From the NCBI GenBank assembly GCA_043228905.1, contig JBHGNT010000005.1, forward strand, positions 18,290,001 through 18,354,000: DNA of 64,000 nucleotides, read 5' to 3'. Below are positions 1 to 64,000 of the stretch, one piece after another. The translations under genes and the position numbers were made by a program. Numbering within the stretch: the first letter of the stretch is position 1; each line of letters opens with the position of its first letter. Source of the stretch: Azolla caroliniana. Taxonomy: Eukaryota; Plantae; Polypodiophyta. Under the pieces are notes generated by a model, which saw nothing but the letters and a program-made list of their open reading frames with translations, made no database searches and was not told where the DNA came from.

Positions 1-805
1 AGACTTGAATGTGTGGTCGGATCTTTATAAAATCATTAATGATGATTAATTAGATTATATTAGCTAGCCATGTTTATGATTAGTAACCCATAAAAAGACG
101 GTGCATGCATACAAGTTAAGAAAATGCCTCATATTTCACATTGCATGAAGGATTTTCATGTTCATGCTAATGTTAAAATTTAGGATTCAAGGCATATTAT
201 TGTGGTCATTATTGAGTCTAGTTTTGAGATATAGGGCATTCTGTGGACATGGTTGTGGGATTTAGAGCTATTATGGTTTTGGAGGAATATCAGGTTAAGA
301 GTGCACGAAAGGTTATCACATAGAACTAACTGGAGGAAACCAAGCATTTGTGGTGATATTACTTTTTGATCGTTCAATGCTGTTTTTCCTATCATTACAA
401 AGCAGAATTCACCATGTGCTGGATTTTCACCAAGTGCTAGAAATGTTATCAAGGGAAATAAAAGACCGTCGTGCAATATATTTGTGTTCAAAATGTGTGA
501 TATATCCATGTGCATAAAAACTTCATGATATATTGGAGGCAGCAAGAATAGAGTGGCCATGTACCATAACACAATGCACATAGATGATCCCATCAATACT
601 GTGTATAGAGATGGGAAAACATGCGAAATGGTGACTAAATAACATCACCAAAAAACTTTTCTTTATCTTTTAAAAATCAGTTGTGCATTTAGTTCTTGAA
701 AGCCAAAAAAATAGAACATAAGATTTGCACGGACGCACAAATCAGCTGGTAGTAAGAGAATGGGTAGTGCTAGCCTATTGTGGCTGTCGAACTGAAAATG
801 TTGCA

Positions 806-838
806 CATACACATACATACATACATACATGCATACAT
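806..838. repeat. (CATA)n microsatellite in the PRR 3' UTR region
   Basis: catacacatacatacatacatacatgcatacata. Confidence 0.8.
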
Positions 839-864
839 AGAGAAGTTGGGAGTTTAAACCTAAC

Positions 865-3800
865 CTAATCTGGCTTTGTGACCGAAAAATCATACACGGA
901 TTGTCTTACAAACTGACCTCGCACCCTTGGCCGTTGTTCTGCCAACCGCTTGCGGCTTTGGTACCGAACCTACAGATAACAAAATGACAGACCAAATCAA
1001 CAATAGGTTTTTTGTATTTTACCAACTAACAATAGGTATCTTTGGAAGCCTTTAAGCTACTCCCAAATCTCAAAGCATGACTTAATATTTGCCAAAGATC
1101 ACCTAGCCATTTGGGTAGTTTTATTCTACTAATCGAAGGGCCTTCTCTCTAGTCGGAACATAAAATGTGTATATTACCTTCTTCTCAAAACATCTCTCTT
1201 TCCGCTTTTGGCGAAACTTGGTCAAGGCAGCCTCTCTTGTGGCTGATCGGTTCGGATCAAGACAAGACTGAGGACCTGGTGCAGCAGATATGAGACACTT
1301 CTCTATCCCTTCGTCACTCCGATTGTTAGCTTGAATAATCATATGCTCTCCACAATCCAGAGGTGGCAATATAATAGTGCTTTGGCCATTACTATGGCCG
1401 TTACCCCCATTGTTACTTCCTGTGGCACTTCCATTGTTGTCATTGTTGCTGCTACCACTGTGCCCATTGTTTCCATTGTTTTCGTTGCTACTACCACTTT
1501 GCCCATTGTTTCCATTGTTGTTATTACTGCTACCACTTCGGCCATTGTTAGGACCCGGGACACTACTAGATGGTCCAGATTTAGGTGCACCTGATCCTGC
1601 ATTTGTAACAGTCTGGCTTTCGATCTGCAACATTTCAGACCTCTGCTGGGGTGTGTACTTATGATGGTAATGAAAATGATGTTGAACATGGTGGTGATGG
1701 TGATGCTTATGATGATGGGTATGGTAATGAATTTGTTGAGATCTTTCATGAGGATTTCCTTGGTCAAATGCTATATTATAGTCACCATCGCCCTCTACTC
1801 TTTCTATATCGGGCATGTGAACCATCGGTATCACCTGGTTCTTTGCATTGTCATGAAACTTTCCGGGAGACAAAGGTGCTTTATCTGTTTCTGATACATG
1901 TTGCGCAGGTGATGATTCGTTGTCACCTTTACAGGATGTAGTAATATCACCATCTTTCATTGAGGGGAGCATACTGTTATTATCTTCATTGTTACATAAA
2001 TGTGATCCATGGGAGAGGTAAGGCGGTGGCGGAGTAGAAAATTCTGATCCTTCCGTAGGCATAATTCTCTGCATTTGAGTTGATGCAGCAACAGAGGATT
2101 GGAAAGCCTGGGTTCCATGTCCAGAACCAGACTGAGGGACTCCATCTGATGACTTAATTGCATGGCATCCTGAGCTATTATTGTACCTAAGATCCAATGT
2201 TTTTGTTTAGCATTGTCGAGACCAAAGTTATTCAGAGAAACAGTTCAGAGTGATTTTGAACCTACTGCGCAGAAATACAAAAACTACCTTGAGAATGCAG
2301 ATGAGCATGAATGTCGCAAGCCAGGGATTCGTCCTTCCCTATCTCTCTTTTCTTCAATGTTGATGGAGCTTGGATGGTTAAACATAAGCTCCATTGTAGA
2401 CGGCGAGCTCGAATCTGATACAAATTTCTCCTTGGAACTTGGAGAGTTACTTGCGTGGTTTTCCAGCAGCACATCAACATCAGCACTCTCTCCCTGTTGC
2501 TCTTCACCATTGCCATTGCTTTTACGAGCGAGATCCATGGCCTTAATTGAACCATCTTGTGTGCTTCCAGCATCATCCTCCAATGGCATTGCTTTATCAC
2601 AGCCTATAGCAGCAACTCTCCCAGTGGTTCCTCGTTCTTCATCACAAGAGAAATTAGGCTCCGTTTTAACCAGCATCAATGATGATTTATCAAGAACATT
2701 ACCCGAAGCATGATCCAATGTATCTTCACGCAATACACATAAGAGAACAATCAGACACATGGTAAACTGAGAAAGCACCATAAGCATGAAAGATTCAAAA
2801 CATGATTTTACCTCGACCAATCCTTTCCAACTGTGATGAGCATCCTTTCTCATATTGTACCATGCCAGATGTAGGCTGGAGAAATGCTCCAAATGTCGTG
2901 TGTTGAGAGCTTTCGACTTCAACGGCTCGTTTGGTCCATGAACCCTGAAGCTATGAAATTTCCCCATAAACCTTTTGTGAATAAATGCAGCCTTCTCTGA
3001 ACAATAACTAGAATAATTAAGACATGCAACTAACCTGAGTTCCACTCCCATTATCACTTCCACCTCTCCGATTTATTTCACTGCTGGTGTTGTCATTATC
3101 AGTGCTTCCATTAGAATTATCATCATTGGCAATGGGACGATGATGACTAGTTTTCTGAGTTCGGCTGCCACTGCCACAATCACTACCACTGGACTGCATA
3201 CAAACAAACATATCTCCCACAAACATTAACACCGTTATATTCCCATCATTAATGAGAACAGGTCAAGAAGTTCTTGGTAATCTTTCAGTAACTTATACAA
3301 TTAAAGGGAGAAAGTCCAGAATAGAAAGCTAAAAGAGAAATTCCATCAGGAAAATGCAAAGATACACATGCATAAATATGAGATAGAGAGGACACGAATG
3401 AACATTCAGTAAGCAAATATAACATTCTGTTCTGTCAAAGTTCTAGTAAACATCGATAATTTCTTAATTGGAGTTATCAAATTTGTTTACCGATAACTGA
3501 GGTGGCAAAAAGAACTTACACTGCGACATCTTCTCCACACATGTTGCCACAAGTTCTTTAGCTCATTCTTTCTGACAGGTTTAACCAAGAAGTCTACGGC
3601 TCCCTTGGATAAACACTTAAAAACAATTCCCATGGAATCATGTGAAGACATCACTGGAGTGCAGACAAAAGGAAAAAAGAAGAAACAGCCAGTGTTATAT
3701 TATAACAAAAGAATGAACAAAAGAACTTTTCTAATGAGTGACAACTGACAAAGAGATAACAAAGTAAAAACTTACTGACAACAGGGATATGTTTAAGAGT

Positions 3801-5342
3801 TTCTCGAGCCATTATCCTTGAGAGGAGACCGATGCCAGAGAGGCCCGGCATTACAACCTCTGTTAAGACTATGTCAAATTGGCATGTTTGCGCCACCAAT
3901 AGACCCCATGCTAACAAACCAGAAGCCGCCGATGTCACTGCAAATGCGCGCAAGAATTAGTAACTAATTTGTATGCAGATATAACATTGCATTAATTCTT
4001 ACTACACAATACTTCACTGTATGTACTTCTTGCTACACCATGCCATTGTGCATGATATGTAAATACTTCTTTCTATTCCTAATTCATTAGTGTTAAGATC
4101 ATGTTATAATCAAAACCTAAACCATAAATAAATCTTGCGAAAAAACCGTAGTATTAATGACTCGAGAACTTTTTAAATTATTCCTGAAAAGAACAATTCA
4201 CTATGCTACTCATGCATTGACTACTTAGAAGGGAAACTCGATGACATCAAGCGTACTTGATATATTCAATCCAGAAAGAGAAATTCAATGGCATCAAGTA
4301 CTTGTTAGATTCTTTGCAACGAGAGAAATTGTATGGCAATCTGAGAGAGAATTTTCTTCTCAAATAGGGGTGCATTCTATAATGTCAGTCCATCAAGTAG
4401 TTGTTGTGAGGACCGACTATAACAATCACCTAAAAACATAGAGACAGAGCGATCTCATAGAAAGGTTGGTTATTAGATAGCAAATTCTTAAAACGTGTCA
4501 AAAACAATCACTTAGAAGGAGAAATTGCTAGTGCAAAAGAACAAAGAAAATAGTAGGGTAAGGGAACGAAGTAACTGACCTTCGTAACTACAATTCCGCA
4601 AGAGAGCAGTGACAACGTGTCGGGTCGAATCGTCGTCCTCTACTAGCAAAACCCGGAGTTGGTATTGTGGAAGGAAACGCTCCCATCGTATCGCGGGAAG
4701 GGTGCGAGCCGTTGCAGCATTAACTTGCCTCTTTTGCTGGTTTTGGAGAAACCACGCTTGTCGAGAAACTACCTCTTGCAATGAACGACCCCTATTTGAT
4801 CTCTCCATAGCCCCTTCAGCCAGGGAACAGGCCCGATTCGATTTCTCCATCACCCCTTCTGCCAACAAGCAGCCCCGATTTGATACCATTTCATCTAACC
4901 TACCCGGCAAGGCAAAACCACCCATGTCTTCCTGCCCATCTATATAAATCCGACCGCCCTGAGAAGCCACCTTTTGCAGCGATTGGGTCAGGTTCGAGTC
5001 CTCTATGGCCCCTTCCACGAGAACCATCTGATCTAATCTAGATGCAGGGTCAGCAGTGGCAAAACAACCTGGTTTGATGGAGTCATTCCCATCATCATCT
5101 CCTCCATTTACACAATCCCTGCTTCTCGGGTCCTCATTTTTCTCATGTCCCTTACCCTTACCAACGCATATGTGATTCTCACGGTTAATTTCTTCCTTAT
5201 TGGGAACCCTAACCCTGAACCGGCCGGAAATTTGCGGCTTCTGTTCTGAATCTTCATCTGCTAGTGCGGTGGCCGAGCGAGTCTTAGGACCTGCGGGGGG
5301 CGGTGAAGGAGATGCAGGGGATGGAGAAGCCCGTGTTTTCAT
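865..5342 (-). CDS. PRR7: Pseudo-response regulator, PRR3/PRR7-like circadian clock protein; 8 exons: 5342-4580, 3937-3776, 3653-3520, 3193-3035, 2944-2812, 2723-2288, 2186-1178, 969-865 (2901 nt, ~966 aa)
   Basis: All introns GT..AG with consistent phases. Pseudo-receiver motifs [16 protein letters not shown] / [10 protein letters not shown] / MMSSHDS / [20 protein letters not shown]; PRR7-type [12 protein letters not shown] and LRHS..SAFSRY boxes; CCT domain [20 protein letters not shown]|[23 protein letters not shown]; stop TAG at 867-865. The start codon and the exon-6 AAG acceptor are least certain. Confidence 0.92.
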
Positions 5343-5343
5343 C

Positions 5344-5372
5344 AGAAGAAGAAGAAGAAGAAGAAGAAGAAG
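5344..5372. repeat. (AGA)n microsatellite abutting the PRR start codon (TCT repeat in the 5' UTR)
   Basis: About 10 AGA units; a second AAG-rich run at 5443-5472. Confidence 0.85.
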
Positions 5373-5537
5373 AGAAGGAAGTGCGAGGAGTTAGCTGTTT
5401 TGGGAGTGTCGCAGAGATGAGGAAGAAGCCATGAAAGCTACGAAGAAGAAGAAGAAGAAAAAGAAGAAGAAGACAGAGCAGAGACAGAAACTTTCCTCTC
5501 TATCTTCTTCGTGGCGAGAAGGGGGGAAGGAAGGGAT

Positions 5538-5683
5538 GACGTGGCCGCCACGTCGGAGAGGGAGGGGGAGGCTGATTGGCGGGGAGGCTGACGTGGCGCC
5601 AGCGTGGCAGATGAGATCTTCCAGGGAGGAGCCTCGGGGGGCGTGGCCCAAATCCAAAGCCGCTCCCCCAGACCCTCCACGTC
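5538..5683. promoter_or_regulatory. Cluster of G-box/ABRE-like motifs plus CCAAT box upstream of the PRR gene
   Basis: GACGTGGC 5538-5545, GCCACGTC 5547-5554, GCTGACGTGGC 5587-5597, GCGTGGC 5602-5608 and 5641-5647, CCACGTC 5677-5683; GCTGATTGGC (GCCAATCAGC on the gene strand) 5571-5580. Confidence 0.7.
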
Positions 5684-5686
5684 AGC

Positions 5687-5695
5687 AGATATTTT
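5687..5695 (-). promoter_or_regulatory. Evening Element AAAATATCT (CCA1/LHY/RVE site)
   Basis: AGATATTTT on + strand is a perfect 9-mer EE, ~345 bp upstream of the ATG of a clock gene. Confidence 0.75.
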
Positions 5696-6066
5696 CTCTC
5701 TCTCTCTTCTCATATATTAATATGATTTATTATGAGTATTGTTTCGCATATTTACATATATGTCCCTTCCTTCCTTCCTTCCTTCGCTATAACATATTTA
5801 CATATGTATCCTTTTTCCGTCCGTGTTTTTTTAATTGCACATGCAAAAGGAGCCTCTCTCTTCTCTTCTCTTTCTTCCTTTTTCTTCTTCTTTTGGTTCA
5901 CACACTCAATGTTTATGCTCTCTTGCTCGTCTCTAATCTCCTTCGGCTCGCTTGCCATTAGAGATGGAATTTCTCTTCCTCTCTTTCTGGTTTGCTTACC
6001 CGGCCCTCGAGCCACCGCCACCGCCAATGCCTCGCCTCCTTCATTTGCTTGCTGTCACTACATATG

Positions 6067-6068
<2 letters not shown>

Positions 6069-6100
<32 letters not shown>
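6069..6100. repeat. (CT)n microsatellite
   Basis: About 16 CT units. Confidence 0.9.
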
Positions 6101-6104
<4 letters not shown>

Positions 6105-9100
6105 GCTTGCCTGGCCCTCGAGACTCTGTTCTCTGCTAATCAGTCGTCTCCATTGGAGTTGCTCCCCTCCCCCCCCTATTCACTTGACAATGCCAAAATT
6201 TTGTCTCATTGTCTTTTTTACCCCAATTGCTGACAATTTATACATCACATGAATTTGTTACTTTATCAATGTTTTATACTCCAAATCTCATAAATCAATT
6301 TTAAAAAGAAAAAGGGTTTTGTGAATTGAGATAAGGTACATAAATTTGAACCTTGGTGCAAATTGTAAACCCCCCCCCCCCCCCCCAAAATAAATAAATA
6401 AATAAATAAAATGCAATGTGGATGTCGTAGAGAAAATAGAAATAAATAAAATCATTTGTGCCAGAGAAAATATATGAGCCTTGTTATATATTGCTTTCTT
6501 GTGTTCATTGTTGAGGCTCAAGAGAATTAACATTGTAATTGGTTCAAACTTATAGTCAATATGGCACAAAAACATTGGTCGTGGAAAATGTTGTATTGAA
6601 ATTAAAAAAATAATAGTTGCTTGCCCATGATTGGGTGTGGACAATTTCACACCCATAAAATAATAAGTTATTACATTCAGGAGCTATGCAACTAGGTATC
6701 TTCATCTTGTAAACATGTATATTGATTTTACCTTTTTCCTCTAGTTGGAGATGTGAATTACCAATATTAATACCTAGCCTATTCAACTTGGACATGTTAC
6801 AAGGCACAAGTTATACATACTTGGAACATAGAGACAATATATAGTGGCTTGTTCCCTCTAGCGTCTCATACCAACAACCATATCACGTTAGTGTTATGCA
6901 ACATGACCTCAGAGACAAAAAGTTCAAGGGCAATGATCACACAAGTTGTTTGCAAAATGATGGAAACAATACATGAGGGTTTCCTACAACTCAATTTACA
7001 ACTTCATAACAAGGCACTAATGGAACTAGTTTTTTTTGGAAAAAAAAAACAAGGCACTAATTCTTGAAAGGACAAACGAAAGACAATCACCATCAATTGG
7101 CTATTTGGAGAAGCGGGATTACCATGATAAAGGTGTTGTACCAAGAGAGTGTATTAAAATACTCATTCTATATGAGGGGAACATGGAAAGCAAGGAATTT
7201 TAAGAGACGCCCATTGAGGAATTACATGACATTAACACGGCCAAGTAATGACACACACTAAGGGATAATACATCATTGATATATGGCCAAGGATGTTACT
7301 TAGAAGTTGTGGTGGTGTAATGTGAGAGGTACGATTAAGAATCTAAGTCAAGTCTATTACAATATTATTTGATTAAGCATTGGTGTAGGTTTACATTTAC
7401 AGTCATTAAGAGAGTTTGTTAACATAAGTTAGATAGTTAGCAGTACACATGAAGGTGGATTGACACCCACTCTTTGCCCACTTTTCTAGCAAAAAGGGTG
7501 CATGTTTACTTGTTCTCGATAACAATCCAACCTAGAAAAGAACCGTTAATGAGAAAATCACTCTACATTTGGTGTTGCTATCGAGGATGAAGGCATTTAT
7601 GCACTTTGTGTAAGTTACATTGTTGTAATGCTTTTGACAAATAGTGTGAAACCACCTTTGGATAGGAAATAAAATAACAATACAAATAAGCTAGACGTGC
7701 CAGGCAAGATTTGAACCTTGCACCTTCAAGGAATAACAATTGTATTTATGAATAAGGAAGCTACTATTGAGTCTTTTAGTTTTTATAGATACACTTTACA
7801 TATTCAACAAAACCACGTGCACGAAAACCATAGTTTCAAGCCCATGGTTTTGTGCATAAAACAAAGCCAATGGTTTTGTTAAAGTAACCATAGTTATCCT
7901 CAAAGTAACCATGGTTTACATGGATTTGAGGTACTATATAAGACCCTAGTGTTGGGAATTAGGTCCCTTTCGGATGTGCCGAATTCAAGATAAAGGAAAA
8001 TGCTACACCCGGTCGGAAACCAGATGAAGTCTGGATGAGTATCCGGAAAATGTAAATAGGTTTTGAGTCAAGCCTATTTAGGCTAGTTATGTAAATGGTT
8101 GTTGAGCGGACAAGCTCAACCGGATCCAGATCGGCTGAATAAGCCGGAGCCGAATTGGTATCTGGAACAGAGAACTGGATCAGTGTCCGGAACTAAGAGC
8201 CGGATTGGTGAGACGGATCGGATTGTAACCGGTAGGCCGTCAGAGGCCTACAATCCTAGCCTAGTACGTAGGCATATTCCTTGGAGTTAGGGTCAGTCGT
8301 TTGTATGAGAATTGAAGTATTTGTCAGTCCTTTTAAGGACTTGTATAAAAAGTGTTCAATAGGACATGTGTATGTACAGAGTGATATTTTGAATTTGAGT
8401 TTATGTTGTTCTACTCTCTCTCCATCTCTCTTGTGTACTCTCTGTGTGGTTTGAAGCTTCCATTAAACTTGTGTATATTTCTTGTTAACATCCAATGAAG
8501 TCGGTTAGGTCTTCAAGCTTCCACATGTAATTCTTTTCATGATATCAAAGTGTGAGGGTTGTGAATCCTCTACTGCTGACAAAAGGCCTAACTTCAGAAA
8601 AAGAGAACGGATCGAAGAAAGAATGGACAGAGGGATGGCAAGCTCACTTCTGACGGAGAAGCTCGACAAAAGAAATTATGCATCTTGGTCTTACAAGATG
8701 CACCAGTACCTGCTCAGACACGATTACTAGAGCTATGTCGATGGAGCGAATGAAGTGGCACCGAATACGACACAAGGACTTCCCGGCATGGGAGCAAGGA
8801 ACGAGCAAAGTGTTGTATTACCTCGCGTCCTGTGTGCACAACTAGATGCTCGGCTACATCAGAGACGCAAAGTCGCTGAACGAGGCCTAGGAAAATCTCT
8901 GGAAAATTTTCGCCACAAGTACCACAGCTCGAAAGTTGCAGCTTTGGCAAGAGCTCAATAGTATCCGGCAACGGGACATGACGGTTACCGACTACACCAC
9001 CAAGATCAAGGAGATTTGTGATGCGCTAGGGTTCATCAACATGACGGTGGACGAAGATGAGACAGTCCAGATCTGCCTCCATGATCTACCACAAACGTCG

Positions 9101-9123
9101 ATTTGCACCCGGGAAAGCCACCG

Positions 9124-12100
9124 TCCTTCTTCGACCTTCAATTGATGCTGATGGTCGAAGAAAACCACACGAGTGGGTCGAGGACCACTCAATCAAACAA
9201 CTTGATAGTGTACACGGAGGTGGGTCGGCATGCAATAGCAGCAGTTGCCAAGAGCAAAACCAGAGGAATAGAGATGGTGCCGACAACAGTTCCAGGCCCT
9301 CCAAAAGTAGGGGAGTCAAAACGGTGCTAGAAACCAGTAAGGGAAGGCCGACACAGAATGCTGGTATTGTGGCAAGAAAAGCCACTAGGAGAGCGAATGC
9401 TGGAAAAAGTGCGCCGATTCGGATAAATCCGGATCTGGCAAGACCGGACAAGGGAACCCGCAAAGTTCACACTACGTTGAAGGATCGGAAGGATCCAAGA
9501 CCGGAAAGACTGAAAAAGGGCAGCTAGCCTTTGTGATGAAACACAAGGAGAATTCGATGAAGAAGACCACTCTCGGATCGGAGGCGGTGTGGTGCGTTGA
9601 CTCCGGAGCGTCTAACCACATGATGAGCCACGGAGGGTGATTCTTGTTTTTGGAAAAGCCGGAGCAACCAGGAGTTGTCGAGATTGGAGACGACACTCCT
9701 CACCCGATCCTGCATGTTGGAGAAGTTCCCTTGAGTCATGTCCGACAAAAAGGAAACCTTATGAATGTGCTTCATGTCCCGACAATCACAAAGAACCTGG
9801 TGTTGGTCGGGCAGATCGTCGACTAGGGGATGTAGGTGTGGTTTACGCACCTTAGGTGCTTTATCGAGGAAGAGGAACAAGTCATCGCACAAGGGCGCCG
9901 GGTAGGGAGGATGTTCATCCTCGACACCAACGACGTTGGCACCGCTTTATTTGCAAAGGGTGAAAAGGTTGACTCGGATATCGACTTATGGCACAAGAGG
10001 ATCAGCCACGTCAACTATCAGAGGCTTCAAGAGCTGCAATCAAAATAGGTTGTTTTTGGATTGCTCAAATTTCGTGGCCAGAAAGCCCAAAATTGTGAAG
10101 CATGCCAGTTCAGGAAGCAACACCGGCTTCATTCCCCACCGTAAGAAACCGGAGCCTTAACAAGCTCGACTTGATACATTTAGATGTTTGGGGATGGGCA
10201 CAGAACGTTAGTCTTGGTGGGAGCCGATATTTCATCTCCTTCATCGATGACTACAGCCGACACATGTGGATCTATCTCATTGCGAAAAAAAGCGAAGTCT
10301 TCGACTGTTTCCAGAACCTACAAAGTCTTGTCGAACATGAAACTCTTTCTTTGACCTGCAATCGATGTTGATGGTCGAAGAAAACCACACGAGTGGGTCG
10401 AGGACCACTCAATCAGACAACTGGATACTGTACACGGAGGTGGGTCGGCATGCAATAGCAGCAGTTGCCAGGAGCAAAACCAGAGGAACAGAGATGGTGC
10501 CAACAGCAGTTCCAGGCCCTCCACAAGTAGGGGAGTCAAAACGGCGCTAGAAACCGGTAAGGGAAGGCCGACACAGAGTGTTGGTATTGTGGCAAGAAAG
10601 GCCACCGGGAGAGCGAGTGCTGGAAGAAGTGCGCCGATTCGGATAAATCCGGATCTGGCAAGACCGGACAAGGGAACCCTCAAAGTTCACACTACGTTGA
10701 AGGATCGGACAGATCCAAGACCGGAAAGACTGAAAAAGGGCAGCTAGCCTTTGTGATGAAACACAAGGAGAACTCGATGAAGAAGACCACTTTCGGATCG
10801 GAGGCGGTGTGATGCGTTGACTCCGGAGCGTCTAACCACATGACGAGCCACGGAGGGTGATTCTCGTTTTTGGAAAAGCCGGAGCAACCGGGAGTTGTCG
10901 AGACTAGAGATGACATTCCTCACCCGATCTTGCATGTTGGAGAAGTTCCCTTGAGTCATGTCCGACAAAAAGGAAACCTTATGAATGTGCTTCATGTCCC
11001 GACAATCACAAAGAACCTGTTGTCGGTCGGGCAGATCGTCGACTACGGGATGTAGGTGTGGTTTACACAGCTCAGGTGCTTCATCGAGGAAGAGGAACAA
11101 GTCATCGCGCAAGGGCGCCGAGTAGGGAGGATGTTCATCCTCGACACCAACGATGTTGGCACCACTTTATTTGCAAAGGGTGAAAAGGTTGACTCGGATA
11201 TCGACTTATGGCACAAGAGGATCAGCCACGTCAACTATCAGAGGCTTCAAGAGCTGCAATCAAAACAGGTTGTTTTTGGATTGCTCAAATTTCGTGGCCA
11301 GAAAGCCCAAAATTGTGAAGCATGCCAGTTCAGGAAGCAACACCGGCTTCATTCCCCACCGTAAGAAACCGGAGCCTTAACAAGTTCGACTTGATACATT
11401 TAGATGTTTGGGGATGGGCACAGAACGTTAGTCTTGGTGGGAGCCGATATTTCATCTTCTTCATCGATGACTACAGCCGACACATGTGGATCTATCTCAT
11501 TGAGAAAAAAAGTGAAGTCTTCGACTGTTTCCGGAACCTACAAAGTCTTGTCGAACAGGAAACTCTTTCTTTGACCTGCAATCGATGTTGATGGTCGAAG
11601 AAAACCACACGAGTGGGTCGAGGACCACTCAATCAGACAACTGGATACTGTACACGGAGGTGGGTCGGCATGCAATAGCAGCAGTTGCCAGGAGCAAAAC
11701 CAGAGGAACAGAGATGGTGCCAACAACAGTTCCAGGCCCTCCACAAGTAGGGGAGTCAAAACGGCGCTAGAAACCGGTAAGGGAAGGCCGACACAGAATG
11801 TTGGTATTGTGGCAAGAAAGGCCACCGGGAGAGCGAGTGCTGGAAGAAGTGCGCCGATTCGGATAAATCCGGATCTGGCAAGACCGGACAAGGGAACCTG
11901 CAAAGTTCACACTACGCTGAAGGATCGGAAGGATCCAAGACCGGAAAGACTGAAAAAGGGCAGCTAGCCTTTGTGATGAAACACAAGTAGAACTCGATGA
12001 AGAAGACCACTTTCGGATCGGAGGCAGTGTGGTGCGTTGACTCCGGAGCGTCTAACCACATGACGAGCCACGGAGGGTGATTCTCGTTTTTGGAAAAGCC

Positions 12101-12364
12101 GAAGCAACCGGGAGTTGTCGAGACTGGAGATGACACTCCTCACCCGATCCTGCATGTTGGAGAAGTTCCCTTGAGTCATGTCTGACAAAAAGGAAACCTT
12201 ATGAATGTTTGGGGACGGGCACAGAATGTTAGTCTTGGTGGGAGCCGATATTTCATCTTCTTCATCGATGACTACAGCCGACACATGTGGATCTATCTTA
12301 TTGAGAAAAAAAGCGAAGTCTTCAACTGTTTCCGGAACCTACAAAGTCTTGTCGAACAGGAAAC
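9124..12364 (+). repeat. Tandem triplication of a 1220-bp gag/PR/INT segment within copia A (9124-10343, 10344-11563, 11564-12364 with a ~419-bp deletion)
   Basis: Landmarks recur at an exact 1220-bp period (atggtcgaag at 9151, 10371, 11591); the same junction gaaac|tctttctttgacc occurs twice. Confidence 0.93.
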
Positions 12365-13595
12365 AGAGAGAAAGATCAAGTGCCAATGTTTGGATGGCGG
12401 AAAAGTATTATTTTCCGTCGAGTTCAACAGTTATTTGCAGCAGAAAGGAATTCAGATGGAATTCAGTTGCTGATACAGACCGGAACAAAACGGTTTGGCC
12501 AAAAGAAAGAATCGGTCTATCGTCGAGGCGCCACAGGCAATACTGGAAGAGAAGTGCATGCCCAAGTTTTACTGGATCGAAGCGGTAAGGATGACCGTTT
12601 ACATCCAAAACCGGATTGGGGATAAGGTGTCAACACATGAGCTATAGTTCGGGCGGAAGCCGAATTTAAGGCACCTTAAGATATTGGGTAGCACTACTTA
12701 TGTGCATGTACCGGATGAGAAGCAGAGGAAACTGGACCTAGAGTCGAAGAAGTGCATATTGGTACAAGTGCTACAACCCCCAAACAATGATAGTCCGAGT
12801 AAGCCGAGATGTTGAGTTTGACGAGTCGGCATCATGGTACACTCTACCAACTCTGACCACCGACTCCGACCCGATTCCGGAAGATGTGGCTAGTGAGTCC
12901 AAAATGATCCGGGAAGAAGAAGAAGAAGGATTCGATAATTTAGATGAGTGTCCGATCTCATTCCGGTTGACTGGGCCGAATGAACAAGATGAGGAGCCAG
13001 TTAGCAGCGAAGACTCGGTCATGCTCTCTCCGCGTAAGGAACCATGGAGACGGTTCACACGCAAAGAGAAGGGGAAGAAGTGTTACTCCTTAGGGCCGGA
13101 CAATAGGCTAACACATGGTGTCTACAGAAGACACTTCACCAAAGGGTGTTACAGTGGAACAGAGTTAGACCGACGATTAATCAGACCTTAATCGTTTACT
13201 TAATCAACAGATCCTTAATCTTAATACACGCGTAAGATAGAAAGTAATTAGCACAGAACGGTAATCAATACACAGAGATAAGGAAATAGAGATTTATTAA
13301 TTATCCATTGTCATTTACAATGTAATTGGGCCTTTTTATAGATCACCGGCTCTACCTACAAAACGGTGCCAACCGGCACCCTAATATGAACCGGTTCGGA
13401 TCCGGATCGGCATACCGATTCCAGTCCGTCCGTTCATTTCTCTATAATCTACTTAATTACTTAATATCCTAATAACAACCTCTGATTATTTCTACCCTTC
13501 TATATTATGGACTGTCCTTCACTCCTTGCCGGTTGGTTAACACATGGCACGCCCGTGGGACAGTACCTTGTACGTCGAATCCCACTATTCGGCCT

Positions 13596-16500
13596 TCAAT
13601 CCTCGTCTAAAATGTCTAGAATGCTCTGATTGAGGGGTTCTAAGGGTTCTTCGGAAGGCTGATTAGACTACGGTTGCTGCTCCTACTGTTGCTGCTCCCT
13701 TGTGGCTGCTCTGTTGGCTATTGATGTGGTTCTTGCCGCTGCGCGGTCTCTGGCTCTTTTGGGCGTTGCTCCGCTAATGACGGTGCCGGTGGTTGTTGCA
13801 GCGCTTCCTCCCTTGGCTGCTCCTCCTAAGATACATCTGGTTGGCTTGTCCCGGCCTTGGCTCTATCCGTCCCTTGGTCCGACGATGGCTCTTCATCACT
13901 GAGATTGATTGTTGCCATGCTCTTCGTTGCCTCTTGCTGTAGCCTCTCCTTTTCATAACTTTCAAACTGGATTTGGTTATCCAGCCGATCATCATCCAGT
14001 TGTGTGACTAGTTGCCAGACCACCATTATCTGTTCATCAGCAACCGCTATGAAGTCCTCCGCCAATTCGTCTTTCACGGCAGCAAAGTCTTCCTTTTCCA
14101 GTTTATAGAACTCATCGCCTTCTTTCTGCCGGTTTTCTGCGTCTGCCCTCAGCAATTGTAACTTGGTAGCGTGCTTCGCCCATTTTGACCACCATACTAT
14201 AGAGCTATCTTCAATCGGTTAACCACTTCGTTCGATTCTTCCATGCATGTACAATGCACCGGATCCGCTCCAGCCCCATCTTTGATTTATCTTCAACGGC
14301 CTGCCGGTCATCTTTCAACTGTTTAATCAGGTTCACTGTTACCACCTCCTGGTCCTTGTAGTGCACCAGTTGATTCTGATACATTGTCTGCACTCTTTGT
14401 AAGACCATGGTAGCGCGTTCCGTTTCCCCCTGATGTTGCATCTGGAGTTCCATGCATTCCTTCGCCGCTTTAGCTTGTATGGTTTCCTTCTTAGCCCGTT
14501 CTTCTGCTAGTGCCATCTCTGCTTGTTGCACTTCATTCCGGAGCTCGAACATCTTCTCCTGCTGCCGGTCACTATCGGTGATGAGCTTTTTGTATTCCGA
14601 CTCAACATGTTTATAATCTCGATGCAGGCGGTCAAACTCTTCTGATTTCTACTTCAGCTTCTGATTGATCTGGCGGCGAGCTCGGTCTTCCCTATCCTTT
14701 TGCTGCCGAAGCTCTTCTTTGAGTCTCTCGATTTCCATTTTTGCCATCCTTCGGAGTTTAACCTTCTCTTGCAACACTTTTTCCTTCTCTTCCTTAAACC
14801 GGTCGTAGGCTTGGTTTCCCTTCCGCAGATTGTCTTCTGCTCGTCGGAGATTGTCAGCAGTCTTCCGTTGTTCCTCCTCCACCACCATTCTTAATTCTCT
14901 TTCCCTGGCCCGTAATGCTTCCTGTGCGGCCAGGTCTTCTTTGAGAATGGCAAGTTCTTGCGCTTGCATTGTAATTATATCTGGGTTTGTTCCCAGCACC
15001 GGGGTTGTATTATTATGTATAGTTGCCGGTGTTTCCTTATTCTCTGCATGTACCAGAGCCACTGGTTCCTGCTCTTGGGGTCCTGTGATGACCTTCTTAG
15101 CCAATTCTTCCTTGGCTATTTCCACTTCTTGTTCCAAGCTCCGGATCCTTGACCGGGCCTTCTCTAGTTCTCCGGTTGTGGCTAGCAACCGGTCCACTTG
15201 TGCTTTCTCCTCTACCTCCATATAATGGACCACCCTGGCTATTTGCTCACCGATCCACCGCAGCCATTGGCTGCCGGTGCCTTGTGGTTGTGTCGACGCG
15301 GAGGGTTGGCCAATTTCTGTGCTTGCTAGTGTCCGATCTGGTTTGATTGCCAAGTCTGGCTCTGGTTGGGTACCACATGGCAGCACCGGCTCTGGTTGTG
15401 CATGTGTCGGTCGTTCTAGCTTTAGTTGGTCCTGCTGTGCCGATGAGGTAGGCAACTGAATCACCGGCTCCTGAATCACGGGTCTTGTCATGCTCTAACC
15501 CTCGACAGGGACTGTGGCACAGGGACTTCTGTCATTGGTTCTGCTTGAACCGGTTCCGCTTCCACCCTTGGTTGTGGGCCCTCAGTGCGGGGCATCGACG
15601 TCCTATCTTTTTCTGGACCCGATTGCTTGCCGGAATGGTCGGTAGTGCTCTTCTTCTGGCGCCGCTGGAGGTGCTCGCTGGGCTCCTCCGCCATTTCCTC
15701 CTCCTGAGTCCCAAGATTGATTTTCAAGGCCAAGGGATCTGGCTCGTGTTGACCCGGTCAGCGAAATGTAATTTTTATTGGCCGTGCCGGTGTTGCCTCC
15801 TGCGTCTCCACCTGGCTAGGCCGCTCGTTCGCCGTTTCCTCAGTCTTGGCCTCTTTCCCCTTGGTTGCCTTAGCAGCTAATAGCTGCTGCTGTTTTGAAG
15901 CCGTTTTGGGGGTTCCTTCGGCTGTTCGTCCCCGCTTCTTTGCCGTGTTGCGCTCCACTAGTGGTGCTAACAGTGTGAGCCATTGTACCATCGCCGACCA
16001 TATTTTTCTTCCATCCTTCCCTCTTATCGAGTCGATGGCCGCGCGTAGTCCGTCGGCGATCAGCACCGACTAGTCCACCTGTATGCCTTCATATGTGGCG
16101 ATAATTAACCCGGCTCTGTTCCTAGGCATTGTTGGGGGTCGAGGGTACACATGGCCATACTCGTGCAGTACACGAGCAATCTCTCGAAATAAGCCATCCT
16201 TACCGCCTTGTGTGCGATATGCCTTGCTGGCCAGAGAATACTCATCGAAGTATTTCGTGAGCTGCTCCGGGGTAGGGTTGTCGATGGTGAAGATGCCACC
16301 CTCAGGTAGGCCCGTGAGGGCACGGATGGCCTCCTCTGTGATTACTTCTGTGTCGATGGCTTTGACAACCCTTTCCGCCTCTTTGTGTGGTGGTGCCTCC
16401 ATGATCCTCAAGAATCCTTCCAAACTATGTTGCTTTAACCACTTCTTGCCTGCCTCCGAGAGTGTCATGCAGTCCATTTCTCCTTCTGAGTCGGTGGTTG

Positions 16501-16630
16501 CTAGTGAGGTAGGTGCGTTAGGGGGCTCTGGGTGCTCGCGTTTGATTATCTTCAATCAACTGTGTGCATTTGCGATTCTTTGTTCGCAAAATGAGAAGGC
16601 CTCCATGCGGTGTAGGTTTTCTTTCTACAT
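13596..16630 (-). pseudogene. Extra ~1000-aa sense ORF between integrase and 3' LTR of gypsy B1 (N-terminal globular part, low-complexity linker, long coiled coil); disrupted
   Basis: Fragments 16555-16070, 16066-15758, 15491-14649, 14552-14211 and 14155-13826 are colinear with 51933-55193; ends PLNQSILDILDED*. Confidence 0.8.
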
Positions 16631-17959
16631 GTTCGCACCTTTCTCAATTCTTGCGCATGCGAACGTCGTGTACTATAATGGCAATGAAGTGCCACGTGGC
16701 GGCGTTTTAATGCACTATAAATAGCCCACTACTAGTCTTTTCAAAGTGCCCGTTCACCCCTCCTTTTCATTGCATGTGGCCGTTCGCTCCTCGCCATTGC
16801 ATAGTTTGGGTTTGATTGGATTTGATTTGATTTATTTATTTTTTTAATTGATCTTGTTAATATGTATCTGGCGCAAACGGACCCTTCTCCGGATTGTGCC
16901 TGCCGATTGCATGACCGGTTGTCGTCTCGTCATGCTTATCGGTGTCCGGTGCGGTGTCAGCTTTTGTCTACTCAAACGGGTTTCTTGGCATGGGTCCATA
17001 GTATGGTTTGAGTCGAAACCCATTCACCCATTTACCCATAACTTCGCCGGCGAGTGTTCCTAGCTGGTAAGAACCGTTGAACTCCCGTGTAATCCAATAT
17101 GGTCCGGTCCACCGAAACCGTAGCTTCCTCGGCATCTTACCCATCTGGGTCTGGAATACAAGTACTAGCTTGCCGATCCTGAACCTTTTTTCGTTACCTT
17201 TCCGGTGTCGATCGACAAATGATTTCCTTCTCTGTTGCTCCAGTTCCATATGCATCAGGTTGGCGATCCGGTGTTCCTCCAGTTCGCATAGTGCTGCTAG
17301 CCGGATTGTTTCCGACTCCTTCTCGTTCAGGCGTTCCCTAACCTGTAACCGCAAGCTCGGAACCTGGAATTCGATTGGCATTACCGCTTCCAACCCGAAT
17401 GCCAATTGGAAAGGCGTTGTCTGGATACTTGTCTTATATGCTGTCCGGTAGGCCCAAAGTGCACTGTGCAACTTTGTATCCCAATCCGTCCGGTTCTCAT
17501 TGGCAATTTTCCGGAGGATGTTTTGTAGTGTCTTATTAGTGGATTCGGCTAATCCGTTGGCTTGCGGATAATATGGAGTGCTTCGCTTGTGCACCACTGC
17601 ATAGAATGTCGTCAAGCTCTCCACCACTTGTCCTAGGAAATGCCCTCCTTGGTCGCTGATTAGGTCAATCGGACATCCATACTGGCACCAGATATATTCA
17701 TATAAAAACTTTGCCGTGGATGCCGCGATGTTGTCACGTAGTGCTTTGGCCTCCACCCACTTGGTGCAGTAGTCCGTAGCGACAATTACGTATCAGTTGC
17801 CGGTTCTCATTGTTGGTGGTTTAAATGGGCTGACGAAGTCCAGCCGCCATTTCTGAAATGGTTCCAATGGCAGCACCGGCCGGTGAGGCATTCGTGCCTG
17901 TTCCGTTGGTTGGCCCATCCGTTGACACAAATCGCATTCTTTAGCATACCGGATGACGT

Positions 17960-18754
17960 TGTCGTAGTGTAGGTTGCACACTATGTGGAAATTATATTTT
18001 TGTCCCTCCGGATAGAGAATGGAGTGCTCGGTGAGAACCGGGAGGAAAACGGCATACCGACAAGGAGGAAAACGGCATACCGGCAAGGAAGAAAACGGAT
18101 AAAGAGACATAAATGTAAAAAAAAAAAAAAAAGGAAATACTCACTACTGCGCAAGGTGTGATTCAAACTCTACACCTCCACGTTGACAAACCCCAACCTT
18201 ACCATTACATTAATTTATCTTAAGTGTTTTAAATATAGATTTAATACGTATAAGACCTTTATTTATGCATACCTTTATTAAAAGGTAAATCGTGTATTTT
18301 TTTAATATATGAAAAAGAAAAAACACGAGACACTAAAAATAACTCATGCACATCTAGCGTGCATGAGCCCTATACTTAGGAAATAAAAAAGCATCACATG
18401 CACATTTAGTGGACATGAACACTTTTTGTAAAAAAAAAAAGCATGAAGCCATGCTTAGCTCTTCCTTCCTTATATAAGGAGGAGAGAAATATATAAAGGG
18501 TTGTTGATTATTTGGATTAAGTATTAATCAATACAAAAATTATTCGTGGGATTCACGATTTATACATCTACTTCTCTCTTAACACCCTAAGTACCAATTA
18601 ATATAGTATACTCGTGTGATTCACGAGTTTCTTATCTTTCTCTTCGCTATTTATTCATAATTAATCTCTATCTCACGAACTTCTTTCTCCTAGTCCAAGA
18701 CCTTTGTGGTTCCCACCCGACTCACGCAACGATTCGGAGCCGAAAGGCACGACA
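17960..18754 (+). mobile_element. Solo LTR (TGTCGT..ACGACA) inserted in the B1 integrase, 4-bp TSD ACGT
   Basis: Splits LWWPTTLKDV|IRYAKECD; ACGT at 17956-17959 and 18755-18758; TATATAA at ~18471. Confidence 0.85.
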
Positions 18755-21700
18755 ACGTCTTTTAATGTTGTTGGCCACCATAGGCCACTCTACCATATTT
18801 TCCTTGCCGTAGCGTCCCCACCATAATGCCCTCCGGCAACACCGCAGTGTGCTTCGCGCAGTATTTGGTCTTTTTCGTCGCTGCACACCGCACGCCGCCA
18901 TATGCCGTCCGCGCCTTTATGGTACAGTGTGTCTTGTAGTAGATAGAAGTGCCGGCTTTGTAATGCTAATCTTTTCCGCTCGTCTTTGTTCATCTCCTCT
19001 GGAGGTAACCCAGTGCTGAGGAATTGGTGCATGTTAGTGAGCCACTTGTCCTCCTCGGCGATCATACCATTTGTTGCCGTTTCGGCTGTGACCCTAAACA
19101 AGGCTGCATCCGGAAATTCGTTTGCGACCCCATCCCCGGTTTCTCCGTAGTCTAACTGGCTCAAATAATTTGCAACCACATGTTGTATAGCTGGCCGGTG
19201 AAATATCTCGAACTCAAATTCCTGTAATAATAATGTTCACCGGGCCAGCTTACCCGTGAGTGATGCTTTTGAGACCAAGTAAAGTAGCGCCGAATGATCT
19301 ACATGAAAGGAAAATTTCCTCCCCAACAGATAGTGTCGGAACTTGGTGACGTTATAGATCATGCCCAAGGCTTCTCTTTCCGTTGTAGAGTAATTCCGTT
19401 CTACCTGGGACAGATTACGACTGGCATAATACACGGAGCTACATTAATGCACTCCCTATTGCTATGTCGGACGTGTCTATGAATACGTGGAATTCGTTAG
19501 ACCAATCCGGAGGTTGCACCACCGGTGCTTGTGATAGTAGTACTTTTAATGCCCGGTAAGCCTTCTCTTCTGTGTCCGTCCATTGAAATGGTGTCCGGTG
19601 CACCGCAACATGCAATGGTGTGGCCAGGTCTACTAGATACCGGAGCATCCGGCTATGCCACCAGATTTGTCCTAGGAACCGACTCAATGCTTTTGTCGTG
19701 GTGGGTGCCGGTGCCTCCAAAATTGCTTTGACCTTGTCCGAGTCCACTGCAATACCATCCTTGCTAACGATGTGGCCTAGTAGGGAACCGCTTGACACAC
19801 CGAACACGCATTTTGCCAGGTTAAGGCTTAACCGGTAAGCCCTACATTTCTCAAGACATAGTCGGAGGTATTGGAGGTGTTCCCCTTCCTGGTTGTACAC
19901 AGCGAAATCGTCTAAGAAAACCTGCATGAATGCTGGAATAAATTCTTCGAAAATCTCCATGATTATTCGCTGAAAGGTTGCTGGCGCAGTTTTAAGTCCG
20001 AACATCATGACTACGGCGACAAATACTCCCCATTCAGTAACAACAACGGTTTTCTCCTGGTCATCGGGGTGCATCCGGATCTGATTGTAGCCGTTGAACC
20101 CGTCCAAGAAACTATAAACTTCGTGACTGGCTACTGCATTCCGAACTCCATCCGTAAAAGGGAGAGGGAAGGCGTCGGTTACCGTTGCCGCATTCAATTT
20201 CCGGTAGTTGACACATACCCGGATTTTTCCGTTCTTTTTCGGTACGACGACTATTGGGCTCAACCATGTCACCTTTTTGACCGGTCGGATGAAGCCTACT
20301 CGTAACAATTTGTCGATCTCGTCCTTTACTTTTGCTGCATAGTTAGGGTTCATCCGGTAGCGCCGTTGCGCCACCGGTTTGGCATCCTTACTCAGATGTA
20401 TCTGGTGTTGATACAACTGAGGATCTAGCCCCCGCATGTCCTCGTACGACCATGCGAACACGTCCCGAAACTCCTTTAATAAGGTGATCGTTGTCATCTT
20501 CCTTTCGGGAGTCATTTCTTTGGCGATGTGAACCGGTCTTGCGTCTTCTGCGGTGCCTAGGTTTACCTCTTCCAGCTGAGAGGCTTTGGCGCATTGAGAT
20601 ACTGCCAATTCCTTCTCCAAAGCTTCCTGCGCTTGCCGTAACTCTCTGATGGCTTCCTTATCCGGTTCTTCACCGGCGTCCTCCAATATTATGTATAGTG
20701 CCACTACTTCGGCGACATCCACTTCAAATAAGGGTACAATTTTCGGATTCTCCTATAAGTACTGATCGACCTCCTCATCAGCCAATCCCTCAAGCATGTT
20801 GACACATTCCGCATACAACAGTGTTAGGTCCTTGCTGGTACTTGCCCGTACTTTCGCTTTGCCGCGCTTGAAAGTGATTATGTTTTTCTGCCAGTTTTGC
20901 TTGATGTGCCCTGTTTTTAACCATGGCCGGCCCAGCAACAGTGGGTATGCTCCTTGTGCATTAAGCTGGAGGACTACTGCCGAAATGCGGAATGCGTGAC
21001 CTCCGATAGTCACTTCCAACTCTCGTATCAATCCGGTAGGTCTTACTGAACTTGTGTCCGCCATCCGGAGCCAAAACGGGCACGACTCCCAGTCCTAGAT
21101 TCCCAAGGTATTACAAGTTCGGAGGTTAATCACATTCACGCCGGATCCTCCGTCTATAATCGTTCCGAGTAGTTCTTGTCCCTTGACGATGGTTGTGATA
21201 GCCGGATTGCTCGTGTCGACTACTGTCGGTCCTTCCTCCGGGTTAGAAAAGAATGCCAGAGCCAGTGGCGTGCCGACCACAGTCATGCCCGTATTCAGTC
21301 CTTCCGTAAACCGAGGTACTAACTGCAATAGCCGACCTAATGGCAATGTGATTTTGCATTCTTGCAACGCCTACCATGTTGGGTTTTCCGCTTGGCTATT
21401 GCTAGTGGGCTCCTCTAGATTCTCCTTTTGTTGCTCCAGTTTTGCCACATTATGCTCGTTTGCCTTCTTTACCCATTCGGTGGCCTGCTTCCGGATGGCT
21501 TCTTGGGTTTCCCACTCTGTCACTTTTCCTTTTGCCCTCGTGGTTGTAACGCTCATTCCGTTCCCCATTATAGTCCCGATATCTATCATACCGGTCGCGG
21601 TCATAAGCGTTTCTTCGATCACCGTACCAGACATCTTGTGCCAGCTGATAACGCTCCTCTCACCACCAACGCTCTTCTTCCTCCTCCTGGTTGCTCTGTG

Positions 21701-23629
21701 GTTCGATTTTCCGGACCGGTGGTGCTTGCCGATTTAGCAAGTTATACTCGCACTGATCCATTGTGTGGTTTCTGGAATGGCAAAGCAGGCATTGAGAACG
21801 CATGGTGCACTCCAACGCCGAATGTCTGGCATTCAGGCAAGTTGTACATTGAACTGCTTGTCGAAAGAGGAGGTCTTCATCAGTCGGTAATGTTCGTTGG
21901 AGTGCCCCCATCGTTAGCCACGAGCTGGAGGTTTCCATTTCCCTGACTCGGTCTATGACCTGGTCGACGGAACTCATGCAGAAATCAATGATTGTGCACA
22001 CCGTTCGTAGGGGTTCCCGGAGTGTTGCTAGGAATATCGCCTTAGTCTCTTCCTCCGGTGGTGTCCAACTGAGCTGGCTGTGCATTCTCTAGAATCGGAT
22101 TACAAATTGTTGAATGTTCTCCGTGGGCTCCTGCTTGATGGTATAGAATAGGCCGATCATTTCCCGTTGATCCACTTCTTTGTGAAAAAAATGTAACAAT
22201 TTAGATTTCAAGGCCTCAAACGTCGTGATGGTACTGGGATCTTGCGTCAGGTGCCATCTAGCGGCGGGCCCCTCCAGGGTCATGCCAAACTCCGCCATCT
22301 TTGAGCGTTCTGCTTCGGCCACGATTAAGCGTTGTGACACATGATTCACTTCCCAGGTCTGCTGAAATGCATAGACGTGAGCCTCTGCGTCCAGATCATC
22401 CCGGTACTTGGGATATTGAAACGGCATGTTGTCATCCGGTGTTGGAACACGGGCTGGTGGTGTCGGAGGTCTCTCTTCCTCCTCCGTCGGAGGTCTCTCC
22501 GCCTCCTCTGTCAGAGGTCTTTCTTCCTCTATGGGAGGTCTTTCCGCCTCTGCTTCGATTGTTGGGGTTTGCTCAGTCCTTGGCCAATCTGTGGCATCCA
22601 GCTCTGTCAATTCTGGTTCCGGTGTCGGTGAGGTATCCGATTCCTCGTCCGCTGGTCCGTCTGGGGTGTCGTGACTGCTGTGGTAATTAGAATGAGCGCT
22701 ATATTCGCCGTCCGAGTCCGATTCAAAGGTCGAAAATGGTTCGGAATCGCCGTCTCCTTCAGCTAATGCTTGCAGCAGGGATTCCGTTTCCCGAAGACTA
22801 CTCAAGTTGCTTCCTTCATTGGGGTGGAAATCTTGTTGCAAACGGAGTGACTCCTCAGCCACTCGCCGGATCACTTTGGAAAATGATTGATCTGAACGAA
22901 TTTCTTCTGCCGCTCGCTGGAAGGCCTCTCGCTTCCACATCCACTCAACGAGTCTCCTTGTTCGATCCGTAACCGGCCCGCTCGCTGGTCTAGTCATCCA
23001 TTCCCGCCGCTGTTCGTTGCACTTATGCAGGAATCATGGTCGCCAAAAACTGTGTTACTCCTTAGGGCTAGACAATAGCCTAACACAGGGTGTCTACAGA
23101 AGACGCTTCACCAAAGGGTGTTACGGTGGAACAGAGTTAGACCAACAATTAATCAGACCTTAATCGTTTACTTAATCAACAGATCCTTAATCTTAATACA
23201 CGCGTAAGATAGAAAGTAATTAGCACAGAACGGTAATCAATACACAGAGATAAGGAAATAGAGCTTTATTAATTATCCGTAATCATTTACAATGTAACCG
23301 GGCCTTTTTATAGATCACTGGCTCTACCTACAAAACAGTACCAACCGGCACCCTAATATGAACCGGTCCGGATCCGGATAGGCATACCGATTCCGCTCCA
23401 TCCGTTCATTTCTCTAAAATCTACTTAATTACTTAATATCCTAATAACAACCTCCGATTATTTTTGCCCTTCTATATTCTGGACTGTCCTTCACTCCTTG
23501 CCGGCTAGCTAACAAGAAGAAGATGTCGGAGTATGACACCGACAGAGAAGAGTCGGATCGGAGCGAGACACCTTCCGGATATAATTGGAGCGAGTTGACT
23601 ACCACCGAGATGTTGAAGAAGTTGATGTA

Positions 23630-24168
23630 TAAGGAACCCAAACCCTAAAATCTCTTGAGTAAGAAGTATAATAGAGGCAAAACTCACAAACCTTACAATC
23701 CTAAGTCCTCTAATATGTTGAGGAGAAAAGAAGAAAAGTAGAAAGAAGCTCTCAAACCCTAACCCTAGAAGGAAAAGATGAAAGAGAAAGTGATAAGGAG
23801 AAAGGGAGGCTACAAAACCCTAACCCTAGAAGAAGAGGAGAAGATGAAACCCTAGTGGTACACCCCTAGAAGACAAAATGGGTGACCCCATACTAAGCCC
23901 TATTCCTCCCCTCTTATAGAGGAAAGAGGCGCCTATTTTAACATTACATGCTTCTTTGTTTTTTTCCCTTTATCACAAAAATAGAAGGGGAGCAAAATAC
24001 TCCTTGATTTGTAGCAAAAGAGACCCGAACTCTAAACTGCTCATATATATTTATAAGCCACTAAACTACTACAAGTTATTTATTATTATTATTTTCATTT
24101 ATATATGATTTCATAAGATGTGCATGGAAGCTTGCTTTTTCTCATAGTGCACACGCCACGCCACGACA
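23630..24168 (-). mobile_element. Truncated LTR of the TGTCG..CGACA gypsy lineage (U3 end at 24168)
   Basis: Ends CCACGACA; local similarity to the reverse complement of the 48709-49427 LTR (aaccctag..gtggta..ctcccctcttatag); left boundary approximate. Confidence 0.6.
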
Positions 24169-27100
24169 ACACTCTCCACTACGAGACTATACGACAGCCC
24201 CTAGAGCTCATGCACATAGATATATGTGGGCCCATGCCAGAGTGATCACTAGGAGGCTCCTGGTACTTCATCACCTTTGTAGATTACTGTACACGGAAGG
24301 TCTGGTCCTACTCCATCAGGTCCAAAGACGAAGCGCTCAAGGTCTTCACTCGATGGACAACTGAAGTGGAAAACCGATCCGTTTACAAAGTGAAGACACT
24401 CAGATTCGACAACGGAGGAGAATATACCTCTGGAGCTTTCAAATAGTACTTGTTCGACAAAGGGATTCAACACCAAAAGACCGTTCCTTACACACCCATG
24501 TAGAATGGAGTGGTAGAACGCATTGACGATAATGCTCTAGCAAGTCGGACTGAAGCTGGAGTTTTGGGTCGAGGCATTGCAGACGGTGGTATGCTTAGTA
24601 AATCTTTCGCTGTCAAAAGCAATCAGGCTTGGAGTGCCACCTGCGCTATGGTCAAGCAAACAATTGACCTATGATAGGCTTCGTGTATTCGGATGTGAAG
24701 CCTACGCATTCATCCCCAAGAAGAAAAGGATCAAGTTGGCACCCCATGCAACGAAATGCATATTTCTCGGTTATGGAACCGATGGGAACTTCGGCTACCG
24801 GCTATGGGATCCAGAGAACTAGAAATTGAGCCGGAGTAGTGACATAGTCTTCAATGAAGACTCTATCTTGTCTCAACGGAACCAACAAAAAATAGTTGGT
24901 GAAAGGGTATCCTTCAAAGACGATAGAGTTGACAAATAGTGAAACTCGAACAAGCCAACAATATACCTGCTAACTCCGAATCGGCAACAGGTCCAATAGT
25001 CGAACTCGAAGACAAAGCCATCAAAGACAGAGCCGATTCAACAAGAGTCGAACAAAGCAAAGTCAAAAAGATGCGATCTGAGTCGACAAAGCCCATAGGG
25101 GAGAATGCCATGACACTACTGAAATCCCAGCATGGGGGTGGGTCACCTAACAAGACTACTAACACAAATGGTTCAACAAATACTAGTTGACCGACAGAGC
25201 GGATTGAAGAATCCAAACCACTTATCTCAGCACCCAGGAGATCTGGACGAGCTCAAAGGCCGATAGAGTTTTATCAACCGGGCCTCGACTACGTCAACTA
25301 CAATGATGCAGGCGAACTAGGCACATATGACGAAGCTATGGCAACAACGGACGCCGATACATGGCTACAAGCCATGAGATCCGAAATGGACTCGATTCAC
25401 AAGAATTAGACATGGGAGCTGGTTGAATTACCAGGTGGAAGAAAGCTGCTACCTTGCAAATGGCAAATATGTATTTGACTCAGAGAAACCCAAGTACAAA
25501 GCTCAACTTGTTGCGAAAGGGTTCAAACAATAACATGGGGTCGACTATGATGAGATATTCTCACCAGTAGTCAAGATGACCACCCTCAGACTTTTAGTAG
25601 GAGTTGTGACGACAGAAGACCTAGACCTAGACCAGTTGGATGTAAAGACGACATTCCTACACGGAGATTTGGAAGAAGACATTTACATGTCTCAACCTGC
25701 AGGCTTCACGATAACAGGGGAGGAAAGTCACCTCGTATGTTACTAAAGAAAAGCCTCTATGGCTTGAAACAAGCGCCGAGGATGTGGTACCAGGCAGCTT
25801 GGATACCGCCGATCCGACTCCGACCCATGCATGTATGTTCGGCAACTGGCCAACGAGTCTAGGATTTACCTCATCCTATATATCCACGACATGTTGATTG
25901 CATGAAGTAATCAAGCAAAGATCGGAAAGCTGAAGCAGAGCCTTCACGACAAGTTCGCGATGAAGGAACTCGGACAAGCCCATCACATACTGGGCATCAG
26001 GATCGAGCGAAATCGGATGACCAAGACTCTTCGACTCTCCCAGTCCGATTATATCCGGAAGTTGCTGAGGCGCTTCAACATGGAGAATGCGAAGCCAACA
26101 CCAACACCGCTTCCAACGTCGATCCGACTATCAGACAGAGACTCTCCTTCAATTGACAAGGAGAGAGAGCTTAATGGAAAGATGCCCTATGCATCGGCTG
26201 TAGGAAGTATCATGTATGCAATGGTGGCAACCCGACCCAACCTAGCTTATGCCGTAGGAGTGGTTAGTCGGTACATGTCAAACCCATGACAGAAGCATTG
26301 GGAGGCCGTCAAGCATATCTTTAGGTACATGAGAGGGACCGAAGATACACAACTAACCTTCGATTTGACAACCTCATACGAAGTCGAAGACTACACTGAC
26401 TCCGACTATGCCAGAAATATGGACAATCAGAAGTCAACATCTGGCTATATCTTCACCTATGGTGGTGGTGCTATATCATGGAGGTCGAAACTTTAAGAGT
26501 GTACAACCCTGTCAACCATGGAGGTCGAGTACATAGTAGCATCAGAAGCACTGAAGGAAGCGATTTGGTTGCATCGAGTGTCAACTGATTTTTCAGCTAC
26601 AAGCCGAATCGACTGACCAACGCCTACCATATATTGCGACTCACAGAGTGCAATACACCTCATCAACAATCCTGTCTATCATGCAAAGACAAAGCATACT
26701 GAGTTGCGGTATCATCACATTCGGGAGCTCATAACCGAGAAGAGGCTCGAAGTCGGGAAGATCGACACCGAGGTGAATATCATTGATTGCCTGACGAAGC
26801 CACTCCTAGATTAACGCTTCAGAGCACTAAGGACAAAGATGGGACTGCGACAAGCGATCGAGCAGAAGAAAGTTGAATGAGGAACAGAAGGTAAGAGTTG
26901 ACCGAATCAATCATGATAATGAGCCAGTCTAAGCTCGACATAGACCTCACCTCTGCCGACTCGGCTACATGCCAACCTACTTGTAACATAAATTTAGATT
27001 AGTATTGTAATCTTGGTTTATGGGGGAGATAACCGCAAACACATGTACATGTAGGAAAGAGTAGTCCTTTTATGGGGGAGTTTGTTGACATAAAAGGCCG

Positions 27101-27215
27101 ACTCCTTCCACTTTGTATCCTAGTGTGAACTTGTCTGAAGAGTTAGGGCTTTGTATATAAGCAATAACCTAACATTGTAAAGATAGAGTGCTTGATCATC
27201 TTGTACATCGAGTCT

Positions 27216-27216
<1 letters not shown>

Positions 27217-27262
<46 letters not shown>
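27217..27262. repeat. (GA)n microsatellite inside the copia C LTR
   Basis: About 23 GA units. Confidence 0.9.
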
Positions 27263-27265
<3 letters not shown>

Positions 27266-27666
27266 AGAAATAAAGAGAGCTTCCATTAAAGCTTGATATG
27301 TGTGTCTATATCTTCTTGCCTTCCTTCTGTGTTGTTTACTGAGCATAATCAATAGGTCCTCACATACGTTTCCACGCATATCTGTCCCTCAACTAGTATC
27401 AGAGCAACTTGCTACGCGGTGGCAACAGACCACAAAAAAAGACCAGGTCAGTAAAATCTCACATTCAAAGAAGAATATGGCTTCAACATCCAGAACAAGA
27501 GTTTAAATCAGAAAATTCGCTGGCAAAAACTTTTCCCTTTGGAAGCAGATGATGCAGGACATGCTGATCATCAGAAGACAAGTCGAAGCCATTCAACACA
27601 ATGAAAAACCTGCCTCGATGACAGTCAAAGAGTGGAGATCTATAGACGAAATCGCACGCTCCACCA

Positions 27667-30600
27667 TGTTGAGAAGCAAGCTCAACATGGTATGTGATGC
27701 TTATTGGGAAATAAGCTATAGTAGCTATTTAGCTACTTGTGAACATAAAGGAGAAACAACTAATTAGCTACTGACAGCTATTTAGCTGCATATGTAAGTA
27801 ACTTATTACTTAGGTAAAAAGTAAGAGAGTAGGTAAGTAAGAAATATACAGGAAGTAGAACTCAGAGAGAGAGAGTGAGGATAGAGAGGAAGAACTCAGA
27901 GAGTGAGAGTAGAAGAGAGAAACAAATGAGAGCAAGTAGAGCTCTGCGTGTAATGAAATAGAAGAAGTTTTGGCTGCTACAGAGGTAAGTCTCCTTCCCC
28001 CTTCCCTTCTATGTTTGAGCACCAAACGATCCAGCACACCACAATCCGCTGCGCACATAAGAAGAGCCCGAGTGCCTTCTTCACGTTTTCTTAACATGGT
28101 ATTAGAGCGAGTTGCTCATAAAGAAGAGTACAGAAGTGCATAGATCTGAGAAAGGTATTTCTCTGTTGCTGATCTGAATCAAAAAGTTACTTGTTGAAGT
28201 AATTGTAGCAGAAACCCTAGTTTGGAAGAGATAATGGCTGCAGAGAATGCGGGCCAAATAGTTACAGAGAAACTAGATAAAAACAATTTCCCAGCGTGGA
28301 AATTTAGAATGACAAATTTCCTGATGGGGAAAGGATACTGGGATTACATTGAAGGAGACCTAGAAGAGGCTCCGGAGATCCCAGAAGAAAATGCCACAGC
28401 AGCACAGATTAAAGCATTCAAAGATTGGAATCAAGGGGCAAGGAAGGTAATGCATTGGCTCTCACTTAGCATCTCAGATTCGATGCTTGGGCACATACAG
28501 GATGCTATGCTCCCAAAAGAAGCTTGGGATAGTTTGGTAAAACTGTTTGCAGGAAACACAAAAGCTAGAAAGCTATAGTTGAAGACTGAGCTAAATACCT
28601 TAGAAAAAGGTAAGATGCAAATAAATGAGTATGCTTTGAAAATAAAGAGCATATGTGAACCACTTGCTTCTATCAATGTAAAGATAGAAGATGATGATAA
28701 GGTAGAAATATGCTTGAGAGGCTTAGGACCTCAATACAAAAGCTTTAAAACCTCTATGCTTACAAGGGATAGTATCCCAAGTTTTCCAGATCTGGTTTCA
28801 ACGCTTGTAGTAGAAGAAAGGAATAAGATGGATGATGTAAATAAAGGAAATCTTGAGAATGAGGGGCAAGCCCTATATAATAGTGCTGGAAGCGGCCGAG
28901 GAAGAGGCCATGAAAGATTTGGCTCAACAAGAACCAACAATAATGGTTATCAAGGAAGAGGACAACAAACCATTAGAGGAAGAAACAACAACAGAGGCAG
29001 GGGGAGCAACCAAGGTAGAGGTAAGCAAACATACGTAAATGATGATGTCTATTGGTATTGTGGAAAACCAGGCCACACACAGGTTGAATGTTATAAGAAG
29101 CAAAATGATGAGCAAAGAGGAAAGAGATAGTAGAATAACTATGCCCAAACTAGTGAAGATTGTGAAAAAGATGGTGCATTTGTGGTACAACATGAGATAG
29201 CAGTAGTGGCTGAAAGCTCACAAAAATGTAATGAAGAGTTTACATGGTATGTAGACTCGGGGGCATCTAACCATATGACTGGACATGCAAACTGGATTGA
29301 AAGGTTAAGAGAACCAGAGATTCCTGGCTATGTACAGACGGGTGATAATAGTACTCACCAAATAGAACATGTTGGAGATATCCCATTGTGGGAAGAAAAA
29401 GGAAAGACAAAGTATATGTTGAATGTAATGCATGTTCCAAATCTTGCTAAGAATCTGATTTCTGTTGGATAGATAGTAGAGCAAGGTATGCAAGTAAAGT
29501 TTAAGCAAAGTGGATGCTATATAGAAAAGAATGGGAAGCTCATTGCAAAAGGAAAACGACAAGGAAGAATGTTTATTTTGGATGTTGACATGCCTAGACA
29601 GATTTCAGCTATGTTTGCAAATGGAATGAGTGTAATCTCAGATGTGGAAATGTGGCATAAAAGGATTGGCCACATAAGTATGCAAACCCTAAAGAATATG
29701 TTGAGAAAAGATGTAGTGGCTGGACTGCCAAAACTGAAAAATTGTGAAATGGGAAAGATATGTGAAGCATGTCAATATGGAAAGAAAAATAGGTTGCCAT
29801 TACCTCATGAAAGACATGTAAGTAAAAATTTGTTGGATTTGGTACATACAGATGTATGGGGACCAACTAAGAATGCATCTATCGGTGGTTGCAGATTCTA
29901 TGTAACTTTTATTGATGATTGCTCAAGGAAAACATGGGTGTACTTCATGAAAGAGAAAAGTGAAGTGTTTGAATGTTTTCGTAAGTTTAAATGCATGGTA
30001 GAAAAGCAAGCAGGTACAAGAATAAAATGTTTAAGATCTGATGGAGGAGGAGAGTATTTCTCCAAGGAATTTTCTGATTTTCTATGCAATCAGGGAATAA
30101 GAAGACAGTGCACATGTAGATATACTCCACAACGAAATGGAGTTGCTGAGAGGAAAAACAGAACATTGGTGAACATTGCAAGGGCTTTGATGACAGAGAA
30201 GAATATGCCATTGTACTATTGGGCAGAAGCTGTAAATACAACAAATTATATTCTAAATAGATGTATAACATCGGGAGTACATGAAGCAACTCCTGAAGAG
30301 TGTTTCTATGGAAGGAAACCTAGTTTAGAACACTTAAAAGTGTTTGGATGCCTTGCATATGTACATGTGCCTGCAGAAGTAAGAAGTAAGCTGGATCCAA
30401 AAGTAGAAAAATGTATTTTTGTTGGCTATTCAAAAGAAGAAAAAGGGTATAGATGCTATAACTCTGTAACAAAGAAGATTGTGACAAGTAGGGATGTAAT
30501 CTTTGATGAGTTAGCCAGATGGTACAGTCCAAAACAGAATCCAGAGACTGATGAAGACAATGAGATTGAAGACAGAGACAAATTTGAAAATGTAGAAGAC

Positions 30601-33051
30601 TGCCACAGAGATGGAAGCAAGGTTGGACAGCAAAGTCCAACATCAACAGAATGTTCTGGACCATCAAAAAGCTCAGATGGTAAATCTGATTCGGATTCTT
30701 GGAGTGGAAAAAGTGGAGGACACAAAAAATGTGATGATAAAAAAGGAAAACAGAAAATGCCAGAGTATGAAATGTTGGATGATTTGTCATTGGTGAGGAT
30801 TCAGATATGTCATTGGATGATTTTCTTGGTATAAGAGGATTGAAAATCCCTAGTATGGAAAAAGCATTGAAGGATGCAAATCAGAAACTGAGAAGATCAG
30901 ATAGAGAGAAAAAAACTGTTGAAAGATTTGGTTATGATAGATATATGGCTATGGATTATGCATATATGTCTAAGGTGGTACAGATCCCTGATCCAAGTAG
31001 TTTTGATGAGGCTAAAACTGAGAAGAAATGGGTGGATGCAATGCAAGAAGAGATTGATGCATTGGCTGAAAACAAAACATGGAATTTGGTGAAGTTACCA
31101 AAAGGAAAAAATGTGGTAGGTTGCAAATGGGTCTACAAGACAAAGCATGATTCCAGTGGGAATGTAAGTAGACATAAAGCAAGATTGGTTGCAAAGGGAT
31201 CTGCCCAAATGCAAGGAATTGATTATGATGAGACATTTGCACCGGTTGCAAAGATGGCAACATTGAGGACATTACTGGCTGTAGGTGCAGCCAGAAGATG
31301 GTTTCTTCATCATATGGATGTAAAAAATGCCTTTTTACATGGTAACTTGGAAGAAGAAGTGTATATGTGTCAACCACCAGGTTTTGAAGATAGGACTCTC
31401 TATGTATGTAAGCTGAAAAAGGCTCTCTATGGACTGAAACAGGCACCAAGAGCATGGCACAGAGAACTTTCAGATTATCTGAAAAAACTTGACTTCAAAA
31501 TGTCAAAGGCTGATTCATCATTGTATGTTAAAAGGAAAGATGATTGTATTGTTTTGATTCTGATTTATGTTGATGATCTCATCATTGGAGGTGATTCCAT
31601 GGATAAAATAAGTAAGCTGAAAAGAAATTTGGAAATGCAGTTTCATATGAAAGATTTGGGAGATCTGAGATATTTTTTGGGTATTGAAATCATCAGATCT
31701 GAAAGTGGTATATATGTGTTGCAAAGACAATATGCAACAACTATGTTGAAAAAGTATGGTATGCTTGGATGCAAACCTATTAGAGTACCACTAGATAAAA
31801 ACTGCAAATTGAGGGTTGATTTGGGAGCCAAAATAGAAGATGTAAACATGTACAGGTCTATGGTGGGCAGCCTTATTTATTTGACCATAACAAGACCTTA
31901 TTTGAGTTATGCAGTTGGATTAGTCAGCCAATTTATGCAACAGCCAACAAAGCCGCATTTGGACTGCATTAGAAGAATTCTGAGGTATGTAAAAGCTACT
32001 CAGAACTATGGATTGTTTTACAGGGCTGATTTGGACATAAATCTGGAAGGATATACAGATGTTGATTGGGCTGGAAGCCAAACAGATAGAAGATCCACAA
32101 GTGGATATATGTTTACATTGGGAAGTGCAAGTATTTCATGGAGTAGCAAGAAACAAGCTACTGTTGCATTGTCTAGTACTAAAGCTGAGTACAGAGGAGC
32201 CGCCATAGCCACTTGTGAAGAGGTATGGATCAAAAGATTGCTTGCTGATTTGGGAGAGTATATACATGGTACTGTCACAATTTGGTGTGACAATATGAGC
32301 GGCATTCAGCTTGCAAAAAACCCAGTGTTCCATGCAAGAACAAAGCACATTGAAGTGCATTATCACTTTGTTAGAGAAAAAGTGATTGAAGGAGAAGTTG
32401 ATCTGGTGTATGTGAATACAAATCAGCAGGTTGCTGATATTCTCACAAAGGGATTGAGTGTGGAAAAGCATACACAGTTTCGGAACATGATGGGAGTTGT
32501 AGACACTGATATGATGGCTGAAAAGCATCGTGGAAAAGAAGTTGTAGATAACCCCAAGAAAGGATAAGTTGAGCTTGAGGGGGAGTGTTGAGAAGCAAGC
32601 TCAACATGGTATGTGATGCTTATTGGGAAATAAGCTATAGTAGCTATTTAGCTACTTGTGAACATAAAGGAGAAACAGCTAATTAGCTACTAACAGCTAT
32701 TTAGCAACTGACAACTAATTAGCTACAGGCAGCTAATTAGTTGCATATGTAAGTAACTTATTACTTAGGTAAAAAGTAAGAGAGTAGGTAAGTAAGAAAT
32801 ATACATGAAGTAGAACTCTGAGAGAGAGAGTGAGGATAGAGAGGAAGAACTCAAAGAGTGAGAGTAGAAGAGAGAAACAGACGAGAGCAAGTAGAGCTCT
32901 GCGTGTAATGAAATAGAAGAAGTTTTGGCTGCTACAGAGGTAAGTCTCCTTCCCCCTTCCCTTCTGTGTTTGAGCACCAAACGATCCAGCACACCACGAT
33001 CCGCCGCGCACATAAGAAGAGCCCGAGTGCCTTCTTCACGTTTTCTTAACA
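27667..33051 (+). mobile_element. Full-length A-rich Ty1/copia element D nested in the gag of C: LTRs 27667-28096 and 32586-33051, TSD CACCA
   Basis: CACCA at 27662-27666 and 33052-33056; PBS TGGTATTAGAGC 28097-28108; PPT GAGGGGGAG ending at 32585; the LTRs differ by a 36-bp indel in an agctaattagct repeat and by a few substitutions. Confidence 0.95.
28234..32567 (+). pseudogene. gag-pol polyprotein of copia D (few stops, one frameshift)
   Basis: Zn knuckle YCGKPGHTQVEC, WYVDSGASNHM, INT 29488-30834, RT YVDD and RNase H in 30807-32567. Confidence 0.9.
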
Positions 33052-34353
33052 CACCATCCAAATGCATTTGGCCAAAAACGTCTACTTGAGCATGTCAAAA
33101 GAGATGACAACGTTCTCACTACGGGAGAAACTACAAGCCGTGTACGAGAAAAAGTCCTCATCTTCAAAACTGATTTTGATCAAACAACTTTTCAACATGA
33201 GGATGAGAGAGTCTGATTTGGCTACCTCCCACATCAACACCTTCAGTCGGGTGTTGTTAGAACTCTCCTCACAAGGGATGAACTTCGAAGAAGAAGTGAA
33301 AGCCCTTGCCCTCCTATGGAGTTTGCCAACGAGTTGGGAGGTATTTTGCACGACATACGCCAATAGCCGACCAATCCTAAATCTGGATGAGACGATCGGC
33401 CAAGTCCTCATCGACGACATTCAGCGAAAATCGATGCGACTTACCATCAATGAATCAATAGAAGCCCATCACTCGACCGATTTGTTCGACCAATAGAGTC
33501 GAACGAGAGAACAAACCGGCAGAACTAGTCAGAATACCAACCGATCAAAAACGAGGGGAGACCGACAATAGTCAAAGTTGAGGATAGGCCAATCGGGCGA
33601 TTTCTGCACACATTGCAGAAAAGCTGGCCACAATGTTTCAGACTACTGGTCAATCAAGAAAAAAGAGAGTGGTCGACAATCCGATCGGAATCGAGGATGA
33701 CCTGACTCAGACCACTCTCCTACAGGCAACCAAATCAATGTTGCCGACACCTAATCAGGAGAAATTCTCTCCTGAGAGGATTCAGTGATCGGAGAAGTCC
33801 TCTATAGTGCACAAGATGCACATATGTGGTTACTGGACTCCGGTGCCACGTTTCACGTGACCCCCAACATTGAATGGTTCTGGAACTATTTAGCTGAAGT
33901 CAGCGGCATAGTCTAACTAGGCAATGGGCAGGAATGCAAAGTCACAGGGACCGTAGAGGTTCCTATCAGATTGCCAAATGGCAACATGATCACCTTGCAC
34001 TGAGTGCGGCACTTACACGATCTAAAAACGAGTCTGGTCTCCGTCGGCATGTTAGCCGAAGACGGGTACAAAACGACTCTAAGTGAGTCGGTATGGATGA
34101 TCAACCGAGGAAACCTTACAGTTGGGAGAGGGCACAAGTACAACAACTTGTACCCATTGATGTCAATCAATCTAGGAGGGGTTGTGAATGTAGCCAAAAA
34201 GACTGACCCGAACTTATGGCATGGTCGACTCGGCCATATGTCTCAAGCCGAACTTGATCGGTTGATGGCGGTCGGCTACATCCCTAAACTCCAAGGAAAG
34301 ACGGACTTTTGCGAGCATTGTCGATACGGGAAACAAACCTGAAGTCCGCACGC

Positions 34354-35921
34354 TATCGTGAAAATCCATCACTATGTTCGGATTGTGAGGCGGAACCACC
34401 AGGGTTATGGAAGGGAAGGAAATAGGGCTCACACGCACAACACAAGGAAGGCTTACAAAAACAAGGCACGAGTATTTGAACGTGTTTGTGAAAAGGAGAG
34501 GTGCATGGGCAAGCCCGAATCAACCCCTAGTCACAAGGCGAACGAATGCACGCGAGGAAGGCTTACACATGGACACACAAGGAAGGCTTACACAAAAAAG
34601 GCATGAGTATTCGAATGTGTTTGTGAAAAGGAGAGGTGCATGGGCAAGCCCGAATCAACCCCTAGTCACAAGGCGAACGGATGCACGTGAGGAAGGCTTA
34701 CACACAGACACATAAGGAAAATGCTTACTTACACACACGAGAGACAAAGTTTCGAATGCCTTTGTGAAAAGAGAGGTGCATGGGCAAGCCCGAACGCTCC
34801 CTTGTTACAAGTCGCACGAACACACAAGCAAGATTTACACTAACACGCAAGACACGAAAGTTTGAATGCCTTTGTGAAAGGAAAGGTGCATGGGCAAGCC
34901 CGAAACACTCCCTTGTCACAAGACACACAAACAGATAAGCATAAATGATAATAACTTATAAGACACGTAAGTTTGAATGCATTTGTGAAAGGAGAGGTGC
35001 ATGGGCAAGCCCGAAACGCTCCCTTGTCACAAGACACACAAATAGATAAGCACAAATGACAATAACATATAAGATATGTAAGTTTGAATGCCTTTGTGAA
35101 GGGAGAGGTACATGGGCAAGCCCGAAACGCTCCCTTGTCACAAGACACACAAACAAATAAGCAAAAATGACGATAACATATAAGATACGTAGGTGAAACC
35201 AAACATTATTTTATTGCAATATAATAGATTCTTTTATAAAATAAGAATCAATTTTACAACGGGTTTGATATGAATATGAGAGATATCAATTTTACAAGGG
35301 GGAAGAGAGGTGGAGGAAAGAAGAGAGTGGACTATAGAAGAAGGTGATTCTTTGTTGATAATGCCTCTCGATGTTGTCGATCGTTCTTCTTTTGCCTTCC
35401 AATTGAGTGGAGCTTCCACGTTCCTTCTCCCTCCCCCCCTTCTTCACTAGAATAGGCTCTTATCTATAGGTTTAGGATTGCTTCCCTTTTTCCCCTAAAA
35501 AAAGCTTGTCTATATGAGTCGACTTTTCTTTTCCTCACTATCTCTATTTTCTAGCCCCAAATTTCACATGCAAGATATTCTTGGAAAGTTCTTTGCGTCA
35601 CTTTCTTATGCATCTTTTCTTTTCTAATTTGGACATCTGACAAGGAAATTATGAGCTTTTTTCTCTACTGTGCTCCTCAAATCCATGCGTGTTCTTTTTC
35701 TCTACTTTTGTCTACTTTTGAAAACCGCCTCTAACTTAATATTCATCATTATTTATAGTAAGGTTCAATCCTTTGACCTTTTATTTATAAGGAATTATCT
35801 TTGGCAAATGAAAAAGTATTTTTGCTACCAATAAAGTTGACTTCACAATACAAGTTTATTTGAACTACTATTTTACTTCTTTTCGAGGGTGGTTTCACAC
35901 TGTGTTAGAAACATCACGACA
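34354..35921 (-). mobile_element. Long LTR-like segment of the TGTCG..CGACA lineage, with a tandem array
   Basis: Starts T(A)TCGTG after ACGC, carries the shared U5 motif at ~34390, ends CATCACGACA at 35921; TATA-like site near 35465 on the minus strand; right boundary uncertain. Confidence 0.55.
34486..35143. repeat. Six-unit tandem array (period 110-141 bp) with a conserved ~50-nt self-complementary core
   Basis: TTGTGAA..GGTRCATGGGCAAGCCCGAA..T(C/T)ACAA cores start at 34486, 34621, 34762, 34872, 34983, 35094. Confidence 0.9.
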
Positions 35922-36210
35922 ACTCGATAGTCCGGATGATCGGAAGATACCTCACACGTGTACATTAGGTAAGAAAATTTGGCCATTGATTCATGGAGGT
36001 TGTACCATATCCGACATCAGTGGCCGAGAAAGAAAGAGGGTTGAAGGGCGCCTGAAGGCATGCAGAGCGTTGGGCCCGAAGCCTTTCGCACCCCTTGAAG
36101 AACTTACCCAAGGATTCTCAAAATCATTGCATAAAGCAGCTACAAATGCCTTTCAGGCCCCTTCTGAATCTGATGGAGTTGGCAGCTAGTCCTTCTTTTC
36201 TTTGGGGGCG

Positions 36211-36283
36211 GGCAGGTATAACTTAATGATCAGAGTGTCAAATTGTGAATTTGAAAACACAGGTTCAAATCCCGTTACTCGCC
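36211..36283 (+). tRNA. trnH: Organellar (mitochondrial-type) tRNA-His(GUG), probably a pseudogene within a NUMT
   Basis: Cloverleaf: encoded G-1; acceptor GCAGGTA/TACTCGC + C73; D stem ACTT/GAGT; anticodon stem TCAAA/TTTGA with GTG at 36245-36247; T arm ACAGG-TTCAAAT-CCCGT; two A.C stem mismatches. Confidence 0.8.
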
Positions 36284-37167
36284 AATTGAGTATAGAAACT
36301 AGAAACTCTATACTCCCCATGCATACATGTGGGTCCTAAATCTTTTACTCTGTTTTTCCTTACAGTTTTCCTTAACCAATAAACCCTCTTGTTTAGTATA
36401 GAAACATACCTTTTCATATTCTATACTCCCGCATGAATGAAGGACTATAGTCTCCTAGCCTCTTGAGCTATATCGCACTTCATCAATTAGGTAGAAAGTT
36501 GTTGTTACTTTGGAAATTTCACTACCAAAGTTAAAGATCGTGATACAAGGAGATGTGTGAAGTCGATTTTTGCTCATAGGAAAAGACCGTGGCAAATACA
36601 TTGGATGCGAAGGTATAGAAGAATAAAGCACAATATGAAAGGTCCAAGAGTTAAAAGATAAATGAAATTGAAGAGAAATAAAGTTAGATTTGTTTTTCAA
36701 AAGTAGAAACAGCAGAAAAAAAGAAAAAGAAGAAAAACGCAGGAAATTAAGCAGGAAAAGCAAGTTAGAGAAAAAAGCTCATAACTTCTTCATCTCTTAT
36801 CCAAATTTCAAAAGAAAATATTCGTAAGAAAGCTAACAAAGAGAGATTTCTTGTATGAAAAATTTGGATGACAAACTAGAAATAATGATATGAAAAATGC
36901 ACCACACAAACTCGAGGATATGTAAAAGAAAAGAAAAGAAAAAGCAAGAATAACGCAACTAAAAACCCATAAGTATGAGGGTATTCTTAGCAATTGGGGA
37001 GATGTGGGGGGAATTGAATAGTTACGAAGGAAGGAGGAATAGAAGATCTACAAGAAGAAGTGAGGAAGAAGAAGGGAGGAAGAAGAGGAAGATTAGAATA
37101 AGTGAGAAGACAATTAGTAGAAGAAGATGGAAAGATTATTTTAGTAATAGCATATTGCAGTACTTAT

Positions 37168-40100
37168 TGTTGGGAAATCGGTCTCTCCGGATGGGATCCA
37201 ATGATGAATAAAGAGAACCCGGTAAGAACTGGAAGAGATCCGGAAACCGGATCGGTGGACCCGGTGAGAACCGGAAGAGAAGACAGATTTGTAAATATGT
37301 CTTGAATAAGCCCATTGAGGCTATATTTGTAAATAGCACTAAGTTTACATAACTATAAATATGACTTAGGGCAATCACTTTACTGTGCGATTATGTTGTT
37401 GTCATATTGTTGTAACTGTTGTATAGAGAGAGAGAGAGAGAGATATAGAGCGATACTCTGTTGTAACCGTCATTGTGCGAAGAAAGAGAGCTCGAGATCG
37501 TTGCCTCCGAGTCTCTGATTGTACCCTTCTCTTCATAGTGATAGTTCGGAGTTTGTGGGCTCCCGTGGTTTTTCCATATTAGGGTTTTCCACGTAAACAT
37601 CCTGTGTCATTTTCTTGTGTACTCTCCACTTCCCATTTATGTGTTTGATTCTTATAGAAGTGATTTACTACTCGGTTATGGCCAAGCAATATTCCGTGCA
37701 TTTCTCTTCAAATTGGTATCAGAGCGAACAACACAGAAAATGGAAGAATCTTATGGCGGCACGTTCAAGCTCACCAGCTCCAACTACTCAATGGTGGTTA
37801 AAGATCTTTGGTTGCCGGTTCAGTTCGAGGACAAGAGACCGGATAAGATCGACGCCACGGTGTGGGAGGTGATGCACATGAAGAAGACGGAATACATCCA
37901 GTGCTTCATCGACATGAGCCTGTACAACAACTTCAATGAAGAGCACAAGGCCCATGAACTCTAGGAGAAGATCGGCATCATGTTCCAGAACAAGAATGTC
38001 GTTAATCGGGTTTCGGTATTTCAGAAGCTAGTGAGGCTCCGATACCAAGACGACTCTACTATGGCGGAGCACATGAATGCCTTCTAGGGGTTGATACACC
38101 AAGCAACCTCGTGGGAAGTACCTCTTGCCAATGAGGTACTTGCTCTACTCTTGCTCGGTTCCCTCCCAGATAGCTGGGAGACGTTAGTTGTCACGTTGGG
38201 CAACACCGGGCTGGAAAGAAAATAGCTATCCCTAGCAAGAGTGAAGTTGAGCTTGCTAGATGAGGAGGCCCGTCGGAAAGACAAGGAGGTGATCTCCGAT
38301 GCCAAAGCCCTCCTTACTGAATCGGAATGTGGAAGACAAAGGAATCAGAGTCCCCAGAACGAGGAAAAGTCGGGGACACGATCAAAGTCAAGGGGGAGGC
38401 CCACTTGCTTCTATTGTAGCAAGCTGGGGCACTTATAGAAGAACTGTCGGCATTTCCAGAAAGACAAGGGAACCGACAGTATTGATTTGGAGAAGTCACC
38501 GGACCGAAACGGTTCGGATCGGCGAGGCCCAGACTGGAAGGGAACAACGGTGATCGCGGCAAGTGAAGAAGAACTAATGCTCATCACCGAGGAGAGTGAG
38601 TTGAACCTTGCCATCGACGAGACAACGTGGGTTGTCGATTCCAGAGCGTTGTTCCATCTTACCCAGACCGGAAATGCTTCTCATCCTACCTAACCGATGA
38701 GCACGGCTGTGGCCAGATGGGGAATGAAGGGACATGCCGAATTATCGGCATAGGAGATGTGCTGCTGACGACATCAACCGGATGCAAGTTGCTGCTGAAG
38801 GATGTCTGACACGTTCTGGAGGTTCGACTGAACCTGATATCAGTCGGCCGGCTAGATGATGAAGGCTACACAGGTAGCATCTGGAACGGTTTCATGAAGT
38901 TCTGCAAAGGGAGCTTAATAGTGGTTCAAGCCCGGAAGGTCAACACACTGTACTTGATGAATGCCCGGATATGCCGGGAGGAAGTGAACGTAGCATCCGA
39001 CACTGCCGGTGAGCTGTGGCACAAAAGACCGTGTCACATGAGTGAGAAGGGGATGAAGAGGCTTGCCAAAGACAACCTCATTCCGGTCAAGGACGTGCAA
39101 CTTGAGAAGTGCACCGACTGCCTGGCCGGCAAGCAAAACCGCACCTCCTTCCGGTCAAGACCACCGATGAGACGGAATGCACCACTGGAGCTTGTGCATA
39201 CCAATGTGCGTCAAGTAGACACGAAGTCACATGCTGGATCGCAGTACTTCATGACGTTCATAGATGACCACAACCAGAAGCTGTGGGTCTCACCGTTGAA
39301 GACGAAGGATCAAGTGTTATTCGTCTCCAAGGAGCTCCACGCGAGAGTGGAAGGCAAAACCGGTCGGAAGCTGAAAGCGGTTCGAGTAGATAATGGAGGA
39401 GAATACCGGGGGCAGTTCGAGGAGTACTGTTGTTCAAAGGGAATCCGGCTCGAATTCCCCGTGCCGAAGACACCGGAACTAAACGGGTTAGCCGAAAGGA
39501 TGAACCGGACCATAATGGAGAGAGTCTGGAGCATGCTCGCACATGCCAAGCTACCCAAGACGTTTTGGCCTGAGGCGCTGACGACGGCGACCTATGTGAT
39601 AAACAAATCATCGTTAGTACCCTTGGATGGAGACTCACCACAGAAAGTATGGACCGGTAAGGATGTGTCTTACCGGCATCTGAAGGTGTTCGGGTGTCTC
39701 GCATACATGCATGTGGTGAAGGACAAGAGAGCAAAGCTGGATCCGAAGTCCCGACCATGAATATTCCTTGGATACGACAATGATGAACCGACTAAAGAAG
39801 CAGAAGAAGAAGAAGAAGAAGAAGACACCGGAACTGGACAAGATTCCGAATCGGATTTGGATTTGGAACAAACGGAGGAACCGGCAGTCAGAAACCAAGG
39901 ACGGAGATATCCTCTCCGGGAGAGAAGAGCCCCCCGAAGATTTCCAGATGCAGGGCATGTGTTGCTAACCGATGAGGGGGATCTGGAAAGCTTTGAAGAA
40001 GCAAGGCGAGACACCCACAACCGCAAGTGGTTGAGTGCCATGCAGGACGAGATGGATTCCCATGAGAACCACACATATGAATTGGTGGAGTTGCCAAAAG

Positions 40101-41790
40101 GAAAGAGGGCACTCCGGAACAAGTGGGTGTACAAGCTGAAACCGGGAGACGCTGGAAATCCACCAAGGTATAAGGCCTGAATCGTGGTGAAGGGCTTCCA
40201 GCAGAAGAAAGGAGTGGACTTTGATGAGATCTTTGCCCTGGTAGTAAAGATGGCATCCATCCGGACGGTATTGGGCATAGCGGTAAGCATGGCCCTCGAG
40301 GTAGAGCAATTGGACGTCAAGACGACATTCCTACACGGAGACCTCGATGAAGAGATCTACATGCATCAATCAGAAGGATTTGAGAAGAAAGGGAAGGAGC
40401 ACCTGGTGTGCTGGCTGAAGAAGAGCTTATACGGACTGAAGCAAGCTCCCCGGCAATGGTACCGGAAGTTTGACTCCTTCATGACCGATCAAGGGTACCA
40501 CAAGACACAGGCCAATCACTGCGTGTTTGTGAAGAAATTTGATGGAGGAGATTTCCTGATATTGCTCCTGTACGTGGATGACATGTTGATTGTCGGACGA
40601 GACCAAGTCAAGATACGGATGCTGAAGAAGGCCCTTAACCGGACCTTCTCAATGAATGACTTGGGTTTGGCAAGATAGATACTGGGGATGCACATCATTC
40701 GGGACCGGTGTCGAGGTATTCCTCGCGGATGCATGGAATGAGGCGGGGCCTCAGGGGTCTTGTACCGAAGAGCAAGAGACAAAGGAGAAGGGAAGGGACC
40801 CACTACGTGTGGGCGTAGATTCACAGGGGCACGGCCCTTCGACACAAAGACGCGAGTGGGACACCGACGCAGAGAGACACGAATGTATGTATATATATAA
40901 ATTAACAAGGACAATCAACAAGAAGCACAAAGTCAGTTACAACCAAACAGGCCAGCGAACAGATGCCGATGCCTGTTCGTAAACGCTCAGAAAGAAAGGA
41001 GTAGGTTGGAGGTGCTGCCGGAAGCACTTGGGCATTCCTCAGAGCAGTGCGAGCCTCCCGAAAACCTGCACAGAAAGAAGCTACGGAGTTTGGGAGAGAG
41101 AGAAGCCTTCGCCCGACAACCCGACAACACTTCGTCCTCTCTAACCGCGATCCGTCCCCCCCCCCTCGTCTCCCTCCTTTTATAGGCAAGGAAGGAGCCG
41201 TTTCCCATTAACTTCCTACCTACCGAATCTACCTACCTAGGATCTTCTATGTACCTAATTCTCTCTTATGTACAACATAAGGCGTACGTGCATGAAGAGC
41301 CGGTTCCTACGCTCTGGTGCACCGATTCCACTTATGGACGGTTTTCTTCATGACACCGGTCGAAGAAGCAATTGTGCATGTCATAGGAAAAGTATGTGAC
41401 AAAGGTGCTTCAACGGTTTAACATATTAGAAGCAAAACCGGTCGGATCGACTCTCTTGACAAACTGCAGATTATCCAGTGAGAAAATCCCGAAAATAAAG
41501 GCAGAGAAGGTGGATATGATGAAGATTCCATATGCCTCTACTGTCGGGAGCTTGATGTACGCAATGGTGTGTACTTGACCGGATATTGGATACGCAATCG
41601 AAGTGGTGAGTCGGTTCATGACCAACCCCAGAAAAGAGCACTAGAATGCGGTAAAATGGATAATCCGGTACTTGAAGGGCACTTCGAGTATGTGCCTCCG
41701 ATTCGGCTCCAATAAACCCCTCATGGAAGGCTTTACCGATTCGGATATGTCGGCTGATGTGGACACCAGCCGGTCAATTTCAAGATATGA
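37168..41790 (+). mobile_element. Decayed Tnt1/Tork-like copia E: 5' LTR 37168-37710, PBS 37714-37725, gag-pol, truncated at the start of RNase H
   Basis: TGGTATCAGAGC; CFYCSKLGH; INT 38894-39760; RT QLDVKTTFLHGDL..LYVDDMLI; no 3' LTR. Confidence 0.88.
40709..41355 (-). mobile_element. Solo LTR of gypsy family F in the copia E RT, 4-bp TSD CCGG
   Basis: Near-identical to the LTRs at 41861 and 47554; CCGG at 40705-40708 and 41356-41359. Confidence 0.93.
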
Positions 41791-41860
41791 CTGGACCGCA
41801 AGATCCGATCCGTTCATCTTCTGCTCTTCTGCCACCTCTTTCACGTCGGGTTCACCAAGA

Positions 41861-44800
41861 TGTCGAGGTATTCCTCGCGGATGCGTGGAATGAGGCGGGG
41901 CCTCGGGGGTCTTGTACCGAAGAGCAAGAGACAAAGGAGAAGGGAAGGGACCCACTACGTGTGGGCGTAGATTCACAGGGGCACGGCCCTTCGACACAAA
42001 GACGCGAGTGGGACACCGACGCAGAGAGACACGAATGTATGTATATATATAAATTGACAAGGACAATCAACAAGAAGCACGAAGTCGGTTACAACCGAAC
42101 AGGCCGGCGAACAGATGCCGATGCCTATTCGTAAACGCTTAGAAAGAAAGGAGTAGGTTGGAGGTGCTGCCGGAAGCACTCGGGCATTCCTCAGAGCAGC
42201 GCGAGCCTCCCGAAAACCTGCACAGAAAGAAGCTACGGAGTTTGGGAGAGAGAGAAGCCTTCGCCCGACAACCCGACAATACTTCGTCCTCTCTAACCGC
42301 GATCCGTCCCCCCCCCTCGTCTCCCTCCTTTTATAGGCAAGGAAGGAGCCGTTTCCCATTAACTTCCTACCTACCGAATCTACCTACCTAGGATCTTCTA
42401 TGTACCTAATTCTCTCTTATGTACAACATAAGGCGTACGTGCATGAAGAGCCGGTTCCTACGCTCTGGTGCACCGATTCCGCTTGTGGACGGTTTTCTTC
42501 ACGACATCCGCCCCCACCTAACCGTGCATACACCGGCATGCGCCAAATTGAATTGGGACGGAGAAAACCGGTCCAGCCTTCATTCCCCGCCCGTCAGTTC
42601 TTCCTCGGTTTCGGATCGTTCGTCGTCGCGGTCCAGGTTAACCGGATCCGGCTCGTCGTCGTGAGGCTTCTTGAACGCTTTGATCTGCTTCCCAGCTACC
42701 GGTATCGCCATTCTCGTGCCGTCGAGTTCCGCAAGATGGTACGTCCCGTTGTCATTGGCGCTTTGTACCACGTAAGGCCCGAACCACCTTCTCGCGAACT
42801 TCCGTGTCGCTCGGTGCTAGTTGTCGAGGCTGCTGTCGTAGACTAGCACCCAGTCACCTTCCTCGATCTTCTTTGGTCGGAGCTGGTGCGTCCGGTCGAA
42901 CCGGGCTTTGTTCCTCGTCCTTGCCACCCGAAGCTTTCCCGCAGCCTGCTCCACGTCCTCCGGTCTTCGCTCGAGCTGTCGCATGCGCGCCGCCAATAGT
43001 TCCTCCCGGCTCATCTTGTCTTTCGAGTCCACGGTTGCCCATGAGGAGATCGTACGTTCCATTGGCATGATCGGCTTCTGCCCAAACATGAGCTCTGCCG
43101 GCATGAATCCGGTTACCGAACTGTGCGTAGTTCGGTCAACCCACAACGCGTAAGGCAGCAGCCGCGGCCAGTTCCCGACTTGCCCTCCGCATGCCCGAAC
43201 TAACGCCTTGACGATCGGTCCGTGTCCGTGCTCCACCTTCCCATTCGCCTCCGGATTGTACGCAGTGGTAAGCGAGAGCTTGACTCCTAGCCGGTCGAAC
43301 AGCTCCTCGGCCTCTTCGGCGTCCAACTCCCCGCGATCAGTCACGATCTTCCCGACGCACCCGTACCGGCATATCACGTCCTCAATCAGGAACCGACATA
43401 CGGCCGCGGTCGTTTTGTTCTGAAGGGCTCGGCCTTCCACCTGGTTCGTAAGATCTTCCCGAGCCAGGACCAGATACCGCATCTGTCCTACTCCCATTGG
43501 CATCGTCACCAGATCTACCATCCATTTGAAGTGGATGGTCGGAGGGTACGTAGGGTGAAGCTCGTCCCGATGTCGGACTATGGAGTGCATCTGACAGCTC
43601 TCGCAAGTTGTCACGAACCGATGCACGTCCTGGTACAGTCCCGACCACCAGTACTTCCCCTTTATCTTCTCGAACGTGGCCCACGTCCCACGGTGTCCAG
43701 CCCAAGGGCTGTCGTGGTAGGCCGTCAGCAGCTCCTCCTGTTCTTCCTTCATCGCCACCACCCGGAGCGGGACGTCGTTCCTCTTCTTCGGGTGCTTCCA
43801 TAAGTATCCGTCCCGGAGAAAGAATCAGTATGCTTTCTTCCGGATCCGGTTGGCCTCGTCCCTCGTCCATGACGCATCCGGCGTCATTGTCCTCAAAAAC
43901 CCACCGATCTGTAGCCACTCGCCGTCGTACTTGCTCTCGTCGAAGCCGTTAAGTGCCGGAGTGCTCGCCCCATCGGTCGTCACGTACGTCGCCTCGAAGA
44001 AGTCCACGCCGCTGGGCGTACCCTCGCTGTCGCTCACTGAGGACCTTTGTGCCGAATCGGATCGGGAACCGAGTGTCGTCCTCGTCTTCTTGGTTGACGA
44101 CCCATCCGATCCCGGTCGGACTCGTATCCACCGTTATGTATACCGGGGTACCCTTCTCGTAGACAGCCTTCCGGAGCGCCGGTGCTGCCGCAAGAGCTTC
44201 CTTCAGCTTCCGGACCGACTCCGTGTGCTCGTCTCGCCACTCGAATTTTCGCCCCTTCTTCAACTTGCATTCACCATGTGGGCCACTGAGTTGGTCCCTC
44301 CTTGTGGCAGGGTACACATTCGTACTAGGCCGAGGGGAGTTCGCATCATCGTAATGTCTCTGCTCTCCACGGCTAGCTGGAACTGGTCGTACCCCGAGTA
44401 CAGATCACTGACCGAGTAAATTGACCTTCCGGCGAAGGCCTCCGCGAACTTGTCTATGGTCGGTACGATTCCTGCGTTCCAAATGGTCACTCTGTTGACC
44501 AGCTACAGGTCTTGAATGAAGCGCAATGTTCCGTTTTTCTTTGGTACGGTAAACCATCGGTTCGAGTATGGGGCACTCGACGGTTCGAGAATGCCCATAT
44601 CGACTTTCTGCCTCAATAGCTCCATCAACTTCGGGATGTGAGCTCTTGGTACTGGAATCGGCTTGAGATTCCACGGCACATGCGGTACCGTGAATATCAC
44701 CATCGGCTCCACGATTGTCGGGTCTACGCACCCGATCTCTTCCGGTGAGAATGCGAAGGCTTTCCCGTGTCTTCCGAGCATTCTCCGAAACTGGTCTTCC

Positions 44801-47800
44801 TCCGCCGGCAGTAGGAACCCGCCCCCACCGATTTTGAGCTCCCGGAGCGTCCCGTCGGTGAAGGTGTGTCCTATGCAGACCGGATCTCGTAAACTGGGGT
44901 CCGACGCAACCCCTCTGATTCGGGACTCGCTGCCCTCCGGTAAGGGTGCCGCGACTGGCCTTACCTTCCGGTCCACAGTCTTGTACTTCGTGCTAACTCG
45001 GGCTGTCCGATCCGACCCGAGCCCCTGACTGAAGTTCGCGATGACTTCGTACATCTCTTCGGAACATACCGGTATTGTTCGGTCTTCGTTAAGGTCTTCT
45101 CCGGCTACCTTCCTCAGCATCCCCAAGGTGTTGTCGAAGGAGACCGCCTCCACGGCTCCGCTGATTTCCTCGTCCGGGCCGAGAACTCCGCACACTCGAA
45201 GTCGCTCCTCCGCCCTTGCCTTTTCTTGGCCAACGATGCCGACTATCATACACCCTCCGTTGTTGGAGAAGCAAAATTTTCTACCTATCGTACAAGGTTT
45301 CTTCGGTTTCGGTTCTATCGTACATCTGTGGGGTCTTTCCCGAGTGTTCGGACTGTCTCGGCCCCATGCCTTGGCAACCCTCTCTAAAAATCCTCCCGAT
45401 TCTCGCCACTGAGGGATTCGCGGTTTTGCTCGTGGTTCGGTCGCACCGTCAGAAATTGAACCGAATGGTGCCTGTCCTGGCTTTTGACCCTCGCGTAGGC
45501 CGAACCGTTGTCTAGCACCTTGGTCTCCATCCGCGCCGCCATGATGTATGGTTCCCCTAATATGACCGGGTGCGAGGACGTCTCTTGTATGAAGAAGTGC
45601 TGGTCAACCTCGACGTCGCCGATCTTGACTCACACGTTCGGGCAGGCCCCGTGCAGTTCCTCGGTGGTGCGCGTCGCCGCCCGTATCTTCCACCCGTGCT
45701 TGGTGTTATTCGGCCACTTTCCCTTCTTATAGAAGTCCATGGACATCAGGTTTATTTCCGAACTGTGGTCCACCAATGCCACCACCGGTTCCTGAACATC
45801 TCCGATCTTTACCGGGGTCTCCGTGGTCGCTTGGGCCCAGTGTGGCCTCGAATAGTGGCTCTCCGCCCACTCATCTTCCAGCGCCAAGTCGTCGATGTGC
45901 GTCGTCCGCACCTCCACCGGTCTTTCCGGTTCCGTCTCCGTCGACAGCCTCTTCCGCTTCACCAAGTCCACAATGGAGTCGTGGAACTCCTTCTTAGCGA
46001 TCCCTAGCACCTCCCGCAATGACAACTCCACTTTGCTGTCGAGGATCTTTTCTTCTAGGACCTTTCGTAGGTCCGTGGTCCTTTCTATTTCCGTCCCCAG
46101 TCGGTATCCGCCCTTCCTAGGGTTATCTTGCGCGCTGGACCCATCGGCATCGTTCCGTCGTTGCCCGAATCGGGTCTCGTATCGTTGTGAGGGCCCGACC
46201 GCTCCGGCTTTCCCCACTCGTTTGTCTTCTACCAGAGCCTCGTAGTTCCGGCAGGCGGCTTCTACGAAGCCCGTCTTCTCCTCGACCGGGTCGCTCCACC
46301 CGGTTATTTCCCGGACCTGTCTCTCAGTGCGGTCCGCTTCATCTTTCCTCAGCCGTGCGCCGGCGAGGCCTTCCAGCATTGCCGACCAGAATCCGTCTTT
46401 GCTCTCCTTTCGGGCCTCGCTGCCCCCGACCCGAATACTGGCCGACGCCGAGTTGTGGATGGCCTCCACGTGTCGGGCCGCTGCCTCTTCCATCAGTCTC
46501 TTCATACCTCCTCGCGCGTCGTTCCGGTTTAGGGCCCTTTTGGTATTGCCGGCGTGCACCCGGCCTTCCCATAGGTACACCACCCGGTTCCTCAACGCCT
46601 CTGCGAAATCGCCGCAGTCCTTCTGAATGTGGCCGACCTCGTCGCACCACATGCACCTGTTCCCTGCTACCGGCCGTCGGTCATGAGCCGGTTCGCCGCC
46701 TTCCCTTCGAGTCTGGGCGATCTGGAGATCCTTTATCGCCCGCGTCAACTCCTCCAGCGCTGCTCCTCCGGACGAGTCATTGACCATGCCGGTCGGAGCC
46801 GACCCGGTTTCGAGCCACTCCCGGGTCTCTGCCCTCCGCCCTTGTGGTGCCGGTTCAAACCTCCTTGCTGTGACAGAGCCCGCACCGACCGCCCCGTTGT
46901 CAGCCCATTCTCGCCGTTTGTCGAAACGGCCACAGACTCTCTTAACCGTAGCCCAGTCGGTCGTCAGCCCGTCTTCGGTTTCTAGCAAGGAGCCGACTTG
47001 ATCCCGGTCCCGCTCGTCCACCGACTTGACGAACAGTAGGACCCGGCTCGTATCCAGAACGGTTCGGTCAAGCGCCGAAAGGCGCGCAAAGCGTTCCTCA
47101 AACTCCCAGAGGAGTGCCGACGCGTTTCTTCCCTTGCCGGGGGACTCCACCCATTCCATGAAGTCCCGTTTCGAAAGCCGGAGCGCGTCGTCTAGCACGT
47201 ATTTTTCTAGGAGTCAGCCTTCGAACTCCTCCCAGGTACGGCTCTCCGCCCGTACCTCGAGCACCTCCGCATGGATGCTCGGCATCGCCACTCGAGGGAA
47301 CCCGACAAGACGCCTCTCTTCCGGAATGTTCCGCATTAGCATTTCTGCCCCGTAGGACGCCAAATACTTCGTGGCATCCTTCCCGCTGAACCGGTCGATC
47401 GTACCGACGACCACCTCAATGGCTCTGTCAAGGGCGTCGGTGCCCTCGCGTGCGCTCAATACCCGATCCACAGCCGAAGCCATGGCCTCCGCAAGATCCG
47501 ACCCCTTCATCTTCTGCTCTTCTACCGCCTCTTTCACGTCGGGTTCACCAAGATGTCGAGGTATTCCTCGTGGATGCGTGGAATGAGGCAGGGCCTCGGG
47601 GGTCTTGTACCGAAGAGCAAGAGACAAAGGAGAAGGGAAGGGACCCACTACGTGTGGGCGTAGATTCACAGGGGCACGGCCCTTCGACACAAAGACGCGA
47701 GTGGGACACCGACGCAGAGAGACACGAATGTATGTATATATATAAATTAACAAGGACAATCAACAAGAAGCACGAAGTCGGTTACAACCGAATAGGTCGG

Positions 47801-48199
47801 CGAACAGATGCCGATGCCTGTTCGTAAACGCTCAGAAAGAAAGGAGTAGGTTGGAGGTGCTGCCGGAAGCACTCGGGCATTCCTCAGAGCAGCGCGAGCC
47901 TCCCGAAAACCTGCACAGAAAGAAGCTACGGAGTTTGGGAGAGAGAGAAGCCTTCGCCCGACAACCCGACAACACTTCGTCCTCTCTAACCGCGATCCGT
48001 CCCCCCCCCTCGTCTCCCTCCTTTTATAGGCAAGGAAGGAGCCGTTTCCCATTAACTTCCTACCTACCGAATCTACCTACCTAGGATCTTCTATGTACCT
48101 AATTCTCTCTTATGTACAACATAAGGCGTACGTGCATGAAGAGCCGGTTCCTACGCTCTGGTGCACCGATTCCGCTTGTGGACGGTTTTCTTCACGACA
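41861..48199 (-). mobile_element. Ty3/gypsy element F1 (fungal-like lineage): 5' LTR 48199-47554, tRNA-Trp PBS, gag-PR-RT-RH-INT with internal deletions, PPT, 3' LTR 42506-41861
   Basis: PBS TGGTGAACCCGACG; gag ATG at 47510 (IDRFSGKDATKY; CMWCDEVGHIQKDC); PR ALVDHSSEINLM; KYKTVDRKVRPV; RT DLYSGYDQF; INT H..GH..C..C and YNPEANGKVE; PPT AGGTGGGGGCGGA; no matching TSD. Confidence 0.92.
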
Positions 48200-48708
48200 A
48201 CGCCACCAAAGTCAAGGAGGAAATTGACAAGTTGCTGAGGGTTGGCTTTATCCGCCCAGTAAAGAAATCTACATGGCTGAGCCCGATAGTAGTCGTACCA
48301 AAGAAAAACGGCAAAATTAGAGTTTGTGTCGACTACCGTAAGTTTAATGCGGCGACGATAACAGATGCATTCCCACTCCCATTTACGGATGGAGTTTTGG
48401 ATGCAGTCGCCGGCCATGAGGTATACAGTTTCTTAGACGAATTCAGCGGATACAACCACATCCGGACGCACCCCGATGACTAGGAGAAAATGGCTTTCGT
48501 CACCGAATGGGGAGTGTTTGTTGCCGTAGTAATGATGTTCGGATGAAAAACGGCACCGGCAACGTTCTAGAGGATCATCATGGAAATATTCAGAGAATTC
48601 ATACCAGCATTCATGCAGGTGTTTCTAGATGACTTCGCCGTCTATAGCCGGGAAGGAGATCACTTTCAGCACCTCCGATTGTGTCTAGAGAAATGTCGGG
48701 CTTACCGG

Positions 48709-49427
48709 TGTCGTGAAGATTTTCGTCCACAAGCGGAAACCCAAGCAACGAGAGCCAAAGAGCGATGTGCAACGTTGCACATGTACATAATGTATTTGTA
48801 ATAATAATAAGGGTAAAGGGTATGGTGCTAGAAATGCCCCATAAGATCCCTAAGGTATAAAGGTGATGTGGTCTTGTGTGCACATCCACGCGCGAGAGAG
48901 AGAGAGGTACTATGCGGTACATAGGTACCTAGTTGTTTGTGAGGAGGTGGGAGTTAAGGGGGCCATCAATCTCACCCTCCCCCTAAATCAAGGCAAATAT
49001 CCCCTTTGAATGAAAGGGGATATTTTAGTCTCGCGTTTGTAAACAGTTTTCCCTCCTTGTGCTATAAAAGGAGAGGGAAGGCACCATTGTGGGGGTTGCC
49101 TATTTTGAGTGTGCGAGGTATACCACATAGGTCAAGCGTTAGGGTTAGGGTTAGGGTTTCTTTGTCTTTTCTTCATCTTCGTCGGTTAGGGTTTCGAGTA
49201 GTTTTGGTGCGGCCTACACGGCCACCGTTTCGTAATCGTTCATTTCGTTTTAATACATCTGGTTGTTCATCTTGTCTCCATCTTCCTCTTGTTCGATCTA
49301 GTCTCTTGTTCTTGTTCTTCTTCTTGAGCAAAGCTTCCATTCCGTGTCCGATTCCTTCTCCTCTACTCCTTAGTCCAAGACCCCCGTGGTCCCGCCCTTT
49401 TCCACGTACGCGCGTAGCAACGCGACA
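48709..49427 (+). mobile_element. Solo LTR (TGTCGTG..CGCGACA) in the B2 RT, 4-bp TSD CCGG
   Basis: Splits CRAYR|LSLILAKC; CCGG at 48705-48708 and 49428-49431; TATAAAA at ~49063. Confidence 0.88.
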
Positions 49428-51932
49428 CCGGCTAAGCTTGATTCTGGCAAAATGTGTATTCAGAGTGTCAAGCGGGGGGCTATTAGGACACATTGTGAGC
49501 AAGGAAGGAATTGTTGTGGACCCAGAAAAAGTAAAAGCAATCGGCCGTTGTTGGAGGCACCGGCACCAACAACAGCCAAAGCATTAAGCCGTTTCTTAGG
49601 CCAAATCCGGTGGCATAGCCGAATGCTCCGGTATCTGGCGGACCTAGCTACACCACTGCATGCTGCGGTACACCGAACACCGTTCCAGTGGACCGACACC
49701 GAAGACAAGGTGTACCGGGCACTCAAAGTACTATTGTCGCAAGCGCCGGTAGTGCAACCCCCGGATTGGGCTAAGGAGTTTCATGTGTTCGTGGATGCGT
49801 CCGACATTGAAATCGGAAGTGCGTTGATGCAACTTACAGAGCCAAGGTAATACCGGCCTGTGTATTACGCAAGCCGAAAGTTATCCCAAGCCGAACGAAA
49901 TTATTCCACCACGGAAAGGGAAGCTTTGGGCATGATCTACAGCGTGACAAAATTCAGACATTATTTGTTGGGAAGGAAATTTTCCTTCCACGTAGATCAT
50001 TTGACACTCCTCTATTTAGTTTCCAAAGCCTCACTAACCGGTAAGTTGGTACGGTGGACGTTACTGTTGCAGGAATTTGAGTTCGAAATATTCCACCGAC
50101 CTGGCATGTGCACACAGTAGCAGACTATTTGAGCCGGTTAGATTCCGGCGAGACTGGTGACAGAGTCCCGGACAAGTTTCCGGATGCTGAGCTAATTCGA
50201 GTCACCGCGGAAATGGCAACATATGAAACGGTGGCACAAGAAGATAAGTGGCTAAGGAATATGCAACAATTTCTGAGCACCGGGTTGCCTCCGGAGGAGA
50301 TGAACCGAGACGAGAGGAAACGCCTGGCGGTACAAAGCTGGCACTTCTGTTTAGTACGAGACACGCTATACCACAAAGGCGCGGATGATATATGGCGACG
50401 GGCGGTGGGCAGCGACAAGAAGAATATAATACTACGAGAAGCACACTGCGGAGTCGTCGGAGGCCATTACACCGGAGATGCTACGGAAAGGAAGATATGG
50501 CAGAGTGGCCTATGGTGGCCGACAATATTGAAAGACGCGGTCCGGTACGCTAAAGAATGCGATCTATGTCATCGAATGGGCTAGCCAACCGAACAAGCTA
50601 GGATGCCGCACCAGCCGGTACTGCTGTTAGAACCATTTCAAAAATGGCGGCTGGATTTTGTGGGTCCATTCAAACCACTGGCACTGAGAACCGGCAACCG
50701 GTATGTGATCGTAGCTACAGATTACTGCACGAAATGGGTAGAAGCCAAAGCCTTGCGCGACAACACCGCGGCGTCGACGGCGAAATTCTTGTATGAATAC
50801 ATTTGGTGCAAGTATGGATGCCCGATCGAGCTAATAAGTGACCAAGGAGGGCACTTCCTCCGCCAAGTGGTGGAAAGCTTGACGTTGTTCTATGCCGTGG
50901 TGCATAAACGGAGCACGCCATACTATCCGCAAGCAAACGAGTTAGCCGAGTCGACGAACAAAACGCTACAGAATATCCTTCGGAAAATCGTCAACGAAAA
51001 CCGGACGGACTGGGATACGAAGTTGCACTGCGCACTCTGGGCTTACCAGACAACCTACAAAACAAGCATCCAAACCACACCGTTCCGGCTAGCATTCGGA
51101 TTGGAGGCCGTCATGCCGGTAGAGTTCCAGGTCCCAAGCTTATGGATTCAGATTAGGGAACGGTTAAACGAGAAGGAATCAGAGGCAATTCGGTTAGCAG
51201 CTCTGTGTGAACTAGAAGAACACCGACTAGCGAGTATCATGCACCTGGAACTGGAGCAACGGCGAAGAAAGGCGTTTGTAGATCGCCACCGAAAAGGAAA
51301 TGAAAAGATGTTTGGAATCGGCAAGCCGGTACTAGTGTTCCAAACCTGGATGGGAAAGATGCCGGGGAAACTACGGTTTCGGTGGACCGGACCGTACTGG
51401 ATCACACACGAGGTCAATGGATCCTACCAGTTAGGGACACTTGTCGGCGAGGTCCTGGGTAAGTGGGACAACGGATTTCGACTAAAGCCATACAAGGGAC
51501 CCATGCCGAGGAACCCATTTGAACAAGGAAAGGCCGATGCTGAACCAGATACCGACATATTGGAAACAACGGCAACCTGATTAGCAATCGGCAACAACGA
51601 AGCCGGTAAGGGGGACAAAGAGCCGGCACAAGGGGTTGGATAAGAGGATGGCAAACTGTCACGAGGCTGGCAAGATTCCTTATTCGGGTAGGGATCCGAT
51701 AGGACCGGAGACGAAATAACCTAACAATTGATATTAAAATAAAATAAAATCGAAACGAATCAAAGAAATCATGCAAAGGAGTGGTGTGAACGGGCATGCA
51801 AATGAGGAGTAAAGAGGCACTTCGAAAAGGTACGAGGGGGCTATGAATAGGGCATTAAACCATCGCCACATGGCACATAATCCTATTATAGTACACGACC
51901 TGGACACGGGTAGGCCCGAAAAAGGTGCCAAG

Positions 51933-54900
51933 ATGCAGAGAGAAAACTCCCCACGCATCGAGACCTTCACCTTTCGTGAACAAAGGAGCACAAACGCGCA
52001 CAAGCGCTTGAAGATCATCAGAAGAGAGCCAACACACAGAGCTTCCTCACACAGAGCCTCCTCACATAGAGCTTCCTCATACACAGCCCTCACCAACGCT
52101 GTCCGACCTCGACGCAGACATGGACTGCCAGACTCTCTCTGAGGCCGCCAAGAAATGGCTATGACAACACGAATTGGAGGGGTTCCTCACAATCATGGAT
52201 GCACCACCACACAGAGAAGCCGACAAGATCATCAAAGAAATTGACACCGAGCTGATCACGGAGGAAACGATCCGTGCACTAACAAGCCTTCCAAAGGGGG
52301 GCATCTATACTATTGACAACCCTACCTCCGAACGGCTCATCAAATACTTCGGCGAGTATTCTCTGGCCAGCAAGGGCTACAGGACACAGGGCGGAGAAGA
52401 TATGTTATTCCAAGAAACTGCCCGTGTACTCCATGAGTTCGGCCACGTATACCCTCAACCCCCTGTTATGCCTAAGAACCGAGCAAGCTTGATCATCGCA
52501 ACATACGAAGGGGTCAAGGTGGATTGGCCGGTGCCGATTGCCGACAGATTGTGTGCGGCAATTGACACTGTAAGAGGTAAGGAAGCCAAAGAAGGCCGGA
52601 AAATATGGCATGCGATGGCGCAATGGCTCACCCTATGGGCGCCACCTGTCCAGCCCGTCCAGACCAAGAAGCGGGGAAGAGTAACGGACGGCACCCCGAA
52701 AGCTGCTTCAAAACGACATCAGTTGTTGGCCACCAAGACCACTAAGGGGAAGACAATCGACACGGAGCAGGCGGCGAAGGAGCGCGCCATCTGGAAGCAG
52801 CCGACGGACACACAGGAGGAGACACCGGCACGGCCCCTGAAGAGCACACTCCGCCGACTGGTGCAACAAGAAATGGACACCCTGGCGGCAAGAATGAATG
52901 CCGGGACTCAGGAGGAGGAAACAAAGGAAGAACCTACGGAGCACCTCCAGCGGCGGCCGACGACGAGCACCGTAGAATCAACCGGGAAGCGTTCAGACCC
53001 ACAGAAGGATGGAACGCCTTTACCCCACACTGAGAATCCCACGCCAAGGGAGGAATCGGAACCGGTTTGGATGGAACCGGTCTCAGAAGCCCCTACACAA
53101 CAGGCAATACCGGCGGGTCAGGAAACGGCAAGCCCCGAAACGCAAGCGCCGGTAAGGCATGTGCCACCTTCCTCAGCCGGCCAAGAACAAGCAAAACAAG
53201 AGCGGCCAGCCGAAACACAACCGGAACCTGAACGACAAAGTGGTCAGCAGGCAGAGCCGGAATTGCAGCTCGAAGCAGTTAGGCGGGACCGGCCACTGGC
53301 AAGTGAACCCATCAGCCAACCCTCTGTGCAGACGCAACAACAGGGCATCGATAGCCAATGGCTCCGGTGGATAGGAGAGTAGGTTGCCGGAGTGATACTG
53401 TATGTAGAGGCAGAAGAACGAGCGCAGATGGAACGGTTGCTAGTCACAACCGATGAACTAGAGACGGCCCGGTCAAGGATCCGGTGCCTTGAACAAGACT
53501 TGGATCGGGTCACAGAAGACATGGCCAAAATGGCCTTAACCGCAACACAGATCCAAGCACCGGTGACTTCGGTGGATGTACAGAATAAAGAAACAACCAC
53601 GCCTATACATACGAATAAGACCCCGGAGACAGAAACCGTCTCGGAGAAAGATGCGGCGCAAGCCCAAGAGCTTGCCGAATTAAGGGACGAACTTGCTGCA
53701 CAAGAAGCACTACGGAGCCGCGAATGAGATTTGAAGAAAGCGGTAGAAGAGGAGTTAAAGAAGACTGTTGAAAACCTCTGCCGGCCAGAAGAAAATCTGC
53801 GGAAAGGGCATCAAGCTTACGACCGGCTAAAGGAGGAAAAAGAAAAATTGATGTAGGAGAAGGACAAGCTGTGACGGATGACGGAAACAGAAATCGAAAG
53901 GCTGAAAGAAGAACTCCGTCAACAAAAGGACCGGGAAGACCGTGCTCGCCGGCAAATCAACCAAAGGTTGAAGCAGAAGACAGAGGACTTCGACCACTTG
54001 CACCGGAACTTTAAGAGCTTGGACACGGAACATAAGCAACAACAGGAAAGGATGGCCGAGCTCCGGCAGGAAGTTGATCGGGCCATGAAGGCACTCGCTG
54101 ACGAACGGGCTGAGAATACAAAGCTATTGGAGGAAGCGGCGAGGGATCGGATGGAGCTCCACAAGCAGCACCATGAAGAAAAGGAGAGGGCGACAATGGT
54201 GTTACAGAAGTTGCAAACAACCTATCAAAGTCAATTGTCGCATTATAGGGAGCAGGAGGCGGACACGGTCAGAATCATCAAGCAATTGAAAGAGGAGCGA
54301 CAAGCCGCTGAGAACAAATCACAGATGGGAACCGAACGGATCTAGTGCATCCTCCGGGCATGGCTAAACAAGACCAAACGCTTGATTGAAGAGAGCTCCG
54401 TGCGATGGTGGACGAAATGGGCGCAGAATACGGCTGAACTCCAGTTGCTCAGGGCGGACGCGGAAAACCGGCGGAAGGAAGGTGATGACTGTTACATGCT
54501 AGGGAGCAGGAGGCGGACACGGTCAGAATCATCAAGCAATTGAAAGAGGAGCGACAAGCCGCTGAGAACAAATCACAGATGGGAACCAAACAGATCTAGT
54601 GCATCCTCCGGGCATGGCTAAACAAGACCAAATGCTTGATTGACGAGAGCTCCGTGCGATAGTGGACGAAATGGGCGCAGAATACGGCTGAACTCCAGTT
54701 GCTTAGGGTGGACGCGGAAAACCGGCGGAAGGAAGGTGACGACTGTTACATGCTCACATTGGAGGACTTCACCGCCATAAAGGATGAGCTGGTAGAAGAT
54801 TTCACAACTTTGGCGGATGAGCAATTGGTGCAGGTCCGAAAACTCATAGCTCGACTGGACGATGATCGGATGGATGCTCAAATCCAGTTTGAGAGCTACA

Positions 54901-55193
54901 AGCGGTCCTGGCTTAGGGAAGAAAATGCAAGGCAGGCGGCAACGGTCAACCTCAGTGATGAAGAACCGTCGCCGGTACAAGGACCAGACGGGGACCAGGC
55001 CGGGGTAAGTCAACTAGAGACAACTCCGACGGAGGAAACAACGAAAGAAACGCCGGTGCCAGAGCAACAATCGGAGTCACAGCCAGAGTCGCAGCAGCCA
55101 TAGCAGCAACAGCCACAGTAGAAACAATAGATTCCCGTCGAGCCACTGGAGACCCTAGAGCAAAGCATCCTGGATATCTTGGACGAAGAGTAA
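51933..55193 (+). pseudogene. Extra ~1000-aa ORF of gypsy B2 (homologue of 13596-16630); disrupted
   Basis: Starts MQRENSPRIE; fragments 52174-53382, 53392-53727, 53878-54345, 54699-55103; ends LEQSILDILDEE*. Confidence 0.8.
54246..54753 (+). repeat. 254-bp direct tandem duplication in the B2 extra ORF
   Basis: tagggagcaggaggcggacacgg at 54246 and 54500. Confidence 0.9.
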
Positions 55194-55705
55194 GGAGCCG
55201 GTGTGGGATTCAACGTACAAGGTACTGTCCCACGAGCGTGCCATGTGTTACCCGGCCGACAAAGGAGCTAAGGACGCCAAGACCAGGGTGTGAAAAGGGG
55301 AATTGTTATTTGGGAATCTGTTGTAATTACTAGTCTTAATATATTAATATATGAGAAGATGTGGAGAGACGGACCGGAATCAGTATGCCGATCCGGATCT
55401 GGACCGATCTCGAATAGGTGCCGGTTGGCACCGTTTTGTACTTCGCACCGGTGACCTATATAAAGGCCCGGTTACAATGTAGTTATCAACGGAGAGAAAT
55501 ATAAACCTTTTGTTTAATCATTGAGTATTGTTCACCGTTCTGTGCTTATTGTATATCTTACACGTGTTAATGACGTATTACTAAGTAACCGATTAAGGTC
55601 CAATTAAGCGTTGTGTCGTAAGTTATCTCGCCATAACACCCTTTGGTGAAGTGTCTTAGGTGGACACCTTGTGTTAGGCTGTTTGTCCGGCCCTAAGGAT
55701 TAACA

Positions 55706-56410
55706 CGCATCTGCTTGGGACAAGACACCCGTGTCCTTCCTTCTTCTCTCCTCGTTCAAGATGCTTTTCTTTACCACTTGCAAGGACAAGTTTTCTTCAT
55801 GACATGAGGTGCTGCGAATTACTACCAGGTTCTCCTAGCTGTCCGGTAATGTACACAATAGTAGTAGGGCCTGCATAACATCCAGGAAAATTCACAATTG
55901 GCCTAATGGGTTGTCCCTATCCCAAGGATTAAAAGTAATCATTTCCTTCTTTACACTCTCGTTTAACCCTCACACTTTATCCACGTGTATAGAATACTAC
56001 GGTAAAACTTACCACGGGATATGGTCATGGCCGTAACACTTATGCCATATCTTTCCATTCGAGTCGGTTGCCACGTTTGATTCCGACTTGCACAACTTGT
56101 CTTGCGTAACATATAGAGTGCCATGTTTTTGTGCTCAAGCCACTATGAGGTTTCCTCGACTAAACTTCCACTTGCCATTTCAAAAACTACCACTATAGCC
56201 TTCGTCATCCATCCATCCTATCAATATCATATTCAGCCTGATATCGGACACGTGTCGGACATCCTTCAAGATCAGCCGAGAACCGGTCAACGTTGTCAGA
56301 GATACATTTTGGACGCCGACTATCTTGCATTCCCCGTTATCTCTCATCTTCACATAGCCATGATCCCTGGCTGTGTAAGTCGAGAAACACTCTCTCGAGG
56401 GATTTATAGG
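55706..56410 (-). mobile_element. Rearranged, degenerate Tnt1-like copia fragments
   Basis: Minus-strand translation gives LKDVRHV..MDDEGYSGSF..GKWKFSRGNLIVA..TLY..IWHK (~56400-56030) and gag-like LSLQVVKKSILNEERRRK (~55850-55720). Confidence 0.65.
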
Positions 56411-59256
56411 TGTTGAGAATCAAGCTCAACATAGTGCAATGTGTGAACACAACTTTTGAGAATCCATGATTACTCAAAGGTCAAGAGTCACACGACTACT
56501 CTCTATACATTAACTATGTGTCATAGAATTATATTCTATGACACATAACTAATGAGTTACATGTTCCCCATGACTCTGAGTCTTCACATTCCCCAAGAGA
56601 GAGAGAGTGGTTGTTGCAAGTTAATGAAGAGAGAGGGTGACTCTATATAAAGCACCCTCCTCATACTTCATACGAAGTCGGTTGTGACTCCTTATTATGC
56701 TACATTTTGTAATTCTTATTCTACTTGTGAAATATACACCTTCTTCTTGAGTATTCCTTTTTCTATCTATCTAGTGTTCTCTAATCTCTCCTCTAATTCC
56801 TCGAACTCGTACACATAACACACATCTCTTCCGCTACACAAGAATCTTCATCAATTCCTTACATGGTATCAGAGCGATTTGGTAGCTTGATGTAGCCCAT
56901 TTGCCTCACCGTGATCGTGTGTTGTGCTCTACGCCAACGTTCAAGAAGAACCGGCTCATCGCTATTGTAGTACCACTACATAGCTCATGTTCGAGAGAGA
57001 AGGAAAAGAAGAAAGGAAGCTTAATCGACAATGAATACTCAAATGGGGAGTGTTCTCCCTAGTGAGAAGTTGGATCACAACAACTTTGCATCTTGGGAGT
57101 ACAAGATGCACCAATACCTTGTCTGCCAAGGCTATTAGGGTTACATCAAAGGAGCACAAGAAATCCGACCCGACCCGAAAGACGCCGACTACGCAACATG
57201 GGAGCAAGCGGCAAGTCGAGTGATGTATTGCTTGGTGACATGTGTTCACAACCACAGGCTCGGCTACATTCGAGAAGCCGAGACGCCGAAGGAAGCGTGG
57301 GAGAATCTACGAAAGATTTTCGCCGCCAACACGACCGCGAGAAAGCTTCAATTCTGCTAACAGTTGAACAACATCCAACAACGGGATATGTCCATCACGA
57401 GCTACACCTTGAAGATCAAGGAGCTTTGTGACTCGCTTGGCTCGATAAGCGTCAACATGGACAATGATGAAATGGTGCAAATATGCCTCGGCAGCCTCGC
57501 ACCACAATTCAGCGCGATGCAAACTGCCGTACTAGCATGGGAGAATCCACCCTCCTTCTTCGATCTTCAATCCATGTTGTTGGTTGAAGAGAATCATGTT
57601 CGAACAAGGAGCAACGCCTCGGATGACCACATGCTCTACACGCATTCGGACTGAGGAAGAGGACGCGGCCATGCAAGAAGAGGCCGATTCGGCCAAGGAC
57701 GAGGCGGACGAGGCCCGACTTACAAAAACAACTCGCAATTTCGGCATCAAGCGGAAGCCATCGAGGAACCTTCGGAAGAAGGGGGAGCTTCCATTCTAGT
57801 CCGAGTCGACAAAACTTGATCGAATCCGGATATTGCAGAAAAATTGGCCACCGCGAAGAAGAGTGCCGAAAGAAGATGCGTGAGTCAGCTTCCACTAGTC
57901 GATAACTCACCAATTACGCCGCCGACTTCGAGTACGATGACTACGGTGGATTATTCGTAATGAGACATAGATTGAGTTCTATCTCGGCCTCTACTTCTAC
58001 TAGTGACTCTGGTCCGAAAGACGTATGGTTTGTCGATTCCGGTGCCTTGAACTATATGACATTGCATCAAGAATGGTTTTGAGAACTTCGAGAGCCGGAC
58101 CGACCCGGCTATGTCGAAACCGGAGACGACACTACGCACCTGATTCGGCACATCAGCAATGTTCCGTTTGGAAAAGAAGTTAAGCAAAATTACATTAAAA
58201 ATGTCTTGCATGTACCAACTATCACGAAGAATTTGGTCTCCGTCGGCCAAATTGTAGAGCAAGGAATGCAAGCTCGATTTAATCAAGGCGGTTGCTTCAT
58301 CGAAAAAGAGGACCGACTCATCGCACGTGGACGAAGAGAGGGCCGAATGTTCATTCTTGACTCGCACGAGATGAAATGGGCCATGTTCGCAAAAGGCATG
58401 AAAGCCGAGTCCGACATAGAGTTATGGCACAAGCGGATTGGCCATATCAACCTTCAAAAGCTCAAAGCGATACAATCGAAAGGAGTCGTCATCGGACTCT
58501 TGACCTTCAAAGAGAGAGAGATTGAAGGCGTATGTGCGCCTTGCCAATTCGGCAAGCAACATCGGCATCCATTTCCAAAGGAGAGGAATGTAAGCAAAGG
58601 CGTACTTGATGTAATTCATTCTGATGTATGGGGGTCGGCTCAAACAGAGACATTCGGCAAATGCCGATACTACGTGACCTTTATCGACGACTTCTCTAGG
58701 CACACTTGGATCTACCCGATGCGGCAAAAGAGCGAAGTGTTCGGACACTTCCAAAAATTCAAGAGTGGAGTCGAAAAAGCTACGAGTCGACACGTATGGT
58801 GCCTTCGATCAGATGGAGGCAAGAATATTTCTCAGATGATTTTACAGTGTATCTATGGAAAGAAGGAATTCGACGAGAGTTTTCGTGTCGACATACGCCA
58901 CAACAAAACGGAGTGGCCGAACTAAAGAATCAGCACATCCTCGAAGTAGCACGGGCCATGATGAACGAAAAGCACGTGCTGAAGTCGTACTAGGGAGAAG
59001 CGGCTAACATGGCCGTATACCTCATGAATTGGTGTACAACATCCGGTGTGCACGACCTCATACCGCACGAAAAGTTTTTCTGAAAGAAGCTGGATCTATC
59101 ACACATCCGGATATTCGGCTCCATTGTGTATGTGCACATCCCTAACGAAAAGTGACAAAAGCTCGACCCGAAGTCGGAGAAATGTATCCTCATTGGATAC
59201 TCACTAGAGCAAAAGGGGTACAAGTGCTATAACTCCTCGACTCGAAAAGTTCGCGT
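56411..59256 (+). mobile_element. Copia G (related to copia A): 5' LTR 56411-56863, PBS 56864-56875, gag-PR-INT, interrupted at 59257
   Basis: TGGTATCAGAGC; SEKLDHNNFASWEYKMHQYL; WFVDSGA; HSDVWG..FIDDFSR; KLDPKSEKCILIGYS. Confidence 0.88.
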
Positions 59257-59323
59257 TGTCGTGAAGAAAACCGTCCCTTAGCGTAATCGGTGCATAGCGC
59301 GCGTGAACCGGCTCTTCACGCGT
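59257..59323 (+). mobile_element. First 67 bp of an F-lineage LTR, itself interrupted by element F2
   Basis: TGTCGTGAAGAAAACCGTCCC.. matches the U3 end of the F2 LTR in the opposite orientation. Confidence 0.75.
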
Positions 59324-62194
59324 TGTCGCGTTGTTACGCGCGTGCGTGGAGAAACAAGGCGGGACCACCGGGGTCTTGAACCGAAGAGGAGGTGATAGAA
59401 GGGGAAAGAGAAGGAGAGAGACGCCCGGTCATGTATGAGCAAAGAAACACAGGAGCGTGGCCCGTCAACACAGAAGACGCAAATGGACACAGAGACAAGA
59501 AGAAACAAGTGTTTGTATATTAACGAATAATGAGTACACAGCATAACACGCGAGCGGCTACAACCGAACAGGCCGGCGGATAGATGCCGATGCCTGTTCG
59601 TCTACGCACAAAATGGGAATAGGATGGAGGTGCTGCCGGAAGCACACGGGCGTTCCTCGAAGCAGCGCGAGCCTCCCGAACCCTACAGAGAAGGGCAACA
59701 GAGAACAAACAGAGGAGAATCGTTCTGTTCCGGTCCGACAGCACTTCGTCCTCCTTAATGCGATATCCCTTCTCCCTCCATCTCCCTCATTTACTTCCTA
59801 CCTACCGAATCTAACTACCCCGGATCTCTCCCTGTACCTAATTCTCTATTATATACATTAAGAGCGCGCACACGTGAAGGGCCGGTTCCTGTGTGCTATT
59901 CACCGATTACGCCAGGGGACGGTTTTCTTCACGACATCCGCCCCCACCTAACCGCGCATCCACCGGTATGCGCCAAAATTGGATTCTGGTTGGAGAAAAA
60001 CGGCCCGGGTTCCGGTTCCTCGTCCATCGGTTCGTCCTCCGCCTCGGACTGATCATCGTCATTGTCCAGGCCTCTTAGATCCGGTTCGCCGTCGTGGCGC
60101 TTCTTGAACGCTTTGATCCGCTTTCCCACCACTGGTATCGCCATCCTCGTACTGTCGAGTTCCGCCAGGTGATACGTCCCGTTGTCGTTGGCGCCCGTTA
60201 CCACGTAAGGCCCGAACCACCGCTTTGCAAACTTCCGTGTTGCTCGGTGCTGGTTGTCGAGGCTGTTGTCGTAGACTAGCACCCAGTCGCCTTCCTCGAT
60301 TCTCTTTGGTCTGAGCCGGTGCGTTCGGTCAAACCGGGCTTCCTTCTTCATCCTCGCCGTCTGAAGTCTCTCCGCCGCTCGTTCCACGTCCTCTAGCCTC
60401 CGCTCGAGCTGCCGTATACGCGCCGCGAGCAGTTCTTCCCGACTCAGTTCGTCACTCCAGTCTACTGTCGCCCAAGAGGAGATCGTCTGTTCCATCGGCA
60501 TGATTGGCTTCTGTCCGAACATGAGCTCTAATGGCATGAACCCGGTTACCGAGTTGTGCGTTGTCCGGTCCGCCCACAAGGCATAAGGTAACAGCCGTGG
60601 CCAGTTCCCGACCTGGCCTCCGCATGCCCGGACTAGCGCTTTGACGATTGGCCCGTGCCCGCGCTCTACCTTCCCGTTTGCCTCCGGATTGTACGCTGTG
60701 GTGAGCGAGAGCTTGACCCCCAACCGGTTGAATAGCTCCTCGGCCTCTTCGGCATCCAACTCCCCGCGGTCAGCCACGATCTTTCCGACGCACCCGTACC
60801 GGCATATCACGTCCTCAATCAGGAACCGACACACGGCCGCGGTCGTTTTGTTCTGCAGGGCTCGGCCTTCCACCTGGTTCGTCAGGTCCTCCCGGGCCAG
60901 CACCAGATATCGCATCTGCCCTACACCCATCGGCATCGTCACCAAATCTACCATCCATTTGAAGTGGATGGCCGGAGGGTAAGTGGGGTGAAGCTCGTCC
61001 CGATGTCGGATTACGGAGTGCATCTGACAGCTCTCACAAGTTGTCATGAACCGATGCACGTCCCGGCCACCAGTACTTCCCCTTCAGCTTCTCGAACGTG
61101 GCCCACGTCCCACGGTGCCCAGCCCAGGGGCTGTCGTGATAGGCTTTCGGCAATTCCTCCTGTTCCTCCTTCATCGCCACTACTCGGAGCGGGATGCCGT
61201 CCCTCTTCTTCGGGTGCTTCCACAAGAATCCGTCCCGGAGAAAGAACCGGTACGCTTTCTTCCGGATCCAGTTGGCCTGGTCCCTTGTCCACGATGCGTT
61301 CGGCATCATTGTCCTTAAGAATCCCCCAATCTACAACCACTCCCCGTCGTACTTGCTCTCGTTGAAATCGTTAAGCGACGGAGTGCTTCCCCCTTCAGTT
61401 GTTACGTGAGCCGCCTCGAAGAAGTCTACGCCGACTTCCTCGTCCTCCGAAACCATGCCGCCCTCGTCGTCGAATCGCGCCCTCGAAAGCATGTCGGCCA
61501 TGGCATTGTCTTTCTCGGAAATGTGTCGTATTTCTGGATCCAGGGACTTGATGTACGCTATCCACCTAAGCATTGCCAGGTCCGGGGTTGCGCATCCGGA
61601 AACCATGCCGAGAATCGGCAGGCAGTCCGTCTCGATAATCACCTCTGTCCCAATCAGATAGTCTTTATCGGCCTTCACCGCCGAAACGATACTCCAGAGT
61701 TCGCGTTTAGCCTGGGCGTATCCTCGCTGTCGCTCACTGAGGACCTTCACGCCGAACCGGATTGGGAACCGAATGCCGTCCTCATCTTCTTGGTTGACGA
61801 CCCATCCGATTCCGGTCGGACTCGTATCTACCGTTATGTAGATGGGAGTACCTTTCTCGTAGACAGCCTTCCGGAGTGCCGGAGCTGCAACAAGAGCCTC
61901 CTTCATCTTTCGGACCGACTCCGCATGCTTGTCTCGCCACTCGAATTTTCGCCCCTTTTTCAGCAACCCGTATAGCGGCTCGGCAACGTGGGCGTAATGC
62001 GGGATCCATAGCGGGAACCTCCGTACCTCCGTGACCGAGTTACAGTCGGGCTTCATAGCGGAGATGGCTTCCACCTTAGCCGGAGACGGTTTCCGGCCAT
62101 ACGGTCCGCATAGATGTCCGACGACCATGATCTCTGATTGCCCGAAGGCCGATTTTTCCCCGGAGAAGGTGAGCCTCGCGTCCTCTAGCCTCTG
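59324..62194 (-). mobile_element. Gypsy F2 (relative of F1): 3' LTR 59936-59324, PPT, INT, RH and part of RT; interrupted by copia H
   Basis: PPT AGGTGGGGGCGGA next to the LTR; INT 59929-61059 closely similar to F1; RH ITVDTSPTGIGW..ETDCLPILG. Confidence 0.9.
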
Positions 62195-64000
62195 TGTCGA
62201 ATACATGTGTATAATGGACGTATTCACACTATCCCGTTTTGGCCATTTATGTAATTAGCATAAAGGGTAGTTGCCCTAAGTCGGTCCCTATATATAGTGA
62301 CCTTGTAACCTTTTTGTAAGGTTGGTTGTTGTATTGCTTTGTGAATAAAGAAACTCTTTTGTGTCTCTCTCTCTCTCTCTCTCACACTCTCTCTGTGCAA
62401 CGACATAGAAACAGTCATACGCAGGTACTCTACAGCACTCGAATGCTCCTTGATCTTCCGCAAAGACGACCTTGTCCCCAACATCTGGTATCAGAGCCTG
62501 CACAGTAGTCGGTCCTTCAATCCGCTGTCGGCCGTCGTCTCAGCATTCGGTTTCCTGCGTCATTCGAAAAAGAGAGAAGAAGAACAAAAGAAAAAACGAG
62601 GTTTTGCACCTCATCGCGTTAGATCCTCTTGCTTGGAGTAAGCCATCAGGTTGTACTCTGTTCCTTGTGATCGTAACCGCTCGAGGTGAAATCCCCTTGT
62701 GTATCATTGACACGATCGTGCTCCATTCGGTTAAACGGCATCCGAAGTAGTCAACAAATGCTGCTCGCCGCTCGTTGTAACCACTCGGTGCAGATCGGTC
62801 TCAAGACAACAACCCCAATTCGTGCTTCATCCGGCTGATCGACATTCGAGAGGATCAGTTGGATCTGTCTCTCTCGTCGCTGCAGCCACCCGAAGCAGAA
62901 TCGGTCCAGATAATCGGTTTCAATAATCGGTATTCGGCATATATATCCGAAGCGAACCGGGCTCACTCCGACTCGGCAACATCCGGGAAGACCAGTCGGT
63001 TCTGTCCCTCAAGCTACCGGAGTCAATTCGAGCAAGTTCAACAAATACATATATCCGAAGCCGAACCGACTCGGGTTCAAATCCGACTAGAACGATATCG
63101 GGTGAGCCAACCAGCTGCACTCCTTCAAGGTTCGTAGTCAACTCCGAACCGAGCTTCGCCAACCGAAACCAAATTTGATGGCATCAACATCCGGCTCGTC
63201 AGAAATGAGTCTACGAAAGTTCGATGGATCGAACTTTAACTTCTGGAAGGAGCAAATGCAGGACTATCTCATAGTCAAGGGGCAAATCGATCCCATCGAA
63301 AATGAAGAACCTCCAGAAGGATACAAACCAATTGAGTGGCAGAAGCTGGACAGAATCGTCCGCGCCACGATTCGGATGCACCTATCGGAATCGGTATACT
63401 TTACGGTGCAATCGTGTACGACAGCATTCGAACTGTGGAAAACACTGTCGGACACTTACGAAAAGAAGGTCGCCGCAACGAAGATGTTTCTGATCCGGCG
63501 CCTCTATAACTTGCGGATGAAAGAATCCGATTCGGTCCAAGCACACCTCAATGAGTACGAAAGTATAAGCTCCCAAATCTCATCTCAGGGGACGGCAATC
63601 GAGGATGAACTCAGAGCAATGATACTCATGAGTAGCCTTCCCTCATCATGGGAAACTTTCGTCACAACCGTGTGCAACGCGTCAACCACGGCTGTTAAGT
63701 ACTCCGAAGTCACGAGCGCAATCCTGACCGAAGCAGCTCGGAGAAAGTCTTTCGCCAAAGACTCAACAGACGACGCTTATGTAGTACAAGGTTCGACAGA
63801 CCGATCGAACATACGAGGAAGAGATTCCTCACGGCCGCCGAACAATCAACGAAGACGGAGCCAGTCACGGGATAACCGAATCTGCAACTATTGCAAGAAA
63901 CCCGGACACATCAAAGCCGACTGCCGCGCACTCAAGAACAAGAACAACAAGAAGAGTGGCCGGCATGAGGAGATCAATTACGTCAGCTTCTCAGCTGATG
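62195..64000 (+). mobile_element. Copia H (related to copia C): 5' LTR 62195-62483, PBS 62486-62498, long leader, gag running off the window
   Basis: TG..CA LTR with a (CT)n tract; TGGTATCAGAGCC. Confidence 0.88.
63178..64000 (+). CDS. Copia gag(-pol) N-terminus, open to the window end
   Basis: MASTSGSSEMSLRKFDGSNFNFWKEQMQDYL..RATIRMHLS..CNYCKKPGHIKADC; no stop seen. Confidence 0.88.
   Translation, partial: MASTSGSSEMSLRKFDGSNFNFWKEQMQDYLIVKGQIDPIENEEPPEGYKPIEWQKLDRIVRATIRMHLSESVYFTVQSCTTAFELWKTLSDTYEKKVAATKMFLIRRLYNLRMKESDSVQAHLNEYESISSQISSQGTAIEDELRAMILMSSLPSSWETFVTTVCNASTTAVKYSEVTSAILTEAARRKSFAKDSTDDAYVVQGSTDRSNIRGRDSSRPPNNQRRRSQSRDNRICNYCKKPGHIKADCRALKNKNNKKSGRHEEINYVSFSAD

What the first reader, a model, noticed from the sequence alone, without database searches (positions are those of the whole stretch)
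17956..59323. Gypsy lineage with 4-bp, CG-centred target sites (NCGN)
Seen: paired TSDs ACGT (17956/18755), CCGG (40705/41356), CCGG (48705/49428) and ACGC/ACAC (34350/24169), plus unpaired flanks ACGC (48200), GCGT (59253) and GCGT (59320). Every one has CG in the middle; the only possible exception is ACTC at 35922, an uncertain boundary. Neighbouring copia and B-type gypsy elements have ordinary 5-bp TSDs. Established: most plant LTR elements make 5-bp TSDs with weak sequence preference. Inference: this integrase, which shows no chromodomain, targets CpG, possibly methyl-CpG, steering insertions into other transposons.
Basis: partly seen in the sequence, partly recalled or inferred. Interest (0 to 1): 0.8.

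Follow-up and report, generated by a model that had tools for sequence, protein, structure and literature searches.

The report
Phygy-type retrotransposons insert only at CG
Six related families of plant jumping genes almost always land on a CG pair and duplicate four bases around it, a habit already published for the moss Phygy lineage; their integrase likely reads the CG sequence itself, and sequence alone gives no sign that it needs the CG to be methylated.

Summary
Six LTR families with TGTCG…CGACA ends gave 136 non-redundant target sites; 121 keep a central CG in at least one flank (background CG 3.7%). Of 67 two-sided sites, 42 are exact 4-bp duplications and none is 5 bp. Neighbouring gypsy and copia controls make 5-bp duplications and read CG in 4 of 60 flanks. 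Neumann et al. 2019 list exactly this for the moss lineage Phygy (4 bp, NCGN, tRNA-Trp primer, no extra domain); all four traits are met here, but no Phygy reference was available for a tree. Added here: the motif is VCGB, best ACGT (6.4-fold), a narrowed form of the VYRB preference of 4-bp retroviral integrases; and 101 of 101 homologues have Asp/Glu at or next to the foamy-virus Ala188 target-contact position. The methyl-CpG and transposon-steering idea is unsupported but not excluded: flanks are 76% repetitive against 73% at random CGs, and the avoidance of genes is shared by the controls. The scan's earlier notes that I saw do not report this motif; one files related elements under Phygy.

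The parts
17956..18758 (+). Family F1 solo LTR (17960-18754) with exact 4-bp duplication ACGT, inserted in the integrase region of the B-type gypsy
40705..41359 (-). Family F2 solo LTR (40709-41355) with exact 4-bp duplication CCGG
41861..48203 (-). Broken F2 element: LTRs 47554-48199 and 41861-42506, gag/RNase H/integrase remnants, target flank ACGC at 48200; the left LTR is followed by a further primer site, so this is a tandem remnant with no second target flank
47533..47550 (-). Primer binding site complementary to the 3' end of tRNA-Trp(CCA); second copy at 41840-41857
42507..42523 (-). Polypurine tract before the LTR; same tract at 59937-59953
48705..49431 (+). Family F3 solo LTR (48709-49427) with exact 4-bp duplication CCGG, inserted in a B-type gypsy
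59253..59319 (+). Target flank GCGT and the first 63 bp of a related LTR, cut off where the next element sits
59320..62254 (-). Family F4 element: target flank GCGT (59320-59323, inside the previous LTR stub), 3' LTR 59324-59936, integrase and RNase H frames
34350..35925 (-). Family F5 solo LTR (34354-35921, internal tandem repeats) with flanks ACGC/ACTC, one mismatch; the correct partner of 34350
23591..24172 (-). Truncated family F6 LTR; single flank ACAC at 24169, other end lost
13076..23519 (-). Control: B-type gypsy, LTRs 13081-13542 and 23053-23514, 5-bp duplication AGAAG
27662..33056 (+). Control: copia element, LTRs 27667-28096 and 32586-33051, 5-bp duplication CACCA

Best explanation
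These are Ty3/gypsy LTR retrotransposons that carry the published hallmarks of the Phygy lineage and insert at a central CG with a 4-bp duplication, likely because the integrase itself reads the target sequence rather than its methylation. Shown: 4-bp duplication, motif VCGB with ACGT best, tRNA-Trp primer site, no chromodomain or extra RNase H, sites as repeat-rich as random CGs. Inferred from retroviral structures: a 4-bp stagger needs a sharp bend at a flexible pyrimidine-purine step, and this lineage has narrowed that general YR preference to CG through base contacts. Predicted, untested: the contacts come from the acidic residue three places after the second catalytic Asp and from the conserved L[DE][NH]QH loop of the C-terminal domain. 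Insertions pile up in other transposons because most CGs of this genome lie there and, likely, because insertions beside genes are purged.
For: TSD counts and motif. Phygy row (4 bp 100%, NCGN, tRNA-Trp 81%, no extra domain). Primer site matches genomic tRNA-Trp genes at 8 of 8 loci checked. No chromodomain or extra RNase H at E up to 1; only a short, mostly acidic tail after the C-terminal domain. T at the first and A at the last TSD position are depleted (A 0.05 against 0.32 at random CGs), as in the foamy-virus consensus VYRB and all four 4-bp retroviruses (PMC4422553). Closest solved structures are the PFV and Ty3 intasomes. Asp/Glu in 101 of 101 homologues covering the motif, aligned to PFV Ala188; the 5-bp B-type integrase has Gly there. 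Flank repeat content, GC and CpG o/e equal those of random CG sites. Precedent for a gypsy-type integrase that binds a CG-rich target directly: ZAM (PMC2527525 abstract).
Against: No Phygy reference sequence was available, so membership is by traits, not by tree; most paired elements here are 6.7-7.5 kb, below the Phygy range of 7.7-10.0 kb. With a larger repeat library the sites lean slightly more to repeats than motif-matched random sites (112 of 135 against 450 of 600, p 0.056; both flanks unique 7 of 66 against 124 of 600, p 0.051), and none of 135 lay beside a host-gene domain against 14 of 135 random sites. In retroviruses the Ala188 position contacts bases three places outside the cut, not the central step, and Asp/Glu there abolished strand transfer in RSV (PMC4005685); a one-residue gap makes the mapping uncertain by one place. 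The structure model is mediocre (pLDDT 68, pTM 0.46) and shows no DNA contact.
Confidence: 0.7

Rival explanations
1. The integrase prefers or needs methylated CpG, and so avoids genes and lands in silenced transposons without a chromodomain.
For: 0 of 135 sites beside a host-gene domain against 14 of 135 (10 distinct genes) motif-matched random sites, p 1e-4 to 2e-3; slight lean to repeats; the duplicated CGs decay to TG/CA (21 of 203 and 11 of 35), so they are likely methylated at least after insertion.
Against: The two non-CG control families also show 0 of 46 sites beside a gene domain and the same repeat content, so selection or chromatin explains it without methyl reading. No methyl-binding or chromatin-reader Pfam family in the polyprotein. 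Decay after insertion says nothing about the state before it. Most non-repeat sites had only one flank scanned, which lowers the power of all three gene counts.
Confidence: 0.2
2. A host protein that binds CG-centred sequence (ACGT core) tethers the integration complex, and the integrase itself has only the generic YR preference.
For: The best target is ACGT with a weak G next to it (0.39 against 0.21), like the ACGT core of plant bZIP/bHLH sites (recalled); integrases end in an acidic tail of 0-70 residues.
Against: The CG sits exactly at the centre of the cut, where a bound protein would block it; ACGC/GCGT and ACGG/CCGT make up 56 of 121 sites; the tail is not conserved in length or sequence.
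Confidence: 0.07
3. The pattern is an artefact of boundary calling, of CG-rich surroundings or of copies duplicated together with their flank.
For: The window is CG-rich in places (CpG o/e up to 1.2); 5 duplicate flanks were found.
Against: Duplicates were removed; both LTR ends are fixed TG…CA; controls in equally CG-rich flanks read CG in 4 of 60.
Confidence: 0.01

Closest known systems
Phygy clade of non-chromovirus Ty3/gypsy elements, Physcomitrium patens (Neumann et al. 2019, PMC6317226: passages, section 9 and supplementary table 5 read)
   Same: 4-bp TSD with NCGN, tRNA-Trp primer site, no chromodomain, no extra RNase H, coding region filling the interior
   Different: Elements here are mostly 6.7-7.5 kb against 7.7-10.0 kb; described there as specific to one moss, whereas the named RT relatives of this one are from the fern Adiantum (up to 76% identity) and the liverworts Riccia and Calypogeia (59-77%); motif resolved here to VCGB
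TatI clade (same table)
   Same: 4-bp TSD and tRNA-Trp primer
   Different: TatI carries an extra archaeal-type RNase H, not found here; no NCGN preference is listed for it
Prototype foamy virus and other 4-bp retroviral intasomes (Serrao et al. 2015, PMC4422553; Serrao et al. 2014, PMC4005685; passages read)
   Same: 4-bp stagger, central pyrimidine-purine step, T and A disfavoured at the TSD edges (VYRB)
   Different: Their preference is weak and accepts any YR step; here it is nearly always CG, with an acidic residue where they have a small one
ZAM of Drosophila (Faye et al. 2008, PMC2527525; abstract read)
   Same: LTR retroelement whose integrase binds and nicks a CG-rich target (CGCGCg) directly
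   Different: Different lineage, host and motif

Membership tests
Phygy (REXdb) | 4-bp target site duplication | tested here: met
   42 of 67 two-sided sites exact 4 bp, 0 exact 5 or 6 bp
Phygy (REXdb) | NCGN target motif | tested here: met
   121 of 136 sites
Phygy (REXdb) | Primer binding site for tRNA-Trp | tested here: met
   Seen after 5' LTRs of F1-F5; matches tRNA-Trp(CCA) genes at 8 of 8 loci checked, of 63 pattern matches
Phygy (REXdb) | No chromodomain, no archaeal-type RNase H | tested here: met
   Pfam at E up to 1 on two 1241-aa frames and 33 integrases; short tails
Phygy (REXdb) | Length 7656-9968 bp | tested here: not met
   18 of 23 paired elements are 6686-7495 bp or shorter than 7500 with only small gaps; none of the un-nested ones reaches 7656 except one of 8453. 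The paper calls size a weak classifier.
Phygy (REXdb) | RT-RH-INT sequences group with Phygy in a tree (the primary criterion) | not testable with these tools
   Reference fasta and element table are too large to read; no Physcomitrium protein among the 240 listed homologues
TatI | Extra archaeal-type RNase H domain | tested here: not met
   No such hit
Chromoviruses (Tcn1, Galadriel, Tekay) | Chromodomain at the integrase C-terminus | tested here: not met
Methyl-CpG-directed integration | Preference for methylated over unmethylated CG at the time of insertion | not testable with these tools
   No methylation data; indirect tests inconclusive

The most novel reading that the evidence does not exclude
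A lineage spread through mosses, liverworts and ferns has an integrase that reads methylated CpG directly in its target cleft, using the DNA mark itself instead of a chromodomain to land in silenced repeats.
Probability: 0.2. Interest if true: 0.7.

Novelty: new member of a known kind. Interest (0 to 1): 0.25.

Why it matters
As a finding it is a rediscovery: the 4-bp NCGN habit was published in 2019 in one sentence and one table row. What this adds is modest but usable: a finer motif (VCGB, ACGT best), six families in another host, the demonstration that CG targeting alone accounts for most of the nesting in transposons, and two named integrase positions as candidates for the CG readout. If the integrase proved to sense methylation, it would be a route to heterochromatin targeting that needs no reader domain.

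Tried and rejected
5- or 6-bp duplication: 0 of 67. Pairing of 34350 with 24169: wrong order and different LTR families. Chromodomain lost only in the window's broken copies: absent in uninterrupted frames too. Extra steering into repeats beyond CG distribution: not significant. CpG depletion of the flanks as a mark of old methylated targets: no difference from random CGs (o/e 0.92 against 0.93). A named Physcomitrium reference: none in two protein searches or the Atlas, which gave only generic gypsy integrase clusters. Structure model and fold search confirmed an integrase fold but not DNA contacts. Metagenome contigs were used for proteins and primer sites only; their target sites were not read. 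GingerRoot (PMC6839031, passages) has a 6-bp, merely GC-rich TSD, and SM-Tcn1 (PMC2864245, passages) a 5-bp TSD and a chromodomain; neither fits. PMC7466625 (passages) does not discuss TSDs. A recalled 1992 paper on methylation and retroviral integration was not held and is not used. Searches that found no test of methylation dependence for this lineage; subscription papers are mostly outside that library.

Full report
Setting. The window is G000:C5:18290001-18354000 in a 523-Mb genome, a nest of LTR retrotransposons. Self-comparison and Pfam show copia elements, a B-type gypsy family and a second gypsy lineage with TGTCG…CGACA ends. I did not identify the host. The named RT relatives are from the fern Adiantum and the liverworts Riccia and Calypogeia, which points to a non-seed land plant; earlier AI notes call it probably a fern (not tested here).

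The observation in the window. Three solo LTRs carry exact 4-bp duplications: ACGT (17956/18755), CCGG (40705/41356) and CCGG (48705/49428). ACGC at 48200 and GCGT at 59253 and 59320 are single target flanks; 59320 lies inside the stub of a related LTR into which the next element inserted. The pair 34350/24169 is wrong: 34350 pairs with 35922 (ACGC/ACTC) around a solo LTR at 34354-35921, and 24169 (ACAC) belongs to a truncated LTR of another family. The copia (CACCA) and B-type gypsy (AGAAG) duplications are 5 bp.

Genome-wide test. I searched the genome with six LTRs of the lineage and two control LTRs. Each search scored 40 of 505 to 3584 candidates; I took the 30 best loci each, plus 6 more for F1: 246 loci. 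After dropping 25 with a damaged end or no target flank and 5 duplicates, and pairing LTRs of one element, 136 sites remained for the lineage and 23 for each control. Central CG stands in at least one flank at 121 of 136 sites (F1-F4: 92 of 95; F5 17 of 25; F6 12 of 16); of 203 flank copies 173 are CG, 21 TG/CA and 9 other. Of 67 two-sided sites, 42 are exact 4-bp duplications, 15 have one and 10 two mismatches, and none is an exact 5 or 6 bp; 7 of the 15 single mismatches are C/T or G/A changes at the central CG. Background CG is 3.7% in 80 evenly spread 10-kb tiles. Controls give 3 of 31 and 1 of 29 by the same readout (p 4e-30). An unranked scan of 82 tiles gave 22 CG, 11 TG/CA and 2 other among 35 flanks; a few of these may be false LTR ends.

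Finer motif. Against random CGs, ACGT is enriched 6.4-fold (40 of 121), ACGC/GCGT 2.8-fold and ACGG/CCGT 2.1-fold; TCGA, GCGA/TCGC, CCGG and CCGA/TCGG are depleted 5- to 12-fold. The consensus is VCGB with a weak G just outside. The two CCGG sites of the window are thus atypical.

Anatomy. F1 copies with uninterrupted frames are 7.26-7.30 kb with LTR pairs over 99% identical and two overlapping frames: gag-protease (712 aa, weak DUF4100 hit) and RT-RNase H-integrase (1241 aa). The primer site matches tRNA-Trp(CCA) genes at 8 of 8 loci checked. No chromodomain or extra RNase H appears at E up to 1; the integrase ends in a mostly acidic tail of variable length.

What is known. Neumann et al. 2019 (PMC6317226; passages, section 9 and supplementary table 5 read) state that Phygy elements prefer the NCGN motif and tabulate 186 elements as 4 bp (100%, NCGN), tRNA-Trp 81%, 7656-9968 bp, no extra domain. 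A study of nested elements (PMC6911290, passages) confirms 4-bp TSDs as commonest in Phygy and reports Phygy nested in Tcn1; a liverwort genome paper (PMC12885004, passages) reports Phygy domains outside mosses. All traits but length are met here. The defining tree could not be made because that paper's element table and reference fasta were too large to read; those files may also hold the finer motif. I put membership at about 0.85.

Mechanism. Retroviruses with 4-bp duplications bend the target at a central pyrimidine-purine step and disfavour T and A at the edges; the foamy-virus consensus is VYRB (PMC4422553, passages). VCGB is that rule narrowed to CG, and PFV and Ty3 are the nearest solved structures. 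Flexibility alone would also allow TA, CA and TG, so base contacts are inferred. Two candidates: an Asp/Glu three places after the second catalytic Asp, present in 101 of 101 homologues that cover the motif, of 120 examined, and aligned to PFV Ala188, where the 5-bp B-type integrase has Gly; and a conserved L[DE][NH]QH loop in the C-terminal domain, found in 21 of 28 named relatives examined, which by recalled topology lies where PFV Arg329 does. Against this, the Ala188 position contacts bases outside the duplication, and acidic residues there abolished activity in RSV (PMC4005685, passages); a one-residue gap blurs the mapping, and the model is mediocre. These residues are leads only. ZAM is a precedent for direct target reading by a retroelement integrase (PMC2527525, abstract).

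Methylation and steering. Flanks hit other background tiles at 103 of 135 sites, against 438 of 600 random CGs (p 0.45), 422 of 600 motif-matched sites (p 0.17), 318 of 600 random positions (p 5e-7), and 14 of 23 and 18 of 23 for the controls; GC and CpG o/e equal those of random CGs. So choosing CG already delivers most of the nesting. Against my reading: with a 1.77-Mb library there is a borderline lean to repeats (112 of 135 against 450 of 600, p 0.056), and none of the 19 non-repeat sites had a host-gene domain within 1.2 kb (5 had retroelement domains, one a weak low-complexity hit) whereas 14 of 135 motif-matched random sites did. The controls, however, also show 0 of 46, which fits selection or general chromatin bias. 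Only sites without a repeat hit were scanned, and 12 of the 19 had one flank only. Decay of the duplicated CG suggests methylation after insertion, not before. Five literature searches found no test of methylation dependence for this lineage.

Earlier notes of the scan. A word search found none with this motif; among the 16 notes shown from this genome none reports it, and one files related nested elements under Phygy.

Verdict. Real, strong and already described: a new member of a known kind, interest 0.25. Direct sequence readout is the likeliest mechanism (0.7); methyl-CpG reading stays open (0.2).

Noticed in passing
window 13543-13560 (minus strand, before the 3' LTR) and just before 55246; L107-L136: The B-type gypsy has no polypurine tract; a sequence resembling a tRNA 3' end ending in CCA sits 2 nt before its 3' LTR in many copies. 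Earlier notes of this scan report the same trait many times.
   Followed up: no
G000:C5:10105608-10112201, C8:17796786-17823371, C16:4989495-5105657; L422-L424: Clusters and tandem arrays of tRNA-Trp gene matches (871-bp spacing on C5, about 1.2 kb on C8), 63 matches in all; this is the primer tRNA of the lineage.
   Followed up: partly
window 40705-41400 and L048/L052 (C5:18570343-18577832): The flank of the F2 solo LTR recurs 240 kb away beside an LTR that still has its primer site and interior: a local duplication of an inserted element, removed from the counts.
   Followed up: partly
window 9124-12364: About 2.5 tandem copies of a 1220-bp unit, 95-96% identical, inside a copia-like coding region.
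   Followed up: no
window 34429-35194: The F5 LTR holds arrays of 135- and 111-bp repeats, and its length varies widely between copies.
   Followed up: no
window 1121-2206, minus strand: Open frame with a partial CCT motif, probably part of a host gene at the edge of the nest.
   Followed up: no
L082/L086 and L087/L099: F3 paired elements are only 5.0-5.3 kb, so this family may be internally deleted.
   Followed up: no
window 48709-49427: The F3 LTR holds three telomere-like TTAGGG repeats in tandem.
   Followed up: no

What the first reader, a model, noticed from the sequence alone, without database searches (positions are those of the whole stretch)
24169..34353. Circularly permuted single-LTR copia opened exactly at a foreign gypsy target site
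Seen: the order is INT-RT-RH-PPT-LTR-PBS-gag-PR, with one central LTR. The right end (..CEHCRYGKQT*SPH, ending ACGC at 34350-34353) joins the left end (ACAC tctccactacgag = LHYETIRQPLELMH, from 24169) in frame, with 15 aa between GKQ and LELM, the spacing I recall for Tnt1. ACGC/ACAC is therefore a 4-bp TSD with one CpG decay, but it faces outward, and each side abuts a TGTCG..CGACA-type LTR end in consistent orientation. Inference: either a copia 1-LTR circle was cut by another element's integrase and later captured in the chromosome, or this is the middle of a tandem (LTR-LTR unequal crossover) array whose outer halves were lost.
Basis: partly seen in the sequence, partly recalled or inferred. 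Interest (0 to 1): 0.8.

Follow-up and report, generated by a model that had tools for sequence, protein, structure and literature searches.

The report
Permuted copia between two unrelated LTRs
A dead plant jumping gene lies here with its back half in front of its front half, cut exactly at a 4-letter site that is repeated at both outer ends and bordered by the ends of two different other jumping genes; it is likely the surviving middle of a head-to-tail duplicate, though a captured DNA circle remains a close rival.

Summary
The permuted copia is real. The order is INT core-RT-RH-PPT-one LTR-PBS-gag-PR-INT zinc finger. In 28 of 29 relatives that span the site, the two window ends meet with exactly a 4-nt overlap. 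No relative has ACGC there (25 of 28 have T at position 3), so both ends likely descend from one copy with a CG-centred site, the target type of the TGTCG..CGACA gypsy elements here (Phygy-like NCGN). The halves are equally diverged (8.3% and 8.2%). No outer copia halves remain in the window. Best reading (0.45): middle of a shared-LTR tandem whose host copy carried a hybrid or same-site double insertion, trimmed on both sides; a second shared-LTR tandem remnant lies at 41796-48199. Close rival (0.3): a copia circle opened by an integrase holding one end from each family, then captured by end-joining; a possible primer-site remnant beside the left LTR favours this. It is one decayed locus and the route cannot be settled without the genome or an orthologous allele.

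The parts
23520..23602 (+). Tail of the integrase region of an unrelated copia (copia A), cut off here; left outer junction of the structure (position approximate, 23600-23635)
   Evidence: Frame continues across the gypsy 13081-23514 (TSD AGAAG) into KKMSEYD, like KQKMPEYE of the nested copia; no RT, RH or 3' LTR of copia A follows
23603..23610 (-). Candidate remnant of a primer-binding site plus spacer beside the left LTR
   Evidence: 7 of 8 nt match the PBS-side junction of the window's TGTCG-type gypsy; of 417 TGTYG sites in the window only this one and the two defining junctions match; found post hoc
23611..24168 (-).
   Evidence: Ends CACGACA at 24168; TGTTGA at 23611; orientation inferred from a TATA-like motif near 23912-23920; not alignable to X2
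24169..24172 (+). Left copy of the 4-nt duplicated site, ACAC
24173..26880 (+). Copia B 3' half: integrase core and tail, RT, RNase H; many stops and frameshifts
   Evidence: 71-83% identity to related loci
27070..27082 (+). Polypurine tract
   Evidence: read from the sequence
27083..27391 (+). Single central LTR of copia B
   Evidence: Hits of L012, L014 and L037 start at 27083; no second copy in the window
27394..27405 (+). Primer-binding site of Met type (label recalled), one change from the form in most relatives
27420..27666 (+). Copia B 5' leader and start of gag
27667..33051 (+). Younger nested copia with TSD CACCA (27662-27666, 33052-33056)
   Evidence: LTRs differ at 10 of 430 aligned sites; relatives and contigs skip it
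33057..34349 (+). Copia B rest of gag, protease, GAG-pre-integrase and integrase zinc finger
34350..34353 (+). Right copy of the 4-nt duplicated site, ACGC (NCGN type)
34354..35921 (-). Right LTR (family X2), 1568 nt, lone, with internal tandem repeats; high-copy family
   Evidence: L017 holds the same terminus at 91% inserted at TCGG in another copia B copy; a contig of another copy ends at 35921; loose ends behind it begin CCGG or AC+GT
35922..35925 (+). ACTC, right flank of X2; one change from ACGC and not NCGN
35925..37167 (+). Element Z: internal piece of an older gypsy of the same group in the opposite orientation, then a PPT-like tract and an X2-related LTR from about 36500; right outer neighbour
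   Evidence: 35925-36081 aligns to the internal region of the gypsy at 44901-45500 (score 97; shuffles 32 +/- 5, max 47.5); 36496-37055 aligns to reverse-complemented X2 (239; shuffle max 122.5)

Best explanation
This is a decayed copia retrotransposon whose 3' half precedes its 5' half around one LTR, broken exactly at a duplicated 4-nt site between LTRs of two different families, and it is likely the surviving middle of a shared-LTR tandem duplicate. Inferred steps: (1) one copia B copy carried ACGC in its integrase gene, a CG-centred site; (2) a Phygy-like gypsy integrase inserted there and duplicated the 4 nt; the inserted DNA had an X2 end on the left and an X1 end on the right, either because a second element inserted into the duplicated site or because the incoming DNA was a hybrid of two families; (3) unequal crossover between the copia's own LTRs made a head-to-tail dimer sharing one LTR; (4) a deletion removed everything left of the X1 LTR, and a deletion or an X2-X2 crossover with a copy lying in element Z removed everything right of the X2 LTR; (5) CpG decay turned one ACGC into ACAC and a younger copia entered gag at an unknown time. 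Shown: the anatomy, the exact overlap, the two families, the absence of outer halves. The structure is inert; no function is proposed.
For: Exact 4-nt overlap in 28 of 29 spanning relatives, with a shared departure from the family letter at position 3. Equal private divergence of the halves: 77 of 923 (8.3%) and 100 of 1213 (8.2%) well-conserved columns. Shared-minor-allele profiles of the halves correlate at rho 0.43, reached by 9% of 702 cross-copy pairs and in the same-copy range. All 6 other TGTCG-type outer junctions read in the window have NCGN targets, 3 of them as two-sided TSDs, as stated for Phygy in PMC6317226. Every step is a described process: shared-LTR tandems are frequent, and target preference plus a TSD favours double insertion (PMC5932611 passages; PMC1950507 abstract); 63 three-LTR elements and pre-integration LTR swaps are reported in rice (10.1101/452573, first half read). 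The window holds another shared-LTR remnant cut 65 nt past a PBS (41796-48199).
Against: It needs several independent events. A second insertion at the same site is about 1 in 200 if the 196 CG sites left in copia B are used evenly (inference). If 23603-23610 is a real primer-site remnant, the left deletion must end within 8 nt of the LTR edge. Neither outer half survives in the window, so the tandem is not seen directly. The plain identity version of the same-copy test was uninformative (rho 0.18; same-copy median 0.36, cross-copy median 0.06), and the transversion-only version was weaker (rho 0.31, reached by 18% of 671 cross pairs). Reported LTR swaps are within one family, not between unalignable LTRs.
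Confidence: 0.45

Rival explanations
1. A copia one-LTR circle (or a chromosomal copy then released by LTR-LTR recombination) was opened by an integrase complex that held a U3 end from family X1 and a U5 end from family X2; the resulting linear piece, X1-copia-X2, was captured by end-joining at a chromosome break between copia A and element Z.
For: Explains in one event the permutation, the outward TSD, two families in matching orientation (one giving each kind of end), no outer halves and no outer TSD. The candidate PBS remnant left of X1 is what an LTR-plus-PBS donor would leave (inference). One-LTR circles are abundant for fly copia, 73.9% of its circles (PMC12951756 passages). [quoted passage not shown]
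Against: The same paper finds reintegration rare. Two families must share one integrase complex; not shown here or in my searches. The PBS match is 8 nt, found post hoc, and the neighbouring bases can also be read as copia A coding sequence. The AC right of X2 is also the commonest start of an NCGN target, so it is weak evidence for an unprocessed end.
Confidence: 0.3
2. A chromosomal copia B that already held an X2-X1 composite looped out as a one-LTR circle and was recaptured elsewhere by homologous crossover between its X2 LTR and an X2 LTR lying in element Z; a later deletion removed the left X2 and the 5' part of Z.
For: X2 is very high-copy (summed contig depth up to 65,000 in bins of X2 where single contigs lie near 30-60, run X1; a rough sign only). 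The lone X2 has unmatched flanks ACGC and ACTC, as a hybrid LTR would. No outer copia halves are needed.
Against: Still needs the two-family composite and a left deletion ending at the X1 edge; gives a product identical to the tandem route, and circle recapture is rarer than unequal crossover (general knowledge).
Confidence: 0.15
3. The arrangement is an assembly error or a chance meeting of two unrelated truncated copia copies.
For: No listed contig spans 24168/24169 or 34353/34354 (table 8 is cut to 32 pieces). The best public run holds only 0.36 of the sampled words, so this allele was not confirmed in reads.
Against: Both junctions fall exactly on LTR termini and on one 4-nt site of the family; an assembler or chance would not be expected to do this. 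Nested TSDs inside and around the structure are intact. The halves are equally diverged.
Confidence: 0.05

Closest known systems
Shared-LTR tandem ('complex', three-LTR) retrotransposons (PMC1950507, abstract; PMC5932611, passages; 10.1101/452573, first half of text)
   Same: Internal region, one LTR with PPT before and PBS after, then internal region of the same family.
   Different: Both outer LTRs and both outer half-elements are absent; the ends fall on one 4-nt site in the integrase gene, bordered by foreign LTRs of two families.
Double insertion at one target site (McGurk and Barbash 2018, PMC5932611, passages)
   Same: Target preference plus TSD lets two elements use one site; would give three similar tetramers, and ACAC, ACGC and ACTC are seen.
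   Different: The passages read deal with dimers of one family; here two unalignable LTR families are involved and no X1 terminus follows the ACTC.
One-LTR extrachromosomal circles of LTR retrotransposons (PMC12951756, passages)
   Same: Joining the two ends of the copia piece on paper gives the layout of a full-length one-LTR circle.
   Different: Those circles rarely reintegrate; a chromosomal copy opened at a foreign integrase site was not found in my searches.
Phygy non-chromovirus Ty3/gypsy elements (Neumann et al. 2019, PMC6317226; Jedlicka et al. 2019, PMC6911290; passages)
   Same: 4-nt TSD with NCGN preference; gypsy domain order in the sister element at 42507-47553 (RNase H, then integrase).
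   Different: Described from Physcomitrella; the host here is likely a fern; X1 and X2 are LTRs only, and no tree with Phygy references was built.

Membership tests
Ty1/copia LTR retrotransposon (copia B) | gag, protease, integrase before RT and RNase H once the permutation is allowed for | tested here: met
   Pfam Retrotran_gag_2, Pol_BBD, gag_pre-integrs, rve, RVT_2; relatives carry the halves in normal order; RNase H from recalled motifs only
Ty1/copia LTR retrotransposon (copia B) | Two flanking LTRs with a TSD | tested here: not met
   One central LTR only; this is the rearrangement itself
Tork/Tnt1 lineage of copia | Placement in RT/INT trees with reference elements | not tested
Shared-LTR tandem element | Central LTR with PPT on one side and PBS on the other | tested here: met
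   27070-27405
Shared-LTR tandem element | Two outer LTRs and two full internal regions | tested here: not met
   No other copy of the LTR or of either half in 64 kb; so it can be at most a remnant
Reinserted one-LTR circle | Complete, nucleotide-exact circular permutation of one copy | tested here: met
   4-nt overlap in 28 of 29 spanning relatives
Reinserted one-LTR circle | Both halves from the same copy | tested here: inconclusive
   Equal divergence; rho 0.43, reached by 9% of cross-copy pairs; also expected for a tandem
Reinserted one-LTR circle | Empty orthologous site without any copia B | not testable with these tools
   No genome held; no run holds more than 0.36 of the words
Single LTR-element insertion at the break | Both flanking LTRs of one family | tested here: not met
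   No alignment above shuffles at equivalent positions
Phygy-like gypsy (X1, X2) | 4-nt TSD with NCGN preference | tested here: met
   6 of 6 other outer junctions in the window; X2 at TCGG in L017; loose ends CCGG and AC+GT; but the flank at 35922 is ACTC. Not tested on other X1 copies
Phygy-like gypsy (X1, X2) | Placement with Phygy in polyprotein trees | not tested
   X1 and X2 have no coding part here; the sister element's integrase hits unnamed and Riccia gypsy polyproteins with no chromodomain listed

The most novel reading that the evidence does not exclude
A fossil of a two-donor integration in a plant germ line: one integrase complex held LTR ends from two different gypsy families, cut a free copia one-LTR circle at a CpG site, and the linearised circle was captured in the chromosome. 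It would show that retrotransposon circles are integration targets and can become heritable.
Probability: 0.22. Interest if true: 0.7.

Novelty: new variant of a known kind. Interest (0 to 1): 0.38.

Why it matters
Whether retrotransposon circles ever return to chromosomes in a heritable way is open; one fly study finds many circles and rare integration (PMC12951756). A permuted element with an outward-facing foreign TSD is a searchable footprint for that question, and one TSD shared by two LTR families points to hybrid or double insertions that annotation tools miss. As a single decayed locus whose route is undecided, its value is as a search pattern rather than a result.

Tried and rejected
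Whole-genome search for other permuted copies: no genome held. Viral contigs: 0 matches to the X1 end; no relative of the integrase core among 22 candidate stretches. A 17-nt stretch left of X1 in prokaryote genomes gave 17 scattered hits, fewer than about 70 expected by chance, so no sign of a conserved tRNA end. I first read 36156-36533 as an organellar insert with a tRNA; ARAGORN found 0 genes, and the flank nearer X2 proved to be gypsy internal sequence; 36156-36533 stays unexplained. The second read-laying did not show what precedes ACTC in other copies of Z (195 loose-end rows not shown). No listed contig spans either junction; with cut tables and no run of this genotype that is no evidence. 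Autointegration of X2 into its own DNA was rejected: Z's LTR is only about 70% like X2 and X2's other end is in copia B. One-family models (single insertion plus tandem, or plus circle capture) were rejected because X1 and X2 do not align. Two independent copia copies fused at an LTR is disfavoured because both would need the rare letter at the site. Helenus/Ajax TRIMs (PMC10886601 passages) are unrelated. Searches of earlier scan notes for permuted elements found nothing. Supplements were not read; Additional file 1 of PMC6317226 may list Phygy termini and primer sites that bear on the X1 boundary.

Full report
Setting. The window is a nest of LTR retrotransposons beside a pseudo-response-regulator gene (CCT motif). 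No whole genome is held.

Anatomy. From 24173 the plus strand encodes a copia integrase core (rve), RT (RVT_2) and RNase H (recalled motifs only), then a PPT, an LTR at 27083-27391, a PBS at 27394-27405 and gag. A younger copia (27667-33051, TSD CACCA, LTRs 2.3% apart) interrupts gag. The rest of gag, the protease, the GAG-pre-integrase region and the integrase zinc finger run to 34349. No second copy of the LTR or of either half lies in the window.

The break is exact. A scan of metagenome contigs gave 44 loci of this family. Aligning the 60 nt before 34350 and the 60 nt after 24172 separately, 29 loci passed on both sides: 28 have exactly 4 nt between them and one has 3; 15 did not pass on one side. 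Contigs of other copies jump from 34345-34352 back to 24169 or 24172 in 4 of 4 runs. So the halves overlap by one tetramer. The family tetramer is ACTC in 21 of 28, T stands at position 3 in 25 of 28, and none has ACGC. The window's ACGC and ACAC both depart from the family at that position. The simplest reading is one ancestral copy with ACGC and later CpG decay on one side (inferred); ACAC also occurs in 2 of 28 relatives.

The cut fits the local gypsy integrases. The six other outer junctions of TGTCG..CGACA elements that I read in the window all have CG-centred targets: ACGT, CCGG and CCGG as two-sided TSDs; ACGC, GCGT and GCGT one-sided. Neumann et al. state that Phygy elements prefer NCGN (PMC6317226, passages), and Jedlicka et al. 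that 4-bp TSDs are commonest in Galadriel, Phygy and Bryco (PMC6911290, passages). A sister element at 42507-47553 has gypsy order, with RNase H before integrase, and its integrase hits gypsy polyproteins including Riccia ones. 'Phygy-like' is therefore a likeness, not a tested membership.

One copy or two. Both halves differ from well-conserved family columns at the same rate: 77 of 923 and 100 of 1213. With 27 spanning relatives, plain identities correlate weakly (rho 0.18, uninformative). Shared minor alleles give rho 0.43, reached by 9% of 702 cross-copy pairs; transversions alone give 0.31, reached by 18% of 671. L001 and L043 rank in the top six on both sides. This is mild support for one subfamily and does not separate tandem from circle.

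The flanks are two families. The left LTR and the right LTR do not align above shuffles; lenient scoring gives 68.5 against shuffle maxima of 67.5-68.5, in non-equivalent positions. The right LTR (X2, 34354-35921) has natural termini: L017 holds the same end at 91% identity, inserted at TCGG in another copia B, and loose ends behind 35921 begin CCGG or AC+GT. Its right flank is ACTC, then the internal part of an older related gypsy in the opposite orientation (Z). The left LTR (X1) abuts the truncated integrase tail of another copia. It may be complete from 23611: the 8 nt before it match the PBS-side junction of the sister family at 7 of 8 positions, and none of the other 414 TGTYG sites does. 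This was noticed post hoc, and the bases could be copia A sequence.

How it arose. Any model must give one TSD shared by two LTR families, a permutation around one LTR, and no outer halves. The tandem route uses only described steps: shared-LTR tandems by LTR recombination or template switching (PMC5932611 passages; PMC1950507 abstract), double insertion at a preferred site or a pre-integration hybrid (10.1101/452573, first half read), and deletions. The window has a second shared-LTR remnant cut 65 nt past its PBS at 41796. Its cost is a coincidence of about 1 in 200 for the same site (196 CG sites remain) and two trims close to LTR edges. I give it 0.45. The two-donor route, in which an integrase complex with one X1 end and one X2 end opens a one-LTR circle and the linear product is end-joined into a break, explains all features at once and predicts the PBS remnant, but needs a heterologous complex and a rare capture (PMC12951756 passages; PMC8742673 figure legends). 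I give it 0.3. Recapture of an excised circle by crossover at X2 gives the same product as the tandem route (0.15). Misassembly is unlikely (0.05), though no listed contig spans the junctions and the best run holds 0.36 of the words.

Novelty. Searches of the paper library for permuted or reintegrated one-LTR elements, shared-LTR tandems and two-donor integration showed, at the level of listings and the passages named, no chromosomal permuted copia with an outward foreign TSD; the library lacks most subscription papers. Earlier scan notes hold no such case. The parts are known kinds; the combination is a rare variant at one decayed, functionless locus. Interest 0.38; it would rise to about 0.7 if an empty orthologous site and a confirmed X1 primer-site remnant showed that a circle was opened by two families' ends.

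Noticed in passing
window 41796-48199: TGTCG-type gypsy on the minus strand with a PBS and 65 nt of leader outside its 3' LTR, joined without TSD to copia RNase H sequence; the other end sits at ACGC. A shared-LTR tandem remnant or a one-ended insertion of an over-long cDNA. LTRs 1.2% apart.
   Followed up: partly
window 59257-59936: A 63-nt LTR start at a GCGT target in a copia integrase gene is followed by a related LTR in the opposite orientation at another GCGT: an inverted insertion near an LTR end, resembling autointegration.
   Followed up: no
window 13541-13561 and 55203-55262: The minus-strand gypsy 13081-23514 and its relative near 48200-55706 have a PBS-like sequence in place of a PPT beside the 3' LTR, as earlier notes on this genome describe (e1-10597996 and others, unchecked).
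   Followed up: partly
window 9124-12364: Copia A holds an internal 1220-nt unit (late gag to integrase) in about three tandem copies, 95-96% alike.
   Followed up: no
window 17960-18754, 40709-41355, 48709-49427: Three lone TGTCG-type LTRs with two-sided 4-nt TSDs ACGT, CCGG and CCGG; a further decayed start at 7621 follows ACAT.
   Followed up: yes
window about 1100-5400, minus strand: Pseudo-response-regulator gene (CCT motif); best named hits are Ginkgo, Adiantum, Cryptomeria and Diphasiastrum at 35-48% identity, so the host is likely a non-flowering vascular plant.
   Followed up: partly
window 36156-36533: Stretch matched by one contig per run at several times single-copy depth, with a degraded tRNA-like segment near 36210-36285 that ARAGORN does not call; possibly organellar.
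   Followed up: partly
L017:3-233; L035, L040, L041: Other copia B copies carry an X2 LTR (L017, at TCGG) or the LTR family of window 62195-62485 next to or within their coding regions.
   Followed up: partly
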